Source: Truepera sp.
GTDB taxonomy: Bacteria; Deinococcota; Deinococci; Deinococcales; Trueperaceae
Direction of reading: 5' to 3'
DNA: 64,000 bases
Assembly: GCA_965218435.1 (NCBI GenBank)
Contig: CBDCKW010000009.1
Coordinates: 1,440,001-1,504,000 of the forward strand
The translations under genes were made by a program, and so were the position numbers. The notes under the pieces are model-generated. The model saw only the letters and a program-made list of their open reading frames with translations, had not been told where the DNA came from and made no database searches. Position 1 is the first letter of the stretch; each line of letters begins with the position of its first letter. Of this stretch, positions 1-64,000 are shown piece by piece.

Positions 1-670
1 CGGGTGATAGGTGGTGAAGCTGAGGCGTTTCTGATCGCCACTGTTTGCAGTGCGGCTCCACAAGGCCGAAAGCGTTGGACGCTGGAACTTCTCCGAGACA
101 AAGTAATTGCAGCAGGTTACGTCGACGAGGTTGCTAAAGAAACGGTTCGCCAAACGCTCAAAAAAACGAACTTAAACCTTGGCTAAAAAGGTGCTGGGTC
201 ATTCCGCCCAAAGAGAACGCCCGTTTTGTGGCTCAAATGGAAGATGTCTTGGAAGTTTACCAGCGCCCGCACGACCCTAAACGCCCCGTGATTTGCTTGG
301 ACGAAGCTTGCAAGCAGCTTACCAGCAGCACTCAAGAGAGTTTGCCCTTAGAGCCAGGCAAACCGGTGCGGGTGGACTATGAATACGAGCGCCACGGTCA
401 AGCCAACCTGTTTATGCTCTTTGCGCCACTCGAAGCTTGGCGTGAGGTGTGCGTTCATAAGTCGCGCAATGCTAGCGATTATGCCCACGTCATCCGCTAT
501 TTGGTCGATGAGTGCTTTCCCCAAGCCGATAAAGTCGTACTAGTACAGGATAACTTGAGCACTCATCACGCCAGCAGTCTCTACCAAACCTTCCCGCCTG
601 ACGAAGCAGCGCGGTTAGTACAAAAACTTGAGGTTCACTACACGCCGGTACATGGCTCCTGGCTAAATAT

Positions 671-745
671 GCGGGCAGGCCCGGAAGCGGCCAAGCCCGG
701 TAGGTGCTGCTTTAAGGCCAAGACAGGTGCCGTTTTGCCCAAGAC
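671..745 (+). mobile_element. Tiny structured insertion element, copy A (37-bp outer unit containing nested copy A')
   Basis: GCGGGCAGGCCCGGAA[38 bp]AGGTGCCGTTTTGCCCAAGAC. Removal restores ATG GCT GAA (M-A-E). Confidence 0.85.
687..724 (+). mobile_element. Tiny structured insertion element, nested variant copy A' (38 bp)
   Basis: GCGGCCAAGCCCGGTAGGTGCTGCTTTAAGGCCAAGAC has the same GCGG...AAGAC ends and compensatory stem changes. It sits in the loop of copy A. Confidence 0.75.
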
Positions 746-1448
746 GGCTGAAATAGAGCTCTCTGTCTTAGCTAAACAGTGTCTCGCTGAACACGTAACC
801 TCTGTGGATACCCTCAAAAACAACACTCGGCACTGGACTCGGCAGCGTAATGACCACAAAAACATGGTGGACTGGCGTTTCACTACAGATGATGCTCGCA
901 CTAAACTTAAAAGGCTTTATCCCTCTGTTCTACCTGGTTAGAGTACTAGTCGTTCGTTTATCTGTATGGCCGATCTTTTTGAAATGGCACTTTTGCTTGT
1001 AGCCGAAAAACCGGTTCTCTGGAGCAATATCAAACTACCGGTGGATACCTAGTCTCCGAGCTACTTAACCCAAACGCGGGCAAAGCTGTAAGTGGCCCGA
1101 GCCTTCCCTTGTCTGCAGTGAGGGCAGCGTCTCGAGCACGCTCTTTGACACGTTAAACACAGACTTTTTAGATGGTAAAAACCAAACCTACGTAAACGGG
1201 GTATGCCGAGCATCAGCCCTTACCGGCAGCGTCCACATCCCCCGTAAAGCTTTGGTCAACATAATCGTTCTTTGAGACGCACAACAGCACTTGGACCGGC
1301 CAACCTTTTGCAAGGAGTGTCCGAGCGAGGCGCACACAGTCATCATGCTCCCAGCTAGCTCGTTACGTCCGTTGTAGTCAAAAAGAACCACGAAAAGAGG
1401 AAGAGGCTGTGTAGCTTCTTCCTCTTCTGCGTCTAAGACGACTTTCTC

Positions 1449-1525
1449 TGGTCGGGGTGACATGATTTGAACATGCGACCACTTGACCCCCAGTCAAGTG
1501 CGCTACCAGGCTGCGCTACACCCCG
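1449..1525 (-). tRNA. tRNA-Pro (GGG) with encoded CCA
   Basis: Reverse complement CGGGGTGTAGCGCAGCCTGGTAGCGCACTTGACTGGGGGTCAAGTGGTCGCATGTTCAAATCATGTCACCCCGACCA folds as a cloverleaf with anticodon GGG. Confidence 0.97.
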
Positions 1526-1588
1526 AGGCGACGGCGTTTCAGCTCTAAAAGCGTAGCATGGGCCTAGCAGCACGTCAACTTAGCCTGA

Positions 1589-2740
1589 CTAAACGAGGTG
1601 ACGTTCGCGCCTTTTTAGAGCTTTGCCAAAACGTTCTAAACGGAGCGTAGAAACGTCTATCAAGGGCGCGTCCCCCGCGACTTCAGCCGCGATGACGTGC
1701 CCGGTCGCCGCGGCTTGTTGAACGCCGTGACCGGAAAAGCCGCAGGCGTTAAACCACCCCGGGGCGTCGGTCATTTCACCTAAAACAGGGCCGCCGTCAG
1801 GCGTAACCTCGTAGTATCCCCAAAAGCTGTTGGCGCGGTCGAGCGTCAGCGTCTCGAGCCAGGGAAACCGGGGGTGCGCAACCTTGTAAACCTCCCTCAG
1901 CCAAGCCCAATCTATACCTGCGTGCCACCCTGCGGCTTGCGCCGGGTTGCTGACGGTAAAAATTACGGTATCGCCGTGCCCACGGAGCCAAAAATTGCTG
2001 GTTGTATCTACCGTCAGCGGATATGAACGGGCGCTGTTCCCGCCCAGCGTGCGGTAGACCGAGCGTTTAACCGGCACCACCGGTACCTCTAACCCGGCCT
2101 TGTACGCGACCTCTCCGGCCCACGCGCCCGCTGCATTGACGACCAAAGGTGCCGTCAAGGTCTCGCGGGGTGTTCTGACGACCCACGACCCGGCAACTCG
2201 TGTGATCTCTAAAACTGGCGCGTCCAAGTAGAGCCGCGTCCCCCGCGTCTGCGCCTCACGAAGGTAAACCTGTAAAACCGCCAGCGGGTTGATGTACCCG
2301 TCGGCAGGGCCGTAGCTGCAGCGGTAGAGACCAGCTTCAGCAAAGGAGACGAGCGTCTGCGCTTCGTCCGGCGTCAGCTCAGAAATCGGTGCCCCTACGC
2401 GCCGCTGGACCTGAATACCCCGTTCGTGCTCCGGCCAAGCTTTCTCAGAAACGAGAAAAAGGTAGCCGACAGGCCGGTAGCCACTACTTACCCCGTAACG
2501 TTCCCTAAATGTCCGGTACTCCTGAATACTCTCCCACGACAGCCGGACGTTGACCTCTTCACTAAACTGCACCCGTACCCCGGCCCCGCTCCGTCCGGTC
2601 GAACCCTGACCCAGCTCGGGGGCAGCCTCGAGTACCACCACCTTAAAGCCCCGTTCAGCGAGCCGAAACGCGCACGCAGCGCCGATGATGCCTCCACCTA
2701 TAACGATTACATCCGCGGTACTGCGCCCAAAAGTTGCCAT
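1589..2740 (-). CDS. FAD-dependent oxidoreductase (DAO / sarcosine oxidase beta-like)
   Basis: N-terminal VIVIGGGIIG motif, GSTGRSGAG, C-terminal GFSGHG. Confidence 0.9.
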   Translation of the reverse strand: MATFGRSTADVIVIGGGIIGAACAFRLAERGFKVVVLEAAPELGQGSTGRSGAGVRVQFSEEVNVRLSWESIQEYRTFRERYGVSSGYRPVGYLFLVSEKAWPEHERGIQVQRRVGAPISELTPDEAQTLVSFAEAGLYRCSYGPADGYINPLAVLQVYLREAQTRGTRLYLDAPVLEITRVAGSWVVRTPRETLTAPLVVNAAGAWAGEVAYKAGLEVPVVPVKRSVYRTLGGNSARSYPLTVDTTSNFWLRGHGDTVIFTVSNPAQAAGWHAGIDWAWLREVYKVAHPRFPWLETLTLDRANSFWGYYEVTPDGGPVLGEMTDAPGWFNACGFSGHGVQQAAATGHVIAAEVAGDAPLIDVSTLRLERFGKALKRRERHLV

Positions 2741-2792
2741 TTGCAGAGTATAGCGCCTCGAATAAAACCACCAAGAATCTCAGAGAAATAAA

Positions 2793-2829
2793 TTTTTCAC
2801 GAGCAGATGTGTTGTGAATTAAAACACTT
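2793..2829. repeat. Dispersed palindrome TTCAC-N13-GTGAA, copy 1
   Basis: TTTTTCACGAGCAGATGTGTTGTGAATTAAAACACTT; four related copies elsewhere in the window. Confidence 0.75.
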
Positions 2830-3134
2830 AAAAGTCATCGGAACAGTGCTCCCGGCAAGGGTTGTAACCGACGCCACCTCAGAGCGTGGGTCCTGATTAG
2901 AAAAACTTATGCTGAAAAGCGGTCCTATCCTGAACTTCGGTCCTACCCATTAGACGCTACTTGCTCACGTAGGAGAGAACCGGCATAAGGCTTTCGGCGT
3001 TATGCAACACCGCCTACGGTAGGTTTTCAGCTTCGTTTGCTACAATAACGACCACAGTACAATTCGTGCCCTGAAAGGAGTTTTAACGTCCGTTCGCCCG
3101 CCGCTTTAATTTTTGGCAACAAGAAAGGAACACC

Positions 3135-4652
3135 ATGATTCAAGATGTAGAAAGCCGCGTTAAACCCCCCGTAGATTTCAAAAAACGTTACGACAACTTT
3201 ATCGGCGGCGAGTTCGTTCCTCCAGCGAAGGGGATGTACTTTGAAAACCCCTCACCGGTCACCGGTCAAACCTTTTGCGAGGTCGCCCGCTCGACCGCTG
3301 AAGACGTCGAAAAAGCGCTCGACGCCGCGCACGCTGCCAAGGGCGCGTGGGGCCGCACCTCACCGGCGGAGCGTTCCAACATCCTCTTAAAGATCGCCGA
3401 CCGAATCGAAGAAAACTTGGAAACGCTCGCCAAAGTCGAAACCTGGGACAACGGCAAGGCGCTCCGTGAAACGGTGGCCGCCGACCTGCCGCTCGCGGTA
3501 GATCACTTCCGCTATTTTGCCGGGGCGATTCGCGCCCAAGAGGGCGGGATTTCACAGATTGACAACGACACCGTGGCGTACCACTTCCACGAGCCGATCG
3601 GCGTGGTGGCGCAGATTATCCCGTGGAACTTTCCTATCCTGATGGCAACCTGGAAGCTTGCGCCGGCCCTTGCAGCAGGCAACTGCGTCGTCTTAAAACC
3701 TGCTGAGCAAACCCCGATTGGCATCATGTTCGTCGCCGAACTCATCGCCGACTTGTTGCCCGCCGGTGTGCTCAATATCGTCCAGGGTTTCGGTGTCGAG
3801 GCCGGGAAACCGCTGGCGAGCAGCCCGCGCGTCGGCAAGGTCGCCTTTACCGGTGAGACCACGACGGGCCGCCTGATCATGCAGTACGCCTCGGAAAATC
3901 TGATCCCGGTGACCTTAGAACTCGGCGGAAAGTCGCCCAACGTCTTTTTTGAAGATGTGATGCGTGAAGACGACGCCTACTTCGACAAGGCGTTAGAAGG
4001 CTTTGCGTTGTTCGCCCTCAACCAAGGCGAAGTCTGCACTTGCCCGAGCCGCGCCCTGATTCAAGAATCGATCTACGACGCCTTTATGGAGCGCGCCGTG
4101 GCCCGCGTGGAAAAGATTCAGATGGGCAATCCTTTAGACCCCAATACGATGATGGGCGCACAGGCGTCGAACGACCAGTTAGAAAAAATCTTGTCCTACT
4201 TTGACATCGGTAAGTCTGAAGGGGCGAAGGTTTTGACGGGCGGGCAACGTAAGCAGATTGAAGGGTTGGAAGAGGGCTACTACGTCGAACCGACCATCTT
4301 TGAAGGCAACAACAAGATGCGCGTCTTTCAAGAGGAGATTTTCGGCCCGGTCGTCTCGGTGACTTCGTTTAAGGATGAAGCCGATGCGCTCGCTATCGCC
4401 AACGATACGCTCTACGGCCTCGGAGCCGGGGTTTGGAGCCGTGACGCCGACATCTGTTACCGGATGGGGCGCGGCATTCAAGCGGGCCGGGTCTGGGTCA
4501 ACAACTACCACGCGTATCCCGCGCACGCGGCTTTCGGCGGCTACAAGCAGTCGGGTGTAGGCCGTGAAAACCACCTGATGATGTTAGACCATTACCAGCA
4601 GACCAAAAACATGCTGGTGTCTTACAGCAAAGACGCGCTCGGGTTCTTTTAG
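3135..4652 (+). CDS. Aldehyde dehydrogenase (AldB/ExaC-like)
   Basis: [21 protein letters not shown] and EEIFGPV motifs; followed by DUF779; RBS AAGGA. Confidence 0.95.
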
Positions 4653-4664
4653 ACTCTGACGTCA

Positions 4665-4700
4665 AGCCTCGAGCCCCGTTTGCAGGTTGGGCTCGAGGCT
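4665..4700 (+). terminator. Strong hairpin downstream of the aldehyde dehydrogenase gene
   Basis: AGCCTCGAGCCC...GGGCTCGAGGCT perfect 12-bp inverted repeat; no clear U-tract. Confidence 0.5.
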
Positions 4701-4851
4701 GCTTCTGACAGCGGTTTACAGTGGAAACTTAAGTTGGGAATGAAAAATATAGAAGGCAGAATCCTGGACGCTTCTGTATTCTTCATTTTGCCTTCCACCT
4801 TCTCACTTACAACGAACTGTCACCCTACTCGAAACCCAAAAAGGAGAACGT

Positions 4852-5274
4852 ATGGATACAGTTAAACGCACCGCCGACGGGCGCGTCGAACGGGTCGGTA
4901 TCACCCCGAAGGCCGCTGAGCTGTTAGAGACGCTTAAGGTGATTCACGGCCCGCTGATGTTTCACCAGTCGGGTGGGTGTTGCGACGGCTCGTCGCCGAT
5001 GTGTTACCCACGCGGCGATTTCCGGCTGGGTCAGGTAGACATCTATCTCGGGACGGTCGCGGGCGCACCGTTTTACATCAGCGCGTCGCAGTACGAGTAC
5101 TGGAAACACACGCATCTAACGGTTGACGTCGTAAAAGGACGCGGCAGCGGGTTTTCAGTCGAAGCGCCCGAAGGCGTGAGGTTTTTAATCCGCTCCCGAA
5201 TTTTTAGCGACGAAGAGTACGCGCAGCTTTTGGCCGAGGGTGAGCCGACTCGAGGTGACCAACACGAACATTAA
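4852..5274 (+). CDS. DUF779 family protein
   Basis: GPLMFHQSGGCCDGSSPMCYP signature; usual partner of this aldehyde dehydrogenase family. Confidence 0.92.
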   Translation: MDTVKRTADGRVERVGITPKAAELLETLKVIHGPLMFHQSGGCCDGSSPMCYPRGDFRLGQVDIYLGTVAGAPFYISASQYEYWKHTHLTVDVVKGRGSGFSVEAPEGVRFLIRSRIFSDEEYAQLLAEGEPTRGDQHEH

Positions 5275-5286
5275 CTAAGAGCTAAA

Positions 5287-5317
5287 ATTTTCACAAGCAA
5301 GAGTATTGTGAAATAAA
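5287..5317. repeat. Dispersed palindrome TTCAC-N13-GTGAA, copy 2 (between convergent genes)
   Basis: ATTTTCACAAGCAAGAGTATTGTGAAATAAA. Confidence 0.75.
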
Positions 5318-5374
5318 TCATTAGCTCTAGCTTGTATGGCAGCTGAAAAGGGGAGAAGCATGTTCTAAGAACCT

Positions 5375-6089
5375 TTAGGCACGTGCAAAACCGTCCTGAT
5401 AGTCGGTGACAAACTGTCTCAAGCTGAGAGGCCCTCGTCCCAGCAACGTAGCGGTGTCGGCTGTAGTCCCGGCAGCGAGGCCAAACCGACACGCACTGTA
5501 GAGCGCGAGCCTCACGAAGATATACCCGCGCGGCAGCCCCCGTGAGCGCATCCTCCGGTAAAAGGTGAGGGGATTTGGATTAGTGTAGCTCACCCTTCTC
5601 CCCAACACGTCGGAAAAAATCTGCGCCGCTTCGGTGTAGCTTAGCGCCACCGACCCCGTAAGCTCGTAGGCTTTACCGTCGTGACCTGCTTCGGTCAGCA
5701 CCTTGGCTGCGACCGCGCCGACGTCTCTGGCGTCAATAAAATTCGTCCGACCGTGCCCCGCCGGGACAAAAATCTCATCGTGTTCCCGGACGTCTTGAGC
5801 GTGAACGCCGGAGAGGTTTTGCATAAAAAACGAGGGGCGCAAAATCGTCACCTCAAAATCGGATGTCTTGAGGTAATCTTCGACGCGGCGATGCGGTACC
5901 AGCGGGTTTTTCTCCGCCCCCTGGACCGACATAAAAACGACGTGCCGAACCCCTTGGGCACGGGCGACCTCGAGCGCCGGGAGCATCTCTCTGTTGATCT
6001 TCGTCAGCTGCGGTGGCCGCATTAAAAACACCCTGTCAACGCCCGCAAAAGCTGCCGTTCGGGCCGGTTGTACCTTCGGTTAGCTTCAC
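5375..6089 (-). pseudogene. NmrA/SDR-like NAD(P)-binding protein with an internally deleted, frameshifted N-terminus
   Basis: The C-terminal part is typical (GVDRVFLMRPP, ILRPSFFMQN, FIDARDVG, YELTG). The Rossmann start is missing in frame. An out-of-frame GTG at 6089, after a G-rich RBS, reads KLTEGTTGPNGS, resembling GATGxxG. Confidence 0.65.
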
Positions 6090-6260
6090 GGGTCCCCCTT
6101 TATCCCAGAGTAAGCGGGTTTGTCTAGACTGTAAAGGAGTTTCTCAACCTGAAGATGATAGGCAAACCGTAACTGTTTGAGCAGCCTGGGTACAACAACC
6201 TTACGGTTTTACCGTTGGGGAACAGCGGCTGGGAAACAGGAAAAGTCCATAAAGGACAAT

Positions 6261-6297
6261 TATTTCACAAGCAGTAGTGTTGTGAAATAAAACACTT
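6261..6297. repeat. Dispersed palindrome TTCAC-N13-GTGAA, copy 3
   Basis: TATTTCACAAGCAGTAGTGTTGTGAAATAAAACACTT. Confidence 0.78.
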
Positions 6298-6370
6298 GCC
6301 GTCCTATATGGGTAACTTGACCAGGGTCTTGTAGGTCTTTGGCTAAACCTACGACTTAAAAATCGTCTTA

Positions 6371-6928
6371 CTACGTTTCAGTTTCCCAATGTGCCAGACA
6401 TTTAAGCAGCTCATAGACAAACACTACGTCTCCGAGTGCACGGTGGCTGGCGTGCTGCGTTAAAAGTTCTTCTAATCCCTCGGTGACGACCGCTTTATGG
6501 AGGCCGTAGCTGGGACGACCATGCGTTTTGGCGTAAAGCCGCATCGCGCAAACGTAGAGCAGCTTAGGGTGGGGGAGACGCCAGCGGGCGCTGGTCTGCT
6601 CGAGCATCCGTGCGTCAAAGGAAGCGTTCCACGCCAGCACCGTTGCGTCTCTGGCTAACGCGACAAACTCGGGCAACACCTCGGGCCAGCTCGGCTCGTT
6701 TTGCAGGGCGTCAAGTGAAATCCCGTGGACGCGCTCTGCGTACGGGTTCATGACCGGCGTCTGCGGTTTTAGAAGCGTGTTAAGCCGAACCGCGCCGGTC
6801 GTATCCATGAGCGCCACTTCGATGACCTCGGCATCTTTTAGACCGGTCGTTTCGGTGTCGAGGATCAGGACGTCGGTCCGGCCCAAGAGCTTCCGGGCAG
6901 CTTCAGCGACGCGCGTTTGAGCTAACAC
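6371..6928 (-). CDS. DEDDh 3'-5' exonuclease (DnaQ-like)
   Basis: LDTETTG, WNASFD and HRALGD motifs. Confidence 0.9.
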   Translation of the reverse strand: MLAQTRVAEAARKLLGRTDVLILDTETTGLKDAEVIEVALMDTTGAVRLNTLLKPQTPVMNPYAERVHGISLDALQNEPSWPEVLPEFVALARDATVLAWNASFDARMLEQTSARWRLPHPKLLYVCAMRLYAKTHGRPSYGLHKAVVTEGLEELLTQHASHRALGDVVFVYELLKCLAHWETET

Positions 6929-7048
6929 ACGGTCCTAGCCGTCAACGAGCTTGAAGGTAGGTCATAAAGCATCGTTATCATTGTAAAGGTAGTGCAGTGC
7001 GGCGCACGTACGCTACACTGACGCAGACAAGCACGACGAGAGGACAAC

Positions 7049-8521
7049 TTGATGAGCACAACGCCTAAAGAAACGACCGCCACCAAAGCACAAGCAGACA
7101 TCGGTCTGATCGGCCTCGCGGTGATGGGCCGCAACCTGGTCTTAAACCTAAACGACCACGGCTACAAGGTCTCGGTCTATAACCGGACGACCTCGAGGAT
7201 GACCGACTTTACCCACGGCGAGGCGAGAGATACCGAGGTCACGGGTTACGCCGAGTTGCCGGAGTTTGTCGCGTCCCTTTCAACCCCGCGCAAAGTCATG
7301 TTGATGGTTGAAGCGGGCCGCCCGGTTGACGCGGTGATCGCGGAACTTACGCCCCTGTTAGAGCCCGGTGATATGGTTATCGACGGCGGCAACTCGAACT
7401 TTGAAGACACCCGCCGCCGCGACCACGAACTGAGGGACCGAGGCTTTCACTTTATCGGGACCGGGATTTCCGGCGGTGAAGAGGGGGCGCGTCACGGCCC
7501 CTCGATTATGCCGGGAGGCTCGCAGCAAGCGTGGCAAGAGGTTAAACCCATTTTGCAGAGCATCGCCGCGCACGTTCACGGCGTCCCCTGTTGCGACTAT
7601 GTAGGCGAAGACGGCGCGGGTCACTTTGTCAAAATGGTCCATAACGGCATCGAATACGGCGACATGCAGCTGATCGGCGAGGCGTACGGTTTGATGCGCA
7701 CAGTGCTGGGGCTGAGCGCCGACGACATGAGCGCGGTCTTTAAGCAGTGGAACACGGGCCGCTTGGACTCGTATCTCGTTGAAATTACCGGAACCATCTT
7801 GGCGGTTAAAGACAAAGACGGGTCGCCTTTAGTCGAGAAGATTCTAGACGTTGCCGGACAAAAAGGTACCGGACGCTGGACGGTGATCGCGGCACTTAAC
7901 GAAGGGATTCCGCTGACGCTGATCGGCGAGGCGGTCTTCTCCCGTTCGCTCTCGGCGCTTAAAGACGAGCGGGTGGCCGCGTCGAAAGTTTTAGGCGGTC
8001 CGGACGCGCCCACGGCTCCCGAACGAGACGCGTTTATCAGTGACCTCGAGGACGCCCTCTACGCCGCTAAAATCGTGTCGTACGCCCAAGGCTACATGCT
8101 GATGCGCTCAGCGGCCGAAACTTACGGTTGGAACCTCAACTACGGCGGCGTCGCGCAGATGTGGCGGGGCGGTTGCATCATCCGCTCAGTTTTTTTAGAC
8201 AACATCAAAGACGCTTTTGATCACAACGGTGAGCTCGCCAACTTGCTTTTAGACCCGTACTTTCAAGCAGCGGTCACCAAGGCGCAAGCCGCGTGGCGGC
8301 GGGTGGTGGCGACGGCGGTGGCGTGGGGCGTCCCGGTTCCGGCATTTTCAGCGGCCCTCGCCTTTTTCGACGGTTACCGCACCGCCGACCTCCCGGCGAA
8401 CTTGCTCCAAGCCCAACGTGACTTTTTCGGGGCACACACCTTTGAACGGGTTGATGAGTCCAGAGGCACCTTTTACCATCACAGCTGGCTCGGTGACGCC
8501 GGGGGGACGGCCGAGGGCTAA
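7049..8521 (+). CDS. gndA: NADP-dependent 6-phosphogluconate dehydrogenase (decarboxylating)
   Basis: IGLIGLAVMG, GHFVKMVHNGIEYGDMQ and QAQRDFFGAH motifs. Confidence 0.96.
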   Translation: MMSTTPKETTATKAQADIGLIGLAVMGRNLVLNLNDHGYKVSVYNRTTSRMTDFTHGEARDTEVTGYAELPEFVASLSTPRKVMLMVEAGRPVDAVIAELTPLLEPGDMVIDGGNSNFEDTRRRDHELRDRGFHFIGTGISGGEEGARHGPSIMPGGSQQAWQEVKPILQSIAAHVHGVPCCDYVGEDGAGHFVKMVHNGIEYGDMQLIGEAYGLMRTVLGLSADDMSAVFKQWNTGRLDSYLVEITGTILAVKDKDGSPLVEKILDVAGQKGTGRWTVIAALNEGIPLTLIGEAVFSRSLSALKDERVAASKVLGGPDAPTAPERDAFISDLEDALYAAKIVSYAQGYMLMRSAAETYGWNLNYGGVAQMWRGGCIIRSVFLDNIKDAFDHNGELANLLLDPYFQAAVTKAQAAWRRVVATAVAWGVPVPAFSAALAFFDGYRTADLPANLLQAQRDFFGAHTFERVDESRGTFYHHSWLGDAGGTAEG

Positions 8522-8623
8522 GCACTACTCGCTTAAAGACGGGTTCACCGTAAATTAATTCTTCCTTAATGTAAGGACGGTTACAACAGACCTTTGTGTT
8601 CCTGATCTGGTACGCTGAGCACC

Positions 8624-11437
8624 GTGCCGCCTTCTGTTCTGCCGCTTTCTCCTGAGGCCGAAGCTCACCGGTTAGCCACGCTGCGCCGTTACGGGGTCCT
8701 AGGGTCTTCCCCTAGCAAAACCTTCGACCGGCTGGCGCAGCTGGCCGCCGGTAGCTTAGGGGTGGCGGGCGCAGCGATCAGCTTTGTCGGTGAGCAGCGG
8801 GTTTTTTACAAAGCTTTTTACTACCGAGCTTTGCACGGTCAAGCTCTATACAGTCAAGCTTTATACAGTCAAGCTTTATACAGTGCTGCCGGTCAACCGA
8901 GCCGCCGTTCATTTCCGCGTGGTCAAACACTTTGCGCGGCGGCGGCTTTCGCGAAAACGCCCTTTGTGTTGGAAGATGTAGGCGCAACTGAAGCAGCGAA
9001 ATACCGGAACCTCGCATTTGTTCAGCAAAACGGGGTACATTTTTACGCCGGGGTGCCGCTGACGGCTCCTGACGGTGCGGTGCTCGGGACGCTGAGCGTC
9101 TTTGACGCTGTACCCCATACCCCCAAACCGGGTCAGCTCGAGCTTTTAGAAACCCTCGCGCAAACGGTGCTGGAACTGCTCGAGCAGCAGCGTGAAGCTT
9201 TAGCCCGCGCCGAGGCGGTCAAGACCAAAACGCATCTGGGCGAACTGCTCGAGCACGCCCCTTACTACGCCTTTACCGTCTCCGCTGACGGGCGTCTGGA
9301 CTACCTTAACGATACCCTCAAACGGGCGCTGGGTTACCCTTCACCTCCTGAACACTACCGCACGCTCTACGCCGAAAATGCTCAAGACGTGGTGAGAGCC
9401 GCCTTTCATGAAGCCCTCGAGCAAGGGCGAGCTGAGCTCTCTACGACGCTGCAAACAAGGAGTGGCGCACTGATTCCGGTTTCGCAGACGCTAACATGTT
9501 TGGTGCGGGCTGAGGGTGAGGCGGGTTTAGCGGTCGTAGCCTACGACACCTCGGCGCAGCAGCAGCGCGACGCCCTCGAGCAAAAACGCGCTGAGGTGCT
9601 CGAGCTTACCGCCCGCGGCGCACCGCTCCCGGCGGTGCTGCTCGAGCTGCTCAAGCTTTTAGAAACGTCGTGCCGGGGGCTCATCGGCGCGGTGTTTCTC
9701 GTCCATCAAGGGACATTACAGCTCGAGGTCGCGCCGCAACTACCGAGCGCCTTTGCACATATCGTCCGTGAGCTGCCCCTTAGCGCGGTGGCGGCAGCGC
9801 CGGGGGCCGCGGTGCTACGAGGCCAACGGGTCCTCAGCAGCGATATTCGGCGTGACCCGCTCTGGCACCATCAACGCTACTACGCCCTCCAAAACGGGCT
9901 GCAAGCGTGTTGGGCCGAGCCCATTTTAAGCGACCAAAATGAAGGTCTCGGGACCTTTGTGCTTTACGCGAACGAGCCGAAAACGCCGACCGAGACCGAG
10001 GGGCGGCTGTTACGTGAAACCGCCCAGCTAGCCGCCATCGCCGTTTCACGGCAGAAGCTTTACGCGCAGCTCGAGCACCAAGCGCACTACGACGCGCTGA
10101 CCGGCCTGCCCAACCGTAGACTCCTCAGCGAGCATTTAGGGCGCGCCGTGCGGCAGGCCCAAGCTCAACCTGAGCAAGGGGGTGTCGGCGTCTTTTTGCT
10201 CGACCTCGACGACTTTAAGCGGGTCAACGATGCACTTGGTCACGCAGCGGGTGACGCGCTGCTCAGCGCCGTTGCCGGACGACTGCAGACGCATTTGCAA
10301 ACGCAGCTGCCGCCGCGGACCACGCTGGCGCGGAGCGGCGGCGACGAGTTCGTCTTGACCGTGCCCTTAGCCTATCAGGGTGACGCGGCCCGCTTCGCTT
10401 TCGAGCTCGAGCGTACGTTTGCCGCTCCCTTTAGGCTGGGCGAGCGCACGCTCCAAGTCGGGGCCAGCATCGGGGTCAGCCGCTTTCCCGAAGATGCGAA
10501 TACCCCGCAGGCGCTGCTGCAAGCGGCCGACACCGCTATGTACGCCGCTAAAGCCGACCGCCGCGCCGGGTCGGGGCAGAGTTACAGGCTCTACCGGAGT
10601 GAGATGACCGAGCAGCTCGAGGCGCAGCTCAGGCTCGAGGCGGAGCTTAAACGAGGACTCGCACAAGATGAGTTCTGCCTTTTTGTTCAACCTCGTTTCG
10701 ACCTTAAACGGCAGCAGGTGGTGGCCTCCGAAGTGCTCATACGTTGGGCACATCCCCAAAAGGGTTTGCTCTTGCCCGGAGCCTTTTTGGAGGGTGCGCA
10801 GCAAGCCGGACTGTTGCCGCAACTCGACGCGTGGGTGTTGCACCAGGTCACGCGCTACTTAAGCGAAGGCGCAGCGGCCGGTAAACCGGTGCAGCTCTCT
10901 TGCAACGTGTCGGCGGTAAGTTTTCAAGACGCGACCTTTTTGCGTGAGTTAGAGGCGGCTTTAGGCGAAGACCCGGAAGTTTCCAAAGGGCTCGAGCTCG
11001 AGATTACCGAAAGCTTGCTGATGCAAAACTTAGACAGCGTGGCAGCTCGGCTCACCGACCTCAAGGGGCGGTTTCCGGGTATCCGCGTGGCGATTGATGA
11101 CTTTGGCAGCGGCTATTCGTCACTCGCCTACTTGCGTTACCTCCCTATTGATACGCTCAAGATAGACCGGGCGTTCGTCCGTGACCTCGACCATCAGGGC
11201 GGCACCCTCCAAAGGACCGCCCTGGCGGTGATTCGCACCGTGATCGCCCTCGGTCACGACCTCGGCTTTCGGGTCGTCGCCGAGGGCGCTGAGTCTGAAG
11301 GTCAACTTGGGATGCTGACCGCGCTCGGCGCTGACGAAGTGCAGGGTTTTGCTATCGGCAAACCGCAACCGCTGACGCCGTGGTTACATACGGGTGGTTC
11401 CGCTGAGGCGTCGGCGTCCCCAGGTGACCTGTCATAG
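8624..11437 (+). CDS. GAF-PAS-GAF-GGDEF-EAL c-di-GMP signalling protein
   Basis: FYAGVPL (GAF), YDALTGLPNR, intact GGDEF, EVL variant of EAL, DDFGSGYSS. Confidence 0.93.
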   Translation: MPPSVLPLSPEAEAHRLATLRRYGVLGSSPSKTFDRLAQLAAGSLGVAGAAISFVGEQRVFYKAFYYRALHGQALYSQALYSQALYSAAGQPSRRSFPRGQTLCAAAAFAKTPFVLEDVGATEAAKYRNLAFVQQNGVHFYAGVPLTAPDGAVLGTLSVFDAVPHTPKPGQLELLETLAQTVLELLEQQREALARAEAVKTKTHLGELLEHAPYYAFTVSADGRLDYLNDTLKRALGYPSPPEHYRTLYAENAQDVVRAAFHEALEQGRAELSTTLQTRSGALIPVSQTLTCLVRAEGEAGLAVVAYDTSAQQQRDALEQKRAEVLELTARGAPLPAVLLELLKLLETSCRGLIGAVFLVHQGTLQLEVAPQLPSAFAHIVRELPLSAVAAAPGAAVLRGQRVLSSDIRRDPLWHHQRYYALQNGLQACWAEPILSDQNEGLGTFVLYANEPKTPTETEGRLLRETAQLAAIAVSRQKLYAQLEHQAHYDALTGLPNRRLLSEHLGRAVRQAQAQPEQGGVGVFLLDLDDFKRVNDALGHAAGDALLSAVAGRLQTHLQTQLPPRTTLARSGGDEFVLTVPLAYQGDAARFAFELERTFAAPFRLGERTLQVGASIGVSRFPEDANTPQALLQAADTAMYAAKADRRAGSGQSYRLYRSEMTEQLEAQLRLEAELKRGLAQDEFCLFVQPRFDLKRQQVVASEVLIRWAHPQKGLLLPGAFLEGAQQAGLLPQLDAWVLHQVTRYLSEGAAAGKPVQLSCNVSAVSFQDATFLRELEAALGEDPEVSKGLELEITESLLMQNLDSVAARLTDLKGRFPGIRVAIDDFGSGYSSLAYLRYLPIDTLKIDRAFVRDLDHQGGTLQRTALAVIRTVIALGHDLGFRVVAEGAESEGQLGMLTALGADEVQGFAIGKPQPLTPWLHTGGSAEASASPGDLS
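8807..8884 (+). repeat. In-frame 15-bp tandem repeat, about 5 units (xQALY)
   Basis: tacaaagctttttac taccgagctttgcac ggtcaagctctatac agtcaagctttatac agtcaagctttatac. Confidence 0.85.
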
Positions 11438-11550
11438 GTTGTAGCCGGTATCGTCCAGGTAGCAACGTCCGCTTGGCTTTTACCGACCGGCACGCATATT
11501 CTGTGATACCTGTAGCGTAGTAGCCTTGCCCAGAAATGGCAACAGCTGTG

Positions 11551-12546
11551 CTACCAGTCTCGGGTCACGTCCTCGAGCGCCTTTTCACTGACTTTGGCGT
11601 AGATTGTCGTGGTGGCGATGTTTTTATGCCGCAGATGGGTTTGGGTCCGCCTGAGGTCGCCGGTTTCTTCGTACATCCGGGTTCCCGATTGGTGCCGGAG
11701 AGGATGGAGTGCGCGGTAGTCAACCCCGGCGGCGGCGCAGAGCGCCCGGAGCCGCTGGCGCAGACGTTCGTCGCCGTAGGGGAGAACCTTGCCCGCTCTC
11801 GTTTTACCTTTGCGCCGCACCGTCGTATCGGTTTTGAGCACCTCGAGCGCGGTGACGAGACTTTGAGACAAAGCCACGCTGTCCACGTAGCCACCTTTAC
11901 CCCGAACCTGGAGCCGCTTTGTTTTAAGGTCAACCGTGCGCCACTCGAGCCCTGCCGCTTCATGAGCACGTAACCCGGCGTGGGCGCAGAGCAGGAGTGC
12001 TGCGGTGTCAGCCGGGTCAGTAGCAACGTTGAGAAGCGCCCCCAGGTCGGCCTGCGGATAAGGCTGAACTTTTTCCCACGCCGGGACGGGATCGTGAACG
12101 CCTTTAACTGAGGCAAACGGGGTTGCGTCGGTGGCCCCGGCCCAGTGCAGCGCCCGGTAGAGTACACGGGCCGCGGCCAGCGTTTTGTTGACGGTCGAGG
12201 GCGAGCGGTAACGGGGTGGGCCGTCGGTACCGGTATTAAAAGGTGTTTCTTTAAGCCACGCTCGGTAGCGGCTCCCCATGCGGCGGCTGGGGCGCAAAAG
12301 GTTTTCGTGAACGTTGGCCGTGACAAAAAGTCCGACGCCGTGGCGGTACGCCTTAAAGGTCAGGCGGCTTAAGTTGCCCTTGTCGGTGGTGTCCTCGAGG
12401 TACGCCTGCGTCAACACCCAGAGCGCAGCGGCGTCCCGGTCGCCGGCGGCTTGCAAGGCAAAACGGCGGAGGGCCTCGTCGTCTAAACGGCGGGTAAGGC
12501 TGACTTGCTCGAGCTCACCCGTGGGTGTGTAGGGCGTCAGAGTCAT
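11551..12546 (-). CDS. Tyrosine recombinase/integrase (XerC/D-like)
   Basis: Catalytic set intact: GLR, GKGG, HPLRH, LRH, TTIY. Confidence 0.93.
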   Translation of the reverse strand: MTLTPYTPTGELEQVSLTRRLDDEALRRFALQAAGDRDAAALWVLTQAYLEDTTDKGNLSRLTFKAYRHGVGLFVTANVHENLLRPSRRMGSRYRAWLKETPFNTGTDGPPRYRSPSTVNKTLAAARVLYRALHWAGATDATPFASVKGVHDPVPAWEKVQPYPQADLGALLNVATDPADTAALLLCAHAGLRAHEAAGLEWRTVDLKTKRLQVRGKGGYVDSVALSQSLVTALEVLKTDTTVRRKGKTRAGKVLPYGDERLRQRLRALCAAAGVDYRALHPLRHQSGTRMYEETGDLRRTQTHLRHKNIATTTIYAKVSEKALEDVTRDW

Positions 12547-12641
12547 GCTGTAGTGTAACCGCTAAATACATAATAAGATTGTAGTGAGAATGTTCGTTCT
12601 CCAAAATAGGATAGGTTTGTATAGAGTCTTTTAATCATGAA

Positions 12642-13370
12642 TTATTGCTCCCAACTAACCTCAGGAATAGTTAGCGTGATTCCCGCTACACCAAATGGTT
12701 GAGAAACCGGGCCTTCAATCTTCTGTTCATAGACCGAAAGACTCATCACTCGTTGCCCAGTTTTGTCACTCAGAAAAATATCTACAGGGAGCTTGAGCCT
12801 GTAAAGCACTGTTCCAGTCACGCTGTGTTGGAAATAGAAGTATATATTTGTCCGTCCTAGCTTTTGAATTTCTATGAGGTTGATTACTTTTTCTTTAATT
12901 TCACCTGGGGCAATGATGAAGTTTGGAATGTCAGGCACGAGCGGCCCAGGACGGTCTGGATAATCGGGACCCCAGTAGTGGGGCTGCGAGTCAAAAATAA
13001 CGGCTTGACGGAGCAAAATAAAGCCCTGACTCATGTTGGCAAAGTGGAACTTATATGTGGGCTGCTGTTTTGGTGTTTCAAACAATTCAGTGTTTTCCAG
13101 AAGGATTTGGAAGTAAGGTTTTCGTACCTTGTCCTCCAAATCATCTCTACGCTGCTGAATACGCCTTGAAAAATAGACTGACCAGAACGCCGCAAACGCA
13201 GCAGCCATAGTTCCTAAGGCTGTAATAGTTTCAAACCACTGTGAACCGATACTGAGCGAAACAGTGACCGATAAACCGAATAGGATACCGAAAGCAAAGA
13301 CTGGAATAGACCATCCATACTTTTGCGCCCAGTCGGACGCCCGCTCAAGTCCTGCGCGCCACCCCTTCAC
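12642..13370 (-). CDS. Hypothetical membrane protein with two N-terminal hydrophobic helices, AT-rich gene
   Basis: 242-aa ORF in AT-rich DNA; hydrophobic segments WSIPVFAFGILFGLSVTVSL and ALGTMAAAFAAFWSVYF. Confidence 0.7.
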   Translation of the reverse strand: MKGWRAGLERASDWAQKYGWSIPVFAFGILFGLSVTVSLSIGSQWFETITALGTMAAAFAAFWSVYFSRRIQQRRDDLEDKVRKPYFQILLENTELFETPKQQPTYKFHFANMSQGFILLRQAVIFDSQPHYWGPDYPDRPGPLVPDIPNFIIAPGEIKEKVINLIEIQKLGRTNIYFYFQHSVTGTVLYRLKLPVDIFLSDKTGQRVMSLSVYEQKIEGPVSQPFGVAGITLTIPEVSWEQ

Positions 13371-13387
13371 GCTTCCACCACCCGGCC

Positions 13388-13585
13388 TCAGTCTTCCTTG
13401 TCAGCGTGGCGAACGTCCAGCACAGTTTCTAGGTCGAACCGTGGTGCGCTGAAATATACAGGAGTAACGGGCTCAGGCTGTTGGTTTGGAGATAAAGTCC
13501 GAGATAAAAGACTTTCAAATTCAAGTGGTTCTATCTCTAGTTCCTTAGAGCGTGAACCATTCAGAGCGACTTCTAAAGGCGGCAT
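13388..13585 (-). CDS. Small hypothetical protein
   Basis: 65-aa ORF ending 17 bp upstream of the 242-aa ORF, with a -10-like TAGAAT just before the ATG. Confidence 0.35.
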   Translation of the reverse strand: MPPLEVALNGSRSKELEIEPLEFESLLSRTLSPNQQPEPVTPVYFSAPRFDLETVLDVRHADKED

Positions 13586-13697
13586 GGGGGATTCTATACC
13601 GATCAGCTATAGCTAAATAAGCTATAGCTAGATAGAGGTCGAATCAATAAAAGTGTCGCGGCAAAGCGAAGAGCTATTCTCCAAAATAAACGCTCGT

Positions 13698-14012
13698 TCA
13701 CCCCTGTCTTACGCCGTAGCCTGAGCCTGATGAACTCGCCCCTCGGCGCAAGTAGTGACGCAAATAGTGCTTTACAGTACCTCTCAAACCTGGTGTGTTT
13801 TGGCGGTGGGGCTGGGTTTCGCTTCTTAGCGTGTAGTAGGTCGAGTCACATCCTCTGATACGGACTTGGCCGACTAGCGCCAGCTCTTGGCAGATACTGT
13901 ACATTTGCCCCGGAGTCAGACTGTTCGTCCTAGAAAACTCGATAAAGCTCCCATGCCAAAATGAGTGGTCTTGATGAGACTCGATGTGAACGTATAGGTT
14001 ATTTGGTTCCAT
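13698..14012 (-). CDS. Hypothetical protein
   Basis: 104-aa ATG-started ORF; no recognisable motif. Confidence 0.35.
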   Translation of the reverse strand: MEPNNLYVHIESHQDHSFWHGSFIEFSRTNSLTPGQMYSICQELALVGQVRIRGCDSTYYTLRSETQPHRQNTPGLRGTVKHYLRHYLRRGASSSGSGYGVRQG

Positions 14013-14325
14013 GAGGCAGCATAGTCTGCGGTAGTTGCGACCCCTTTGCGACCTTTTTGCGATTTTTTGCGGTCAGCTTGCTGAGGCAGGTTGCGGCAAA
14101 CATGTGGACATGCAGTAGGATTTTAGCGAACACCTTGGCGTCTGGTCCGCTGGATTGCGGTTCTCGCAAAAGCCAGGACGACTCTTTCATTCGTTCTGAG
14201 CTTCCATAGCTGTTCTTCATAGGTGCGATAAGGCACACGCAGCTTTACAAAGCTCGAGGATGCTTGTAAGAGGATGCTTGTAAATTGACGTCACCTCAGT
14301 GCAGCTGCTCGATCCCCTCTCACTT

Positions 14326-15190
14326 TCAAGGTTTGACACTCACTTTAGCCACAATCACCCCGATGGTTGTACCCAAGCTGTCTTTACAGACGAAGATACG
14401 TTTTTGCTTAACACATGGGTCAGTTGACGCCGGTACGCCGTCAAGCTCTGGAAATGCCCCCGGCCCACCTACGGTATAACTTCCAAGGCTTGGTGTACTA
14501 ACCAACATGTATAAACCCTGATGACCTTGCACTATGTTTACCCCCGGTCGTTGAGCAAGGATGACCTCGATACCCCAATTTGCAGTCATGTGAAACGACC
14601 TGGGGATTAGTTTGGTGGTTACTTTGTACGAAAAACGCGGCACAGCAGCGAGCGCACCTGTCAAGGTAGAGTAAACTTCCTGTCCGGTGGCGTGCATCAT
14701 GCTTAGCGTGTGGTCATACGAGACTTTGAGGCCGAGTGCTTGCAGCACAGGTTTGGCAGAGACGTAAAGGGTATTGCCCAGGGCTTTGTTACGGTAAAGA
14801 TACGTCGGCTTAAACCCCGTCTTGATAGGTTTACCTCTGTACAAGGCTGTAGCGTCGTTGGGCGTATAGATGACGCGCTCTTCTGTTTCGTGATATGTCG
14901 GCCACGAGAGATAGATTGTACCGTCTTTAGCTCGGTCTATTTTTGCGTTAAAGATATCGGCACAAACCTTTAGGGGTATAACCAGCTCGCCATCAGCTCG
15001 AGTGAAAGGTCCATCAGGGCCGGTAAAAAAGATGTAGAGATCGTTTAGCTTAAACAGGCTTCGCTTCAGCTGGTGCTTGGCTAAGACAGCATTGGAAACC
15101 GGGGGCAGCTTTATAAACGTCTGAGCTGGCAAAGACCGAACTGCTAAGTAAGGTAACCAGCGCGGCTAGTTTGATAACTCTGAGCAACAA
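14326..15190 (-). pseudogene. Secreted protein (copper amine oxidase N-terminal/stalk-like segments), frameshifted after the signal peptide
   Basis: RBS GGAGTGAGG plus TTG at 15190 encodes signal-like LLRVIKLAALVTLLSSSVFA, which is out of frame (58 nt) with the 268-aa ORF. The motif LYVSAKPVLQALGLKVSYD resembles stalk domains. Confidence 0.55.
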
Positions 15191-15397
15191 GTACCTCACT
15201 CCTCTAGGGCCGAGCACATGGTCGCCCTCTACCCTATCACTGCAACTTGCAGTCTGTCTCTCAGTGACCGAGCCTATTTAGCTCTTGGCCTCGCAACGAG
15301 CCAGGACGTCTATACTGCCGAGCGTGCCCGGGCTAATGAGTTATTTGACCTCGAGACGATAGGGATTGACTGAGGTAGCGTTATATACGATTAAATG

Positions 15398-15432
15398 AAA
15401 TATTTCACAACACCCTAGCATGTGAAATATTT
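15398..15432. repeat. Dispersed palindrome TTCAC-N13-GTGAA, copy 4 (reverse orientation)
   Basis: AAATATTTCACAACACCCTAGCATGTGAAATATTT. Confidence 0.78.
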
Positions 15433-15636
15433 ATTTCCTCGAGGGTCTAGAGACAGCTGTATGAGCCGCAAGCAGGCTGTTAAGAATGGAGATATTTGAT
15501 GTTAAATAACGTTTTGAAAGTGAGCTTGCGGCTGGTGGTTCGCCTGTGACACAACGACTGGTTGCTCCGTTGGTGTTAGAAGCAAAACGGGCGCACAAGG
15601 TTTATAAAACAACTTACTTATGGAAACAGCAAGGCG

Positions 15637-17013
15637 TCACTCGGTACCCTGCTCGGCGTGCGTAACGTGGGCGTCCTCACCCTTAAAACCGGTAAGCTCG
15701 AGCCCTACCGCACCCTCCGCCGCGACAGCCTTGCCGTAGTAGGCCGGACGGTTTTCGCCCCAAACCACTTCGCAGTTTCGCAGTGTGACGTTCTTAGCGT
15801 GATGGACGGTAAAGCCGTTGGTCGGCAGCTCCGGCATCCCGTCCCCCTCGTCACGTGGACGCAGGTCTTGCCTCGAGCCGTTCCACTTACTGGTCTTATT
15901 TAGTTCGATACGGACATTCTCGAGCACAATATCGTCAATCCACCCCGGCTTTTCGGCGTAGATCATCACGCCGTTCTCACTTTTAGCTAAGACGTTAAAG
16001 ATACGGACACGGCGAATCCGACCCGAGCCGTCTCGTTTGCGCCACGGGGTGCTGTTAAGGTAGATCGGTTCACCCCGCCCCCACCAAGCTTCGTAAAAGA
16101 TGCGCGTTTCAACGATCATATTTGAGAAAATGACGTTCTCAACGTCGCCGGGTTCGCCTACGTGAATACACAGGCCCCTATGCGAACTGCGCACAGTACA
16201 AGCGTCAAAAATGACGTTGCGAATGGGACTGCAAATTTCGTTACCGAGTTTGAGGGCGCTCGAGGTGCTCATGAGCGTACAACCGGTGACGGTAATGTCC
16301 TCGCACGCCCCGTAAACTTGCGTCGCCCGGTTGGTTTTAAGGCAAATGGCGTCGTCACCCGACACGATGTCGCAGTCGCTGACGCGTACGCGGCGACAGT
16401 TTACCAGGTCGATAGCGTCGTTGTTCGGCAGTTTGAGGTCGTTACGGATACGGACGCCGTGAATCACCACATCTTCACAGCCGGTTAGCCGCAGCGTCCA
16501 GAAGGCCCCGTCTTTAATGATGACGTCTTTGATGGTCAGTCCGACGCTGCCGATGAGGTGCAAGGTGTAAGGCCGCGCCAGATATTGCGGTTCGTCGCCA
16601 TTGTCCCGCATTTTATAGATATAGGTCTGGTCTTCAGCGACGAACGCCCGCCCGTTCCCATCTAAGGTGCCGCCGCCCGTAATCGCCGCGTCGTGCGCCC
16701 TAAATGAGGTGATCCAGGCGCGTTTGGGTAGTTCGGTCTCGTCGAAGAGACCGTCCGTTACGGCGTCACTAAAGTGTTCGCGGGTGTAATCGGCGTAGTT
16801 GGGGCTGGCGAGGAGCGTCGCGCCGCGCTCCAGGTACAGTTCTACCCGCGCTTTTAGAACAAACGAGCCCGTCATAAAAACCTGTCCGGCAGGGACGAGC
16901 ACCGTGCCGCCGCCCGCTTCATAACAGGTATCAATGGCGCGTTGCAGCGCGGCCGCGTCGTTTGTGACACCGTTCCCGTCGGCACCGAAGTCGTTGAGAT
17001 GGTAGGGCATCAT
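15637..17013 (-). CDS. Glycoside hydrolase family 28 protein
   Basis: DFGADGNG...ALQRAID start, NNDAID and SGDDAICLK motifs, beta-helix repeats. Confidence 0.88.
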   Translation of the reverse strand: MMPYHLNDFGADGNGVTNDAAALQRAIDTCYEAGGGTVLVPAGQVFMTGSFVLKARVELYLERGATLLASPNYADYTREHFSDAVTDGLFDETELPKRAWITSFRAHDAAITGGGTLDGNGRAFVAEDQTYIYKMRDNGDEPQYLARPYTLHLIGSVGLTIKDVIIKDGAFWTLRLTGCEDVVIHGVRIRNDLKLPNNDAIDLVNCRRVRVSDCDIVSGDDAICLKTNRATQVYGACEDITVTGCTLMSTSSALKLGNEICSPIRNVIFDACTVRSSHRGLCIHVGEPGDVENVIFSNMIVETRIFYEAWWGRGEPIYLNSTPWRKRDGSGRIRRVRIFNVLAKSENGVMIYAEKPGWIDDIVLENVRIELNKTSKWNGSRQDLRPRDEGDGMPELPTNGFTVHHAKNVTLRNCEVVWGENRPAYYGKAVAAEGAVGLELTGFKGEDAHVTHAEQGTE

Positions 17014-17159
17014 AAATCTCCTTTAGAACCTAGCTCGCTGATAGGCCGCCGTATATGGACTCTTCCAAAACCGGCGGGCAGTGTAGCTACACGCCGTAGC
17101 AACATGAAACCGCAGGCGTCCTCCGTAAAACGCTGAGGCTCGAGTTCGGGTCGCTCTTT

Positions 17160-18203
17160 TTACGACTCGAGCACTACGCGCTCACTCCTGCGGGCACTTT
17201 CGGTAGCGCCGAAGACCATCGCCAGCGACTTGAGGTTGTCCTTCGCTTCGGTCGCGGGCCTGGTACCGTCCCGTAAAAAAGCCAGCAACTCGCGCAGCGC
17301 CCCGTGCTGCTGCGTGTACTTAACGGTCACGGCGGGTAGCCCTAAGTCTCTCAGCGGCCGCTGAAAGCCTTCGTCCCCGGCAACGACTTGAGCTTGCGGC
17401 GGCGCGTCACGCTCGTACAAAATGCTCCCCCGCTCGCCCACAAAACGCCAGTCGCCGTTCCAACTCGTCGGCTGACCTTCGGCGCACCAACTCCCCTGAT
17501 AACTAAAGACGACGCCGCCCGTCAGCTCGAAGATGCAGCTCGCCGCCGCGTCGCCTCGGTACCACGAGCCCTGCGGGTTAAACCCTTTGGCGTAAACGGC
17601 AAGCGGGTCTGCACGAGTAAAAAAACGGGCCAGGTCAAAGTGGTGAATCGCCATGTCTAAGAGCAGCGGGTTCGTCATCTCATTGCGGAAGCCGCCGAAG
17701 TGTGCGCCCAGGTAAAAGGCGCAGTTGAGCGCCGTCACCCTTCCCACCGCGTTATTTTCTAAAGCTTGACGGATTTGTACGTGCAGGGCGTCCCAGCGGC
17801 GGTTCTGACTGACCATAAAGAGTTTGCCGGTCTGTTCGGAGAGCTCGAGCAACCCCCTAGCCTCGGCCATAGACGCCGCCAGCGGTTTTTCACTGAGGAC
17901 GTGACAACCGGCCTTTAACGCAGTCGTAACGACCTGCGCCCTCGCTTCGGGCACGGTCAGGTCCAAAACAAAGTCGGGCGACTCGGCAGCTAAGACCGCC
18001 GCTAAGTCCGTACTCGCTTTTGCTCCTAAACCAAACTCATCAATCCGGCGCTGGGCGGCTTCTCTTTGCAAGTCCACGACCGCAATCACGTCAACCTCTT
18101 CAGCTTTGACACCCGGCAGCCACGCCCCGGCGATGCCCCCGGCTCCGACGATGACAACTCGGGGACGGCCTTTAACCACGTACCACGCCCTGGTTCTCGG
18201 CAA
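17160..18203 (-). CDS. Gfo/Idh/MocA family oxidoreductase (true start probably near 18179)
   Basis: VIVGAGGIA, HVLSEKP and LDMAIHHFD motifs. Confidence 0.9.
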   Translation of the reverse strand: MPRTRAWYVVKGRPRVVIVGAGGIAGAWLPGVKAEEVDVIAVVDLQREAAQRRIDEFGLGAKASTDLAAVLAAESPDFVLDLTVPEARAQVVTTALKAGCHVLSEKPLAASMAEARGLLELSEQTGKLFMVSQNRRWDALHVQIRQALENNAVGRVTALNCAFYLGAHFGGFRNEMTNPLLLDMAIHHFDLARFFTRADPLAVYAKGFNPQGSWYRGDAAASCIFELTGGVVFSYQGSWCAEGQPTSWNGDWRFVGERGSILYERDAPPQAQVVAGDEGFQRPLRDLGLPAVTVKYTQQHGALRELLAFLRDGTRPATEAKDNLKSLAMVFGATESARRSERVVLES

Positions 18204-20697
18204 CGGAAAGTTTTCTTTTCGATGAGTTTAGGAGGTTGGCGCACTGAAAAACAGGCGCAACGACGAGCGTCTCCTTAACTAAATCTTTTTTTGAACAAAG
18301 CTCGAAAGTAAACGACTCACCCGGTAGCAGCGTTACGAGTTGGTCGCTGACCGTCGCGTCCGGGTCTAACCTGTCAATAAAAATAGCGACGTCGCGGAGC
18401 AAGGTTTTAGCTGTCAGGGTCAAGGTGTAAAGGTCGCCGTCACGTGCCAACTTTGCCTCAACCTGCACGTCGGGATACTGGAGGTTCTTGTCCCGCTCAA
18501 AAAACCACAGCGCCCGCTCTTGACCGACCTGGGCGACGATGAGTTCGGCTCGAGAATCGTCCGGCGTACTTAGGGTAGCGGGAAGCTCGAGCACGCCCTG
18601 GGTCGTCCGCTTAGGAACGTCTATCCTTAGACTCTCCGCAGCTAAGACCTCACCCGCAAAACTCACCCGCCGCAGCGTGACCTCCCCCGTCCACACCTCA
18701 TCGCTGTCGTTACAGGCAAAGAGCACGAGCTTGCCGCCGCGCGGCTGAACGCTCAAGAGTCTATCGGCGTAAAACCGTTTGGTGGCGTACCAAAAGGGCT
18801 TTTTACGCCCGTACCCGTCTACCGCCGCCCAACTCGTCACCGGCCAGCAGTCGTTGAGCTGCCAGTAGAGCGTACCCATACAGGTCGGCTGATGGCTGCG
18901 CCAGTGCGTCACGCCGTATTCAACCGCGCGAGCTTGGTTGAGCTGTGTGGCGTAGAGCCAAGCGTCAAAGTTTTGCGGCTCGGGAAAGTACTCGAGCAAC
19001 CTGTCCAGCAGCTTCTGATTGCCGTCAACCGCCTTTTGGTGATGCAGCATCCCTGGTGAATCGGGTTTTATGGGCCGCTCGCTCAACGACGCGGCCAGAG
19101 TTGCGTAGGTCGCGGGAGCTTGATGCCCGAATTCGGAGACGAAGCGCGGCACGTAAGCGCGGTAAACGTCGTAGTCGAGCGTGTTCCAGGCGTCCCAGAT
19201 GTGTTTGTTGCCGTGGTTGTCGGCCAGCGGGTGAATGTCAAACGAACCCGAGTAGGGGCTACCCGGCCAGTAAGGGCGGGTCGGATCGAGTTCGGCAACG
19301 ATACGGGGCAGCAGCTCCAAGTAGTACCCTTGGCCCCACGTACGCCCCTCGAGTTTTTCTTGCCAGCCCCACGAAAAGTAACCCCAGATGTTCTCGTTGT
19401 TGCCGTCCCACAAGACCAAACTCGGGTGCGAACTCAGCCGCGTGACCTGATAACGCGCTTCGGCCTCGAGCTCGCTCCAAAACGGCTCCTCTTCCGGGTA
19501 GGCGGCGCAAGCGAACAAAAAGTCTTGCCAGACGAGGATACCCAGCTCATCGCAAACCTCAAAGAACGCTTCTTGCTCGTACAAACCGCCGCCCCAGACG
19601 CGGAGCATGTTCATGTTCGCTTCGAGGGCTTGCGTGATGCGTTCGCGGTAACGCGCCTTAGTGATACGCGTGGGAAAGCAGTCGTCGGGAATCCAGTTCG
19701 CGCCCTTGATAAAGATGGGTTTATGGTTGATTTTTACCGTGAAAGCCGAGCCGATAGGGTCTACCGAAGTATCCAACTCGGTTTTGCGAACGCCGATGCG
19801 CTTAGTCCGTCGGTCAAGAGCCGCGTCGCCCTGTGTGAGCGTCAAGGTGAGATCGTAAAGCGGCTGCTCACCGTGGCCGACGGGCCACCAGAGGTCGGGG
19901 TTGTCCAGCTCGAGTTCAAACACCGCCTCGGTCTGTCCCGCAATCACCTCGACTGTCGTCTGCACCCCGGCAAGCTCCGCCGTAAGTTGCGCCGCGCCGG
20001 TACCGGTAGTCCAGTCGAGTTCGGCGTGAAGTTCGACTCGAGCCTTCAATAGGTCGTCGTTGAGATAGACGAGCGGGCGCACCGCCCCGAGCCGCGCCCC
20101 GCTCCAAGCTTCTAGATAGAGCGGCTGCCAGATGCCCGCAGTGGTCAGCGCCGGACCCCAGTCCCAACCGAAGTTACACGCCATCTTGCGGATGAAGTTA
20201 AACGGCGCGTCAGGGTAAGCGTTCGGCAGATCGCCGTGCTCGTCGCGCACGCCCTCAGCGTAGGTTACGGGCGCAGCGAAGGTAATGCTGAGGACGTTCT
20301 CCCCTGCCTTAACCAGCGGTTTGATATCAAACCGGTACGCGCGGTGCATATTTTTGGTTTCCGCGACCACTTGGCCGTTCAGCTTAACGCGGGCCACGGT
20401 GTCCAAACCGAGACAGACCAGCTCGAGCCGGTCGTGATCCAACTGTGCAGCGGTAAGCTCGAGCTGCGTCTCAAAACGCCAGTCGGTACGCCCAATCCAC
20501 TGCAACTCGTTTTCGTTTTGGCCTAAGTAAGGGTCGGGGATAAGACCTTGGGCGAGCAGGTCGGTGTGAACGCACCCCGGTACGGTGGCGGGAATAAGCT
20601 GACCCTTGATGGCTCCCGGTACGTGCCCCAGGTCGCCCACGGCCTGAAGCGTCCACGACTGGTTACTTAGCGACTGGTTAAGCGGGTATTGATTCAT
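18172..20697 (-). CDS. Glycoside hydrolase family 2, beta-mannosidase-like
   Basis: FGWDWGP, KGANWIP, MLRVWGGG, WDGNNE and WQLNDCWP motifs. Confidence 0.92.
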   Translation of the reverse strand: MNQYPLNQSLSNQSWTLQAVGDLGHVPGAIKGQLIPATVPGCVHTDLLAQGLIPDPYLGQNENELQWIGRTDWRFETQLELTAAQLDHDRLELVCLGLDTVARVKLNGQVVAETKNMHRAYRFDIKPLVKAGENVLSITFAAPVTYAEGVRDEHGDLPNAYPDAPFNFIRKMACNFGWDWGPALTTAGIWQPLYLEAWSGARLGAVRPLVYLNDDLLKARVELHAELDWTTGTGAAQLTAELAGVQTTVEVIAGQTEAVFELELDNPDLWWPVGHGEQPLYDLTLTLTQGDAALDRRTKRIGVRKTELDTSVDPIGSAFTVKINHKPIFIKGANWIPDDCFPTRITKARYRERITQALEANMNMLRVWGGGLYEQEAFFEVCDELGILVWQDFLFACAAYPEEEPFWSELEAEARYQVTRLSSHPSLVLWDGNNENIWGYFSWGWQEKLEGRTWGQGYYLELLPRIVAELDPTRPYWPGSPYSGSFDIHPLADNHGNKHIWDAWNTLDYDVYRAYVPRFVSEFGHQAPATYATLAASLSERPIKPDSPGMLHHQKAVDGNQKLLDRLLEYFPEPQNFDAWLYATQLNQARAVEYGVTHWRSHQPTCMGTLYWQLNDCWPVTSWAAVDGYGRKKPFWYATKRFYADRLLSVQPRGGKLVLFACNDSDEVWTGEVTLRRVSFAGEVLAAESLRIDVPKRTTQGVLELPATLSTPDDSRAELIVAQVGQERALWFFERDKNLQYPDVQVEAKLARDGDLYTLTLTAKTLLRDVAIFIDRLDPDATVSDQLVTLLPGESFTFELCSKKDLVKETLVVAPVFQCANLLNSSKRKLSVAENQGVVRG

Positions 20698-20706
20698 AGG
20701 GCTTCC

Positions 20707-22437
20707 TTATTTCGCTAGTTTGAACGCGAGGTCTCGGGCTAGAGGAGGTAACGTGAGCGTCAACCTGCCAGCTGCAACCTGCACCGTCTCTTTGCCCGTC
20801 CAGGTCGCCGTTTGCGGGTCGTAGCTTTGGAGCGTATAACGCCCGTCCGTGAGTCCGCTTAACGTGACACTTTGACCTGAAACAGCTTTGGGTTCGTAGC
20901 GCCAAGCCGCGCCGGGCAAGGTGCCGCCGCGCAGCACCTCGGTATAGGCGTCCGACGCCGCTTGCGCCGTGTACTCGCCCCCGCGTACCCAGAGGAGGGC
21001 TCGAGTCGGTGAGGTCATCGCGCCCGCACAAACGCCTGAACTCTTCTCCGGTTTTACAGCCGTCAGGGTAGCGAGGTCTTCGCCTGCTAAAAAGGTGCTG
21101 ACCCCTTGGTAATGCCCCCATAAGTCAAGCGGCTCGACCAACGTGTCCCACCACCAGTACATCGCAGTCGTCGCGTAGCCGCTCAGCGCCGACGCCCAAA
21201 GTGCGTTGTGCAGGTGAATCCCCTCGCGGTCCGGGCCGTCGGCGTCCTCGCCGCCCGTTCCAAAACCGTATTCGCCGTAAACGACGGGCTTATCTGCCTG
21301 ATCAGCAAATCGTCCGAAACTACTTAGCATCGTCAAGCAAGGGTCCAAAGTGTCGTAGAGGTGAACTTGCAGCAGGTCTACGGCGGGGGAAGTCCACAGG
21401 TCACCGCTCGAGCCGCTCCCGTAGCTGCTGGTGGTGAGGTGATGATACGGGTCTACGGTCTCTAAATAAGCGCCCATCTCCGTTAACCAAGCCTTCAGCG
21501 CGTCCCGTCCAATCGGCGTAAAGTTGACCTCGTTCCACCACTCCCAGGCGAGGATATTGGGGCTGCTGTAGCGGGCGGCAATATAGGCGAGCCGCTGCTT
21601 GAAGTAAGTCTTCGCCTCTTGGTTGGTCGCAAAGCATTCGGGTACGTCACAGGGGCCGCCGTTGGCGGCGTTGTAGGGGTTCTCAGCCCACTCGGGGTTG
21701 GTCGTTTCGCTGAACTGGCCGTGATTGGTAAGCACCAAAATCAGGTAAATCCCGCGGTCCTCGGCCATTTGAACCACTTGGTCGAGCAGCCAAGCGCGGC
21801 CTAAACGGTGGCTGTAGTCGCCCAAACCGGTATCTTGCCACTCGAGCGCAAAGCCCCACGGCGCAAACCAGAACCGCGCCACGTTGCCCCCCGACGCGGC
21901 GAGCGCGTCAAACCAGCGTTCGTAATCGGCCAGGGTCGTCTCGACGGACGTTGCCCAGGCGAGGTTAAGCCCGACGCCGAAAAAAGGGGTGCCGTCGTCA
22001 AACGCGAGGTAGCGCGGGTTGTCAGCAACGCGCAAAAATCCGTGGGTACCGCCCTTTTTGACCTCAAAGCGCAACCCTCGGTCGGTGGTCCAAATCCCGG
22101 CCTCGGTGGGCGTAAAGCGCACGCGGTAGCCGGGTTTACCGACGGCGTTGAGCTGCGGATCAAAGTCCTGAGACCAAAAAGCTTGCACCGAAGTTTTGTG
22201 ACCGGACGGCGCAATAAAGGTTACGGTCGGGGCAACGTCCGTCAGAAAAGGGTTTTTAGGCGTGTTAGAGATTTGGAGGGTCAGCTCGAGCGGTTTATAA
22301 GTCGTTAAGGTGTTGAGATCGGTTATCAAGGTCACGTCCGTAACGCTGGCTGATCCTTTAGGTAGCTGGGCAGACGCTAAACCCACCGAGCCAAACACCA
22401 AAGTCAGCCCATAGGCCAAAATCCAATTTCTTACCAC
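20707..22437 (-). CDS. Secreted DUF5060-domain / GH5-like glycoside hydrolase
   Basis: Signal peptide, VRFTPTEAGIW, WWNEV (acid/base) and YGEYG (nucleophile-like) motifs. Confidence 0.75.
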   Translation of the reverse strand: MVRNWILAYGLTLVFGSVGLASAQLPKGSASVTDVTLITDLNTLTTYKPLELTLQISNTPKNPFLTDVAPTVTFIAPSGHKTSVQAFWSQDFDPQLNAVGKPGYRVRFTPTEAGIWTTDRGLRFEVKKGGTHGFLRVADNPRYLAFDDGTPFFGVGLNLAWATSVETTLADYERWFDALAASGGNVARFWFAPWGFALEWQDTGLGDYSHRLGRAWLLDQVVQMAEDRGIYLILVLTNHGQFSETTNPEWAENPYNAANGGPCDVPECFATNQEAKTYFKQRLAYIAARYSSPNILAWEWWNEVNFTPIGRDALKAWLTEMGAYLETVDPYHHLTTSSYGSGSSGDLWTSPAVDLLQVHLYDTLDPCLTMLSSFGRFADQADKPVVYGEYGFGTGGEDADGPDREGIHLHNALWASALSGYATTAMYWWWDTLVEPLDLWGHYQGVSTFLAGEDLATLTAVKPEKSSGVCAGAMTSPTRALLWVRGGEYTAQAASDAYTEVLRGGTLPGAAWRYEPKAVSGQSVTLSGLTDGRYTLQSYDPQTATWTGKETVQVAAGRLTLTLPPLARDLAFKLAK

Positions 22438-22442
22438 GTGCT

Positions 22443-23330
22443 CTAGCCCTTCGTCCCGCTCAGCGCGATGCCTTCAACGAACTGTTTTTGGAAGATTAGA
22501 AAAAAGATAACGGTCGGTAATGAGGTCAGGAGCGCCGCTGCCATGAGCACACCGACATTACCGGGGCCGCTCAGCACGCTGTTCAGATTTGAAAGGGCTA
22601 AGGGCAGCGTCAGGTGCGCCTGGTCACGGACGATAATCAGCGGCCAGACGAAGTTATTCCATTCGGAGAGCATCACAAAAATTGCCATCGCGGTCATCGC
22701 CGGACGTACCAGCGGCAAGATGATGCTCCACCAGATACGGAACTCGTTCGCGCCGTCAATTTTGGCCGCGTCGATGAGTTCATCGGGCAAGCCGAGCATG
22801 TACTGCCGTAAAAAAAAGACGGCGAAGGCCCTCGAGAGTCCCGGTACGACGATACCCGCAAAGGTATTGATCCACCCAAACGCTTTCATCGTCAAAAAGT
22901 TGGGGATGATGGTCACTTGCCAAGGGATCATCATCGAGGCGACGATGATAAAAAAGACCACGTTGCGCCCCGGGACCCGCCCTTTGGCCAGCACGTAGCC
23001 CGCTGCCGAGGCCATCAGCAGCGAGACCACCGTGACGATGACCGTGATAAAAACGCTGTTAAAGTACGCCGTACCAAACCCCCAAGGCGCTTCTTGAAAA
23101 CGCTGAAACAACCCCGGAATGTGCTGCGGCGCGTTCGGCGTTGCGTCGTAAAAGTTGTTGAGCGAAGGGGTTTCTACCGTAAAGGTAGGCGGGTTTCGAA
23201 TCAGTTCCGGCACCGGCTTAAAGGCCCCGATCACCATCAGGTAGTAGGGTACGACCATCGAGAGCGCCAGGATAACAAAAGGTAGACGGACGAGGCTGCT
23301 CAGCCACGAAGGTTTATTTTCACCGATCAT
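22443..23330 (-). CDS. Carbohydrate ABC transporter permease
   Basis: EAA-like loop LPDELIDAAKIDGA; multiple TM helices. Confidence 0.92.
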   Translation of the reverse strand: MIGENKPSWLSSLVRLPFVILALSMVVPYYLMVIGAFKPVPELIRNPPTFTVETPSLNNFYDATPNAPQHIPGLFQRFQEAPWGFGTAYFNSVFITVIVTVVSLLMASAAGYVLAKGRVPGRNVVFFIIVASMMIPWQVTIIPNFLTMKAFGWINTFAGIVVPGLSRAFAVFFLRQYMLGLPDELIDAAKIDGANEFRIWWSIILPLVRPAMTAMAIFVMLSEWNNFVWPLIIVRDQAHLTLPLALSNLNSVLSGPGNVGVLMAAALLTSLPTVIFFLIFQKQFVEGIALSGTKG

Positions 23331-23339
23331 CGTGCCCCC

Positions 23340-24296
23340 CTAGTACGCGTCGTTGGCGCGGCCCAACCACAAGTTAATCATGGTGATGACAAAAATCACC
23401 AAAAAGAGCGCCCAGGCGATCGCCGAGGCGTACCCGAGCTGAAAGTAGGTAAACCCTTTTTCGTACAGATACGGCACCACAAACAGAGCTGAGTCGAGGA
23501 CCCCGCCGATGTTGCCGCCGACTGAGCCGAAGATCACGTAAGCTTGCTCGAAGATCTGAAAGCTGCCGATAATCCCCGTAACAACGACAAATAAGATAGT
23601 CGGGCGTAGTAGCGGGAAGGTAATCCGCCAAAACCGCTGCTGCGTGGTCGCGCCGTCAATGGCGGCAGCTTCGTGTAACTCTTTGGGTACGGCGTTAAGG
23701 CCCGCTAAAAAAAGCACCATCGCGTAGCCCATCCCGCCCCACGCACCGATAATAACCAAAACCGGAATAGACCAGCCGGGGTCGGCAAAAAAGGTAATTC
23801 GGCCCAAACCGAAGCGGGTCAAAAGCGCGTTGATCACGCCGAAACTCTGCCCTGAAAAAATCCAGATCCAGATCGTTAAGACCGCCAGCCCCGAGGTGAC
23901 CGAAGGCAAAAACAAAAGGGTTCGCAAAAGATAGTTCAACCAGGTGTTGGCGCGAAAAACCAGCGCCAGCGCCAGCCCTAAAACGTCGGTAATTAAGACC
24001 TGCGCCACCACTAACGTCAGGGTATTTTGCAGCGCCTTAAAAAAGCGGGGGTCACTCAGGAGTTCTTTGAAATTAGCTAGACCGACGAACTCGGGTGCTC
24101 TGAGGCCGCTGTATTCGGTAAAACTCAGGTAAAGAGACTGTCCCAGCGGCCAGATGGTAAAGATCATAAACCCGATTAAAAACGGCGCGGCCAGCAAGTA
24201 GCCTTGGGCAATACGCCTCGCCTTCGCTCCGCGAAAGCGGCCCCCGCCCCGCCGCACGACAACGACGTGCGGCGTCTCCGTGGTTGTGCTCATCAT
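23340..24296 (-). CDS. Carbohydrate ABC transporter permease
   Basis: ELHEAAAIDGA and GYASAIAW motifs. Confidence 0.92.
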   Translation of the reverse strand: MMSTTTETPHVVVVRRGGGRFRGAKARRIAQGYLLAAPFLIGFMIFTIWPLGQSLYLSFTEYSGLRAPEFVGLANFKELLSDPRFFKALQNTLTLVVAQVLITDVLGLALALVFRANTWLNYLLRTLLFLPSVTSGLAVLTIWIWIFSGQSFGVINALLTRFGLGRITFFADPGWSIPVLVIIGAWGGMGYAMVLFLAGLNAVPKELHEAAAIDGATTQQRFWRITFPLLRPTILFVVVTGIIGSFQIFEQAYVIFGSVGGNIGGVLDSALFVVPYLYEKGFTYFQLGYASAIAWALFLVIFVITMINLWLGRANDAY

Positions 24297-24342
24297 AACC
24301 TCGTTTCACCCTAGTGACCCATGTCAATACAACCCGGTAAAG

Positions 24343-24363
24343 TGGGGAGGGCGTACCCTCCCC
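24343..24363 (-). terminator. Intercistronic hairpin after the sugar-binding protein gene
   Basis: GGGGAGGG-CGTA-CCCTCCCC. Confidence 0.55.
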
Positions 24364-24372
24364 TTGACGCCG

Positions 24373-25581
24373 CTAGTTAAGGTTTTTGTTCATCTCGTCA
24401 GCAGCAGCGTCGAGCGCCGCTTGCGGGTCAGCGCCGTTTAAGATGACCTCTTGGAGCTGCCGATCTACAAAAGCGTTCGACTCTTCCCAACCGGTGCAGT
24501 TGGGAGGGCCTGCTGCGTCTTTAAGCTGCGAGGTGAGGGCAGCCGTCACTTTTTCGGACAAGCCGCTCTGCTTAGCGTAGGCAACTACCGGCGTAATCCA
24601 GACCTGATTAACCTCAGACGCTTTGCTGAGCATCGCTTTCGCAGCTTCGGGGGTGTAGAGGCTACCGATAAACTCCGCGGCGACGTCTTTATTAGGTGAG
24701 GCTTCCATCACGCCGATCACGCGGCCCCCGATAAACGAGGTGCGTTTCCCGGTCGGCCCGGCCGGAAGCGGCGAAAAGTTGACCTGCTGGTAAAGGTCGG
24801 GGCGGCTGCTCTCTAAACCAAGCACCCAGCTCCCCTGATATCCGGCGACGAACTCGCCACTGGCCAACCCCCCCTCGACGTCAATATCGGCCTCGGGCGA
24901 GGTGTTGTACTCCGTGTAGAGGCTCGCGAAAAACTTGAGCGCCTCGAGTCCCTGGGGGCTGTTAATCGTCGCGGCGCTGCAGTCTTCGTTATAGAGCGTC
25001 CCGCCCGCTTGGTATAAAAACGGGAAGTAGCCGAGCCAGCTGGCGTTACCCCAACCGAAGCCGAGCCCTTTGTTGCCGTCTTTTTGCAGCGCGGCTGAAA
25101 GCTCATCCCAGGTCCCCGGCGTCTGACTGACGTCTTCTTTTTTGAGCAGGTCGGGGCGCGTGATAAAGGTCTGCAGGGTGAGGTCGAAAGGAACGCCGTA
25201 CACTTCACCCGAAGGCGGTACCACCGAGCTGTAAATCCCCGGCTGCGCGAGCTTTTGCACGTTGGCAACGAGGTCGGGGTAGTTGGCTTTGAGGTCAACC
25301 ATCCCGCCCTGCTTACCGAACTCGATGCCCCACGACAACCCGCCGGTAATGATGTCGGGGCCGGAGCCGCTGACCACCGCCGAGAGCACCTTAGCATGAG
25401 CGTCTTGCCACGAGATCGGCTGAATGTTAAAGCTCACGTCGGGGTGACTCTGTTTGAACAGGTCACCGGCGGCGTTTAAGATGGCCGTGTCGGTGTCGCC
25501 CCCGGTATTCCAGATCGTGATGGTTTGAGCGGATACGAGACTAAAACAGAGCAGGGCAAAAAGGATAACTAGCTTTTTCAT
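24373..25581 (-). CDS. Sugar ABC transporter substrate-binding protein
   Basis: Signal peptide, GPDI and GEVYGVPF motifs; RBS AAGGAG. Confidence 0.92.
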   Translation of the reverse strand: MKKLVILFALLCFSLVSAQTITIWNTGGDTDTAILNAAGDLFKQSHPDVSFNIQPISWQDAHAKVLSAVVSGSGPDIITGGLSWGIEFGKQGGMVDLKANYPDLVANVQKLAQPGIYSSVVPPSGEVYGVPFDLTLQTFITRPDLLKKEDVSQTPGTWDELSAALQKDGNKGLGFGWGNASWLGYFPFLYQAGGTLYNEDCSAATINSPQGLEALKFFASLYTEYNTSPEADIDVEGGLASGEFVAGYQGSWVLGLESSRPDLYQQVNFSPLPAGPTGKRTSFIGGRVIGVMEASPNKDVAAEFIGSLYTPEAAKAMLSKASEVNQVWITPVVAYAKQSGLSEKVTAALTSQLKDAAGPPNCTGWEESNAFVDRQLQEVILNGADPQAALDAAADEMNKNLN

Positions 25582-25637
25582 ATCATCTCCTTAAAGGTGC
25601 GAACGTACGTACTGGACCGACGCGGACTGGATCGTCT

Positions 25638-26861
25638 TCACCTCCTCCCGGGCAGCAAGCTCTGAGCGGGCGGGCTCTGAGCGTTTTTTTCGAGCAGCTT
25701 GGGGTGGGGTACCAGCGAATCGTAAATCGGCAAGATCGCCACCCCCAAAGCGGCCGCGTCTTCACCGGCTTCGGCGTGAACGAGGCGTGGCTCGTAAGCT
25801 TTTTGGGCGATACGCAGTTCCGGCAAAAGCGCCGCGAGCTGCTCGAGCAGATAGTCAATCAGGGGCGCAGGCCACGAGCCCCCAAAAACGATGATTTCAG
25901 GATCAACAAAAAGTTCTCCGGCGACGAGTGCGGGCGCGAGCTGCTCAGCGGCGCACTCGAGCCAGGTCAGCAACACGTCGTTCTGCGCCGAAAAAAGTGG
26001 CTCGAGGTCACTTGGGGCAGTAACGGGATGACCGGCACGCCCCAGCTCTTGATAAAGCGACGGGAGGTCGAAAAAACTCCCTACCCGGTCAACTTTTTTG
26101 TCAGCACGGCGAACCGGCATAAAGCCGAATTCGCCGGTGTTACCTTGAAAGCCGTGAAACGGTTGACCGTTTAGCACAATCCCGCCGCCCAAACCGACGC
26201 CCAAAAAGACGTAGACGAAGCTCGCTACCCCTTGACCGACACCGTAAAACGTTTCGCCGATCGCTGCGGCGGTCGCGTTGTTTTCTAAAAATATCGGCAG
26301 GTCGAGGCGCTGAGCGAGCTCGTCTACGACCGGCACATTCTCCCAACCGGGAAACGAGTTCGGGTTGACGATTTGGTCTATGACACGGCCGTCACTGATG
26401 CGAATAGGCCCCGGCAACCCCACCCCGACGCCCCAAACCCGGCTGCGCTCGAGCTCTTGTTCGGCGATGAGCTGTTCCGTGACTGAGGCCATCAGCGCCA
26501 GCGCCTCGGCCGGTACCGGAAAATCGAGGGCCTGATGAAACCGCCGCTGAACGGCTCCGTTCAAATTGACCAACACGCCGGTTAAATGATCGCGGTCGAG
26601 GTCAAGTCCTACCGCGAAAGCTCCGTCTGCGCGAAACTCGAGCTGCGCCGACGGTGCGCCGCGGCTACCCTGTTTACGGCCCGTTTCTACCACCAAATTT
26701 CTGTGGATCAGCTGAGCCGTGATGTTAGAAATTGTCTGCGGCGTCAGCTCGGTGCGCCGCGCGACCTGAGCACGTGACAGCGGCCCGTAAAGCCGAACGG
26801 TCTCGAGTACAATTCGGGCGTTATAGATTTTGGCGTACTCGAGGTTCGTTCCCTTAAGCAC
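25638..26861 (-). CDS. ROK family transcriptional regulator
   Basis: N-terminal HTH (GPLSRAQVARRTELT), LENNATAAAIGE and GLGGGIV motifs. Confidence 0.92.
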   Translation of the reverse strand: MLKGTNLEYAKIYNARIVLETVRLYGPLSRAQVARRTELTPQTISNITAQLIHRNLVVETGRKQGSRGAPSAQLEFRADGAFAVGLDLDRDHLTGVLVNLNGAVQRRFHQALDFPVPAEALALMASVTEQLIAEQELERSRVWGVGVGLPGPIRISDGRVIDQIVNPNSFPGWENVPVVDELAQRLDLPIFLENNATAAAIGETFYGVGQGVASFVYVFLGVGLGGGIVLNGQPFHGFQGNTGEFGFMPVRRADKKVDRVGSFFDLPSLYQELGRAGHPVTAPSDLEPLFSAQNDVLLTWLECAAEQLAPALVAGELFVDPEIIVFGGSWPAPLIDYLLEQLAALLPELRIAQKAYEPRLVHAEAGEDAAALGVAILPIYDSLVPHPKLLEKNAQSPPAQSLLPGRR

Positions 26862-26914
26862 AGGAGACCTTTCTGCAACCGAGGCGTCACGCTTCTTTAG
26901 AGGTGCCGATATAG

Positions 26915-26932
26915 TATTTCAAATTGATAATA
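26915..26932. promoter_or_regulatory. Candidate ROK-repressor operator
   Basis: AT-rich near-palindrome TATTTCAAATTGATAATA about 55 bp upstream of the ROK gene/operon. Confidence 0.45.
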
Positions 26933-27040
26933 GATGTCAAGGGTCACTTAAATCATTCCAAAACTTGCAAAGTACTACCGAGAAAGTTCCGGTTCTTTTT
27001 TCTAACTGCCGGGTTAGAAAGATTTAGTTGGTTTTACGAC

Positions 27041-27153
27041 TAGAAGCCATCTCAAAAACCCTTGGCGGGCGGAGCCCGGTGAGGGTTTGACCGAGCTAGG
27101 CGAGTAAGATAGGACGCTCTCACGCTAGAAAGCCATTTTTGAGATAGGTTCTA
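27041..27153. mobile_element. MITE-like element of about 110 bp
   Basis: Terminal inverted repeats TAGAAGCCATCTCAAAAA / TTTTTGAGATAGGTTCTA (16/18 match, counting the terminal TA); no ORF. Confidence 0.7.
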
Positions 27154-27407
27154 ACTACACCTTCGAGCTCGAGCCTAGAAAGCACGCATCCTCGGCCGAA
27201 TAGTCAGCTTCGGGAGTCACCGCGCCGAGCACCGGATTGGTCAATGAACATACCTTCGTCCCAGTACCGAGCGTTTAGACGCTCAGCAGGGCAAAAAAAA
27301 TGCCGTGACAGTCTCTCTACAAAACAGCGTGGCTACTTTGCTCTCCGGAATGCCTCGGTATGTTTAGCTTGTATCGGCAGTCTGGCAGGTGAGTAAGTAC
27401 CCACAGA

Positions 27408-28205
27408 TCACTCGGGCTTGCCCAGTCGGATAGGGCTACGTTCTGCGATCCAAGGCGTATACCCGGCCTCGGCAAAGTAAAGACCGTGCGGCGGCACATT
27501 CGGCCCCAGCCGGCGGCGATCTTTGGTGTCTAAAAGAGCCGGTATCGCACTAGGACTCACTTTGCCTTCACCGACCCCGAGGAGCGTCCCGACGAGCGCC
27601 CGCACCATGTTGCGTAAAAACCCGTCGGCGGCGACGTGCAGCGTCAGGTCTGCCTCGTGCGCGGCCAAGCGGCAGAGAAACACCGTACGGACCGTCGGCC
27701 GCGTCTCCTGGGTCGCCAGCGCCGCGAAATCGCGGGTGCCTTCAAAGTGAGGGGCAGCGGTCTGCATCGCCCCTACGTCGAGGCGTTGGGGCAGCAAAAG
27801 GACGCGGTGACGGTCCAAAGCCGAGCCTGCCAGCCCACACGGGCCGTTCAGTAAGCGCAGACGGTACTCGTAGCGGCGGTAACAGCAGCCAAACTGGGCT
27901 TCAAAGTCGGGCGGGGCGTCTTCAGCTCGTAACACGCGCACGTCCCTCGGCAAACGGGCGTTGAGGGCAGCGGCAGTGCGGGCGATAGGAACCTTGTCTT
28001 CGGTCAGGTAGTGCGCGGTCATGGCGAGCGCGTGAACGCCCGCGTCGGTACGACCCGCCGCCATCACCCGCGGCACTGCGCCGGGAACGTCCGAGAGGGC
28101 CGCCTCGAGCACCCCCTGCACCGTCCTCTCCCCTGTTTTGGCCTGCACCTGCCAGCCGTAAAAATCGGTGCCGTCGTACTCGAGCGTCAGTTTAACTTTG
28201 CGCAT
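27408..28205 (-). CDS. truA: tRNA pseudouridine(38-40) synthase
   Basis: YDGTDFYGWQ, AGRTDAGVHA and GFLRNMVR motifs. Confidence 0.96.
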   Translation of the reverse strand: MRKVKLTLEYDGTDFYGWQVQAKTGERTVQGVLEAALSDVPGAVPRVMAAGRTDAGVHALAMTAHYLTEDKVPIARTAAALNARLPRDVRVLRAEDAPPDFEAQFGCCYRRYEYRLRLLNGPCGLAGSALDRHRVLLLPQRLDVGAMQTAAPHFEGTRDFAALATQETRPTVRTVFLCRLAAHEADLTLHVAADGFLRNMVRALVGTLLGVGEGKVSPSAIPALLDTKDRRRLGPNVPPHGLYFAEAGYTPWIAERSPIRLGKPE

Positions 28206-29088
28206 GGGTTAGCCGCTTGAGCTGTTGCGGTTTGGGCGCGAGCCCAGTTCTTTGCGCGAGCCAGGGCGTCAGGTAGAGTGCGAGATAGGCGATCACCGCG
28301 TAGCGGAAAAACCCACCTAGGGCGCTGCGTTTGACGGCTTCGCTTAAGAGCAGGCTCGAGGCGCTGAGCGCAGCGAACGCCAGCGCGACGCCGAACACCG
28401 CGACGACCAGCCGCGCCCACAGGGGTTTGGGCGGCGCGTAGGGCATAAGGAGCGGGGCGCTGCCGAACGCGGCCAGTGCGCCCATCATCAGGTTGGCCTC
28501 GAGCCCCGGCGGTGGCAACACGAGTAAGAGGGCAAGCGGCAGAAAAAACCCCACAGTCGCGCGTAGCGGTACCGCCATTCTCTTGAGACTCTCCCAAAGC
28601 GGTTCGGCAAACGCCGCCGTCGCCGTATAGACCACGCCGATGACCAGTCCCCCGACGACGTCTACCGGAAAGTGCATCCCCAGATAGAGCCGTGACAGCG
28701 AAATCAGCACAATAACAAGGGTAGCGAGCGCCCAAAACCACGGCCGCTTGAGCCACCACGCCGCGTACCCCCAAAAGCTCAGGCTGAGCTGCGCGTGCCC
28801 ACTTGGAAACCCCGGCCCACTCGTGGGGACCGCTTCCGGGGTACGGGCAACTGAAAGGTCAAGTAAAAAGGGCCGCTCGGTGCCGACCAGCCCTTTGAGG
28901 TGAAAGTTGAGATAAAACCCGACCAGGACAAAAATCCCCAACCGCTGCCCCAGCCGCGCGTCGAGCGCCAGATAGGTTCCGAGCAGCAAGATGATATAAG
29001 CGCGGGTTCCGCCCAGCGCACTCATAAACCGAAAAAAGTGGTCGAGCGTCGGCGACGCGAACTGTTGCAGTGCGGCGATGGTTTCCAT
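28192..29088 (-). CDS. PAP2 family membrane phosphatase
   Basis: KxxxxxxRP, FPSGH and SRLYLGMHF motifs; start placed at ATG 29088. Confidence 0.9.
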   Translation of the reverse strand: METIAALQQFASPTLDHFFRFMSALGGTRAYIILLLGTYLALDARLGQRLGIFVLVGFYLNFHLKGLVGTERPFLLDLSVARTPEAVPTSGPGFPSGHAQLSLSFWGYAAWWLKRPWFWALATLVIVLISLSRLYLGMHFPVDVVGGLVIGVVYTATAAFAEPLWESLKRMAVPLRATVGFFLPLALLLVLPPPGLEANLMMGALAAFGSAPLLMPYAPPKPLWARLVVAVFGVALAFAALSASSLLLSEAVKRSALGGFFRYAVIAYLALYLTPWLAQRTGLAPKPQQLKRLTHAQS

Positions 29089-29259
29089 AGGGTCTGAAGC
29101 GCAGTCTAGCAAGCCCAGCCCACCACAAAACTTCAGGTTAATGAGGAATGAAGAGAGCTGCAGCTAAAACCAAACCGTAACGGAAAGATAATCCGGCAGC
29201 CTCTCTGTGGCCTTAGCAGACGAAAGGTGAGGCGTTAGGAGGCTGAGCACCTTAGCAGT

Positions 29260-29299
29260 AAGTGCTTTAATTCACAACGGTCTAGCTCGTGAAATTTTT
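29260..29299. repeat. Dispersed palindrome TTCAC-N13-GTGAA, copy 5 (reverse orientation)
   Basis: Reverse complement AAAAATTTCACGAGCTAGACCGTTGTGAATTAAAGCACTT, closely matching copy 1. Confidence 0.78.
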
Positions 29300-29398
29300 G
29301 TTTCTTTATGTTCGCTTTATTCTCGAGGATTCTGGCAAACATGGCGTTGAGTAGGCTGATATGCCCTTTGTAAGCCGTCGCTGTGCGAGCATAAGAGG

Positions 29399-30700
29399 AT
29401 GAATACCCGCACTTCAGAAGAGCTTTTTACCCGCGCCAGTGCGCTGATGCCGGGGGGCGTCAACTCGCCGGTTCGCGCCTTCGGGTCAGTGGGCGGCACA
29501 CCGCGCTTTATCACTAAAGCCAAAGGCGTGACGCTGACCGACGCCGACGGCAACACCTACTTGGACGCCATCGGTTCTTGGGGACCGATGATTTTGGGGC
29601 ACGCCCACCCGGAGGTTGTGGCGGCGGTGCAACGCGCCGCTGAAGACGGGACCTCGTTCGGTGCGCCGACGAGCCGCGAGGTGGCGCTGGCCGAAGAGGT
29701 CTTAAAACGTTACCCGGGGTGCGAACGCGTGCGGTTTGTCAACTCGGGAACCGAAGCGACGATGAGCGCCTTGCGGGTGGCGCGGGGCGCGACCGGGCGC
29801 GACTACATCATCAAGTTTGCCGGAAATTATCACGGTCACGCCGACGGGCTGCTCGTCGCAGCGGGCTCGGGCGCGCTGACGACCGGTGTGCCGTCGTCGG
29901 CAGGGGTTCCGGCAGATACGGCCAAGACGACGCTGGTGGCGCAGTACAACGATTTGGGGTCGGTACAAGAGCTCTTTGAGGCGTATCCAAACGGTATCGC
30001 CGCCGTGATTTTAGAACCCGTCGTCGGCAATATGGGCGTGGTCGTACCGACCGCTGAGTTTTTGGCAGGTCTGCGTGAGCTGACCCGTAATTACGGTGCG
30101 CTGCTGATTGCCGACGAGGTGATGACCGGGTTTCGGCTCGCGCGGGGCGGGGCGGTCGAGCGTTTTGAGATTGACGCCGACCTCGTATGTTGGGGCAAGA
30201 TCATCGGCGGCGGGCTGCCGGTGGGCGCTTACGGCGGCAAAGCGCGTTATATGGAGCAGGTCTCCCCGGTCGGCAAGGTCTATCAGGCCGGGACGCTTTC
30301 AGGCAATCCGCTGGCGATGGCGGCGGGGCTGGCGACGTTTGCGGCGATGGACGCGGTGCCGGATTTGTATGAGGTGTTAGAGGCTAGAGGCGCACAGCTA
30401 GAAATCGGCCTCAAAGCTGCGGCGAAGGCGCAAGGCGTCCCGGTAACGATCAACCGCGTCGGCTCGATGATTACGGTGTTTTTCACAGGCCAGCCGGTGA
30501 CGGATTTCGAGAGCGCCAGCACCACCGATACCGCGCAGTTTCGGCGCTGGTTCCACGGCCTCTTAGATCGGGGTGTCTACTGGCCCGCGAGCGCGTATGA
30601 AGCGGCGTTTTTGTCGTACGCGTATACTGAAGCGGACATTGAGACGATAATTAAGGCGGCGAACGAAGCGTTTGCGGAGGTGGCACCCCGAGCCGTCTGA
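29399..30700 (+). CDS. hemL: Glutamate-1-semialdehyde 2,1-aminomutase
   Basis: PGGVNSPVRAF, VNSGTEATM and GKIIGGGLP motifs. Confidence 0.97.
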   Translation: MNTRTSEELFTRASALMPGGVNSPVRAFGSVGGTPRFITKAKGVTLTDADGNTYLDAIGSWGPMILGHAHPEVVAAVQRAAEDGTSFGAPTSREVALAEEVLKRYPGCERVRFVNSGTEATMSALRVARGATGRDYIIKFAGNYHGHADGLLVAAGSGALTTGVPSSAGVPADTAKTTLVAQYNDLGSVQELFEAYPNGIAAVILEPVVGNMGVVVPTAEFLAGLRELTRNYGALLIADEVMTGFRLARGGAVERFEIDADLVCWGKIIGGGLPVGAYGGKARYMEQVSPVGKVYQAGTLSGNPLAMAAGLATFAAMDAVPDLYEVLEARGAQLEIGLKAAAKAQGVPVTINRVGSMITVFFTGQPVTDFESASTTDTAQFRRWFHGLLDRGVYWPASAYEAAFLSYAYTEADIETIIKAANEAFAEVAPRAV

Positions 30701-30935
30701 AACTAGGCTCTTGGGAATATGCTTAGAGTTTGGGCTGTTGGCAAAAGGCACGAACGAAGTCAGAAAGTAGCCGAGCGTGTATGAGCCTCTCCGGTAACAT
30801 CACTGAGTGCTTTGTTAGTAGGCTCGAGCACTGCCGCCGTTGCAAGGTTCAGCAAGCTTGCTCCCAGCTTTCATCTGGTTACGGTGAAATATCGTCAGAA
30901 CCTGGGCTTGCAAAGGGCCGTCTAAAGCCAGCTGT

Positions 30936-32492
30936 TCAGGCCGCTTCACCGGCAATCAGCAGACCAAGCCGCTGCACCGTCGCCTCATTCCGGTCAAGGA
31001 CGCCCATCAGCTGCCCGTGAAATAGCACAGCGATGCGGTGCGAAAGCTCGAGCAGCTCGTCTAAATCTTCAGAGATGAGGAGCACCGCGCGGCCTTGTTC
31101 GCTCTGTTCTAAAAGCTGCGTCCGCAAAAACTCGGACGCGCCGAAATCTACGCCGCGCGTGGGTTGTGCTGCAATTAAAACAGCCGGATTACGCCTCAGT
31201 TCACGGGCGAAGATGACCTTTTGGGCGTTGCCCCCCGAAAGGTTTTTCATCGGCGTCGTAACCGAAGGCGTTTTGACCTTGAACTGCTCGACGAGCCCTT
31301 GCGCTGTGGCGCGGATGGCGCGAAAGTTTAGCAGCCCGTGTGACGCATAGGGTGGCCGCCCACTCTCCCGTGAGATGAGGTTGTCGGCAACCGAAAAATC
31401 GCGGATCAGCCCGTCACGGTTGCGTTCTTCGGGGATGTACGAGAGCCCGAGCGTCACGCGCGTGGCGACCGTCATCATAGTGATATCTGCGCCACCGAGT
31501 GAGATATGCCCGCCGCTCAGCGGCCGGAGTCCGGCGACGACCTCGGCTAGCTCGAGCTGCCCATTGCCACTGACCCCCGCGACGCCTAGAATCTCTCCGG
31601 CACGGACGTTCAACGACACGTTGTTAAGCGCGACCAAACCGCGGTCGCCTTTGGCTGAAACATTTTTGAGTTCTAAACTAGGTGCGCCGAAAGTGGGGGC
31701 CGGTCGGTCGGGGGGCCGCAAGAGGGGTCGCCCGACCATCAGCTCCGCGAGCGCCGCTTTGCTGGTCTTAGAGGTCGGCACACTGCCCGCGTTGCGGCCG
31801 TCGCGCAAGACCGTCACCCGGTCGGTGTAGGCCGTCACCTCACCGAGTTTATGCGAGATAAAGATGATGGCGTGACCTTCAGCGGCCATATGCCGGAGGA
31901 CGACGAAGAATTCAGCGACCTCTTGCGGCGTTAAGACGGCGGTCGGTTCGTCCAAAATGAGGAGCGCCGCCCCCCGGTAGAGCGCCTTGATGATCTCGAC
32001 ACGTTGTTGCTCGCCAACTGAAAGCTGCCAGATAAAGGCGTCGGGGTCAACTTTGAGCCCGTAGCGTTTGGAAAGCTCGCCGATACGCCTTCTGACCGCG
32101 CCCAAATCGGTCAAAGGGCCACGGCCGCCGGGAAGACCTAACGCCACGTTTTCAGCGACCGTAAGCGCGTCGGCCAACATAAAGTGCTGATGCACCATGC
32201 CGATGCCGAGGCGCAGGGCGTCAGCGGGCGAGGCAATCCCTTGGGGTACGCCGTCAATTAAAATCTCACCGGCGTCGGGGGTTGCGAGACCGTAAAGCTG
32301 CTTCATCAGGGTAGATTTACCCGCTCCGTTTTCGCCTAACAGCGCGTGGATTTCGCCGCTACAGACCTCGAGGTTGAGGTGGTCATTGGCCAAAACACCC
32401 GGAAACCGTTTGACGATACCGCGCAGCTCGAGCCGCTCGATGCGCCGGTGACCTGACGGCAAGAGGGTATTCTCCATGACCGCTTGGCTCAC
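30936..32492 (-). CDS. ABC transporter ATP-binding protein (nucleoside/sugar type, two NBDs)
   Basis: GENGAGKST, LDEPT and LSGGNAQK motifs. Confidence 0.93.
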   Translation of the reverse strand: MSQAVMENTLLPSGHRRIERLELRGIVKRFPGVLANDHLNLEVCSGEIHALLGENGAGKSTLMKQLYGLATPDAGEILIDGVPQGIASPADALRLGIGMVHQHFMLADALTVAENVALGLPGGRGPLTDLGAVRRRIGELSKRYGLKVDPDAFIWQLSVGEQQRVEIIKALYRGAALLILDEPTAVLTPQEVAEFFVVLRHMAAEGHAIIFISHKLGEVTAYTDRVTVLRDGRNAGSVPTSKTSKAALAELMVGRPLLRPPDRPAPTFGAPSLELKNVSAKGDRGLVALNNVSLNVRAGEILGVAGVSGNGQLELAEVVAGLRPLSGGHISLGGADITMMTVATRVTLGLSYIPEERNRDGLIRDFSVADNLISRESGRPPYASHGLLNFRAIRATAQGLVEQFKVKTPSVTTPMKNLSGGNAQKVIFARELRRNPAVLIAAQPTRGVDFGASEFLRTQLLEQSEQGRAVLLISEDLDELLELSHRIAVLFHGQLMGVLDRNEATVQRLGLLIAGEAA

Positions 32493-32497
32493 AAAAC

Positions 32498-33457
32498 CTA
32501 TTGACCCAGCGGAACGATGCTGCCGTCGGTAAGCCCCTGCACGGCGACGTCGGCTGCGGCCCTAGCCTCATCCGGCAGAGCGTAACCGTCGTTATACGCC
32601 ATCGTCAGGCCGCCATTTTTAAGGGTTGCCGTATACGTTTCGCCGCCCAGCGTGCCGCTCTGCACCTTCCCGATGATGTCGCGTAAGATGCCGGTCCAAT
32701 CGTAAACCTGACTCGAGACGACGATCTCCGGGGCCAGCGCCGTCTGATCCGCCTGCGTGCCGAACCAGGGAACACCCGCAACTTGCGCCACGCCGATAGG
32801 CCCGACGACCATCTGTGAGGTGCCGGTCAGCACGTCCGCACCCGCTTGCAGCTGCGTGTTCGCCGCTTCAGTCGCTAGCGCCACGTCACTAAACGAACCG
32901 ATATAGCTGATGTTGACCCGCGCGTTCGGTTTGGTCGCTTTGACCCCCGCTGCGAAGCCGTCAATGTAGAGTTTCGCGTCGCCCGCTTCAACCGGCCCGA
33001 CCACCCCGAGGGTGTCGTCTTGGCTGAGGGTTGCGGCCAACACCCCGTTGACGTAACCGCCCTGGTCAGCCGCCGGTTCGTAGGCGTAGACGTTGTCTAA
33101 ACCGAAGGTGTCGTTGGCGGTGCCCCACGCGAAACTCACCTCAGGAAAATCCGGCGCGAGCTCCTCTAACGCCGTGCCGTACTGCGTCCCGTGGGCGATT
33201 ACAAGGTCATAGCCTTGCGAGGCCCAGTCGCGGAGCGCAGCCGCCGCGTCATCAACGACGAAGGTGCCGTCGGCGTAGTCGAAGGTGATGAGCCCTTCGT
33301 CTTGCAGCATGCTGAGCGCGGCGAACATACTCTGGCTAAAGGCGAAGTCGTTGACGGCGCTCGGCATCACGACCCCGACGCGGAGTGCGTCTTGGGCTGA
33401 GGCCAGTGCCAGGGACGCCAGGACAGATACTGCTAAAACTCTAAAGATGGTTTTCAT
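32498..33457 (-). CDS. BMP family ABC substrate-binding protein (purine/nucleoside-like)
   Basis: Signal peptide, VNDFAFSQ and GYDLVIAHG motifs. Confidence 0.88.
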   Translation of the reverse strand: MKTIFRVLAVSVLASLALASAQDALRVGVVMPSAVNDFAFSQSMFAALSMLQDEGLITFDYADGTFVVDDAAAALRDWASQGYDLVIAHGTQYGTALEELAPDFPEVSFAWGTANDTFGLDNVYAYEPAADQGGYVNGVLAATLSQDDTLGVVGPVEAGDAKLYIDGFAAGVKATKPNARVNISYIGSFSDVALATEAANTQLQAGADVLTGTSQMVVGPIGVAQVAGVPWFGTQADQTALAPEIVVSSQVYDWTGILRDIIGKVQSGTLGGETYTATLKNGGLTMAYNDGYALPDEARAAADVAVQGLTDGSIVPLGQ

Positions 33458-33535
33458 GATGACCTCCGGGGCATTGAGATTTTTGCTGGGTGCTGCGACG
33501 TGATTCGGGTGTGCTCGAGCTAAAACGGTGAGGTA

Positions 33536-34465
33536 TCAGCTCCCCCGCTCAAAAGGGACGGTGAGGGCAGCCGGAGCCCTCGCCCGCTGCGCTGACAAGA
33601 TCAACACGAGAATCGTTAAAACGTAGGGCAGCATCACGGCGATGTCCGAGGGAATTGGCAACCCGAGCACCTGCGCCCACACCTGCAACGCGTTGACAAA
33701 ACTAAAAATCAGCGACCCGGCAAGGACGCCGAAGGGTCGCCACCCGCCGAAATATACGAGCGCGACCGCGATAAACCCGAGGCCGTTGGTCAGGTTCTGC
33801 TGAAAGACGTTGAGCAGCGCCACCGAAAGTGACGCGCCCGCCGCACCGGAGAGCACACCGCCGAGGATCAGCGTCTGGTAACGCGTCCGCGACACGCGCA
33901 CCCCGAGCGAGTCGGCCGCTGCCGGATTTTCACCTGCCGCGCGGAGGTTTAGGCCGAACGTCGTTTTGTTGAGCACAAACCAGGCCACCGGGACGAGCAG
34001 ATACGCGCCGTAAACGAGGACGCTGTGCTGAAAAAAAATCTTGCCGACGACCGGCAACTCGCTCAGAAAAGGGATCGGCAGCTCTTGAAAGCCGCGGACG
34101 CTCCGCGCCGTTCCGACGAATTTTTGAAAGAGCAGGTCGCTCAAGCCCAGGCCGAACAGATACACGCCGATGCCGCTGATTCCTTGCGTCGCCCGTAAGG
34201 TTACATTGACCACGCCGAGCAGAACACCCAGCAACCCGCCGACTAACAGTGCCGCCAACAGCCCGAGCCAGACGTTGCCGCTGACGAGCAGCGTGTAGTA
34301 CGCGGCAAACGCACCCAAGAGCATCACCCCGTCAACGCCCAAGTTCAAGACGCCGCTGCGCTGACCGAACATCTCCCCGATGGCGGCGTAGAGGTACGGC
34401 GTCGCCAGCCGAATCGTCGAGGCCAACATGCCGATCAAAACCGACGTGCTGAATTCGCTAAGCAC
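33536..34465 (-). CDS. ABC transporter permease (nucleoside type)
   Basis: RSGVLNLGVDG and GENPAAADSLG motifs. Confidence 0.92.
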   Translation of the reverse strand: MLSEFSTSVLIGMLASTIRLATPYLYAAIGEMFGQRSGVLNLGVDGVMLLGAFAAYYTLLVSGNVWLGLLAALLVGGLLGVLLGVVNVTLRATQGISGIGVYLFGLGLSDLLFQKFVGTARSVRGFQELPIPFLSELPVVGKIFFQHSVLVYGAYLLVPVAWFVLNKTTFGLNLRAAGENPAAADSLGVRVSRTRYQTLILGGVLSGAAGASLSVALLNVFQQNLTNGLGFIAVALVYFGGWRPFGVLAGSLIFSFVNALQVWAQVLGLPIPSDIAVMLPYVLTILVLILSAQRARAPAALTVPFERGS

Positions 34466-35582
34466 GTTGCGCGGTCGCCTCTACAGCTTTGACCTCAGGA
34501 GTTTTGAGCGCCCTGCGCTGAACCCGTTTTTGGCGCACATAGGTGCTACTCACCACAAAGATAACGATCAACCCGTTGAGCGTCGTGATGAGCGCGGCAG
34601 GCACCTGTACGGCCCTTTGCATACTGCTCGCACCGACCAACAGCGCACCGAAAAAGAACGACGCGGGTACGGTGCCGAGTGGGTGAAGCTGACCGAAAAG
34701 TGCCGCAACGATGCCGTTAAACCCCGCCGAACCGGTAAACCCCGCGGCAGTGCCGTCGGTGACCATCCGGTGACCCACGCCGTAGACCTGCACCGCCCCG
34801 GCGAGCCCGCAGAGTGCGCCGCTTAAGAGGAGCGACAAGACGATCATCCGGGCCGTTTGAATCCCGGCGTAACGCGCGGCAAAGATGTTGAGGCCGACCG
34901 ACCGGAGGCGGAACCCAAACGGTGTACGCCAGAGCAAAATATAGACCAGCACCGCCAGAACCAGCGCGATAAGCGCCCCGAGGTGAAGCTGCGTCGGGGC
35001 AAGCCGCGGCAAGTCAAACGTTCTGGACAGACGGGCGGTTTGCGGAATCGCGGCCGCGCCCATCTGGTCGGTGTCGAGCATGGGGCCACGTAGCAAGAAG
35101 TTCATCAGCTGCACCGCGATCACGTTCATCATCACGGTGCTTAAGATTTCGCTGACGCCGAAGCGGGCCTTGAACCAACCCGCCAGACCGCCCCACACCG
35201 CGCCGCCAACTGCGCCAACGCAGAGCGCGAGGGGAACCACAAACCAGGCAGGCGCACTCGGCAGCGCCAAACCGAACGCAGTCGCAGCCAGCGCGCCCAT
35301 AGTCATCTGCCCTTCGCCGCCGATATTGATCACGTTGGCGCGAAAGGCGATGCAGATACCCAACCCGACCAAGAGGAGTGGCGTGGCGCGAACCGCCGTA
35401 TCAGCTAACGCATTGACGCTTCCGAACGCGCCCCGGAAGAGCGCGGCGTAGCCCTCGAGCGGGTTCGCCCCCAGCAGTAAGAGCATCACCGCGCCTAGTC
35501 CCAGGGCCAACGCTGCCGCGACCAAAGGCACCGCGAAGTCAAAAAGGTGCCCAAGCCACCCGATCTTTAACCGTGAACGCAT
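34458..35582 (-). CDS. ABC transporter permease (nucleoside type)
   Basis: NIGGEGQ motif, multiple TM helices; start uncertain (see findings). Confidence 0.9.
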   Translation of the reverse strand: MRSRLKIGWLGHLFDFAVPLVAAALALGLGAVMLLLLGANPLEGYAALFRGAFGSVNALADTAVRATPLLLVGLGICIAFRANVINIGGEGQMTMGALAATAFGLALPSAPAWFVVPLALCVGAVGGAVWGGLAGWFKARFGVSEILSTVMMNVIAVQLMNFLLRGPMLDTDQMGAAAIPQTARLSRTFDLPRLAPTQLHLGALIALVLAVLVYILLWRTPFGFRLRSVGLNIFAARYAGIQTARMIVLSLLLSGALCGLAGAVQVYGVGHRMVTDGTAAGFTGSAGFNGIVAALFGQLHPLGTVPASFFFGALLVGASSMQRAVQVPAALITTLNGLIVIFVVSSTYVRQKRVQRRALKTPEVKAVEATAQRA

Positions 35583-35853
35583 ACGTGTGCGGGGTTTGTC
35601 ACTAAACCTCCTTAAGTGTCAAATGTAAACCGTTTTTTGCACGTCTGTAAACAATAAGCCGAGAACGGCTATACTTTAACGTACCGAGCTTCGATAAGCG
35701 TACAAATTTTTTCGGACGTTTTGCAGTTTTCCCATATTTTTAGAACAAGAGCGGGGTTTGAACTTCAGCACTTGGATCGCAGGTATTAGCCGGGGGTGGT
35801 GTGGGCGTCGTGCTCGAGACGCCCCTTGCTGGGCAAGAACGTTTTAATGCCTT

Positions 35854-37200
35854 GTGCCGCTTCCGCCCCAAGGTGATACCATCGCTGCCATTGCGACTGC
35901 CCCCGGCGTCGGCGCGGTCGGGATTGTGCGGCTTTCAGGGCCGGACGCTTACGGGATTGGCAGCAAGCTTTTTACGCCTAAACGTGGGCTCGAGGTCACC
36001 CACCTACCCGCAGGCCGCGTCGTTTACGGCCGCGTTACCGATGGGGCTGAGCTGGTAGACGAAAGTCTGCTCCTGACCTTCCGCACGCCGCACTCGTATA
36101 CCGGCGAAGACGTGCTGGAGTTGCAGACGCACGGCGGCCCCGCCGTATTGCGCCGAGTTTTAGACCTCTGCGTCCGGCACGGGGCGCGCCTCGCCGAACC
36201 GGGCGAGTTTACGCTCCGGGCGTATCTCTCGGGTCGGCTCGACTTGGTACAGGCTGAGGCGGTGTTAGAGCTGGTAAACGCGCAGAGTGACAGCGCCCGC
36301 CGCTCCGCTGCGTTGGGGCTTTCCAAAGTACTTAGCGAACAGCTAGACCTGATTCAGAACGACGTTACACGCGTCTACGGCAACCTTCAGGCGATGTTCG
36401 ACTACCCGGACGAAGGCGTACCTGACGCCGAGTTTGCTGAACCGCTAGGACGGGCGGTGGCTCGGATTGACAAGCTGTTAGGCACTGCCAAAGCTGGCCG
36501 CGTCGCGCAGCGGGGCGCAAAGCTGGCACTTATCGGCCGTCCCAACGCCGGGAAGTCAAGTTTGCTCAACGCGCTCTTGGGGTATGGACGCTCACTTGTG
36601 TCGGACACACCGGGAACGACGCGCGATTACCTCGAGGCTCCGCTAGACATCCTCGGGGTACCGGTCACCGCGGTAGACACCGCCGGGATTCGGGAGACCG
36701 GCGACGCGGTTGAAGCGAGCGGCGTCGAACTTGCACGGAGCATCGCCCAAAACGCTGATTTGACCCTACTGCTGCTCGATACGAGTCGAGGACTCGAGGC
36801 CGGTGACCTCACGCTTATTGGAGAGTTGGACCCGGCGCGGCTGCTTGTTTTAGGGAGCAAAACCGACCTGCCGTCCGCGTGGACACCTGCCGAATTACCA
36901 GCCAAAGTGCTAAGGATTTCAGCGGCGACCGGTGCAGGGTTAGACACGCTCCGCGACCAGGTGCGCCATACCCTTATCGGCGACGCCGGTCAGAGCGAGT
37001 TGTGGGTGGGCGGCGAACGGCAGATTCACGCTTTGGAAACCGTGCGGGAGCATCTGTTACGTGCTGGAGACGCACCTGACGACCTCGCGGCGCTCGATTT
37101 GGCCGACGCCCTGCGGACGCTCGCTGAACTCACGGGGCGCGGCGACGTAGCGGAGGAGACCTTAGAACATATTTTCAAGAACTTCTGCGTGGGGAAATAG
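35854..37200 (+). CDS. mnmE: tRNA modification GTPase MnmE/TrmE
   Basis: DTIAAIAT, GRPNAGKSS, GTTRD, DTAG and C-terminal FCVGK. Confidence 0.97.
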   Translation: MPLPPQGDTIAAIATAPGVGAVGIVRLSGPDAYGIGSKLFTPKRGLEVTHLPAGRVVYGRVTDGAELVDESLLLTFRTPHSYTGEDVLELQTHGGPAVLRRVLDLCVRHGARLAEPGEFTLRAYLSGRLDLVQAEAVLELVNAQSDSARRSAALGLSKVLSEQLDLIQNDVTRVYGNLQAMFDYPDEGVPDAEFAEPLGRAVARIDKLLGTAKAGRVAQRGAKLALIGRPNAGKSSLLNALLGYGRSLVSDTPGTTRDYLEAPLDILGVPVTAVDTAGIRETGDAVEASGVELARSIAQNADLTLLLLDTSRGLEAGDLTLIGELDPARLLVLGSKTDLPSAWTPAELPAKVLRISAATGAGLDTLRDQVRHTLIGDAGQSELWVGGERQIHALETVREHLLRAGDAPDDLAALDLADALRTLAELTGRGDVAEETLEHIFKNFCVGK

Positions 37201-38367
37201 TCGAACTCCTGAGTACACGACAATTCTTTAGAAGCCTTGTCCAGAACGTGATTGTTGTATAAGCCCGAAAAAAGGATTTTCGTCTGCATGATCATGACCA
37301 GGTAAATCACTTTTAACATCGTCCTAAACAGCAGTCTCGGGGGACATGAACGCTACTTTTCAGAGGGCTCAATAGCCCGTTCAGACTCGTAAAACTATTT
37401 TTTGTCGTGTACTAAGGTCGAGCCTATAACCGAGGTAACCCGCAAAGATATTCTATTGTTTGCAAATCACCCAAACTCAAGAAGGTAGAACTTGAACAGA
37501 GCAAATGAAGATGTCGCTGCTTAAACCGGCTTTCCGCCCAAGTATTCGCTAAAGCGGAGCAGATACCCGTCCGGGTCTTGCACTAAAAACTCACGGTTGC
37601 CGCTCAGCGTGTCAGCTACCCGGTACCAGTTCTCTTCGGGTAAAACGAAAAGCGGGTGGTTTGCCCCGGCTAAACGTGTCAAGATAGGTTCTAGTTTTTC
37701 GACCTCGATCTGCAAGTTGATACCCCGGCCCAAGGGGGGCTCGAGCCCTCCCGGTGTACCCCAGCCCTGGCCCTCCGCGTACTGGTCGAGCATCAGCTGC
37801 GCGTCGCCGAGTTGAAGGTACGCAAACCGCGTTTCAGGTCGGGAGAAAAGCACTTCAAATCCAAGCAGGTCGGTGTAAAACGCCAGATTCTTATCAATAG
37901 ACTTGTTCCCGAATAGACATCAAGTGAGCCAGAGGTTCCATAAACCTGCTGAGACGACGAGCACATCGTCTTCAAAGTTGTCTCTATGGTTGCGGTAAGG
38001 AGTCGTAAGAATACGAAACCGTTTCATTCCGCCGATAGCGTGCTCGATAAAAACTCTCAACTTGGCTAAGGCACGGTTGTCTTGCTTCTGTTCGGGGCTA
38101 AGGTGCGGGTCAGGCTTCTTTTTGCTTTTGCGCGGTTTCTTGTGGGGAATGCGAATACTGAGACCTTGATAGTCTGTCTGTATCCCTTGATAGCCCAAGT
38201 CGAGTAGTACTTCAGTGTCTGCAAACCAAGCCTTTTCCGAAGGAAACTCTGTTTTAAGCATGGTGTAGTCATGCGTTTTACCCGGGAAAGTCTGACCCAA
38301 GAACAAAATGACCTTGTTCGCTGAGGAGAAAACGGTGTTCTTCAAGGTATGGCGCTTTTTTTACCAC

Positions 38368-38403
38368 GTCTTGGACAAAACGGCACCTCCCGGGCCTGTC
38401 CGC
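38368..38403 (-). mobile_element. Tiny structured insertion element, copy B (36 bp, in frame)
   Basis: GCGGACAGGCCCGGGAGGTGCCGTTTTGTCCAAGAC inserted in TAT A^GT GGT. Confidence 0.88.
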
Positions 38404-38587
38404 TATAGTGTTCACGTTGTTTTTCGTCATCACTTGGACGTTGATAGAGACGCTCAGTTACATCAACTAGCAGATGCTCTAGGTCTACGTTTGCCAGGGT
38501 GATTTTAAGTGCTTCGGCATTAGCAAACGTGCGTTCAGGCAAAACTCCCAAGCTTGCCAAAGTCTTAGACATGATAGGGGTCAGTCT

Positions 38588-38625
38588 GCGGACAGGCCCC
38601 TTTCGGGTGCCGTTTTGTCCAAGAC
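38588..38625 (+). mobile_element. Tiny structured insertion element, copy C (38 bp, antisense to the transposase, frameshifting)
   Basis: GCGGACAGGCCCCTTTCGGGTGCCGTTTTGTCCAAGAC. Confidence 0.88.
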
Positions 38626-39027
38626 ATGGACGTTTTCACAAGCTTTTGAACGCGCCATATCAAAGTGGGTTCCCAGCACATCAAACGTCGGATAATTCTT
38701 GAAGTAGTAAAGCATGAACAACAGCTTTGCCTCGGCACTGGCTAACTTGCCTTTTTGCCCTCCACCCGACCTACGCTGTTTTAGCCCTTGTACATACGCT
38801 TGCTCCTGCTCAGCCTGGTGGATTTTCGCAAACACTTTCGCCAGAACCTTGAACTTCTCGCTTGATAGACCTGTCAGTGCTTTTAATTGTCGCTCGTCTC
38901 GTATCTTCGCTAGCATTTCGCTACTTTAGCAGCTTCTCCTCACTATTAGGGAACTACTCTAATGTCTAGCACCGTGAGTTCAGGAACGAGCGCCGCCCAT
39001 TTCACAGTGACCCAACTAGCCCAGCCT

Positions 39028-39546
39028 TCACGCTTGATACGCCGCTTCGGTTTCAGCCGCGGCCCGCTGCACCGCCTCGGGAAAGTCGGCGGCGATATTT
39101 TCTAACACGCGCTGCGCCGTAAAGTGAATCATTTTAAGGAGCGCCCGTCCGCCCCATTTTTCGGGTTCGGGCAGGTTCAGATGGATAGTGATGTCAAACT
39201 CGTAAGAAACGCGGCTGCCGCTTGGGAGCGGTTGCACTTCGGCGCGTCCGGCAACCTCCGCCCAGCCTAGACGCGGTTCGGAGATGGGCAGTGGGCTCAG
39301 CTCCGCGCCTCTCGTGGTCGGCTGCAAAATGCTCTCAAACATCAGCTCTTGCTGACCGAAAAACGCAGCGTTCACCGGCAAGAGCGCCCGCACGTGTTTG
39401 AGCTGACCGACCTCGAAGACCGCCATATCGCGGATAAAGGCGGCGTAGGCGAGACTCCGCGGCACGTCGCGGACAAAGGTAACCGCCGCCGCCGGGTCGA
39501 GGCTGAGGTCAAAGGTAAAGTGAACCGTGTGAGCAATATCCATCAT
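39028..39546 (-). CDS. DUF3809-like protein (Deinococcota-type)
   Basis: HLNLPEPEKWGGRALLKM motif; adjacent to the DUF3248-like gene. Confidence 0.7.
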   Translation of the reverse strand: MMDIAHTVHFTFDLSLDPAAAVTFVRDVPRSLAYAAFIRDMAVFEVGQLKHVRALLPVNAAFFGQQELMFESILQPTTRGAELSPLPISEPRLGWAEVAGRAEVQPLPSGSRVSYEFDITIHLNLPEPEKWGGRALLKMIHFTAQRVLENIAADFPEAVQRAAAETEAAYQA

Positions 39547-39561
39547 GGTTAATACCTACAG

Positions 39562-39831
39562 CTAGGGACGCGGGCGTGTGCCCACCCATTCCACGCGTAG
39601 TGTACCCGACCGGGCCGCCTCCTCGAGTTCAGCGTCAGAGGCACCCTTAAGGCGCGGCAGCTCAGCAAATAGCGCGGCGCTTTCGGCAAACCCGAGGCGT
39701 ACCGTCACCGGCCCGTTGTCTCCGTGACGACCCACACGCCACAGCAGCTGAGCGGCTAAGGCGTCGAGCTGCTCCGGCGAGAGTCCGTGCGCCGCCAGCA
39801 CTTCGCTCAGTTGTTCTCCTAACGTGCTCAT
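39562..39831 (-). CDS. DUF3248-like protein (Deinococcota-type)
   Basis: LLWRVG...VRLG...LPRL...SDAELE...RVEWV pattern. Confidence 0.75.
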   Translation of the reverse strand: MSTLGEQLSEVLAAHGLSPEQLDALAAQLLWRVGRHGDNGPVTVRLGFAESAALFAELPRLKGASDAELEEAARSGTLRVEWVGTRPRP

Positions 39832-39951
39832 CTCGGTCCAATCTCTTTAAGCAACGTGGTGACCTTTTGCCCTGTCTAATCTTTTACCTGCTTTACTTGC
39901 GCGTTACAACGCCGCACCCTACTTTTAGGGCAGTACTTTTTGCCTGCTTTC

Positions 39952-41154
39952 TTAGTAGCGGCCGCTAACCTCGAGCCCGACGAACGTCAGATACCGCGTT
40001 TCCGGCAAACCCAGAACTTCCGGGTGACACGGCGCTGCGCCCCGCTTGACAAGCACCCGCACCTGTCTTCCGGCGTCTTGCGCCGCGCCCGTCAACATCT
40101 CTAAAAACGCCACTTCGGAGATGAAGTGCGAACAGCTCGTGGTAAAGAGCCGCCCGCCGACCCCCAGCAGTTTCAGCGCGTGCAAGTTGAGGTCGCGGTA
40201 GCCGGTCAGCGCCGCCGCCACCTGAGCGCGGCCCTTGGCGAAAGCCGGAGGGTCTAGGACGACCGTCTCAAACAGTGTATCAAACCTGTCACCGGCGGCC
40301 ACGAGACCGCGCAACACGGTAAAAGCGTCGCCACGCACCGTTTTGAGCGTGAGGTTATTTTGAGCGGCGCTACGCTCTAGCTGAGCCAACGCAGGGGCGC
40401 TCGAGTCCACTGCCGTCGTTTCGTCAGCGTGACGGGCGAGCTGCAGCGCAAACCCGCCGTGATACGAAAACACGTCGAGTGCCCGGCCAAAAGCGAACGA
40501 TCCAGCGAGCACGTGATTTTCTCGCTGGTCTAAAAACGCGCCGGTCTTTTGCCCGCTGTAAGGCGCAGCAGTGAGGGTCACGTCGCCTTCGGTAAAGGGG
40601 ACCGTTTCGGGTACCGACCCGGCGAGCACCGTGAGCTGTTGCGGGAGGCCCTCGAGCTTTCTCACCGCGCTGTCGTTGCGGGCCAAGACGCCTTTAGGCG
40701 CGTAGATATCGGTCAAGGTCTGGACGATGACCTCGGTGAACGCCTCGAGTGCAGCCGCGTGTTGTTGCACCACCAAAACGTCGCCGTATTTATCCACCGT
40801 CAAACCCGGCAAACCGTCCGCTTCACTGTGAACGACCCGGAACGCCTCAAACCCCACCGCCGCCCGTACCCGGTACGCCGCCGTTTGCCGGATACGCGCC
40901 GCCATCAGCTCCGGCGTAACATGCGCGTCACCCCGCGCGACAAGCCGAAAGGCCAACTTTGAACGAGGGTTGAAAAAGCCTTCGCCGAGCCTTTCTCCCT
41001 GGGCACTGAAGATAGCAGCCAAACCGGGCGCAACGTCTCGCTGCGCTCCTGCTAAACGCAAGTCACCGGCAAAGACCCACGGATGCCCCGTTGCGAGCCG
41101 CCGTGCTCCTTTTTCTGTCACTGTCAGTGTAGTTATGACCGTTTCGGTAGACAC
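39952..41154 (-). CDS. RlmI-like SAM-dependent 23S rRNA m5C methyltransferase
   Basis: PUA start GHPWVF, GQKTGAFLDQREN and VLDPPAF motifs. Confidence 0.9.
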   Translation of the reverse strand: MSTETVITTLTVTEKGARRLATGHPWVFAGDLRLAGAQRDVAPGLAAIFSAQGERLGEGFFNPRSKLAFRLVARGDAHVTPELMAARIRQTAAYRVRAAVGFEAFRVVHSEADGLPGLTVDKYGDVLVVQQHAAALEAFTEVIVQTLTDIYAPKGVLARNDSAVRKLEGLPQQLTVLAGSVPETVPFTEGDVTLTAAPYSGQKTGAFLDQRENHVLAGSFAFGRALDVFSYHGGFALQLARHADETTAVDSSAPALAQLERSAAQNNLTLKTVRGDAFTVLRGLVAAGDRFDTLFETVVLDPPAFAKGRAQVAAALTGYRDLNLHALKLLGVGGRLFTTSCSHFISEVAFLEMLTGAAQDAGRQVRVLVKRGAAPCHPEVLGLPETRYLTFVGLEVSGRY

Positions 41155-41377
41155 CGCCGCACCCTAGCACGAACTCGAGCCAAATTTGGACGGGCTACGC
41201 CGAGATTAGTTGCTGCTGAGAGCACCGTGAACGCGCCTTTACACCGTAAGCTTTACGCCCCAAGGTTGCCCTGCTTCACAGAGTTCACAAGCTAAAGAGG
41301 TCAGACTCATAAGGGGTGGGTACAGTTAAAAAGAGAGCTTGGTTTAGCAAACTCGTGCTCACAGATACGGAGTTGAG

Positions 41378-42658
41378 ATGAAGATAAAGCAGTTAGCTTT
41401 GGTCACAGGTCTGAGCGGCGTACTAGGCGTCGGCGCTCTGGGGCTGAGCGGCCTCACGAACGCACAAACCAGTACGCAAGACGCGTCCGGTCTGCTTTCA
41501 TACGAGCAAAATACGATAGACATCGTGAACGAGTACGGGCCGAGCGTCGTTTCGGTCAACGTCACGGCGCAGGTGCAGACGCAAAATACGCAGGTTCCGG
41601 GACAGCTTCAGGATTATTTAGACCAGCTGCCACCGCAGTTACGCGACTTTTTTAATCAGCAGATGCCGCAGCAACAGCCGCCACAACCGCCACAACAGGC
41701 CGAAGGCAGTGGCTTCGTGATTGACAACGACGGCCGACTTATTACCAATTTTCACGTTGTTAAAGACACGTTGCAAAACAACTCGGTTAAATATACGCAG
41801 GGCTCGAGCATTACCGTGACGTTTCCGGGCAGTGAAACCGAGTATCCAGTTAATGTCGTCGGGGTCAATACGCTCTACGACATTGCGCTGATCGAACTTA
41901 AAAATCCTAAAGACTTGCCCCAGAACGTTAAACCCATTCCGATTGCCGATTCGGACAACATCCAGGTCGGTGAAAAAGCTATTGCTATCGGCAACCCCTT
42001 CGGCCTCAACAGCACCGTTTCGTCGGGGATCGTCTCGGCGGTCAGCCGAGACGCGCCGAGCATCGGGCAGGTTGATGTGCCGTATGTGCAGACCGACGCG
42101 GCGATCAACCCCGGCAACTCGGGCGGCCCGCTACTCAACTCAGACGGTGAAGTCATCGGCATCAACACCCAGATTTTGGCCGGTGGGGGCGGTCTTGGTG
42201 GGCAAGCAGGCAATATCGGGATCGGTTTTGCGGTGCCGAGTAATCTGTTACAACAAAGTTTGGCCCAGCTCGAGCAAGGCGGCATAGTCAGCCTCGATAC
42301 CAAACCCCGTTTGGGTATCGTGATCGGCACTGTGTCGGATTATCCTGAAAGCGTCCGTAATAATCTCAATCTGCCGAACCAGGGTATCGTCGTGCAAGAG
42401 GTGCAACCAGGGAGCGCCGCAGCGCGTGCCGGGATTAAAGGCTCTGACTTCCAAGTTATGTACCAGGGTCAACCGATTCCTGCAGGTGGCGACGTCATCA
42501 CCGCCATTGACGGCAAACCGGTGACCACGACCGCCGAACTGCAAAACGACATCTTGAGCCGTAACAAAGGCGATACGGTCACCTTGACCATCGTCCGTGG
42601 CGGCAAGGAGCAGCAGGTCAAGGTCACACTCGCGCAGGTGCCGCAGCAACGGAACTAG
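41378..42658 (+). CDS. HtrA/DegQ-type serine protease with one PDZ domain
   Basis: GSGF, TNFHVV, QTDAAINPGNSGGP motifs and C-terminal PDZ. Confidence 0.95.
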   Translation: MKIKQLALVTGLSGVLGVGALGLSGLTNAQTSTQDASGLLSYEQNTIDIVNEYGPSVVSVNVTAQVQTQNTQVPGQLQDYLDQLPPQLRDFFNQQMPQQQPPQPPQQAEGSGFVIDNDGRLITNFHVVKDTLQNNSVKYTQGSSITVTFPGSETEYPVNVVGVNTLYDIALIELKNPKDLPQNVKPIPIADSDNIQVGEKAIAIGNPFGLNSTVSSGIVSAVSRDAPSIGQVDVPYVQTDAAINPGNSGGPLLNSDGEVIGINTQILAGGGGLGGQAGNIGIGFAVPSNLLQQSLAQLEQGGIVSLDTKPRLGIVIGTVSDYPESVRNNLNLPNQGIVVQEVQPGSAAARAGIKGSDFQVMYQGQPIPAGGDVITAIDGKPVTTTAELQNDILSRNKGDTVTLTIVRGGKEQQVKVTLAQVPQQRN

Positions 42659-42687
42659 AGTCATTAGATCCGGCTACACGTTTCAGG

Positions 42688-42709
42688 AGGGGTGCATCAC
42701 GCACCCTTT
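42688..42709 (+). terminator. Probable intrinsic terminator after the htrA-like gene
   Basis: AGGGGTGC-ATCAC-GCACCCTTT. Confidence 0.55.
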
Positions 42710-43295
42710 CGATATTCGGGCTCAATCTCTTGTGCTTGAGCAGATGCTAGGCTCTGTTGAAATGTGCTCTTGTTATTCTACACAAAAGTGCTTTGTCTTA
42801 TCACAGATAGTACCTAAAGGCAAACCCTAGACCGGGTTGGACCAGGGCAACCGCAAAGTCGGCAACGTAGAGTTGGTGGATGACAGAACGAGACTTACCT
42901 GAACTGATCAAGCACTTTGCCAACTTACCCGACCCGCGTGATCGCCGTGGGATTCGGCATGAGCTAGTAGACATTGTGTGCATCAGCATTTTGGCGGTTA
43001 TCTGCGGGGCGAACACGTATAGCCAGATACATCAGTACGCCTTAGCACACGAGACGTGGTTGCGTAGCTTTCTAAAGTTACCTTCTGGGATACCGAGTCA
43101 AGCCACGTTTGAGCGGGTGTTTGCAGTGCTGAGTCCAGACGCTTGGCAGTCGCGTTTTTTGTCTTGAACCCAGACGCTGGTGCTACCGGCGTTGGCTGAA
43201 GGAGAGGATGAGGTGCTGGCGCTTGACGGCAAGAGTGCTAGAGGCTCTGCTGGCAAAGAAGGGGCACTGCACACGGTAAGTGTATGGTCGAGTCA

Positions 43296-43346
43296 GCGGA
43301 CAGGCCCGGTGGAGGCGCAAGCCGAACATGCCGTTTTGTCCAAGAC
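43296..43346 (+). mobile_element. Tiny structured insertion element, copy D (51 bp, in frame, extra GCAA-loop hairpin)
   Basis: GCGGACAGGCCCGGTGGAGGCGCAAGCCGAACATGCCGTTTTGTCCAAGAC. Removal gives SVWSSQ|LEVVLAQ. Confidence 0.88.
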
Positions 43347-43501
43347 GCTTGAGGTTGTCTTAGCCCAACAGCAGGTGCCGGAGAAGACAAACGAGATCAC
43401 CGTCATCCCCGAACTGTTGGAAGTTGTCAACCCCGCCGGGGCGGTTGTCACCACAGACGCTATGGGAACACAAGCAGGTGGCGTGGACGGTTCGAGAGCA
43501 T

Positions 43502-43539
43502 CTAGTACGGGCAAAGCCCGGCCCTCGTGGGCCTAGTAC
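43502..43539 (+). mobile_element. 31-bp double-hairpin insertion flanked by a CTAGTAC direct repeat
   Basis: CTAGTAC GGGCAAAGCCC GGCCCTCGTGGGC CTAGTAC. Removing 31 bp restores EHLVHYLLALK. Confidence 0.7.
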
Positions 43540-44036
43540 ATTACTTGCTGGCGCTCAAGGACAACCACCCCACGCTGTTTGAAGATGTCAAGGGCTTCTT
43601 CGGCTACGCCGATAAAGTCAACTGGGAGCTTGAACATAGCCACACCCAAACGACTGAGCAGGGGCATGGACGCAGTGAAACACGCGAATGCCGGGTGTTG
43701 GCGGTTCCCGAGTGGCTGCATGAACGTGAGAGCTGGCGCGACTTGACCAGCATCGTGCGCGTCTACGCAAGCCGTACAGTCGGCAACCACACAACCGCGC
43801 ACAGCCGTTACTTCATCACCAGCTTGCCACTCGATGCCGAGCGTATTCTCCGAACGGTACGCTTTCACTGGGGTATCGAAAACGGCCTACATTGGGTGTT
43901 GGATGTGGCTTTTGACGAAGACCGCCCGCGCACACGTCTCAAAAACGCCCAAGCGACCTGGGTCGCGCTTAGACATCTCGCCATGAACCTGCTGAAACGA
44001 AACAAAACCATCAAGGCAGGTGTCGAAGCCAAACGC

Positions 44037-44882
44037 TTACGCGCAGGCTGGGACCGCGACTACCTCCTTAAACTCCTCGCTTCCTGACTTTGCGGTGGCC
44101 CTGGCTTTTCTGGCAACCAACGAATAGCTGAGGGGCGGTTTGTGTTCATAGTCCTGAAACGCTCTGTAGTTATTGGAGAGGTCGTGGCCGTATTCGGCAA
44201 AATGGGTCAGGGTAAAGTTTGACGCTAGGCACAGACCAACGATGCTCGAGAGCGTGTGTTGAAACCAGTACGACTGCGCACGCCCGGTTTGAGCCGGGTC
44301 CATGTAGTCAGGCAGAGCTTCCTCAACAAAAGGCTCCTGCCGAAAATACGAACTGTCAATCTCGAGGCTAGTAGGGTCAAACATGCCCAGGATGGGGTGT
44401 TGGTCGTACAGAAAGAGATAACCACCGGGACGAAGCAGCCGCTCGATAACGCCAAAAAAAGCGGGCAGGTCAGGTAACCAGCCGAGTACGCCGACCGTGA
44501 GGTAAACGATATCAAACGCAGCGGTGTAGGTCTCGTCTATATCGTAGACGCTGGTACAGACAAATTCAACATTTTGCCCGCTGGCTTTGGAGAGCTCTTT
44601 ACCCTGCTCGAGAAAGTTCTCGGACATATCAAACCCGACGCAGCGCCTCGCCCCTGCCTTTTTAACGCTAATCAGTTCACGCCCATTGTTGCAACCGAGT
44701 TGGGCGACGTCTTTGTCTGCTAAGCCGATCTCTGCAGACAGCTGACGCTCGACCTTATCAAAGGTTGTAAAGTCGGGTTGGCTGATTTTCGCTAAAAATT
44801 CAGCAAAACCTTCGTCACGGTAAATATCCGCCGTTCGGTTCCACATGTCGTGATTAGCCTTGATATATTTGTCGTTTTCCAC
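44037..44882 (-). CDS. Class I SAM-dependent methyltransferase; C-terminus runs into ISAs1
   Basis: AQLGCNNGRE and FDIVY motifs; the last ~21 codons come from IS sequence. Confidence 0.85.
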   Translation of the reverse strand: MENDKYIKANHDMWNRTADIYRDEGFAEFLAKISQPDFTTFDKVERQLSAEIGLADKDVAQLGCNNGRELISVKKAGARRCVGFDMSENFLEQGKELSKASGQNVEFVCTSVYDIDETYTAAFDIVYLTVGVLGWLPDLPAFFGVIERLLRPGGYLFLYDQHPILGMFDPTSLEIDSSYFRQEPFVEEALPDYMDPAQTGRAQSYWFQHTLSSIVGLCLASNFTLTHFAEYGHDLSNNYRAFQDYEHKPPLSYSLVARKARATAKSGSEEFKEVVAVPACA

Positions 44883-44934
44883 AAAGCAGTCTACACCGCG
44901 GCTTGCACCCTATCCTAACAAACTCAAATCGGAC

Positions 44935-46710
44935 CTAATCCAACAACACGCCGACGCCGTCGTCTTGCTGCAGGTCGTAAAGCCTGCGGTAGAGCCCACG
45001 GTGTAGCAGCAGTTCGCGGTGCGTCCCCTGTTCGGCCAAATGCCCGCCGCTCAGGACGAAAATCTTGTCCGCACCCTGCACCGTCGAAAGCCGGTGCGCG
45101 ATGATGATAGTTGTGACGCCTGAACGCTCTTCAAACAACCCTGCCAAAGCGTCCTGAATCACGCGTTCGGATTCGGCGTCCAAGCTGCTGGTCGCTTCGT
45201 CCAAAATCAGGACCGACGTCTCTTTAAGGAGCGCCCGCGCAATCGCCAGCCGCTGCTTTTGCCCACCTGACAGCTTGACGCCGCGCTCGCCGATTTCGGT
45301 TTCAAAGCCGAACGGAAGTGCTTCGATAAAGCCTGTGGCGTTGGCGAGGCGGGCCGCGTATTCAACCTCGGCGTCGGCAGCGTCCGGTTTGGCGTAACGG
45401 ATATTGTCGCGGACCGAACCCGAAAAGAGGGTGGGTTCTTGCGGCACAACAGCAACTCGGCTTCTGAGCGCGGCGAGGTCAAAGTCAGGTAGCGTGTGAC
45501 CGCCCAACCTGATAGCACCCGAATCAGGGTCGTACAGACGGCTGACGAGCTTGGCGACAGTACTTTTACCTGCGCCTGAAGGTCCAACCAGCGCAACGGT
45601 TTGCCCCGGTAGAACGCTAAAACTCAGGGTGTTGAGGGCGTTGCCCTTGCCTTCGGGATACGAGAACGAGACATTGTGAAACTCGAGCCCCACCTCTCCG
45701 ACTCCTGGTGAGGTGCGTGTACCGCCCGTTTCAGGTTCGTCTTGAATGAGGGCGTCAACGCGCTCTAAGGCCGCCAACCCTGCCTGCAGCGCGTTGTTAA
45801 AAAACATAACCGAGCGTACCGGCCCGATCAAACTGCCTAGATACAGCACAAACGCCGAAAGTTGCCCGACCGTCAGGTTTTGCCGCGACACGAGGTAGCC
45901 GCCGAAGACGAGTACGGCGGCGAGTCCGAGGTCAGCCGAGAGACCGACAAACGCCTCCATGTAACCGACCTGTTTACGGCGTTCTAAGTTAAGGTCTACA
46001 TAGGTGTCGTTGTCGGCGGCAAAACGACGAAACTCTAACGGTTCATTGGCAAAACTCTTGACCACACTGATGTTGCTGATCGCTTCTGACGCGGTAGCGG
46101 TCAACTCCCCGACGCGCTGCCGAACGCTCCTCGCCGAACTGCGGAGCGGCCCCTGATAGTAGCCCGTAAAAAACGCCATCGCCAAGGTAATCGCCAGGGC
46201 AATCAGCGCGAGTTGCCAGTTAGTAAAAAATAAGACGACTAGGATAATCACGACGCTAAAAAGTTGCCCCAACAGCCGCGACGCCCCAGACTGAATCATG
46301 GTTTCCAAAGCGTTTACATCCGAGACGACCCTCGAGACCAGTGAACCCGAACGCTCCTGTGTAAAGCGCGTCAGCGGCAAGGTCAATAAACGGCTGTAAG
46401 CAGAAAGCCGCGTTTCAGAAATCACGGTCTGCGTAAACGCGTAAGAGTAGTACATGGCGACGTAACCGAGCCACGCTGAGAAGAGATAAAAGAACAATGC
46501 CCCGCCACCGGCTAACCAAAAAAGCCGCACGTCGGCGCGCGGAATCAGCACGTCAATGGTGAACTGCACGAACTTTGGCCAAAGGGCGCTGAGCGCGGCG
46601 GTCAGGGTCAGTAAGAGAGACAGCCCCGCTGCTTGGTGCCAGCGGGGGCGGACCATCTGCCAAAGGCGGTTGAGGGCAGTGCGGGGGGAGATTTGCTGCT
46701 GGGGCGTCAC
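44935..46710 (-). CDS. ABC exporter, fused permease/ATP-binding protein
   Basis: TMD plus GPSGAGKST, LSGGQKQR and LDEAT motifs. Confidence 0.93.
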   Translation of the reverse strand: MTPQQQISPRTALNRLWQMVRPRWHQAAGLSLLLTLTAALSALWPKFVQFTIDVLIPRADVRLFWLAGGGALFFYLFSAWLGYVAMYYSYAFTQTVISETRLSAYSRLLTLPLTRFTQERSGSLVSRVVSDVNALETMIQSGASRLLGQLFSVVIILVVLFFTNWQLALIALAITLAMAFFTGYYQGPLRSSARSVRQRVGELTATASEAISNISVVKSFANEPLEFRRFAADNDTYVDLNLERRKQVGYMEAFVGLSADLGLAAVLVFGGYLVSRQNLTVGQLSAFVLYLGSLIGPVRSVMFFNNALQAGLAALERVDALIQDEPETGGTRTSPGVGEVGLEFHNVSFSYPEGKGNALNTLSFSVLPGQTVALVGPSGAGKSTVAKLVSRLYDPDSGAIRLGGHTLPDFDLAALRSRVAVVPQEPTLFSGSVRDNIRYAKPDAADAEVEYAARLANATGFIEALPFGFETEIGERGVKLSGGQKQRLAIARALLKETSVLILDEATSSLDAESERVIQDALAGLFEERSGVTTIIIAHRLSTVQGADKIFVLSGGHLAEQGTHRELLLHRGLYRRLYDLQQDDGVGVLLD

Positions 46711-46778
46711 TACTTTAGCCTACCGCCGCCTGCTGCGCTGCACCCAGCAATGCGCTACCGAACGGGCTAAAGTGGGTT

Positions 46779-47423
46779 ATGATGCCCCAAAAGATGACAC
46801 CCAAAAAGATAACGGACGCGCCTCTTCCCTATCTGCTCTATACCCCGAACACTACAAAAGACGCGCCTGTGCTCCTCTTTTTACACGGCTCCGGCGAACG
46901 CGGGAGCAACCTCGTTCACGTAGGTGACGAAGGCTTATCGGAGATTTTAGCGAGTCTACCTGAAGAGACTATCGTCATTGCACCGCAGTGCCCCGAAAAC
47001 TCGCGTTGGACTGAGCATTTAGAGGCGTTAGCAACGGTCCTGGACGAGGTCACTGCTCGTTACGCGGTAGACCCCCAACGTAGCTATTTGACCGGGCTCA
47101 GCATGGGCGGTCAAGGCGCGTGGTATCTGGCAGCCCGCACACCCGAACGCTTTGCTGCGCTCGTTCCGGTCTGTGGCCGGAGCAATCCGGCAGAGGCGCA
47201 GCGGCTCATCAGCCTGCCAACGTGGGTTTTTCATGGTGCAGATGACGAGGTTGTCCCACCAGAAGAGTCTGAAAAGATGGTGCGGGCATTGCAAAAGGCG
47301 GGCAGCAAAGCTAAATTGACCGTCTACCCTGACGTCGGGCACAACAGCTGGGCAAGGGCCTACGCTGAAGACGACCTCTACGCCTGGATCTTCGCGCAGC
47401 GTCAGGGTCAACCAGAACTCTGA
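46779..47423 (+). CDS. Alpha/beta hydrolase (esterase/peptidase-like)
   Basis: FLHGSGERG, GLSMGG, HGADD and GHNSW motifs. Confidence 0.9.
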   Translation: MMPQKMTPKKITDAPLPYLLYTPNTTKDAPVLLFLHGSGERGSNLVHVGDEGLSEILASLPEETIVIAPQCPENSRWTEHLEALATVLDEVTARYAVDPQRSYLTGLSMGGQGAWYLAARTPERFAALVPVCGRSNPAEAQRLISLPTWVFHGADDEVVPPEESEKMVRALQKAGSKAKLTVYPDVGHNSWARAYAEDDLYAWIFAQRQGQPEL

Positions 47424-47429
47424 ATCTGG

Positions 47430-48407
47430 TCAGGCTGGCACATAACAGCGGAGCAGCACGCCTTTGCCGGAAAGCGTGTAACCGCCTAGCACCGCAGGAA
47501 TGACACACGATCCGCCCTGCGTAAGCGTCACTTCGGTGTCGCCTGCGCGGACAGCAAGCTCACCGGACAAAACGCTGAGCAGGTCGGCGCTTGCCGGGTC
47601 GGTAGAGGTTTGTAAATCGCCGGAAACTTCCCACCGTTCAGCCGCGAAAAACTCTGTTTTAAGCAGTTCAGTTTTACCGTCTCCCAAAGGTTTAGGCGTG
47701 AGCAGCGCATGTTCACCGGGGGTCAGGTCAGCGACCTCGAGCGCCTTATCTAAATGCAACTCCCTGGGTTTGCCCGCGCTGTCTTTACGCCCGTAGTCGT
47801 ACAACCGGTAGGTCAAGTCCGACGCCTGCTGGATTTCAAACAAGAATATCCCCGCGCCGATGGCGTGAACCGTTCCGGCGGGGTTATACACCACGTCTCC
47901 GGCTTTGACCGGTACCTTATTGAGGTAGGACTCGAGCCGCTCCTCACGCGCTGCCGCTTTAACTTCTTCGGGTGTCAAGGTGTCCTTAAAGCCCCAGATG
48001 ATGTACGCGTCCGGGGCCGCTTCTAAAATCAGCCACGCTTCGCTCTTACCGTGATCCGAGCCAGCCTCATGCTCGTGCGCGTAAGCGTCGTCCGGGTGAA
48101 CCTGAATCGAGAGCTTGTCGGCGGCGTCAATAAATTTAGCCAGAAGCGGGAAGGTGTTACCGTACCGCTCAGCGGGCGCGGTACCGATCAGGTCAGCGCC
48201 CAGCTCAGCCGTGAGGTCTGCGAGCGTTTTGCCTTGCAGCGGGCCGTTTAAGACGCGGTTCTCGCTGTAGATGCTCCACGCTTCACCTAAGGGTTCTTCG
48301 CCAGCAGGTTCTGACAGGCTCAAAAATGAGATGAGCCGGTCGCCTCCCCAGAGGCGCGGGCTTAGGTAGCGGTCAAGCTCGAGCGGATACAGGTGGGTAT
48401 TGGTCAT
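47430..48407 (-). CDS. manA: Type I mannose-6-phosphate isomerase
   Basis: LWGG, LSIQVHP, GTVHAIG and EIQQASDLTYRLYDY motifs; start placed at ATG 48407. Confidence 0.9.
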   Translation of the reverse strand: MTNTHLYPLELDRYLSPRLWGGDRLISFLSLSEPAGEEPLGEAWSIYSENRVLNGPLQGKTLADLTAELGADLIGTAPAERYGNTFPLLAKFIDAADKLSIQVHPDDAYAHEHEAGSDHGKSEAWLILEAAPDAYIIWGFKDTLTPEEVKAAAREERLESYLNKVPVKAGDVVYNPAGTVHAIGAGIFLFEIQQASDLTYRLYDYGRKDSAGKPRELHLDKALEVADLTPGEHALLTPKPLGDGKTELLKTEFFAAERWEVSGDLQTSTDPASADLLSVLSGELAVRAGDTEVTLTQGGSCVIPAVLGGYTLSGKGVLLRCYVPA

Positions 48408-48415
48408 GCCCCAGC

Positions 48416-49948
48416 TTAGTACGTTTGCGACCTTTCTTTTTGGTCTTCGGCTAAATACCACGCTGGGCTGCGCGTCAGGGTTGGGGCGCGGGCGACCGTT
48501 CCGGTACGCAGCGAGACGGGGACGGCAACGCCGCCGGAGAGCCGCAGCAAGTACCCTTCAGCGGGTGTTTGTACCGAAGCCGAGGCAGGGAGGACGAATC
48601 CGTAAACGCCGTTCGCATCGGTTGGTGAGGTAGCGACGACCTTTCCGCTACGGAGCAGTTCAACGTTCTCTGGTTTATCCGCCTCGACTCGTCCCAGTAA
48701 TGCGGTGACCGGTGGTGGCCGACCGAACACTGTGGCGGTGCTGACGGTGGCGGTGCTGACGGTGACAGTGCTGAGGAGAGGCCCCAACGCAGCTCTAGCG
48801 GTCTCCGCCGTCTCGAGCCCCGCATCGGTTCCGGCACTCGGCGTGCGGTACGAGTACCCGACCCAACCCGACAGCCCCGGCGTTTTTAGAACGTCCTCCA
48901 CTTGCGCCTGCACCTCGGTGGGTTCGTTTTGGTAGAGCCCCAGCCCGACCGCCGTCACGCCGCCTGAGGTGAGCGTCGGAGCGTAGCGGTTCCAGGCTTG
49001 AAACCATTCTTCCTCCCGAGCATCTCCGAATCGTTTGTAGTTCATCGGGATGTTGAGGTCTAAAAAGCCGTTTTTTAGCCACCCCGCCCAATCTTGCAAC
49101 ACGAGGCGGTAGGCGACGCTGTTAGCAAAGCTCTCCGGCGGCGCACCGTAGGCGACGGTCGCCGACCCGACCCAGAGTGCGGGGTTGGCGCGTTTAAGTT
49201 CTAAGTAGAGGCGGCGCTCGAGCAGACTCAGCTGCCGCCGCCGCCACACCGTCCAAGTGGGGTCGCTCGGATGCGGTAAACCCACCGCGCCGGTTTCTTC
49301 TCTGGTTTCTGCCGCGTAACGCGCCAGACTCACCCCGTTATACCCCCAACTCGGCGCGTCATCCAAATTGAAGTCCGGGTAACGCAACCGGTCGAAGGTC
49401 ACACCGTCGAGGTCGTAGTTTTGTGCGAGGCTGACCACGGCGGCGCTGAGGTAGTCGGCGACCGCCGGGACGCCGGGGTCTAAGTAAACGTCTCTTTCAG
49501 GGCGCGTCACGCCGTCGTAGCGCAGGTTGAGCCAGCTCTCCCCTGCCGGAGCGTTCGGACCATGCAAATTGTAAACGTGTTCAGGACTCGGCGGCGGCGC
49601 GTCAGCGCCCCACAAGGCCAATGTTACAACCCACGCGTGAACCTGGATTCCGGCAGCGTGGGCGCGTTCTAACAGCAGGGCCAGAGGATCGAAACCGGGC
49701 GTCAGCGCAGGATCGTCACTAACCGGCAACTTTGATCGCAAACAGTAACAGTCACCACGCCGCACGACCTGGACGAATAAGGCGTTAAGACCCAGCGCCT
49801 TTGCGTCGGAAACGAGCGTGTCAATCTCTTGGGGTGACTTAAAACCGGGGCCGTAGGCGTCTACCCAGAGGCCGCGAAGCTGACCTGACGCGGTTGCAAA
49901 AACAGGCGAGGCGAACGAGAGGAGTAGGGAGGCCAAGAGGACGCGCAT
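48416..49948 (-). CDS. Secreted GH10-like (DUF187/YddW-type) glycoside hydrolase
   Basis: Signal peptide, LRGLWVD, FDPL...AHAAGIQVHAW and QDW motifs; start placed at ATG 49948. Confidence 0.82.
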   Translation of the reverse strand: MRVLLASLLLSFASPVFATASGQLRGLWVDAYGPGFKSPQEIDTLVSDAKALGLNALFVQVVRRGDCYCLRSKLPVSDDPALTPGFDPLALLLERAHAAGIQVHAWVVTLALWGADAPPPSPEHVYNLHGPNAPAGESWLNLRYDGVTRPERDVYLDPGVPAVADYLSAAVVSLAQNYDLDGVTFDRLRYPDFNLDDAPSWGYNGVSLARYAAETREETGAVGLPHPSDPTWTVWRRRQLSLLERRLYLELKRANPALWVGSATVAYGAPPESFANSVAYRLVLQDWAGWLKNGFLDLNIPMNYKRFGDAREEEWFQAWNRYAPTLTSGGVTAVGLGLYQNEPTEVQAQVEDVLKTPGLSGWVGYSYRTPSAGTDAGLETAETARAALGPLLSTVTVSTATVSTATVFGRPPPVTALLGRVEADKPENVELLRSGKVVATSPTDANGVYGFVLPASASVQTPAEGYLLRLSGGVAVPVSLRTGTVARAPTLTRSPAWYLAEDQKERSQTY

Positions 49949-50011
49949 AGGCAGATTTATGCTAGCACGCACCCTGCGCGGCGCTGCTGCTGTCGTCACG
50001 GTAGGGTGTGA

Positions 50012-50929
50012 GTGATGACGTTCACTGATGAACCGCTAGGGGAGGTTGTAGAGGTCTTGAGAGCAAATTTGGGGCCTCTGCAAATACGCGAACCGCTGAG
50101 TTTTTATGCCCCCAACCCCGACTCGAGCACGGAGCTTTTTGCGGGTGAGCTGTTTGAGCACGGCGGCGTCCGTTACCGCCACCGACCCCTGCGGGTGTGG
50201 CTCGAGCTCGCCGAACAGCTCGGGTGCCGCTTGCACACGCCTGAGCCTAAAGGAGCCTTCATCAAACTTACACTGTCAAAATTGGCAGATACGTCTTGGC
50301 ATCAGGACAAAATAGGCCCTGAAACCTACGGTGAAGCCTCAGACTTTAGCCGCGTACAAAAGCTCGAGGAACCCACCTTTTTATTCGACTACATAAGAGC
50401 TTTAGAACGCGTCGCCCTGACACCGGGAAGCCACGTGCTGAGTTTGGGCGTAGGTCGAGGCGACGAACTCACGCCGTTTGAAACGCTGTTTGGGGGTTAC
50501 GACCTGAGCTTTACCGGAGTTGACCGTTCAGCGAGTGCGCTGAACCTTGCGCGTGAGCGGTTTCCCGGAGAGAATTACACCTTTATTCAGGCCGACTTAA
50601 ACGAGTTGGGGGGACAGGGACTGGGCCGTTTCGATCTCATCATCAGCGTCGCCACCTTTCAAAGTCCCGGTGTAGGGGGGCATACGCTCATCCGCGAAGT
50701 GGTACAAAACTACCTGACAGAGCGCGGAAGCTTGATCTTAGCTCTGCCCAACTGCCGCTACCGAGACGGTGAAGTCAGGTACGGCGCGAAGATGAAGAAC
50801 TTTTCCGAACCCGACCTGTCGCTCGCCATTAAAGACCTCGCGTTTTACCGGAAGTATTTGCAGCAGCACCGTTTTAAGGTTTTTTTGACCGGGAAGTATT
50901 ACCTGTTTTTGACCGCCGTACGCTCCTAA
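50012..50929 (+). CDS. Class I SAM-dependent methyltransferase domain protein
   Basis: VLSLGVGRGDE, GVD and FDLII motifs. Confidence 0.8.
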   Translation: MMTFTDEPLGEVVEVLRANLGPLQIREPLSFYAPNPDSSTELFAGELFEHGGVRYRHRPLRVWLELAEQLGCRLHTPEPKGAFIKLTLSKLADTSWHQDKIGPETYGEASDFSRVQKLEEPTFLFDYIRALERVALTPGSHVLSLGVGRGDELTPFETLFGGYDLSFTGVDRSASALNLARERFPGENYTFIQADLNELGGQGLGRFDLIISVATFQSPGVGGHTLIREVVQNYLTERGSLILALPNCRYRDGEVRYGAKMKNFSEPDLSLAIKDLAFYRKYLQQHRFKVFLTGKYYLFLTAVRS

Positions 50930-51030
50930 CGGATGACTCCTGTGGTCAGCCCTTTGATGATCTGTTTGCTGGCGAAGAAAAGTGCTCAGCATCATTGGTT
51001 GCTAAAATTTGAGTTGCAGCTTAGCAACGC

Positions 51031-52146
51031 TCAGGGATAGAGCCTTACGTGGTTGACCTCGAGCCCCCTCCCCTCAGCCAACCACGCCGCAAACTCTGCC
51101 TCACTCAGCTCACCGTCAACCGTCCGGCGCAGCACATCCGACCCGGCCAAAAGATCGATAAAAGGGCGCTCTTTTCCCAACCAGTTAAATGGAGTTTGCC
51201 GCCGCACCTCACCGAGAAGAATCCTTGCGGCTCGGAGCGGGTCAAAGGGGCCGGTTCGGGAGAGGGTGACGCCGGAGACCTCCACACCTGCATATTTCGA
51301 CAACACAGGCGTAAACCGCGCCGGTTCCGCCCGTAAACCCGCAAGCTCACCTAAGCGTCCGGCTAAGGCTGCCCCGTCCAGCCAAGGCGCACCGAGTTGC
51401 TCGAACGGCGAGTCCGTCCCGCGCCCTTCGCTGAGGGGGGTGCCCTCGAGAAACACCGTCAGCGGGTAGAGCTGAGCACTTTTAAGGTGCGGCAGATTCG
51501 GCGACGGCGTACGCCACGGCAGCCCGGTTACGGGCCAGGGCGACCCGTCATAACCGGTCATGCTGACGACGTGCAGGCTGGCCTCAACACCCAAATCACG
51601 GGCGATAAGCACCGCCAGCTCAGCCAGCGTCAGACCGTGAGCAAACGGGACGTTGTGCGCTGAGACAAACGAGCCGAAACCGCCCGTCACCCCTGCGCCG
51701 TAAACCGCACGCCCGAGCGGGTTAGGCCGGTCGAGCAGTACCAGTAGGACGCCAGCCTCGGCACAGGCCAGCAAGCACGCCTTCAGCGTCGAGAGGTAGG
51801 TGTAGGCCCGGACGCCGACATCTTGCACGTCGAAGACGAGCGCGTCCAGGTCACGTAAATGCTCCGGCCCAGGCGCACGCCGCGACCCGTACAGGCTGAC
51901 GAGCGGAAGCCCACCGTAAACCGTGTCGGCAACGTTCTCCCCCGCCGCCGCTGCGCCGAAGAAGCCGTGCTCGGGACCGAACAACCGAATGATGTTGAGA
52001 CCCAAACGCTGCAACACCTCGAGCGTATGTTCGCCGGTCGGAAGCCTCGAGGCGGCGTGTGCGAGTAGTCCAATCCTAGCGCCCTGCAACGCAACCGGGA
52101 CTTCGGTTTGAAGAACCTCGAGGCCGATTTTCATGCGCTTAGCCAC
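51031..52146 (-). CDS. Exo-beta-N-acetylmuramidase NamZ-like (DUF1343)
   Basis: LFGPEHG, DVQDVGVRAYTY, DRPNP, PSPN and SEGRGT motifs. Confidence 0.9.
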   Translation of the reverse strand: MAKRMKIGLEVLQTEVPVALQGARIGLLAHAASRLPTGEHTLEVLQRLGLNIIRLFGPEHGFFGAAAAGENVADTVYGGLPLVSLYGSRRAPGPEHLRDLDALVFDVQDVGVRAYTYLSTLKACLLACAEAGVLLVLLDRPNPLGRAVYGAGVTGGFGSFVSAHNVPFAHGLTLAELAVLIARDLGVEASLHVVSMTGYDGSPWPVTGLPWRTPSPNLPHLKSAQLYPLTVFLEGTPLSEGRGTDSPFEQLGAPWLDGAALAGRLGELAGLRAEPARFTPVLSKYAGVEVSGVTLSRTGPFDPLRAARILLGEVRRQTPFNWLGKERPFIDLLAGSDVLRRTVDGELSEAEFAAWLAEGRGLEVNHVRLYP

Positions 52147-52155
52147 GCTGAGCCA

Positions 52156-53082
52156 TCACACTACCCGGACGGCTTGGGTCAACAGCTCGCGGAGCCTCTT
52201 ACCGTAGGCGTCCGCCGTAAAACCGTCTACACTCACCGCCATATGCTGCACGTTGGCGTGAACGAAACATTCTTGGTCCAAGGCAATAGCAACGTGACCG
52301 GGGAAAAAGAGCAGGTCGGCGGCCCGCACCTCGTCCGGTAAGATTTCCTGTCCGCACTCGGCTTGCTGGTCGGCGTCTCGCGGTAAGGTAAGACCAAACG
52401 CGCGGTAGACGCTCTGCACGAGCCCCGAGCAGTCGAGCCCCCAGGCGCTCACACCGCCCCACACGTAAGGCGTTTCTAAAAACCGCAGCGTAAACCGGAC
52501 GATAGCTTCCGGGTCGGGCCTTTGCAGCGGCGCACGGGGTTCCAGCTGAAGCGTGTGAACGTAGCCGTCTCCCTCAGCGAGCGCAACCCGTGACCAACCG
52601 TCCGCTTCGTCCAGTACGCAGAGCGGCGCGCCGTAAGCGAGGTCTAAGAGCCGCGACGCTTCGACCTCTGGCCTCGCGTAAACGTGACCCCGCAGCGCGG
52701 TCAACCGGTGCGCCCCTTCCGGCAACGCCCCGAGCGCCGCCGCCGGAACCCACCCCAGATACCTGTCACGCTGCGCCGCCACGCGGACAAAGCCGCCTTG
52801 AGCGTCGTAAACCTTAACGAGTTCACCAAACCCGACTTCGGAAACGGTTTCAGCGCCTGCTGAGGGACGGCTAAAAAGTGGCGTTCGGCCCCACACGACG
52901 TTGCTGACTCGAGCTTGGGGAAACTCAACTTGAAGGGTCAACCCCTGCGCCGCCGCGTACTCGCTTAGAGTGGGCTCGAGCGCCCCGTCCGCTACGCCGC
53001 TGAGCGTCCCCGCCGTCTGCGAGAGGTCGCACAGTGTTACCCGAAGGTCAGCTACAAATTTCGGCAACTTTTCATTGGTCAT
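52156..53082 (-). CDS. NlpC/P60 (C40) peptidase with SH3-like domains
   Basis: PYVWGG, DCSGLV, LPRDADQQ and GHV motifs; start placed at ATG 53082, overlapping the anmK end. Confidence 0.9.
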   Translation of the reverse strand: MTNEKLPKFVADLRVTLCDLSQTAGTLSGVADGALEPTLSEYAAAQGLTLQVEFPQARVSNVVWGRTPLFSRPSAGAETVSEVGFGELVKVYDAQGGFVRVAAQRDRYLGWVPAAALGALPEGAHRLTALRGHVYARPEVEASRLLDLAYGAPLCVLDEADGWSRVALAEGDGYVHTLQLEPRAPLQRPDPEAIVRFTLRFLETPYVWGGVSAWGLDCSGLVQSVYRAFGLTLPRDADQQAECGQEILPDEVRAADLLFFPGHVAIALDQECFVHANVQHMAVSVDGFTADAYGKRLRELLTQAVRVV

Positions 53083-54208
53083 TATTTGCCCTTTGCTCAA
53101 ACCCACCCGTCCGCGTTCCGGCGACGACTGCCCGTCGCGCCCCGGTGACGTTCGGCAAGGTGTTAGGGAGGCCGAGGTGCGCGTAATAGCCGAGCACCGC
53201 AAAACAGAGCGCCTCACGGTCTTTGGGCGTTGCACCCCGGACATGTAGCGGTTCGGCGGGGACGTTCAGCCGCGCCTGCAACTCACGTATCAGCGTGACA
53301 TTATACGCGCCGCCGCCCGCGACGAAAACTTTTTCAACGTCAAAAGGTCGGTAGGCTTGGGCGACGCTCTCCGCTGTAAGCGCGGTTAGGGTAGCGAGCA
53401 CGTCAAAACCGGACAAGCCCGCTAAGATGTCCTGAAACGTTGAGAGCGTAAAGACTTCACGGCCTGTCGTTTTAGGGTAAGGCAGAGAAAAGTAGGGATG
53501 CCCTAACAGCGCTACCAATACCTCTTCAACCACCTGCCCTTGCGCCGCCAACTCGCCCCCTGCATCGTAAGCGCGGCCAAAGTAATGCGCCGCCGCCTCA
53601 TCGAGTAAGCAGTTTCCCGGCCCGGTATCAAAGGCGATGACCTCATCAGGATTACCGCCCGCGGGTAAATAGGTCAGGTTTGAGATACCGCCCAAGTTGT
53701 GGACGCCCGTTGCGTGACCGGGTTCGCGGAAGAGCCCCAAGTCGGCGAAGGCCACCAACGGCGCACCCTGCCCACCCGCCGCCATATCCGACTGCCGAAA
53801 GCCGCTGTAGACGGGCCGCCGCACACGTTCAGTGACCCTCGCCGGTTCGCCGAGTTGCAAGGTACTGACCGTAGACCAGTCTCTCAAAGCGTCCTGACGC
53901 GGGATGTGATAGACCGTCTGGCCGGACACTGCGGCGAGGTCAAAGGGTAAAAGCGTTTCGGCGAGGTCGGCGTAAACCTCACCGAGGTCGGCGTGAAGCT
54001 GGGTTAGGGTCGCAATATCTGACGTTTCAGGCACGAGGGAGCGGAGGAGCCGTTCACGTAGCGGGATAGCGTAAGCGAGGCTGGCGCGGTCTAGCACGGT
54101 CCACTCGAGCCCTACCGCCCCAAGTTCTAAACGCACCTTGAGCGCGTCCACCCCGTCGCACGACGTCCCCGACATCAGGCCCAGCACCGTGCAGGCAGGT
54201 TGGTCCAT
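53072..54208 (-). CDS. anmK: Anhydro-N-acetylmuramic acid kinase
   Basis: GLMSGTSCDG, GGQGAPL, NLGGISN and FDTGPGN motifs. Confidence 0.95.
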   Translation of the reverse strand: MDQPACTVLGLMSGTSCDGVDALKVRLELGAVGLEWTVLDRASLAYAIPLRERLLRSLVPETSDIATLTQLHADLGEVYADLAETLLPFDLAAVSGQTVYHIPRQDALRDWSTVSTLQLGEPARVTERVRRPVYSGFRQSDMAAGGQGAPLVAFADLGLFREPGHATGVHNLGGISNLTYLPAGGNPDEVIAFDTGPGNCLLDEAAAHYFGRAYDAGGELAAQGQVVEEVLVALLGHPYFSLPYPKTTGREVFTLSTFQDILAGLSGFDVLATLTALTAESVAQAYRPFDVEKVFVAGGGAYNVTLIRELQARLNVPAEPLHVRGATPKDREALCFAVLGYYAHLGLPNTLPNVTGARRAVVAGTRTGGFEQRANNDQ

Positions 54209-55905
54209 CAGTCGCCCTTTAGTCCTGCACCGACCCGAAACGGGCTGACCGGCACCGGCAACCGTCCCTCGGGTAAAAACTCGCCTAACAGTAAGTCTCG
54301 AACCGCCCGCAAATTGGCGTCGCGGTAGCCGTACACAGCGGCGTAAGCATCAGGACGTTTTGTGAAAAAGCGCAGGTCGTCCGGCCTGCCGAGTGTGACG
54401 ACGACAAGCGGTGTGCCGGTCGCAGCGAGGTCGGACTCGAGCCCAGCCAACCCCGCCGGAAACGGGCCGAAGCCGTGATAGCTCGCTAACACTACGACGT
54501 CGGCAGATTGGGCTTTGGCGACGGCTTCACTGCGTTCACGCTCCGTCGGCCTTTCGCCGATCACCACACTCCGAACCCCTTGCCGCACCGCTTTGAAGAC
54601 ACTCCCGAGGTGCTGCGCGTCGCCGTAGCCAGCCGGTTGCGGCGCGACGACGAGCACGGTTTGCGAAGGCTTAAGCGGCAACACACCACCGTTCCAAAGG
54701 AGGGTGGCAGCCTGCCGCGCTACCCGGTCGGCGAGAGCTTGGTGCGCCGCGTAGTCCGGGCGCGGCCTACCTTTTACGGCGTAACGCTGCGCCAACCGCG
54801 TGGTGCGCCGGACGGCCTCACGGACTCGAGCCCTGCTTAAGCGCCCGTCCAGCAGTGCGAGTTGCAACTCGCGGTAGACGTCACGTTGGGTGGTTTCGTC
54901 ACCTACTAAAAGCAGCAAATCCGCCCCTGCCCGGACGCTCCGAACCGCCGCCTCGCCGGGGCTGTAGCCCTTCAGCGCCCGCATATTGAGCGCGTCGGTG
55001 ACGACGACGCCCCGAAAGCCCAAGTCGCGCCGTAAGAGTTTGGTCAGGACTGGTTTCGATAGTGTCGCCGGTTTCGTGTCTAACGCCGGATAAACAACGT
55101 GAGCACTCATCACGGCGGGAATCCCAGCTTTTACGGCGGTGCGAAAGGGCGGCAGCTCGAGCCTTTCCAACGCTTCCTTGCTCCGCGTGACGACCGGCAA
55201 AGTCAGGTGTGAATCGGTCTTCGTACCCCCGTGACCGGGGAAGTGTTTGGCGACCGCCGCGACGCCTGCCGCCCCTAACCCCGCAGCAAACGCGGCCCCA
55301 AGCGTTCCGACCGCCGCAGGACTCGAGCCGAACGACCGCACGCCGACGATAGGATTGTCCAGTTCACTGGCCACATCTAACACCGGCGCAAAATCCAAGT
55401 TCAAGCCAGCGTAGGCCAGCTCTTGAGCGAGCGCCCGACCCACCGCCCGCGCGAGGGCCGGGTCGCCCGCCGCGCCGAGCGCCAGGTTGCCGGGAAAAAG
55501 CGTCCCCCCGTCCGGGCGAAAGCTGCTGATGGTGCCGCCCTCTTGGTCAATCCCGAAAAGCAGCGGATAAACCGCTGCCGCCTGAAGCTGCCGGGTCAAC
55601 GTGCGGGTTTGTGTGGAGCTTTCAATGTTACTCGAAAAAAAGACAAAGCCCGCTGGTTTTAGAGTTTTGAGCTGCTCTAAGGGCGGACGCGTTCCGTCAA
55701 ACGACAGCAGGAGAAGCCGCCCGACATCCTGCGCTTGAGCAAAAGGCAGCAAGGCTATATACGCGAGCACATACAAAAACCGCTGCACAACCCGGTTAGG
55801 GTGACGGCTGCTCTTGTTATCGTGCCCCAAGCGCGTGAGAGACGCTAATTTCGTTTTTAGTACCTGCCTTTCTAATGCTTGCTGCTTCATCCTTATTTCT
55901 TTCAT
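54208..55905 (-). CDS. nagZ: GH3 beta-N-acetylglucosaminidase (start may be further downstream)
   Basis: IDQEGG, KHFPGHGxxxxDSH and TDALNM motifs; signal-like segment ending AQA. Confidence 0.9.
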   Translation of the reverse strand: MKEIRMKQQALERQVLKTKLASLTRLGHDNKSSRHPNRVVQRFLYVLAYIALLPFAQAQDVGRLLLLSFDGTRPPLEQLKTLKPAGFVFFSSNIESSTQTRTLTRQLQAAAVYPLLFGIDQEGGTISSFRPDGGTLFPGNLALGAAGDPALARAVGRALAQELAYAGLNLDFAPVLDVASELDNPIVGVRSFGSSPAAVGTLGAAFAAGLGAAGVAAVAKHFPGHGGTKTDSHLTLPVVTRSKEALERLELPPFRTAVKAGIPAVMSAHVVYPALDTKPATLSKPVLTKLLRRDLGFRGVVVTDALNMRALKGYSPGEAAVRSVRAGADLLLLVGDETTQRDVYRELQLALLDGRLSRARVREAVRRTTRLAQRYAVKGRPRPDYAAHQALADRVARQAATLLWNGGVLPLKPSQTVLVVAPQPAGYGDAQHLGSVFKAVRQGVRSVVIGERPTERERSEAVAKAQSADVVVLASYHGFGPFPAGLAGLESDLAATGTPLVVVTLGRPDDLRFFTKRPDAYAAVYGYRDANLRAVRDLLLGEFLPEGRLPVPVSPFRVGAGLKGD

Positions 55906-55950
55906 ACTGTTTACTGCCGACGACCGCTAAGCTTAAAAAGCCAACAGCAC

Positions 55951-56994
55951 TTAGGAGAAAACCGCGTCGTGAAACGCTACGCGCAGCGCGTGAATGCTCT
56001 GACCGTCCGTCCGTGACGGGTGAACGCGGTTCGTGAGCAGCACCGCAAAACGGTTTTCTTGGGGGTCTACCCACAAACTTGTACCGGTAAACCCGGTGTG
56101 ACCATAGGCGCTGGGGCTGGCGTAGTGACCGGCGCTCGAGCCCTCCCCTACGAGTTGCCAACCCCAGCCGCGCCGCCCACTCGCCGTGTTGTTTGGGTCA
56201 AAAGTATGTTCACGCGTCGCCTCACGTAAAAGCTCGGGAGCGGCAAAAGGAGCCGTGAGCCGTAACCACGCCTGCGCGTAGCGGGCCAAGTCAAACGCGG
56301 TTCCGAACAGCCCCGCGTGCCCCGCTACCCCGTCAAAGGCAAAGGCGTTTTCGTCGTGGACTTCACCTTGGAGGAGCCGCCCACGCCAACCGCAATCCTC
56401 AGTAGCGGCGACCGAGGTCCCCGCCGGTACGCCGTACCCTAGCGTGCTTAGCTCGAGGGGCTCAAAAATATAGGTCCGGGTAAACGTATCGAGCCGCAGC
56501 TTGCTCACCCGTTCGGTGATGGCACCGAGCAGCATAAAGCCGAGGTCGCTGTAGACGACCCTGCCTGCCGGCTGCACCAGCGAAGATTGCAACAGGTTAC
56601 CCAGGGCGCTCAGGCGCGTACCGGCCTCGGCGTAAAGCGGTCGCCACGCCGGTAAACCCGACGTGTGCGTTAAGAGGTGCCGGACGGTCACGTCCCCTAA
56701 AGAGAGCGTTTGAAACCAGCCCGCGTTAGAAAAAAACCGCTTTACGGGGTCCTCCAATGACACTTCACCGGCTTGCACGAGCGCCAGCACTGCGGGTAAC
56801 GTCCCGACGACCTTGCTTAATGAGGCGAGGTCAAAGCGCGTCTCACTGGCTACCGGCGGCCCACCGAGACGAGTCACGCCGCAGGCCGTAACCAATGTAA
56901 TTTGGTTTTTATTTCCTGCTACAGCAACTGCGCCCGGCACCTCGCGGCGCGCCACTGCAGCCTCCAACTCTCGCTTCGCTTTTGCCACGTCCAC
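55951..56994 (-). CDS. Serine hydrolase (beta-lactamase class C / AmiE-like)
   Basis: FDLASLSK, LLTHTSG, YSDLG and GHTGFTG motifs. Confidence 0.9.
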   Translation of the reverse strand: MDVAKAKRELEAAVARREVPGAVAVAGNKNQITLVTACGVTRLGGPPVASETRFDLASLSKVVGTLPAVLALVQAGEVSLEDPVKRFFSNAGWFQTLSLGDVTVRHLLTHTSGLPAWRPLYAEAGTRLSALGNLLQSSLVQPAGRVVYSDLGFMLLGAITERVSKLRLDTFTRTYIFEPLELSTLGYGVPAGTSVAATEDCGWRGRLLQGEVHDENAFAFDGVAGHAGLFGTAFDLARYAQAWLRLTAPFAAPELLREATREHTFDPNNTASGRRGWGWQLVGEGSSAGHYASPSAYGHTGFTGTSLWVDPQENRFAVLLTNRVHPSRTDGQSIHALRVAFHDAVFS

Positions 56995-57034
56995 ACCCGA
57001 AACTCTAGCACGTGCAGCCCATCACACTGTACAA

Positions 57035-57073
57035 ACTGGTCTAGTATAGGTATACTCTTGACTATGGACCAAC
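57035..57073. promoter_or_regulatory. Candidate NagR/DasR-like (dre) operator sites in the divergent promoter
   Basis: ACTGGTCTAG... and ...TATGGACCAAC resemble halves of TGGTCTAGACCA; located next to the GntR/HutC gene. Confidence 0.5.
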
Positions 57074-57137
57074 GTGTGTCGGGGAGCGGGTCTTCGCCCA
57101 AGCTGCGGTTCTTCCTACGAACTGCTAGAGGGAGCCG

Positions 57138-57908
57138 ATGCGAGTAGGCGCGGGCGTCACCTCAGGTATTACTTCAGGCATCACCGTTGACAAAGCGCAC
57201 CCGACGCCCGCTTATTTGCAGCTGCAAGACAAACTGCGTAGCGCCATCTTAGAGGGCGACATCGCCCCCGGTGAGGCGCTCCCGTCTGAACGCGACCTCG
57301 CCCACGCTTTAGGACTTTCGCGGATGACGGTGCGGCGCGCCCTCGAGCTGCTCGTCGGGCAAAAACTCGCTGAGCGCAGACAGGGTTCGGGCACGTATGT
57401 ACTCCCGCGGCGGCTCGAGCAGACCGTAGACCGGGTACTCGGGTTTGCAGAGGAGGCTAAAAGTCTGGGCTTCGAGGCCGGTAGCGCCCTGTTAGAAACG
57501 CTTTTACTGCCCGCTGATGCGGGCGTCGCGGCGGCGCTGCAGCTGGCTCCGGAGACACCGGTACGCCGTGTGACGCGGCTCCGCACCGCCGACGGTGCGC
57601 CGCTCGCGTTGCAACTTGCGCACCTGCCGCCCCCTTACGCGGCGCTGCCCGAAGAGACGTTGGCGAGCGGCAGCCTCTACCACGCCCTCGCCGAGCACTT
57701 CGGGCTGATTGCCCGCCGCGCCCGGCAGACCGTCAGCGCCCGCCAAGCGACGCCCCGCGAGCGCGAGCTGCTCGGGCTACCGCGCGGCGTTCCGGTGTTG
57801 GCGTTGGAACGCACCACCTTCGGCGCAGACAACAAACCGTTTGAGTTCGTCCGCAGCGCCTACCGTGGGGACAAATATCAGCTCGGGCTCGAGCTGCGGG
57901 CACCTTAA
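57138..57908 (+). CDS. GntR/HutC (UTRA) transcriptional regulator, NagR-like
   Basis: PSERDL, SRMTVRRAL and GSGTYV motifs plus a UTRA domain. Confidence 0.92.
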   Translation: MRVGAGVTSGITSGITVDKAHPTPAYLQLQDKLRSAILEGDIAPGEALPSERDLAHALGLSRMTVRRALELLVGQKLAERRQGSGTYVLPRRLEQTVDRVLGFAEEAKSLGFEAGSALLETLLLPADAGVAAALQLAPETPVRRVTRLRTADGAPLALQLAHLPPPYAALPEETLASGSLYHALAEHFGLIARRARQTVSARQATPRERELLGLPRGVPVLALERTTFGADNKPFEFVRSAYRGDKYQLGLELRAP

Positions 57909-58076
57909 CGAATAGATGGTCATAAACGGGTGCTCTCATTGGACGCCGACCAACGACCCTGACCCGTAAGTTCAGACGATAAAGGACACTCAAAACCCAA
58001 ACAACTCGCCAACCATACGCCCGGACAAGATAAATCAGCACGCTGAGAACAACCGACCCAGACGCCCAAAACCTGA

Positions 58077-58964
58077 ATGAGAGAGTTAACGATGACCCTA
58101 AAGACTGAAACCTCGCTCGAGACCTACGCCGACTTAGATACCTGGCCGCTGAGCCGGACGCTCACCGCACTCGTTGACAGTAACGCCGCCGCAGTTGCGG
58201 CCGTCCGACAGGCGCTCCCTGAGCTGGAAAGGGCCGCCGCCGGGATCGAACGGGCACTCACAACGGGGGGCCGCCTCGTCTACTTAGGCGCGGGTACCTC
58301 CGGACGGCTCGCAGTGCAAGACGCCGCTGAACTGCCGCCGACCTTTGGATTTGAAAGGGTTCAGGCGATTCTAGCCGGGGGTGACGACGCAGACGGCAGG
58401 GCTGTCGAAGAGGCCGAGGATGATGAAGAAAGTGCTCGAGACCGCCTCCGCGCCCTCGAGCTTACCGCTAGCGACGCGGTGGTCGGCGTCGCCGCGAGCG
58501 GCAGCACCCCCTTTACCGTCGCCGGTATCGTCTACGCAAAGGCGCAGGGCGCGTTTACCGTCGGGCTCGCCAACAACGCCGGAACCCCCCTCTTAACAAC
58601 AGCCGAGGTCGGAGTGCTGCTGGGGACGCCGCCTGAAGTTTTAGCCGGGTCCACGCGGCTGGCGGCTGGCACCGCGCAAAAGGTCGCCTTAAACGCCCTG
58701 TCAACCGCTGTGCTGGTGCGTTTAGGCGGGGCCTACGGCAACCTGATGGTCGGGATGCGGCCACAAAACATCAAGCTTCGGGGGCGCGCCGCGAGCATCG
58801 TCAGACAGGCGACCGGGTGCCGCGCTACCGAAGCCGAAGCTGCCCTGGCAGCCGGGGGCGACATCCGCACCGCTATCGTGATGCTTTTAGGAGGACTCGA
58901 GCCGGACGAAGCTAGAGCGCGGTTAAAAGAGAGTCATAACCACATCCGGGAGGCGCTGACATGA
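58077..58964 (+). CDS. murQ: N-acetylmuramic acid 6-phosphate etherase
   Basis: GAGTSGRL, DAAELPPTFG and GSTRLAAGTAQK motifs. Confidence 0.94.
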   Translation: MRELTMTLKTETSLETYADLDTWPLSRTLTALVDSNAAAVAAVRQALPELERAAAGIERALTTGGRLVYLGAGTSGRLAVQDAAELPPTFGFERVQAILAGGDDADGRAVEEAEDDEESARDRLRALELTASDAVVGVAASGSTPFTVAGIVYAKAQGAFTVGLANNAGTPLLTTAEVGVLLGTPPEVLAGSTRLAAGTAQKVALNALSTAVLVRLGGAYGNLMVGMRPQNIKLRGRAASIVRQATGCRATEAEAALAAGGDIRTAIVMLLGGLEPDEARARLKESHNHIREALT

Positions 58965-59995
58965 CCCGAACCCAAACGCACTTTGAACGCGAAATCCGCG
59001 AACAACCAGGAGTCTTAGCGAAACTTTTAGATGACGTAAGCGTCCAAGAGGTGGCAGGCGCACTTCGGGAGCACGCACCAAAACTCATCGTCACCTTGGC
59101 GCGGGGCTCGTCGGACCACGCCGTAACGTTTTTTAGCTACCTGGCCGGACAAACCCTCGGGTTGCCGGTTGCCAGCTTGCCGCCCAGCTTACTGAGCGTC
59201 TACGCGGCGCGGCTGCACGCCGAAAATACCCTCGCTATCGGCGTGAGCCAGTCGGGTGAGAGCAGCGACGTAGTCGAGGGCCTGAGTGCGTTGCGGCGTG
59301 CGGGCGCACTTACGGTAGCCCTCAGCAACGATCCTGAGAGCAGCTTGGTCCGGACCGCTGATTACGCGCTCCTTCAAGGGGCCGGCCCTGAACAGGCCGT
59401 CGCCGCCAGCAAAACCTTTATGACGCAGCTGCTCCTCTTATCGCTCCTCGTTGCGTATTGGGGTGAAGATGAAGCTCTGTTAAAAGCGTTGCAGGCTGTT
59501 CCAGCCGCGCTGAGCACAACTTTAGACACCGCCCAGAGCAGCCTCCGAGAGACGGCGCTACGGCTGACCCACGCCCGCAGCATGTATGTATTAGGCCGTG
59601 GGCTTTCTTACGCGCCCGCCCTCGAGACCGCTCTCAAACTTAAAGAAACGTGTTACGTTCACGCCGAAGCTTACTCGTCGGCTGAGTTTCAGCACGGCCC
59701 GATTGCCGCCGTCAACCCGAGCGACCCGGTACTGATGCTCTCCGTAGATGACGCCACGAAAGCGTCTAACCTCGAGGCCGCCGCTAAGCTCCGCGCCGCG
59801 GGTGCCGCGCTGAGCATCGTCGGTGCAGCTGAGTCAACGGCTGAAACGGTCTCTCCTTTACCCGCCGAAGCACCGGTGACGGAGGCGTTCGTACTGATGT
59901 TGACCGGTCAACTGCTGGCTTTATATTTGGCCGAGGCTAAAGGACTCGACCCGGACGCGCCGCGGCATCTAAATAAGGTGACGAAAACGATGTAA
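58961..59995 (+). CDS. Double-SIS protein (GlmS C-terminal-like glucosamine-6-phosphate deaminase)
   Basis: EIREQP, ARGSSD, SQSGES, ALKLKE and PRHLNKVTKT motifs. Confidence 0.88.
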   Translation: MTRTQTHFEREIREQPGVLAKLLDDVSVQEVAGALREHAPKLIVTLARGSSDHAVTFFSYLAGQTLGLPVASLPPSLLSVYAARLHAENTLAIGVSQSGESSDVVEGLSALRRAGALTVALSNDPESSLVRTADYALLQGAGPEQAVAASKTFMTQLLLLSLLVAYWGEDEALLKALQAVPAALSTTLDTAQSSLRETALRLTHARSMYVLGRGLSYAPALETALKLKETCYVHAEAYSSAEFQHGPIAAVNPSDPVLMLSVDDATKASNLEAAAKLRAAGAALSIVGAAESTAETVSPLPAEAPVTEAFVLMLTGQLLALYLAEAKGLDPDAPRHLNKVTKTM

Positions 59996-60204
59996 CGCAG
60001 CGGTGAGCCGTAACGCTTTTACCGGCGGGAGCGGTAGGAGTACAGGGCCATAGCCACGCCTTGAGGGTGAGAGGTCTTGAGCGATCACAGACAACTTTAA
60101 CTTGTACTTGGCACGGCGGTTTTCGTAAGCACTGAGTCATTCACTCAGCTCTCGGGTTTATACCTTTATACCTTGACGTGTGCGCTGGTGCAGCGAGGTG
60201 CGCG

Positions 60205-60765
60205 TCACGCCTCAAACAGTTCGGTAGGTTGTTTACCGTTAAGAAAGTGAGCGATAATCTCAGCGCGGCTTTTCATCCCCATCTTGTTAAGCAGGTGCGA
60301 CATATGCATCTTGACGGTTCCTTCGGTTATCCCAAGCTGTTCGGCAATCGCACGGTTCGACAGACCTTTAGCGATAAGTCTCAAAACCTCCCTTTCACGC
60401 GTGGTGAGCTGAGGTGTACTAAAACGGGCGAGCGTTTGAGTAAGCACGTGACGCTCCGCCCAGATTTCACCCCGCCTCACCGCTTCTAGCGCCTTGATCA
60501 GGATGAAACTGTCGTCTACCGGCCGCAGATAACCGCTGTAACGCTGCTGCAACAGCGCCACGGCGTCAGCGCGTTCGCCCTCGATCAGGGCAACCGTCGG
60601 CAGGTCGGAAGGTGGGGGATAGGGTGACGACAAGAGGGTCAGGTCGCAAAGTAAGAGTTCGGATGCTGAGGTTCGCTCCAGACTCGCTTCGACACCCGAA
60701 TGTAACAGCAGCGCCACAAGGGATTCTGCAAACACTCGGTAGTTGGACTGGACCCACACATGCAC
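60205..60765 (-). CDS. LuxR-type regulator with a degenerate receiver-like domain
   Basis: LTTREREVL...GLSNRAIA...TVKMH helix-turn-helix. Confidence 0.88.
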   Translation of the reverse strand: MHVWVQSNYRVFAESLVALLLHSGVEASLERTSASELLLCDLTLLSSPYPPPSDLPTVALIEGERADAVALLQQRYSGYLRPVDDSFILIKALEAVRRGEIWAERHVLTQTLARFSTPQLTTREREVLRLIAKGLSNRAIAEQLGITEGTVKMHMSHLLNKMGMKSRAEIIAHFLNGKQPTELFEA

Positions 60766-61417
60766 GGCTTGCTCCTCTAGGTTGCGATGAAAAGGTGATT
60801 AGGAAATGCCAGATATAGCTTGCTGAAGATTAACGAAATATTAATTCTTGATGAAACTGTCGTCTTGGTATTATCTTTATACCAAATAATCCACTTTGTC
60901 AAGGTTTTGTCAGCTATGTGTACGCAACTAAAGTCGAGGACGCCGTAAGTACCGACGCCAACGTAAATATCTTCAGGCTTAAAGACGAATAGAAAGCTCG
61001 AGCCGACCCCAGTGAGTGCGGTGCGCCGATTGGCCTAGCCCGCTCCGCCAGTTTAGAGCTACTGCAACAGTTGGAGGAGGGACGTGCCAGACGGCTTTTT
61101 ATGCAGGCAACGCTGCTCTGCAGACCTTGGCCGCGCTCCGCAGGTTTGCAGAACCAGCCGACCGGAGCTGCGTTAATGACCCAAACTCGAGGGTCGCAAC
61201 AAGAGCTTAGCAAGGTACTTACGACCTAGATAAAAGGCAGGAGTGTATCTAAAGATATATACCAAAGGTTTATTCCTTGTACCCCCCTTCGTCGCTTGTG
61301 TAATTTAGCGTACAAACTCTAGGATGACGTTCAGCTGACAAAGAGGTGGCAATTCACTGAGTAATTGGTGAGTAGTCGATCAGCTAAATCTAAACTTCGG
61401 GGGGCAGGGGCGGAATC

Positions 61418-62650
61418 ATGACAGCATACAGCGCAGCCAAAGATCGGAGACAGCCAATGACGACGCTAGGCGAAGGGCTCGAGCCGACCGTTCAGCAGCC
61501 TAGTCTGGCGATCGTCGTCCCGACAAGGAACGAAGCGGGTAACGTGAAGCCGCTGCTCCAGCTTATCCACAAAGCCGTGGTTGACCTGCCGGTCGAGGTC
61601 ATCTTCGTCGACGACAGCACCGACGATACGCCGGACGTAATCGCGCAAATAGGCCGAGAGTTCCCCTTTAACGTCTCGGTCATCGTGCGCCCTTTTGAGC
61701 GGCGCAACGGTCTCGGGCTGGCCGTCGTCGAGGGCATCACGGCGGCCACCGCCGAATGGGTGTGTGTGATGGACGGCGATTTGCAGCACCCGCCCGAGGT
61801 CATCCCACAGCTGCTCGAGCACGCGCAGAAAACGGGCTCGACGCTCGTCGCCGCCAGCCGCCTGACCGACGGGGGCAGCACCGCCGGACTCTCGTGGCGG
61901 CGCAAAATCATCTCTTATACGCTCGCGCTCGCCTCACGAGTTCTTTTTCCCAGCCGTCTGCGGCAGCTGACCGACCCACTGACCGGATTTTTCCTGGTCA
62001 AACGAGAAGCGCTCGTCCCTGAAAGCTTGCAGCCCGAGGGCTTTAAGATTTTGCTCGAGATTCTCGTCCGCACCCCGCATCTGCGCTTGGCCGAACTCCC
62101 GTTCGAGTTTGGCGAAAGGTTAACCGGCGAAAGCAAGGCCAATACGCAAGAGGCGCTGAAGCTCTTTCGGCAGCTGGCGCGGCTGAGCCTCGAGCCGCAC
62201 CGGCACCTGCTGCGCTTTTTTATGGTCGGGGCGTCGGGTCTAGTGGTCAATACGCTGGCCCTGATGTTGGCGACCTTTGTCGGGTTGCATTACCTCGTCG
62301 CAGCAACCGTAGCGACGCAGACCTCGACCTTGTGGAACTTCGGGTTGCTCGAGACCTGGGCCTACAAGGGCCGCGAAGTCCGGCAAAAAGCGCGCTGGCA
62401 ACGCCTGGGCAGCTTCTTGGTGATGAATAACGCCGCGCTCCTTTTACGCGGGCCGCTGATGGTTCTGCTCATCTCACTCAACATGAACTACCTCGTCGCC
62501 AACGCCGTCACCCTGATCGCCATCGCCTTTTTACGTTACGCCGTATCGGACAGCCTGATCTGGCGTAACAGCAGCGCCACCTCGCCCACCGTCACCTCGC
62601 CCGCCGTCGCCGTCACCGCAGCCGTCAACACCGCCACTCAGGGAGAGTAA
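61418..62650 (+). CDS. GT2 glycosyltransferase (polyprenol-phosphate mannosyltransferase-like) fused to a GtrA domain
   Basis: VPTRNE, VDDS, MDGDLQHPP and GFKILLE motifs, followed by four TM helices. Confidence 0.9.
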   Translation: MTAYSAAKDRRQPMTTLGEGLEPTVQQPSLAIVVPTRNEAGNVKPLLQLIHKAVVDLPVEVIFVDDSTDDTPDVIAQIGREFPFNVSVIVRPFERRNGLGLAVVEGITAATAEWVCVMDGDLQHPPEVIPQLLEHAQKTGSTLVAASRLTDGGSTAGLSWRRKIISYTLALASRVLFPSRLRQLTDPLTGFFLVKREALVPESLQPEGFKILLEILVRTPHLRLAELPFEFGERLTGESKANTQEALKLFRQLARLSLEPHRHLLRFFMVGASGLVVNTLALMLATFVGLHYLVAATVATQTSTLWNFGLLETWAYKGREVRQKARWQRLGSFLVMNNAALLLRGPLMVLLISLNMNYLVANAVTLIAIAFLRYAVSDSLIWRNSSATSPTVTSPAVAVTAAVNTATQGE

Positions 62651-63747
62651 TGTTTTTTTATAACGTCCATAACTTGCTGCTGATCCGCTCCGTTCAAAGG
62701 CTGCCCGAACTCGCGTACTTCCGCACGCCACGCCTCGCCGCAGCACCTGATATCGACGTCCGTATCGAAGCCGACCCGAGCGCCTACAAAACGGACGCCT
62801 CGATCAGCTACGACGAGATTTTAGGTAGGTTTGGGTTCAGTATCGTCATCAACCGCCGTGAAGCCGCAACTGAGGTCATCGCCTCACCCCTGATCAACCG
62901 CTCGCCACACGTCCTTTATACCAACGTCGTCGAACCGCTGCTGCGTTGGGCGCTGGTCCGTAAAGGCTACGCGCTGATGCACGGGGCGTGTTTGGCCTTC
63001 GGCGCTAAAGCACTTTTTATTACCGCTCAGACCGACACCGGCAAAACCACGACGATTTTGCATACCCTGCGAAACAACCTCCGCAGCTGCCGCTTTTTAA
63101 GCGACGATATGACCATTTTTGCCGAGGACGGAACCGTTTACAGCTTTCCCAAACCGCTGACGGTCAGTCAGCACACGCTCCAGGCCGTTGGCGGCGCTGA
63201 CCTGTCGCTTGTTGAACGCAGCTTTTTACGCGTGCAGAGCCGGTTACACTCGCGTGAGGGTCGCCGCGCCGGGATGTGGCTCAGTAACATTCGGATGCCC
63301 GCTGCGACCATGAGCGCAGTTGTGCAGTGGCTGATTCCGCCACCCAAGTTTATGGTCGGTAAACTCGTTCCCGGCGCACAGCTAACCGAGCAGTCCCGAC
63401 TCGAGCAGATCGTGTTGATCGAGCGCGGCCCCGAGTCCGAACGTGAGCTTGCCGAAACCGAAAAGCTCGAGATTCTGATCGCCAACGCCGAGGACGCCTA
63501 CGGGTTTCCGCCGTATCCGTTGATCGCCGAGCAGTTAAGCCACTGGCAGGGTCAAGACCTGCACGAAGAGGAGAAACGGCTGGTACGCGGGGCGATTCGG
63601 GCGGTTCCCGGCGTCCTCTTACGGCGCGACGACTACGGCTGGTTTGAAAGGTTACCCCGGCTTATTCAAGCGGGCTTTCATGCCGACGTCCCGCCCGAAG
63701 CAACCTTGGCACAGGCTTTTCAGACTGCGCCTACTGCCGTCAACTAG
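62650..63747 (+). CDS. Hypothetical P-loop protein (HPr-kinase-like)
   Basis: LMHGAC, AQTDTGKTTT and FLSDD motifs. Confidence 0.7.
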   Translation: MFFYNVHNLLLIRSVQRLPELAYFRTPRLAAAPDIDVRIEADPSAYKTDASISYDEILGRFGFSIVINRREAATEVIASPLINRSPHVLYTNVVEPLLRWALVRKGYALMHGACLAFGAKALFITAQTDTGKTTTILHTLRNNLRSCRFLSDDMTIFAEDGTVYSFPKPLTVSQHTLQAVGGADLSLVERSFLRVQSRLHSREGRRAGMWLSNIRMPAATMSAVVQWLIPPPKFMVGKLVPGAQLTEQSRLEQIVLIERGPESERELAETEKLEILIANAEDAYGFPPYPLIAEQLSHWQGQDLHEEEKRLVRGAIRAVPGVLLRRDDYGWFERLPRLIQAGFHADVPPEATLAQAFQTAPTAVN

Positions 63748-63849
63748 GGTGGGCAGTTTGCTTACAGCCCTACCGACGTTGGTGTTGACTTGGGTGCAGC
63801 AGCCCAACAAAGGTAAGCGGACGCGACCAACAGCGGGCTCGAGCCAGCC

Positions 63850-64000
63850 ATGAGCGTCTCTAGATCAAGCTTTTCCTCGGCCGTAACGAGCCGGGATGGC
63901 AGTCGTTCGCGGATCGGTCAAACGACGCTGCAGCTGGTCGCCCTTGCCGCCGTTTTGCTGCTCGCCATCGGCGTCCGCGTCGCTTACCTCAACACCTTGG
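63850..64000 (+). CDS. Partial membrane protein, probably an ArnT/PMT-like glycosyltransferase (runs off the window)
   Basis: Open from ATG 63850 to the window end; LVALAAVLLLAIGVRVAYLNTL resembles a first TM helix. Confidence 0.55.
   Translation, partial: MSVSRSSFSSAVTSRDGSRSRIGQTTLQLVALAAVLLLAIGVRVAYLNTL

What the first reader, a model, noticed from the sequence alone, without database searches (positions are those of the whole stretch)
671..43346. Family of ultra-small (36-51 bp) structured insertion elements, GCGG...AAGAC, found only inside transposase genes of three unrelated IS families
SEEN: five copies, at 671-745 (IS630), 687-724 (nested in the first), 38368-38403 (-) and 38588-38625 (+) (both IS5/ISL2-like), and 43296-43346 (ISAs1). 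Consensus is GC-GGACA-GGCCC-[variable loop]-GGTGCC-GTTT-TGTCC-AAGAC. Precise removal restores the expected transposase sequence each time: GSWLNM|AEIE, HYS|GKK, ENVH|RLTP (which also rejoins two ORFs) and SVWSSQ|LEVVLAQ. There is no target duplication, and the flanks share only W^R (AATAT^GGCTG, CGGAA^AGGTG, CTATA^GTGGT, AGTCT^ATGGA, AGTCA^GCTTG). I saw no intact copy in the roughly 60 kb outside the ~3.3 kb of IS DNA. KNOWN analogues are cyanobacterial small dispersed repeats (SDRs), Rickettsia palindromic elements and REP/HUH-mobilised hairpins; I do not recognise this sequence as any of them. INFERENCE: a non-autonomous micro-element mobilised in trans that parasitises or disables transposons, or that is tolerated only there.
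Basis: partly seen in the sequence, partly recalled or inferred. Interest (0 to 1): 0.93.

Follow-up and report, generated by a model that had tools for sequence, protein, structure and literature searches.

The report
Tiny hairpin inserts in transposase genes
A 36-51 base hairpin-forming DNA repeat, common in Deinococcus relatives and apparently undescribed, has been pasted cleanly into the transposase genes of several unrelated jumping elements here; it is a new family of a known kind of tiny selfish repeat, and the enzyme that moves it is unknown.

Summary
All five copies sit at the stated coordinates. Related insertion sequences (IS) without the insert show that each copy is a precise insertion with no target duplication: IS5 both sites, IS630, ISAs1 and an IS1 elsewhere in the genome. 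A metagenome contig about 97% identical lacks exactly the 38-nt copy.

The element has two stems whose pairs co-vary, a fixed 5' GCG(G) and a fixed 3' CAAGAC. It is not special to this window. A covariance model finds it in 64 of 125 Deinococcaceae genomes, at 1 to more than 100 copies. It finds it in only 4 of 127 other genomes of the window's own family, apparently Trueperaceae.

In this genome, 7 of 11 insertion events lie in transposase genes with domain or homology support. Two more do so on my reading alone. Family-wide the element is enriched in IS (17 of 58 loci in one high-copy genome) but not confined to them. It also forms intergenic clusters, strictly head-to-tail arrays and in-frame inserts in recJ.

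It is REP-like but fails the tests for REP/RAYT, CGTC/Ssn REPs, IS200/IS605 derivatives and MITEs. The high-copy genome has no Y1 transposase, DUF559 or small GIY-YIG gene, so the mobiliser is unknown. Different variants occupy the same IS position in different genomes, so real site preference stays open.

The parts
671..745 (+). Composite element (75 nt) in the IS630-family transposase gene at ...GSWLNM^AEIE...: a 36-nt outer element whose loop holds a 39-nt inner one
   Evidence: Sequence. Empty IS630 site in G366 with exactly 75 nt missing. The uninterrupted 36-nt outer form sits at the same site in L099, L133 and L134. The same composite occurs at three other loci at 89-91% identity. The reading frame stays open across it.
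687..724 (+). Nested inner element (38 nt, plus one A at 725 or 686) with compensatory stem changes (GGCC...GGCC)
   Evidence: Covariance-model hit at 48.6 bits.
38368..38403 (-). 36-nt element, sense to the IS5-family (DDE_Tnp_4) transposase gene, 5 nt upstream of its A7 run
   Evidence: Empty sites in G263 and G264 with exactly 36 nt missing. Model hit at 60.5 bits.
38588..38625 (+). 38-nt element, antisense to the same transposase gene; it splits the gene into two frames
   Evidence: Empty sites in G263 and G264. A metagenome contig (X5, record 19) skips exactly these 38 nt. Frames.
43296..43346 (+). 51-nt long-loop variant in the ISAs1-family transposase gene, in frame
   Evidence: Four empty sites in G365, G268, G264 and G295. 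Model hit at 44.7 bits.
138..938 (+). Carrier: IS630-family transposase open frame (DDE_3)
   Evidence: Pfam DDE_3, E 1.6e-17. Frame.
37898..38964 (-). Carrier: IS5-family element (HTH_Tnp_4 + DDE_Tnp_4). A second copy, 99.9% identical and with both inserts, lies at C9:1107342-1108408
42843..44102 (+). Carrier: ISAs1-family element (DDE_Tnp_1_assoc + DDE_Tnp_1). A second, identical copy lies at C9:933086-934345

Best explanation
What it is. These are copies of a non-autonomous, REP-like hairpin micro-element family of the order Deinococcales. The core is 35-39 nt. Longer forms of 51, 59 and 75 nt arise when extra DNA, including another copy, sits in the loop.

What is shown.
- Insertion is precise and leaves no target duplication.
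- The two stems are kept by compensatory change, while the unpaired 5' GCG(G) and 3' CAAGAC ends are nearly invariant.
- Copies abut only head to tail, with zero spacing, even when they are of different subtypes.
- The base after the insertion point is a purine, and the 3' flank resembles the element's own 5' start.

What is inferred.
- An enzyme supplied in trans recognises one folded strand and cuts just 5' of GCGG-like sequence and just 3' of AAGAC. It pastes the unit in front of (A)GNGG-like targets. An existing copy's own 5' end is therefore the best target, which builds head-to-tail arrays.
- The excess inside transposase genes comes mainly from tolerance plus hitch-hiking. IS genes are dispensable, somewhat AT-richer, multi-copy and horizontally transferred. 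Copies lodged there are amplified and carried between genomes, while copies elsewhere are selected against or decay.
- In this low-copy genome (11 events) that leaves almost only IS-borne copies.

The mobilising enzyme is not identified.
For: - Empty sites and exact boundaries. Polymorphism in a roughly 97%-identical contig.
- Structure. On 51 model hits from G129, 6 of 11 pairs show changes on both sides, 91.6% of cells are paired against 28-51% when the partner is slid, and 0 of 500 shuffles reach the covariation score. The same picture holds on 60 sequences, though that set was collected with a pattern that fixes much of the stems.
- Mobility as a unit: the 75-nt composite sits at four loci in two genomes. 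The 51-nt variant sits in at least five different IS sites of G366.
- Patchy distribution typical of a mobile repeat: 64 of 125 Deinococcaceae genomes with 1 to more than 50 hits, 4 of 127 other genomes of the window's own family, and 107 hits in the 2.3-Mb genome G129.
- End-targeting: 21 adjacent pairs in G129 loci, all head to tail with a 0-nt gap. 13 are of different subtype. There are no opposite-strand adjacencies.
- Target: position +1 is a purine in 91% of 114 sites. The 3' flank matches the element's start at 2.01 of 4 positions, against 1.41 at a control offset (p 6e-9, n=164).
- Tolerance. The 36-, 38- and 51-nt window copies have no stop codon in any of six frames. The 36-, 51- and 75-nt copies leave the frame open.
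- Hitch-hiking. IS5 and ISAs1 are each present twice with identical inserts at different loci. In 5 of 7 loci sampled from low-copy Deinococcus genomes the copy lies in an IS3-type element.
- Flanks are AT-richer: 52.7% against 55.9% GC, n=130, p 9e-8.
Against: - Tolerance and hitch-hiking do not easily explain why the same codon position carries different variants in different genomes. The cases are the IS5 'HYS^GKK' site (36 nt here, 51 nt in G366), the IS1 site (36 or 51 nt), the IS630 site (36, 38 or 75 nt) and the IS3 site (36 or 38 nt). For IS5, closer relatives (68-72% identity) are empty. That points to recurrent site-specific insertion, precise loss, or exchange between copies.
- No enzyme was found. 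G129 has 107 copies but no Y1_Tnp, no DUF559 and only a UvrC-sized GIY-YIG gene.
- The cut-site model rests on flank statistics. Undetected decayed neighbouring copies could inflate them.
- Hairpin stability alone is unremarkable: z -1.5 and -2.0 for the canonical copies, about 0 for the 51-nt and nested ones.
- IS-related DNA is only a few percent of this genome. Repeats of 300-6000 bp cover 3.0%. The IS excess is therefore large, and tolerance alone would also predict more intergenic copies here.
Confidence: 0.6

Rival explanations
1. Dedicated targeting of transposons. The element, or the enzyme that moves it, homes to a few fixed positions in the transposase genes of several IS families. 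It would be a parasite of transposons, or a host-side way of interrupting them, perhaps reversible by precise excision.
For: - The same positions are occupied by different variants in diverged IS copies of different genomes, while closer relatives are empty.
- In G366 the 51-nt variant sits in IS1, IS630, IS5-type and DDE_Tnp_1_3 genes.
- Transposase domains touch the element at 14 of 33 loci fetched from three same-genus genomes and G267, and at 17 of 58 G129 loci. Repeats cover only about 3% of this genome.
Against: - Most G129 loci (41 of 58) show no transposase domain. Copies also lie next to or inside ordinary genes such as recJ, polymorphic-toxin genes, and upstream of a pseudouridine synthase gene.
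- In the high-copy MAG G001 many copies lie beside housekeeping genes.
- The occupied IS sites share no motif beyond a purine at +1.
- IS with inserts still moved.
Confidence: 0.2
2. Pure passengers. The element is not and never was active in this lineage. Every copy arrived inside an IS that had been hit in some Deinococcaceae donor, and was then only copied by IS transposition.
For: - The window's own family is almost free of the element (4 of 127), while the sister family is rich in it (64 of 125).
- Each IS here carries a different variant, and no two loci outside duplicated IS share one.
- IS copies were duplicated together with their inserts.
Against: - The 51-nt variant and the 75-nt composite were found only in the window's genus among what I sampled, yet they occupy many different sites there.
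- Copy 38588-38625 is missing from a roughly 97%-identical IS copy, so that insertion is recent relative to the IS lineage.
- Two copies lie in single-copy DNA without IS signal.
Confidence: 0.15
3. An RNA-level device: a mini-intron, a ribosome-bypass ('hop') cassette or a regulatory hairpin that is removed or skipped, so that the transposase is still made.
For: - In the sense-oriented IS1 and IS3 cases the codon before the insert (CAG) recurs as CAG or CAA just before the resuming frame. This is my reading.
- The element is a conserved hairpin.
- IS with frame-breaking inserts have transposed.
Against: - By my reading of the element and gene strands, 5 of the 8 IS-borne copies in this genome are sense and 3 are antisense to the gene.
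- Arrays and intergenic copies are common.
- No Rfam family matches.
- The IS5 antisense copy has no matching take-off and landing codons.
- No RNA data could be examined.
Confidence: 0.03
4. Assembly, adapter or sequencing artefact.
For: None found.
Against: - The family occurs in dozens of independent assemblies, including complete genomes and cultured strains.
- It is present in contigs of four independent runs.
- It shows compensatory evolution.
Confidence: 0.01

Closest known systems
REP / REPIN elements with RAYT (REP-associated tyrosine transposase). Sources: abstracts of PMC2817692, PMC3116915 and PMC3337134 in the listing; general knowledge
   Same: A short (20-40 nt) imperfect palindrome with conserved unpaired end letters, many dispersed copies, non-autonomous, patchy between genomes.
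   Different: - It has no GTAG head.
- Copies pair only head to tail, never as inverted doublets.
- No Y1 transposase is present in G129 (107 copies) or G119.
- Many copies lie inside genes, above all transposase genes.
CGTC-tagged REPs (Di Nocera et al. 2013, PMC3733652, passages read) and the NTS/SRM hairpins bound by Ssn GIY-YIG single-strand nucleases (Chenal et al. 2025, PMC11893778, abstract and sections 6-7 read)
   Same: - Read on the other strand, the element has the same layout of head, hairpin and tail: GTC, usually preceded by C or T, then the hairpin, then a short tail.
- No dedicated transposase is known for CGTC REPs, and intragenic units occur.
   Different: - The stems are 5 + 5/6 bp with an internal loop and a bulge, not 8-9 bp starting with A-T pairs.
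- The tail is GC, not CCA.
- Head-to-tail dimers are 'negligible' in CGTC families but are the only kind here.
- Empty sites show that the base before GTC belongs to the target in at least three cases.
- G129 and G121 have no small GIY-YIG gene.
- Neither paper's passages that I read name Deinococcus ('deinococc' occurs 0 times in PMC3733652).
Small dispersed repeats (SDR) of cyanobacteria (Elhai et al. 2008, Genome Res 18:1484). I saw only its entry in the reference list of PMC3116915. The paper is not held, so its content is recalled.
   Same: As I recall it: very small (21-27 nt) mobile repeats, some hairpin-forming, inserted without obvious duplication, nested in one another and in other mobile elements, with an unknown mobiliser.
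   Different: Different phylum and, as far as I recall, unrelated sequence. Ours is longer, has fixed asymmetric ends and forms head-to-tail arrays. I could not compare the sequences.
IS200/IS605-family single-strand transposition (ISDra2, IS608) and its miniature derivatives. Sources: abstract of PMC6006769; general knowledge
   Same: Hairpin recognised on one strand, precise insertion and excision without target duplication, strand-specific ends. This is the mechanism I think it most resembles.
   Different: Those elements insert 3' of a fixed 4-5-nt target and carry a hairpin at each end. Here the 5' flank is nearly free, there is one hairpin, and Y1 genes are absent from high-copy genomes.
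Rickettsia palindromic elements, and GC clusters or 'byp' inserts of yeast mitochondria. Mostly recalled; PMC4478555 and bioRxiv 10.1101/2022.08.31.505936 were seen only as listing and abstract.
   Same: Tiny palindromic inserts that land inside protein-coding genes and can be read through in frame.
   Different: Different lineages and sequences. Here both orientations occur and many inserts break the frame.

Membership tests
REP/REPIN-RAYT | Short imperfect palindrome present in many dispersed copies | tested here: met
REP/REPIN-RAYT | Conserved GTAG-type head | tested here: not met
   The ends are 5' GCG(G) and 3' CAAGAC in 60 of 60 aligned copies.
REP/REPIN-RAYT | A RAYT (Y1_Tnp) gene in genomes with many copies, flanked by the repeat | tested here: not met
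   PF01797 gives 0 matches in G129 (107 copies) and G119 (36 copies). The 22 matches in G000 are IS200/IS605-like and were not examined for flanking copies.
REP/REPIN-RAYT | Inverted doublets (REPIN; head-head or tail-tail) | tested here: not met
   In G129 loci, 21 adjacent pairs are all head to tail, and 0 opposite-strand adjacencies lie within 2 nt.
CGTC-tagged REP / Ssn-related motif | Unpaired CGTC (or TGTC/CCTC) head | tested here: inconclusive
   The reverse strand starts GTC and is preceded by C or T at 91% of sites. Empty sites assign that base to the target in IS5, IS630 and ISAs1.
CGTC-tagged REP / Ssn-related motif | 8-9-bp stem beginning with two A-T pairs, 4-5-nt loop, CCA tail (as given in PMC3733652) | tested here: not met
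   The stems are 5 + 5/6 bp with a 3' internal loop and a T bulge, and the tail is GC. Only the loop length fits.
CGTC-tagged REP / Ssn-related motif | Small GIY-YIG (Ssn) gene in repeat-rich genomes | tested here: not met
   PF01541 hits in G129 and G121 lie only in open frames of 622 and 645 aa, the size of UvrC.
IS200/IS605-derived miniature elements | Insertion 3' of a fixed tetra- or pentanucleotide | tested here: not met
   At positions -5 to -1 no base exceeds 47%.
IS200/IS605-derived miniature elements | No target duplication; precise ends | tested here: met
MITE (cut-down DDE transposon) | Terminal inverted repeats and a fixed-length target duplication | tested here: not met
   The ends are asymmetric, and the empty sites show no duplication.
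Hairpin repeats paired with DUF559 (Vsr-like) cassettes (earlier scan note e1-4620848) | DUF559 gene in copy-rich genomes | tested here: not met
   PF04480 gives 0 matches in G129 and G000, and single matches in G121, G058 and G119, whose flanks I did not examine.
Cyanobacterial SDR | Sequence or structural identity with SDR4-6 | not testable with these tools
   The paper is not held. No SDR sequences were at hand.
Any Rfam RNA family | Match to a curated covariance model | tested here: not met
   0 matches at E<=1 on four element-bearing loci.

The most novel reading that the evidence does not exclude
The element is a dedicated parasite, or a host-exploited silencer, of transposons. An unknown single-strand nuclease/ligase, unrelated to Y1, DUF559 or Ssn enzymes, pastes a 36-nt hairpin again and again into the same few positions of the transposase genes of at least five IS families. 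Precise excision could switch those transposases back on.
Probability: 0.2. Interest if true: 0.85.

Novelty: new variant of a known kind. Interest (0 to 1): 0.6.

Why it matters
Elements of 36 nt are near the lower size limit for mobile DNA, and for most such families the enzyme that moves them is unknown. This family offers unusually clean material for that question.
- It has exact empty sites and many subtypes with compensatory stem changes.
- It forms strictly head-to-tail arrays that point to a defined cut site.
- It is present in cultured Deinococcus strains in which mobility could be tested: D. alpinitundrae, D. radiomollis, D. altitudinis, D. oregonensis and D. phoenicis by record title.

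The element also interrupts or lengthens transposases of many IS families. It therefore bears on IS annotation (split 'pseudogenes') and on how IS load is kept in check in a group known for IS-driven mutagenesis. If the recurrent same-site insertions reflect true targeting, it would be a new kind of interaction between two layers of selfish DNA.

Tried and rejected
- Rfam scan of four element-bearing loci: 0 matches at E<=1.
- Full-text search for four 10-12-nt strings of the element: 216 papers hold at least one. The 20 listed are unrelated primer or oligonucleotide matches, and none of those 20 holds either 12-mer.
- Searches 'Deinococcus' plus small noncoding repeats / REP / RAYT / miniature inverted / palindromic or dispersed repeat gave no description of this family. 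The D. radiodurans SNRs are described in PMC1978522 only as mosaic repeats of at least 9 types, with no sequence given, so identity with them is not excluded.
- blastn of the 36-nt copy against PLSDB plasmids: no match.
- Sequencing runs: no RNA holder is listed and every holder is kept as contigs. I could therefore look for neither rare excision junctions, circles nor transcripts. Joints of 258-264 nt have unknown letters between their sides, and I do not interpret them.
- Guide-target idea: mutual information between variable element positions and flanks is significant only for position +1/-1. It is confounded by subfamily and genome, so it shows no code.
- Replication-strand bias on G129 contig C1: 11+/15- against 14+/10- in the two halves, p 0.40.
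- Similarity of the 5' flank to the element's 3' end: none (1.37 against 1.30 of 5, p 0.60).
- Long stop-free frames across in-silico excised junctions: not informative in GC-rich DNA.
- Local AT-richness explains only part of the placement.
- Earlier notes of this scan: none for this genome or this sequence.
- Elhai et al. 2008 could not be read.
- Of 228 flank ORF references from the genome-contig loci, only the first 150 (L007-L067) were scanned against Pfam. The other 78 were not.

Full report
**The observation**

The 3' 17-mer occurs four times in the window at up to 3 mismatches, against 0.26 expected, and 0 of 100 shuffles reached four. The 5' 12-mer alone is not discriminating: 14 matches against 11.3 expected. 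RNAalifold on eight copies from this genome gives two stacked stems. Stem 1 has 5 bp. Stem 2 has 5-6 bp with a bulged T. Between them on the 3' side lies an unpaired GTTT-like stretch. GC at the 5' end and AAGAC at the 3' end stay unpaired. Folded as DNA, the canonical copies reach -6.4 and -7.8 kcal/mol (z -1.5 and -2.0). The 51-nt and nested copies are no better than shuffles. The case for structure therefore rests on covariation, not on energy.

**The window's genome**

The window is G000:C9:1440001-1504000 of a 4.8-Mb, 57% GC genome. Two same-genus genomes carry the record titles Truepera and Trueperaceae. A covariance model, R1, was built from 60 copies. It finds 12 full copies and one truncated copy in the genome and nothing new in the window. 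BLAST adds the interrupted outer elements and one 3'-truncated copy.

I count 11 independent insertion events.
- Seven lie in transposase genes supported by Pfam or by DNA homology to Pfam-supported IS:
  - the IS630 outer element;
  - the copy nested in it;
  - two in one IS5-family element;
  - one each in ISAs1, IS3 and IS1.
- Two more lie in what I read as an IS5-like and an IS630 remnant: C9:780732 and C9:216876. Pfam gave no hit at E<=0.001 for these fragments.
- Two lie in single-copy DNA with no transposase signal: the 75-nt composite at C9:3881759 and a truncated 51-nt variant at C9:2724552.

Repeats of 300-6000 bp cover 3.0% of the genome. Even if IS-related DNA were 6%, seven of eleven would have a chance of roughly 1e-6. 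That figure is my own arithmetic, and the events are not independent.

**They are insertions**

Homologous IS without the element exist for every window case.
- IS5, both sites: G263 and G264, 68-72% identity, with exactly 36 and 38 nt missing.
- IS630: G366, 76% identity, with exactly 75 nt missing.
- ISAs1: G365, G268, G264 and G295, with exactly 51 nt missing.
- IS1: three empty copies that lack 37 nt, that is the 36-nt element plus one A.

None shows a target duplication. A 639-nt contig of an outdoor metagenome (X5, record 19) differs from the window at 14 letters over about 408 aligned bases. It keeps copy 38368-38403 but joins 38587 directly to 38626, skipping exactly 38 nt. That insertion is therefore young relative to the IS lineage.

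The extra A also appears in the IS3 copy and in L064. It appears in the nested copy too, which adds 39 nt to an outer element that is 36 nt when uninterrupted. By my reading of the strands, 5 of the 8 IS-borne copies are sense and 3 are antisense to the gene. That argues against any intron-like reading.

**The family is much larger than the window suggests**

I dropped matches longer than 41 nt that lacked the conserved 3' part, and matches without a GGTGCCG-like arm (Streptomyces and others), as chance hits. That left 54 distinct sequences at 84 unique sites.

With R1:
- 64 of 125 Deinococcaceae genomes have hits, from 1 to more than 50.
- Only 4 of 127 other genomes of the window's family do, 3 of them in its genus with 9-15 copies.
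- G129 (2.3 Mb, 95% complete) has 107.
- A 1.9-Mb MAG reached the scoring cap at 151.

In G129 the stems vary freely but stay paired. Six of 11 pairs have changes on both sides. 91.6% of cells are paired, against 28-51% when the partner is slid by 1-3 columns. None of 500 shuffles reaches the covariation score. That alignment is fitted to the model, which favours the structure. The ends GCG(G) and CAAGAC are nearly invariant.

**Where copies sit elsewhere**

- In 50 loci from the pattern scan, 11 have a transposase-type domain in an open frame touching the element. These include a Tn3 transposase read through in frame. Twelve lie beside ordinary genes, 26 gave no hit, and one (L062) is a chance match.
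- In 33 loci fetched for the model hits of three same-genus genomes and G267, 14 have transposase-type domains (one of them weak). Five lie beside ordinary genes, one on a weak hit.
- In 7 loci from low-copy Deinococcus genomes, 5 are in IS3-type elements.
- In a near-complete census of G129, 17 of 58 loci have transposase domains. That is 6 of 12 loci chosen for clustering and 11 of 46 others.
- A few G129 copies are in or beside ordinary genes. One lies inside recJ with domains in one frame on both sides. Two lie in frame inside polymorphic-toxin open frames. Most loci gave no Pfam hit.

The element is therefore clearly enriched in IS across the order but is not confined to them. Flanks are slightly AT-richer than their surroundings (52.7% against 55.9% GC, n=130).

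**Clues to mechanism**

1. The 75-nt composite occurs at four different loci in two genomes at 89-91% identity. The 51-nt variant occurs at many sites in the genus. What moves is therefore defined by the ends, and the loop tolerates cargo.
2. In G129 loci all 21 adjacent pairs are head to tail with zero spacing. Thirteen are of different subtype, so slippage cannot have made them. No opposite-strand adjacency occurs.
3. Position +1 is a purine at 91% of 114 unique sites. The first four flank bases resemble the element's own start more than a control offset does (2.01 against 1.41 matches, p 6e-9, n=164). The 5' flank shows no such likeness.

I infer a strand-specific enzyme that cuts before GCGG-like sequence and after AAGAC. 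It would use (A)GNGG-like sites as targets, the best of which is the 5' end of an existing copy. This works like IS200/IS605-type single-strand transposition. It fails that family's membership tests: there is no fixed 5' target and no Y1 gene (0 PF01797 matches in G129 and G119).

Two leads from earlier notes of this scan were also negative in G129. DUF559 is absent. The only GIY-YIG domain sits in a UvrC-sized frame, so there is no Ssn-like gene (Ssn and its hairpin motifs as in PMC11893778). The mobiliser is unknown.

**Why transposase genes?**

Part of the answer is hitch-hiking. IS5 and ISAs1 each occur twice, with identical inserts and different flanks. One IS3 lineage carries a copy into several Deinococcus species.

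Part is tolerance. The canonical copies have no stop codon in any frame, which 5-16% of shuffles also achieve. The 36-, 51- and 75-nt copies leave the frame open.

One pattern resists both explanations. The same position carries different variants in different genomes:
- the IS5 site, 5 nt before the A7 run: 36 nt here, 51 nt in G366, and empty in the closer G263 and G264;
- the IS1 site: 36 or 51 nt;
- the IS630 site: 36, 38 or 75 nt;
- the IS3 site: 36 or 38 nt.

The variant at a site matches the variants resident elsewhere in the same genome. Recurrent site-preferring insertion, precise loss, or exchange between copies would each explain this, and I cannot tell them apart. I therefore give dedicated IS targeting a probability of 0.2.

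**Comparison with known systems**

The element is of the REP kind, but it fails the defining features of four families.
- REP/RAYT: it has no GTAG head, no RAYT gene and no inverted doublets.
- CGTC-tagged REPs and Ssn motifs: the stem architecture, the tail, the dimer type and the gene association all differ (PMC3733652).
- IS200/IS605 derivatives.
- MITEs.

The nearest analogue in behaviour, as I recall it, is the cyanobacterial small dispersed repeats of Elhai et al. 2008. I could not read that paper. I found no description of this family in the held literature or in Rfam. The D. radiodurans SNRs are mentioned without sequence in what I read, so I could not exclude overlap with one of them.

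**Verdict**

The element is a new family and variant of small palindromic mobile repeats. Its IS association is genuine but not exclusive, and its mover is unidentified.

Noticed in passing
window 43503-43533 (second copy at C9:933664 region): A second, unrelated micro-insert lies in the same ISAs1 gene. It adds 31 nt: two small GC hairpins plus a 7-nt direct repeat, CTAGTAC, at both sides. Four homologous ISAs1 copies lack exactly these 31 nt, and the insert shifts the frame. A related insert in the opposite orientation sits in the IS5 copies of G264. A loose pattern finds 12 places in this genome, about half of which look like real copies.
   Followed up: partly
window 42843-44102 and C9:933086-934345: The two identical ISAs1 copies are inverted and have swapped flanks (X-IS-Y and Y-IS-X, with about 9-nt matching flank words). 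This is as expected if recombination between them inverted the roughly 549 kb in between.
   Followed up: partly
window 38355-38367: The IS5-family transposase is read in two frames joined at an A7 run (GGTAAAAAAAGC), a likely programmed -1 frameshift site. The 36-nt element sits 5 nt upstream of it, and the same position is occupied in a distant IS5 relative of G366.
   Followed up: partly
L274 (G129:C1:1382950-1384550), element at 781-817: A copy lies inside recJ. RecJ_OB and the Deinococcus-type RecJ C-terminal domain are in one open frame on either side of it, so a housekeeping repair gene seems to carry the hairpin as extra residues.
   Followed up: no
L289 and L290 (G129:C2, about 470000 and 475100): Two copies of 39 nt lie in frame inside polymorphic-toxin open frames (PT-HINT, PT-TG, Tox-ART-HYD1 domains).
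   Followed up: no
G000, whole genome: There are 22 Y1_Tnp (IS200/IS605-type) matches. Six near-identical ones share one in-frame TAG. This is either a much-copied pseudogene or a recoded stop.
   Followed up: no
L028, L045, L057 (contig ends of MAG G001/G127): Head-to-tail arrays of three or more units (period 36) run into contig ends. Longer arrays probably break the assemblies, so copy numbers in draft genomes are underestimates.
   Followed up: partly
L004 2430-2700 (C9:3881730-3882000): The 75-nt composite in single-copy DNA sits just after a possible start (ribosome-binding-like GAGGTGA, then ATG) of a small open frame. That frame continues in another reading frame after the element. It may interrupt a small unannotated gene.
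   Followed up: partly
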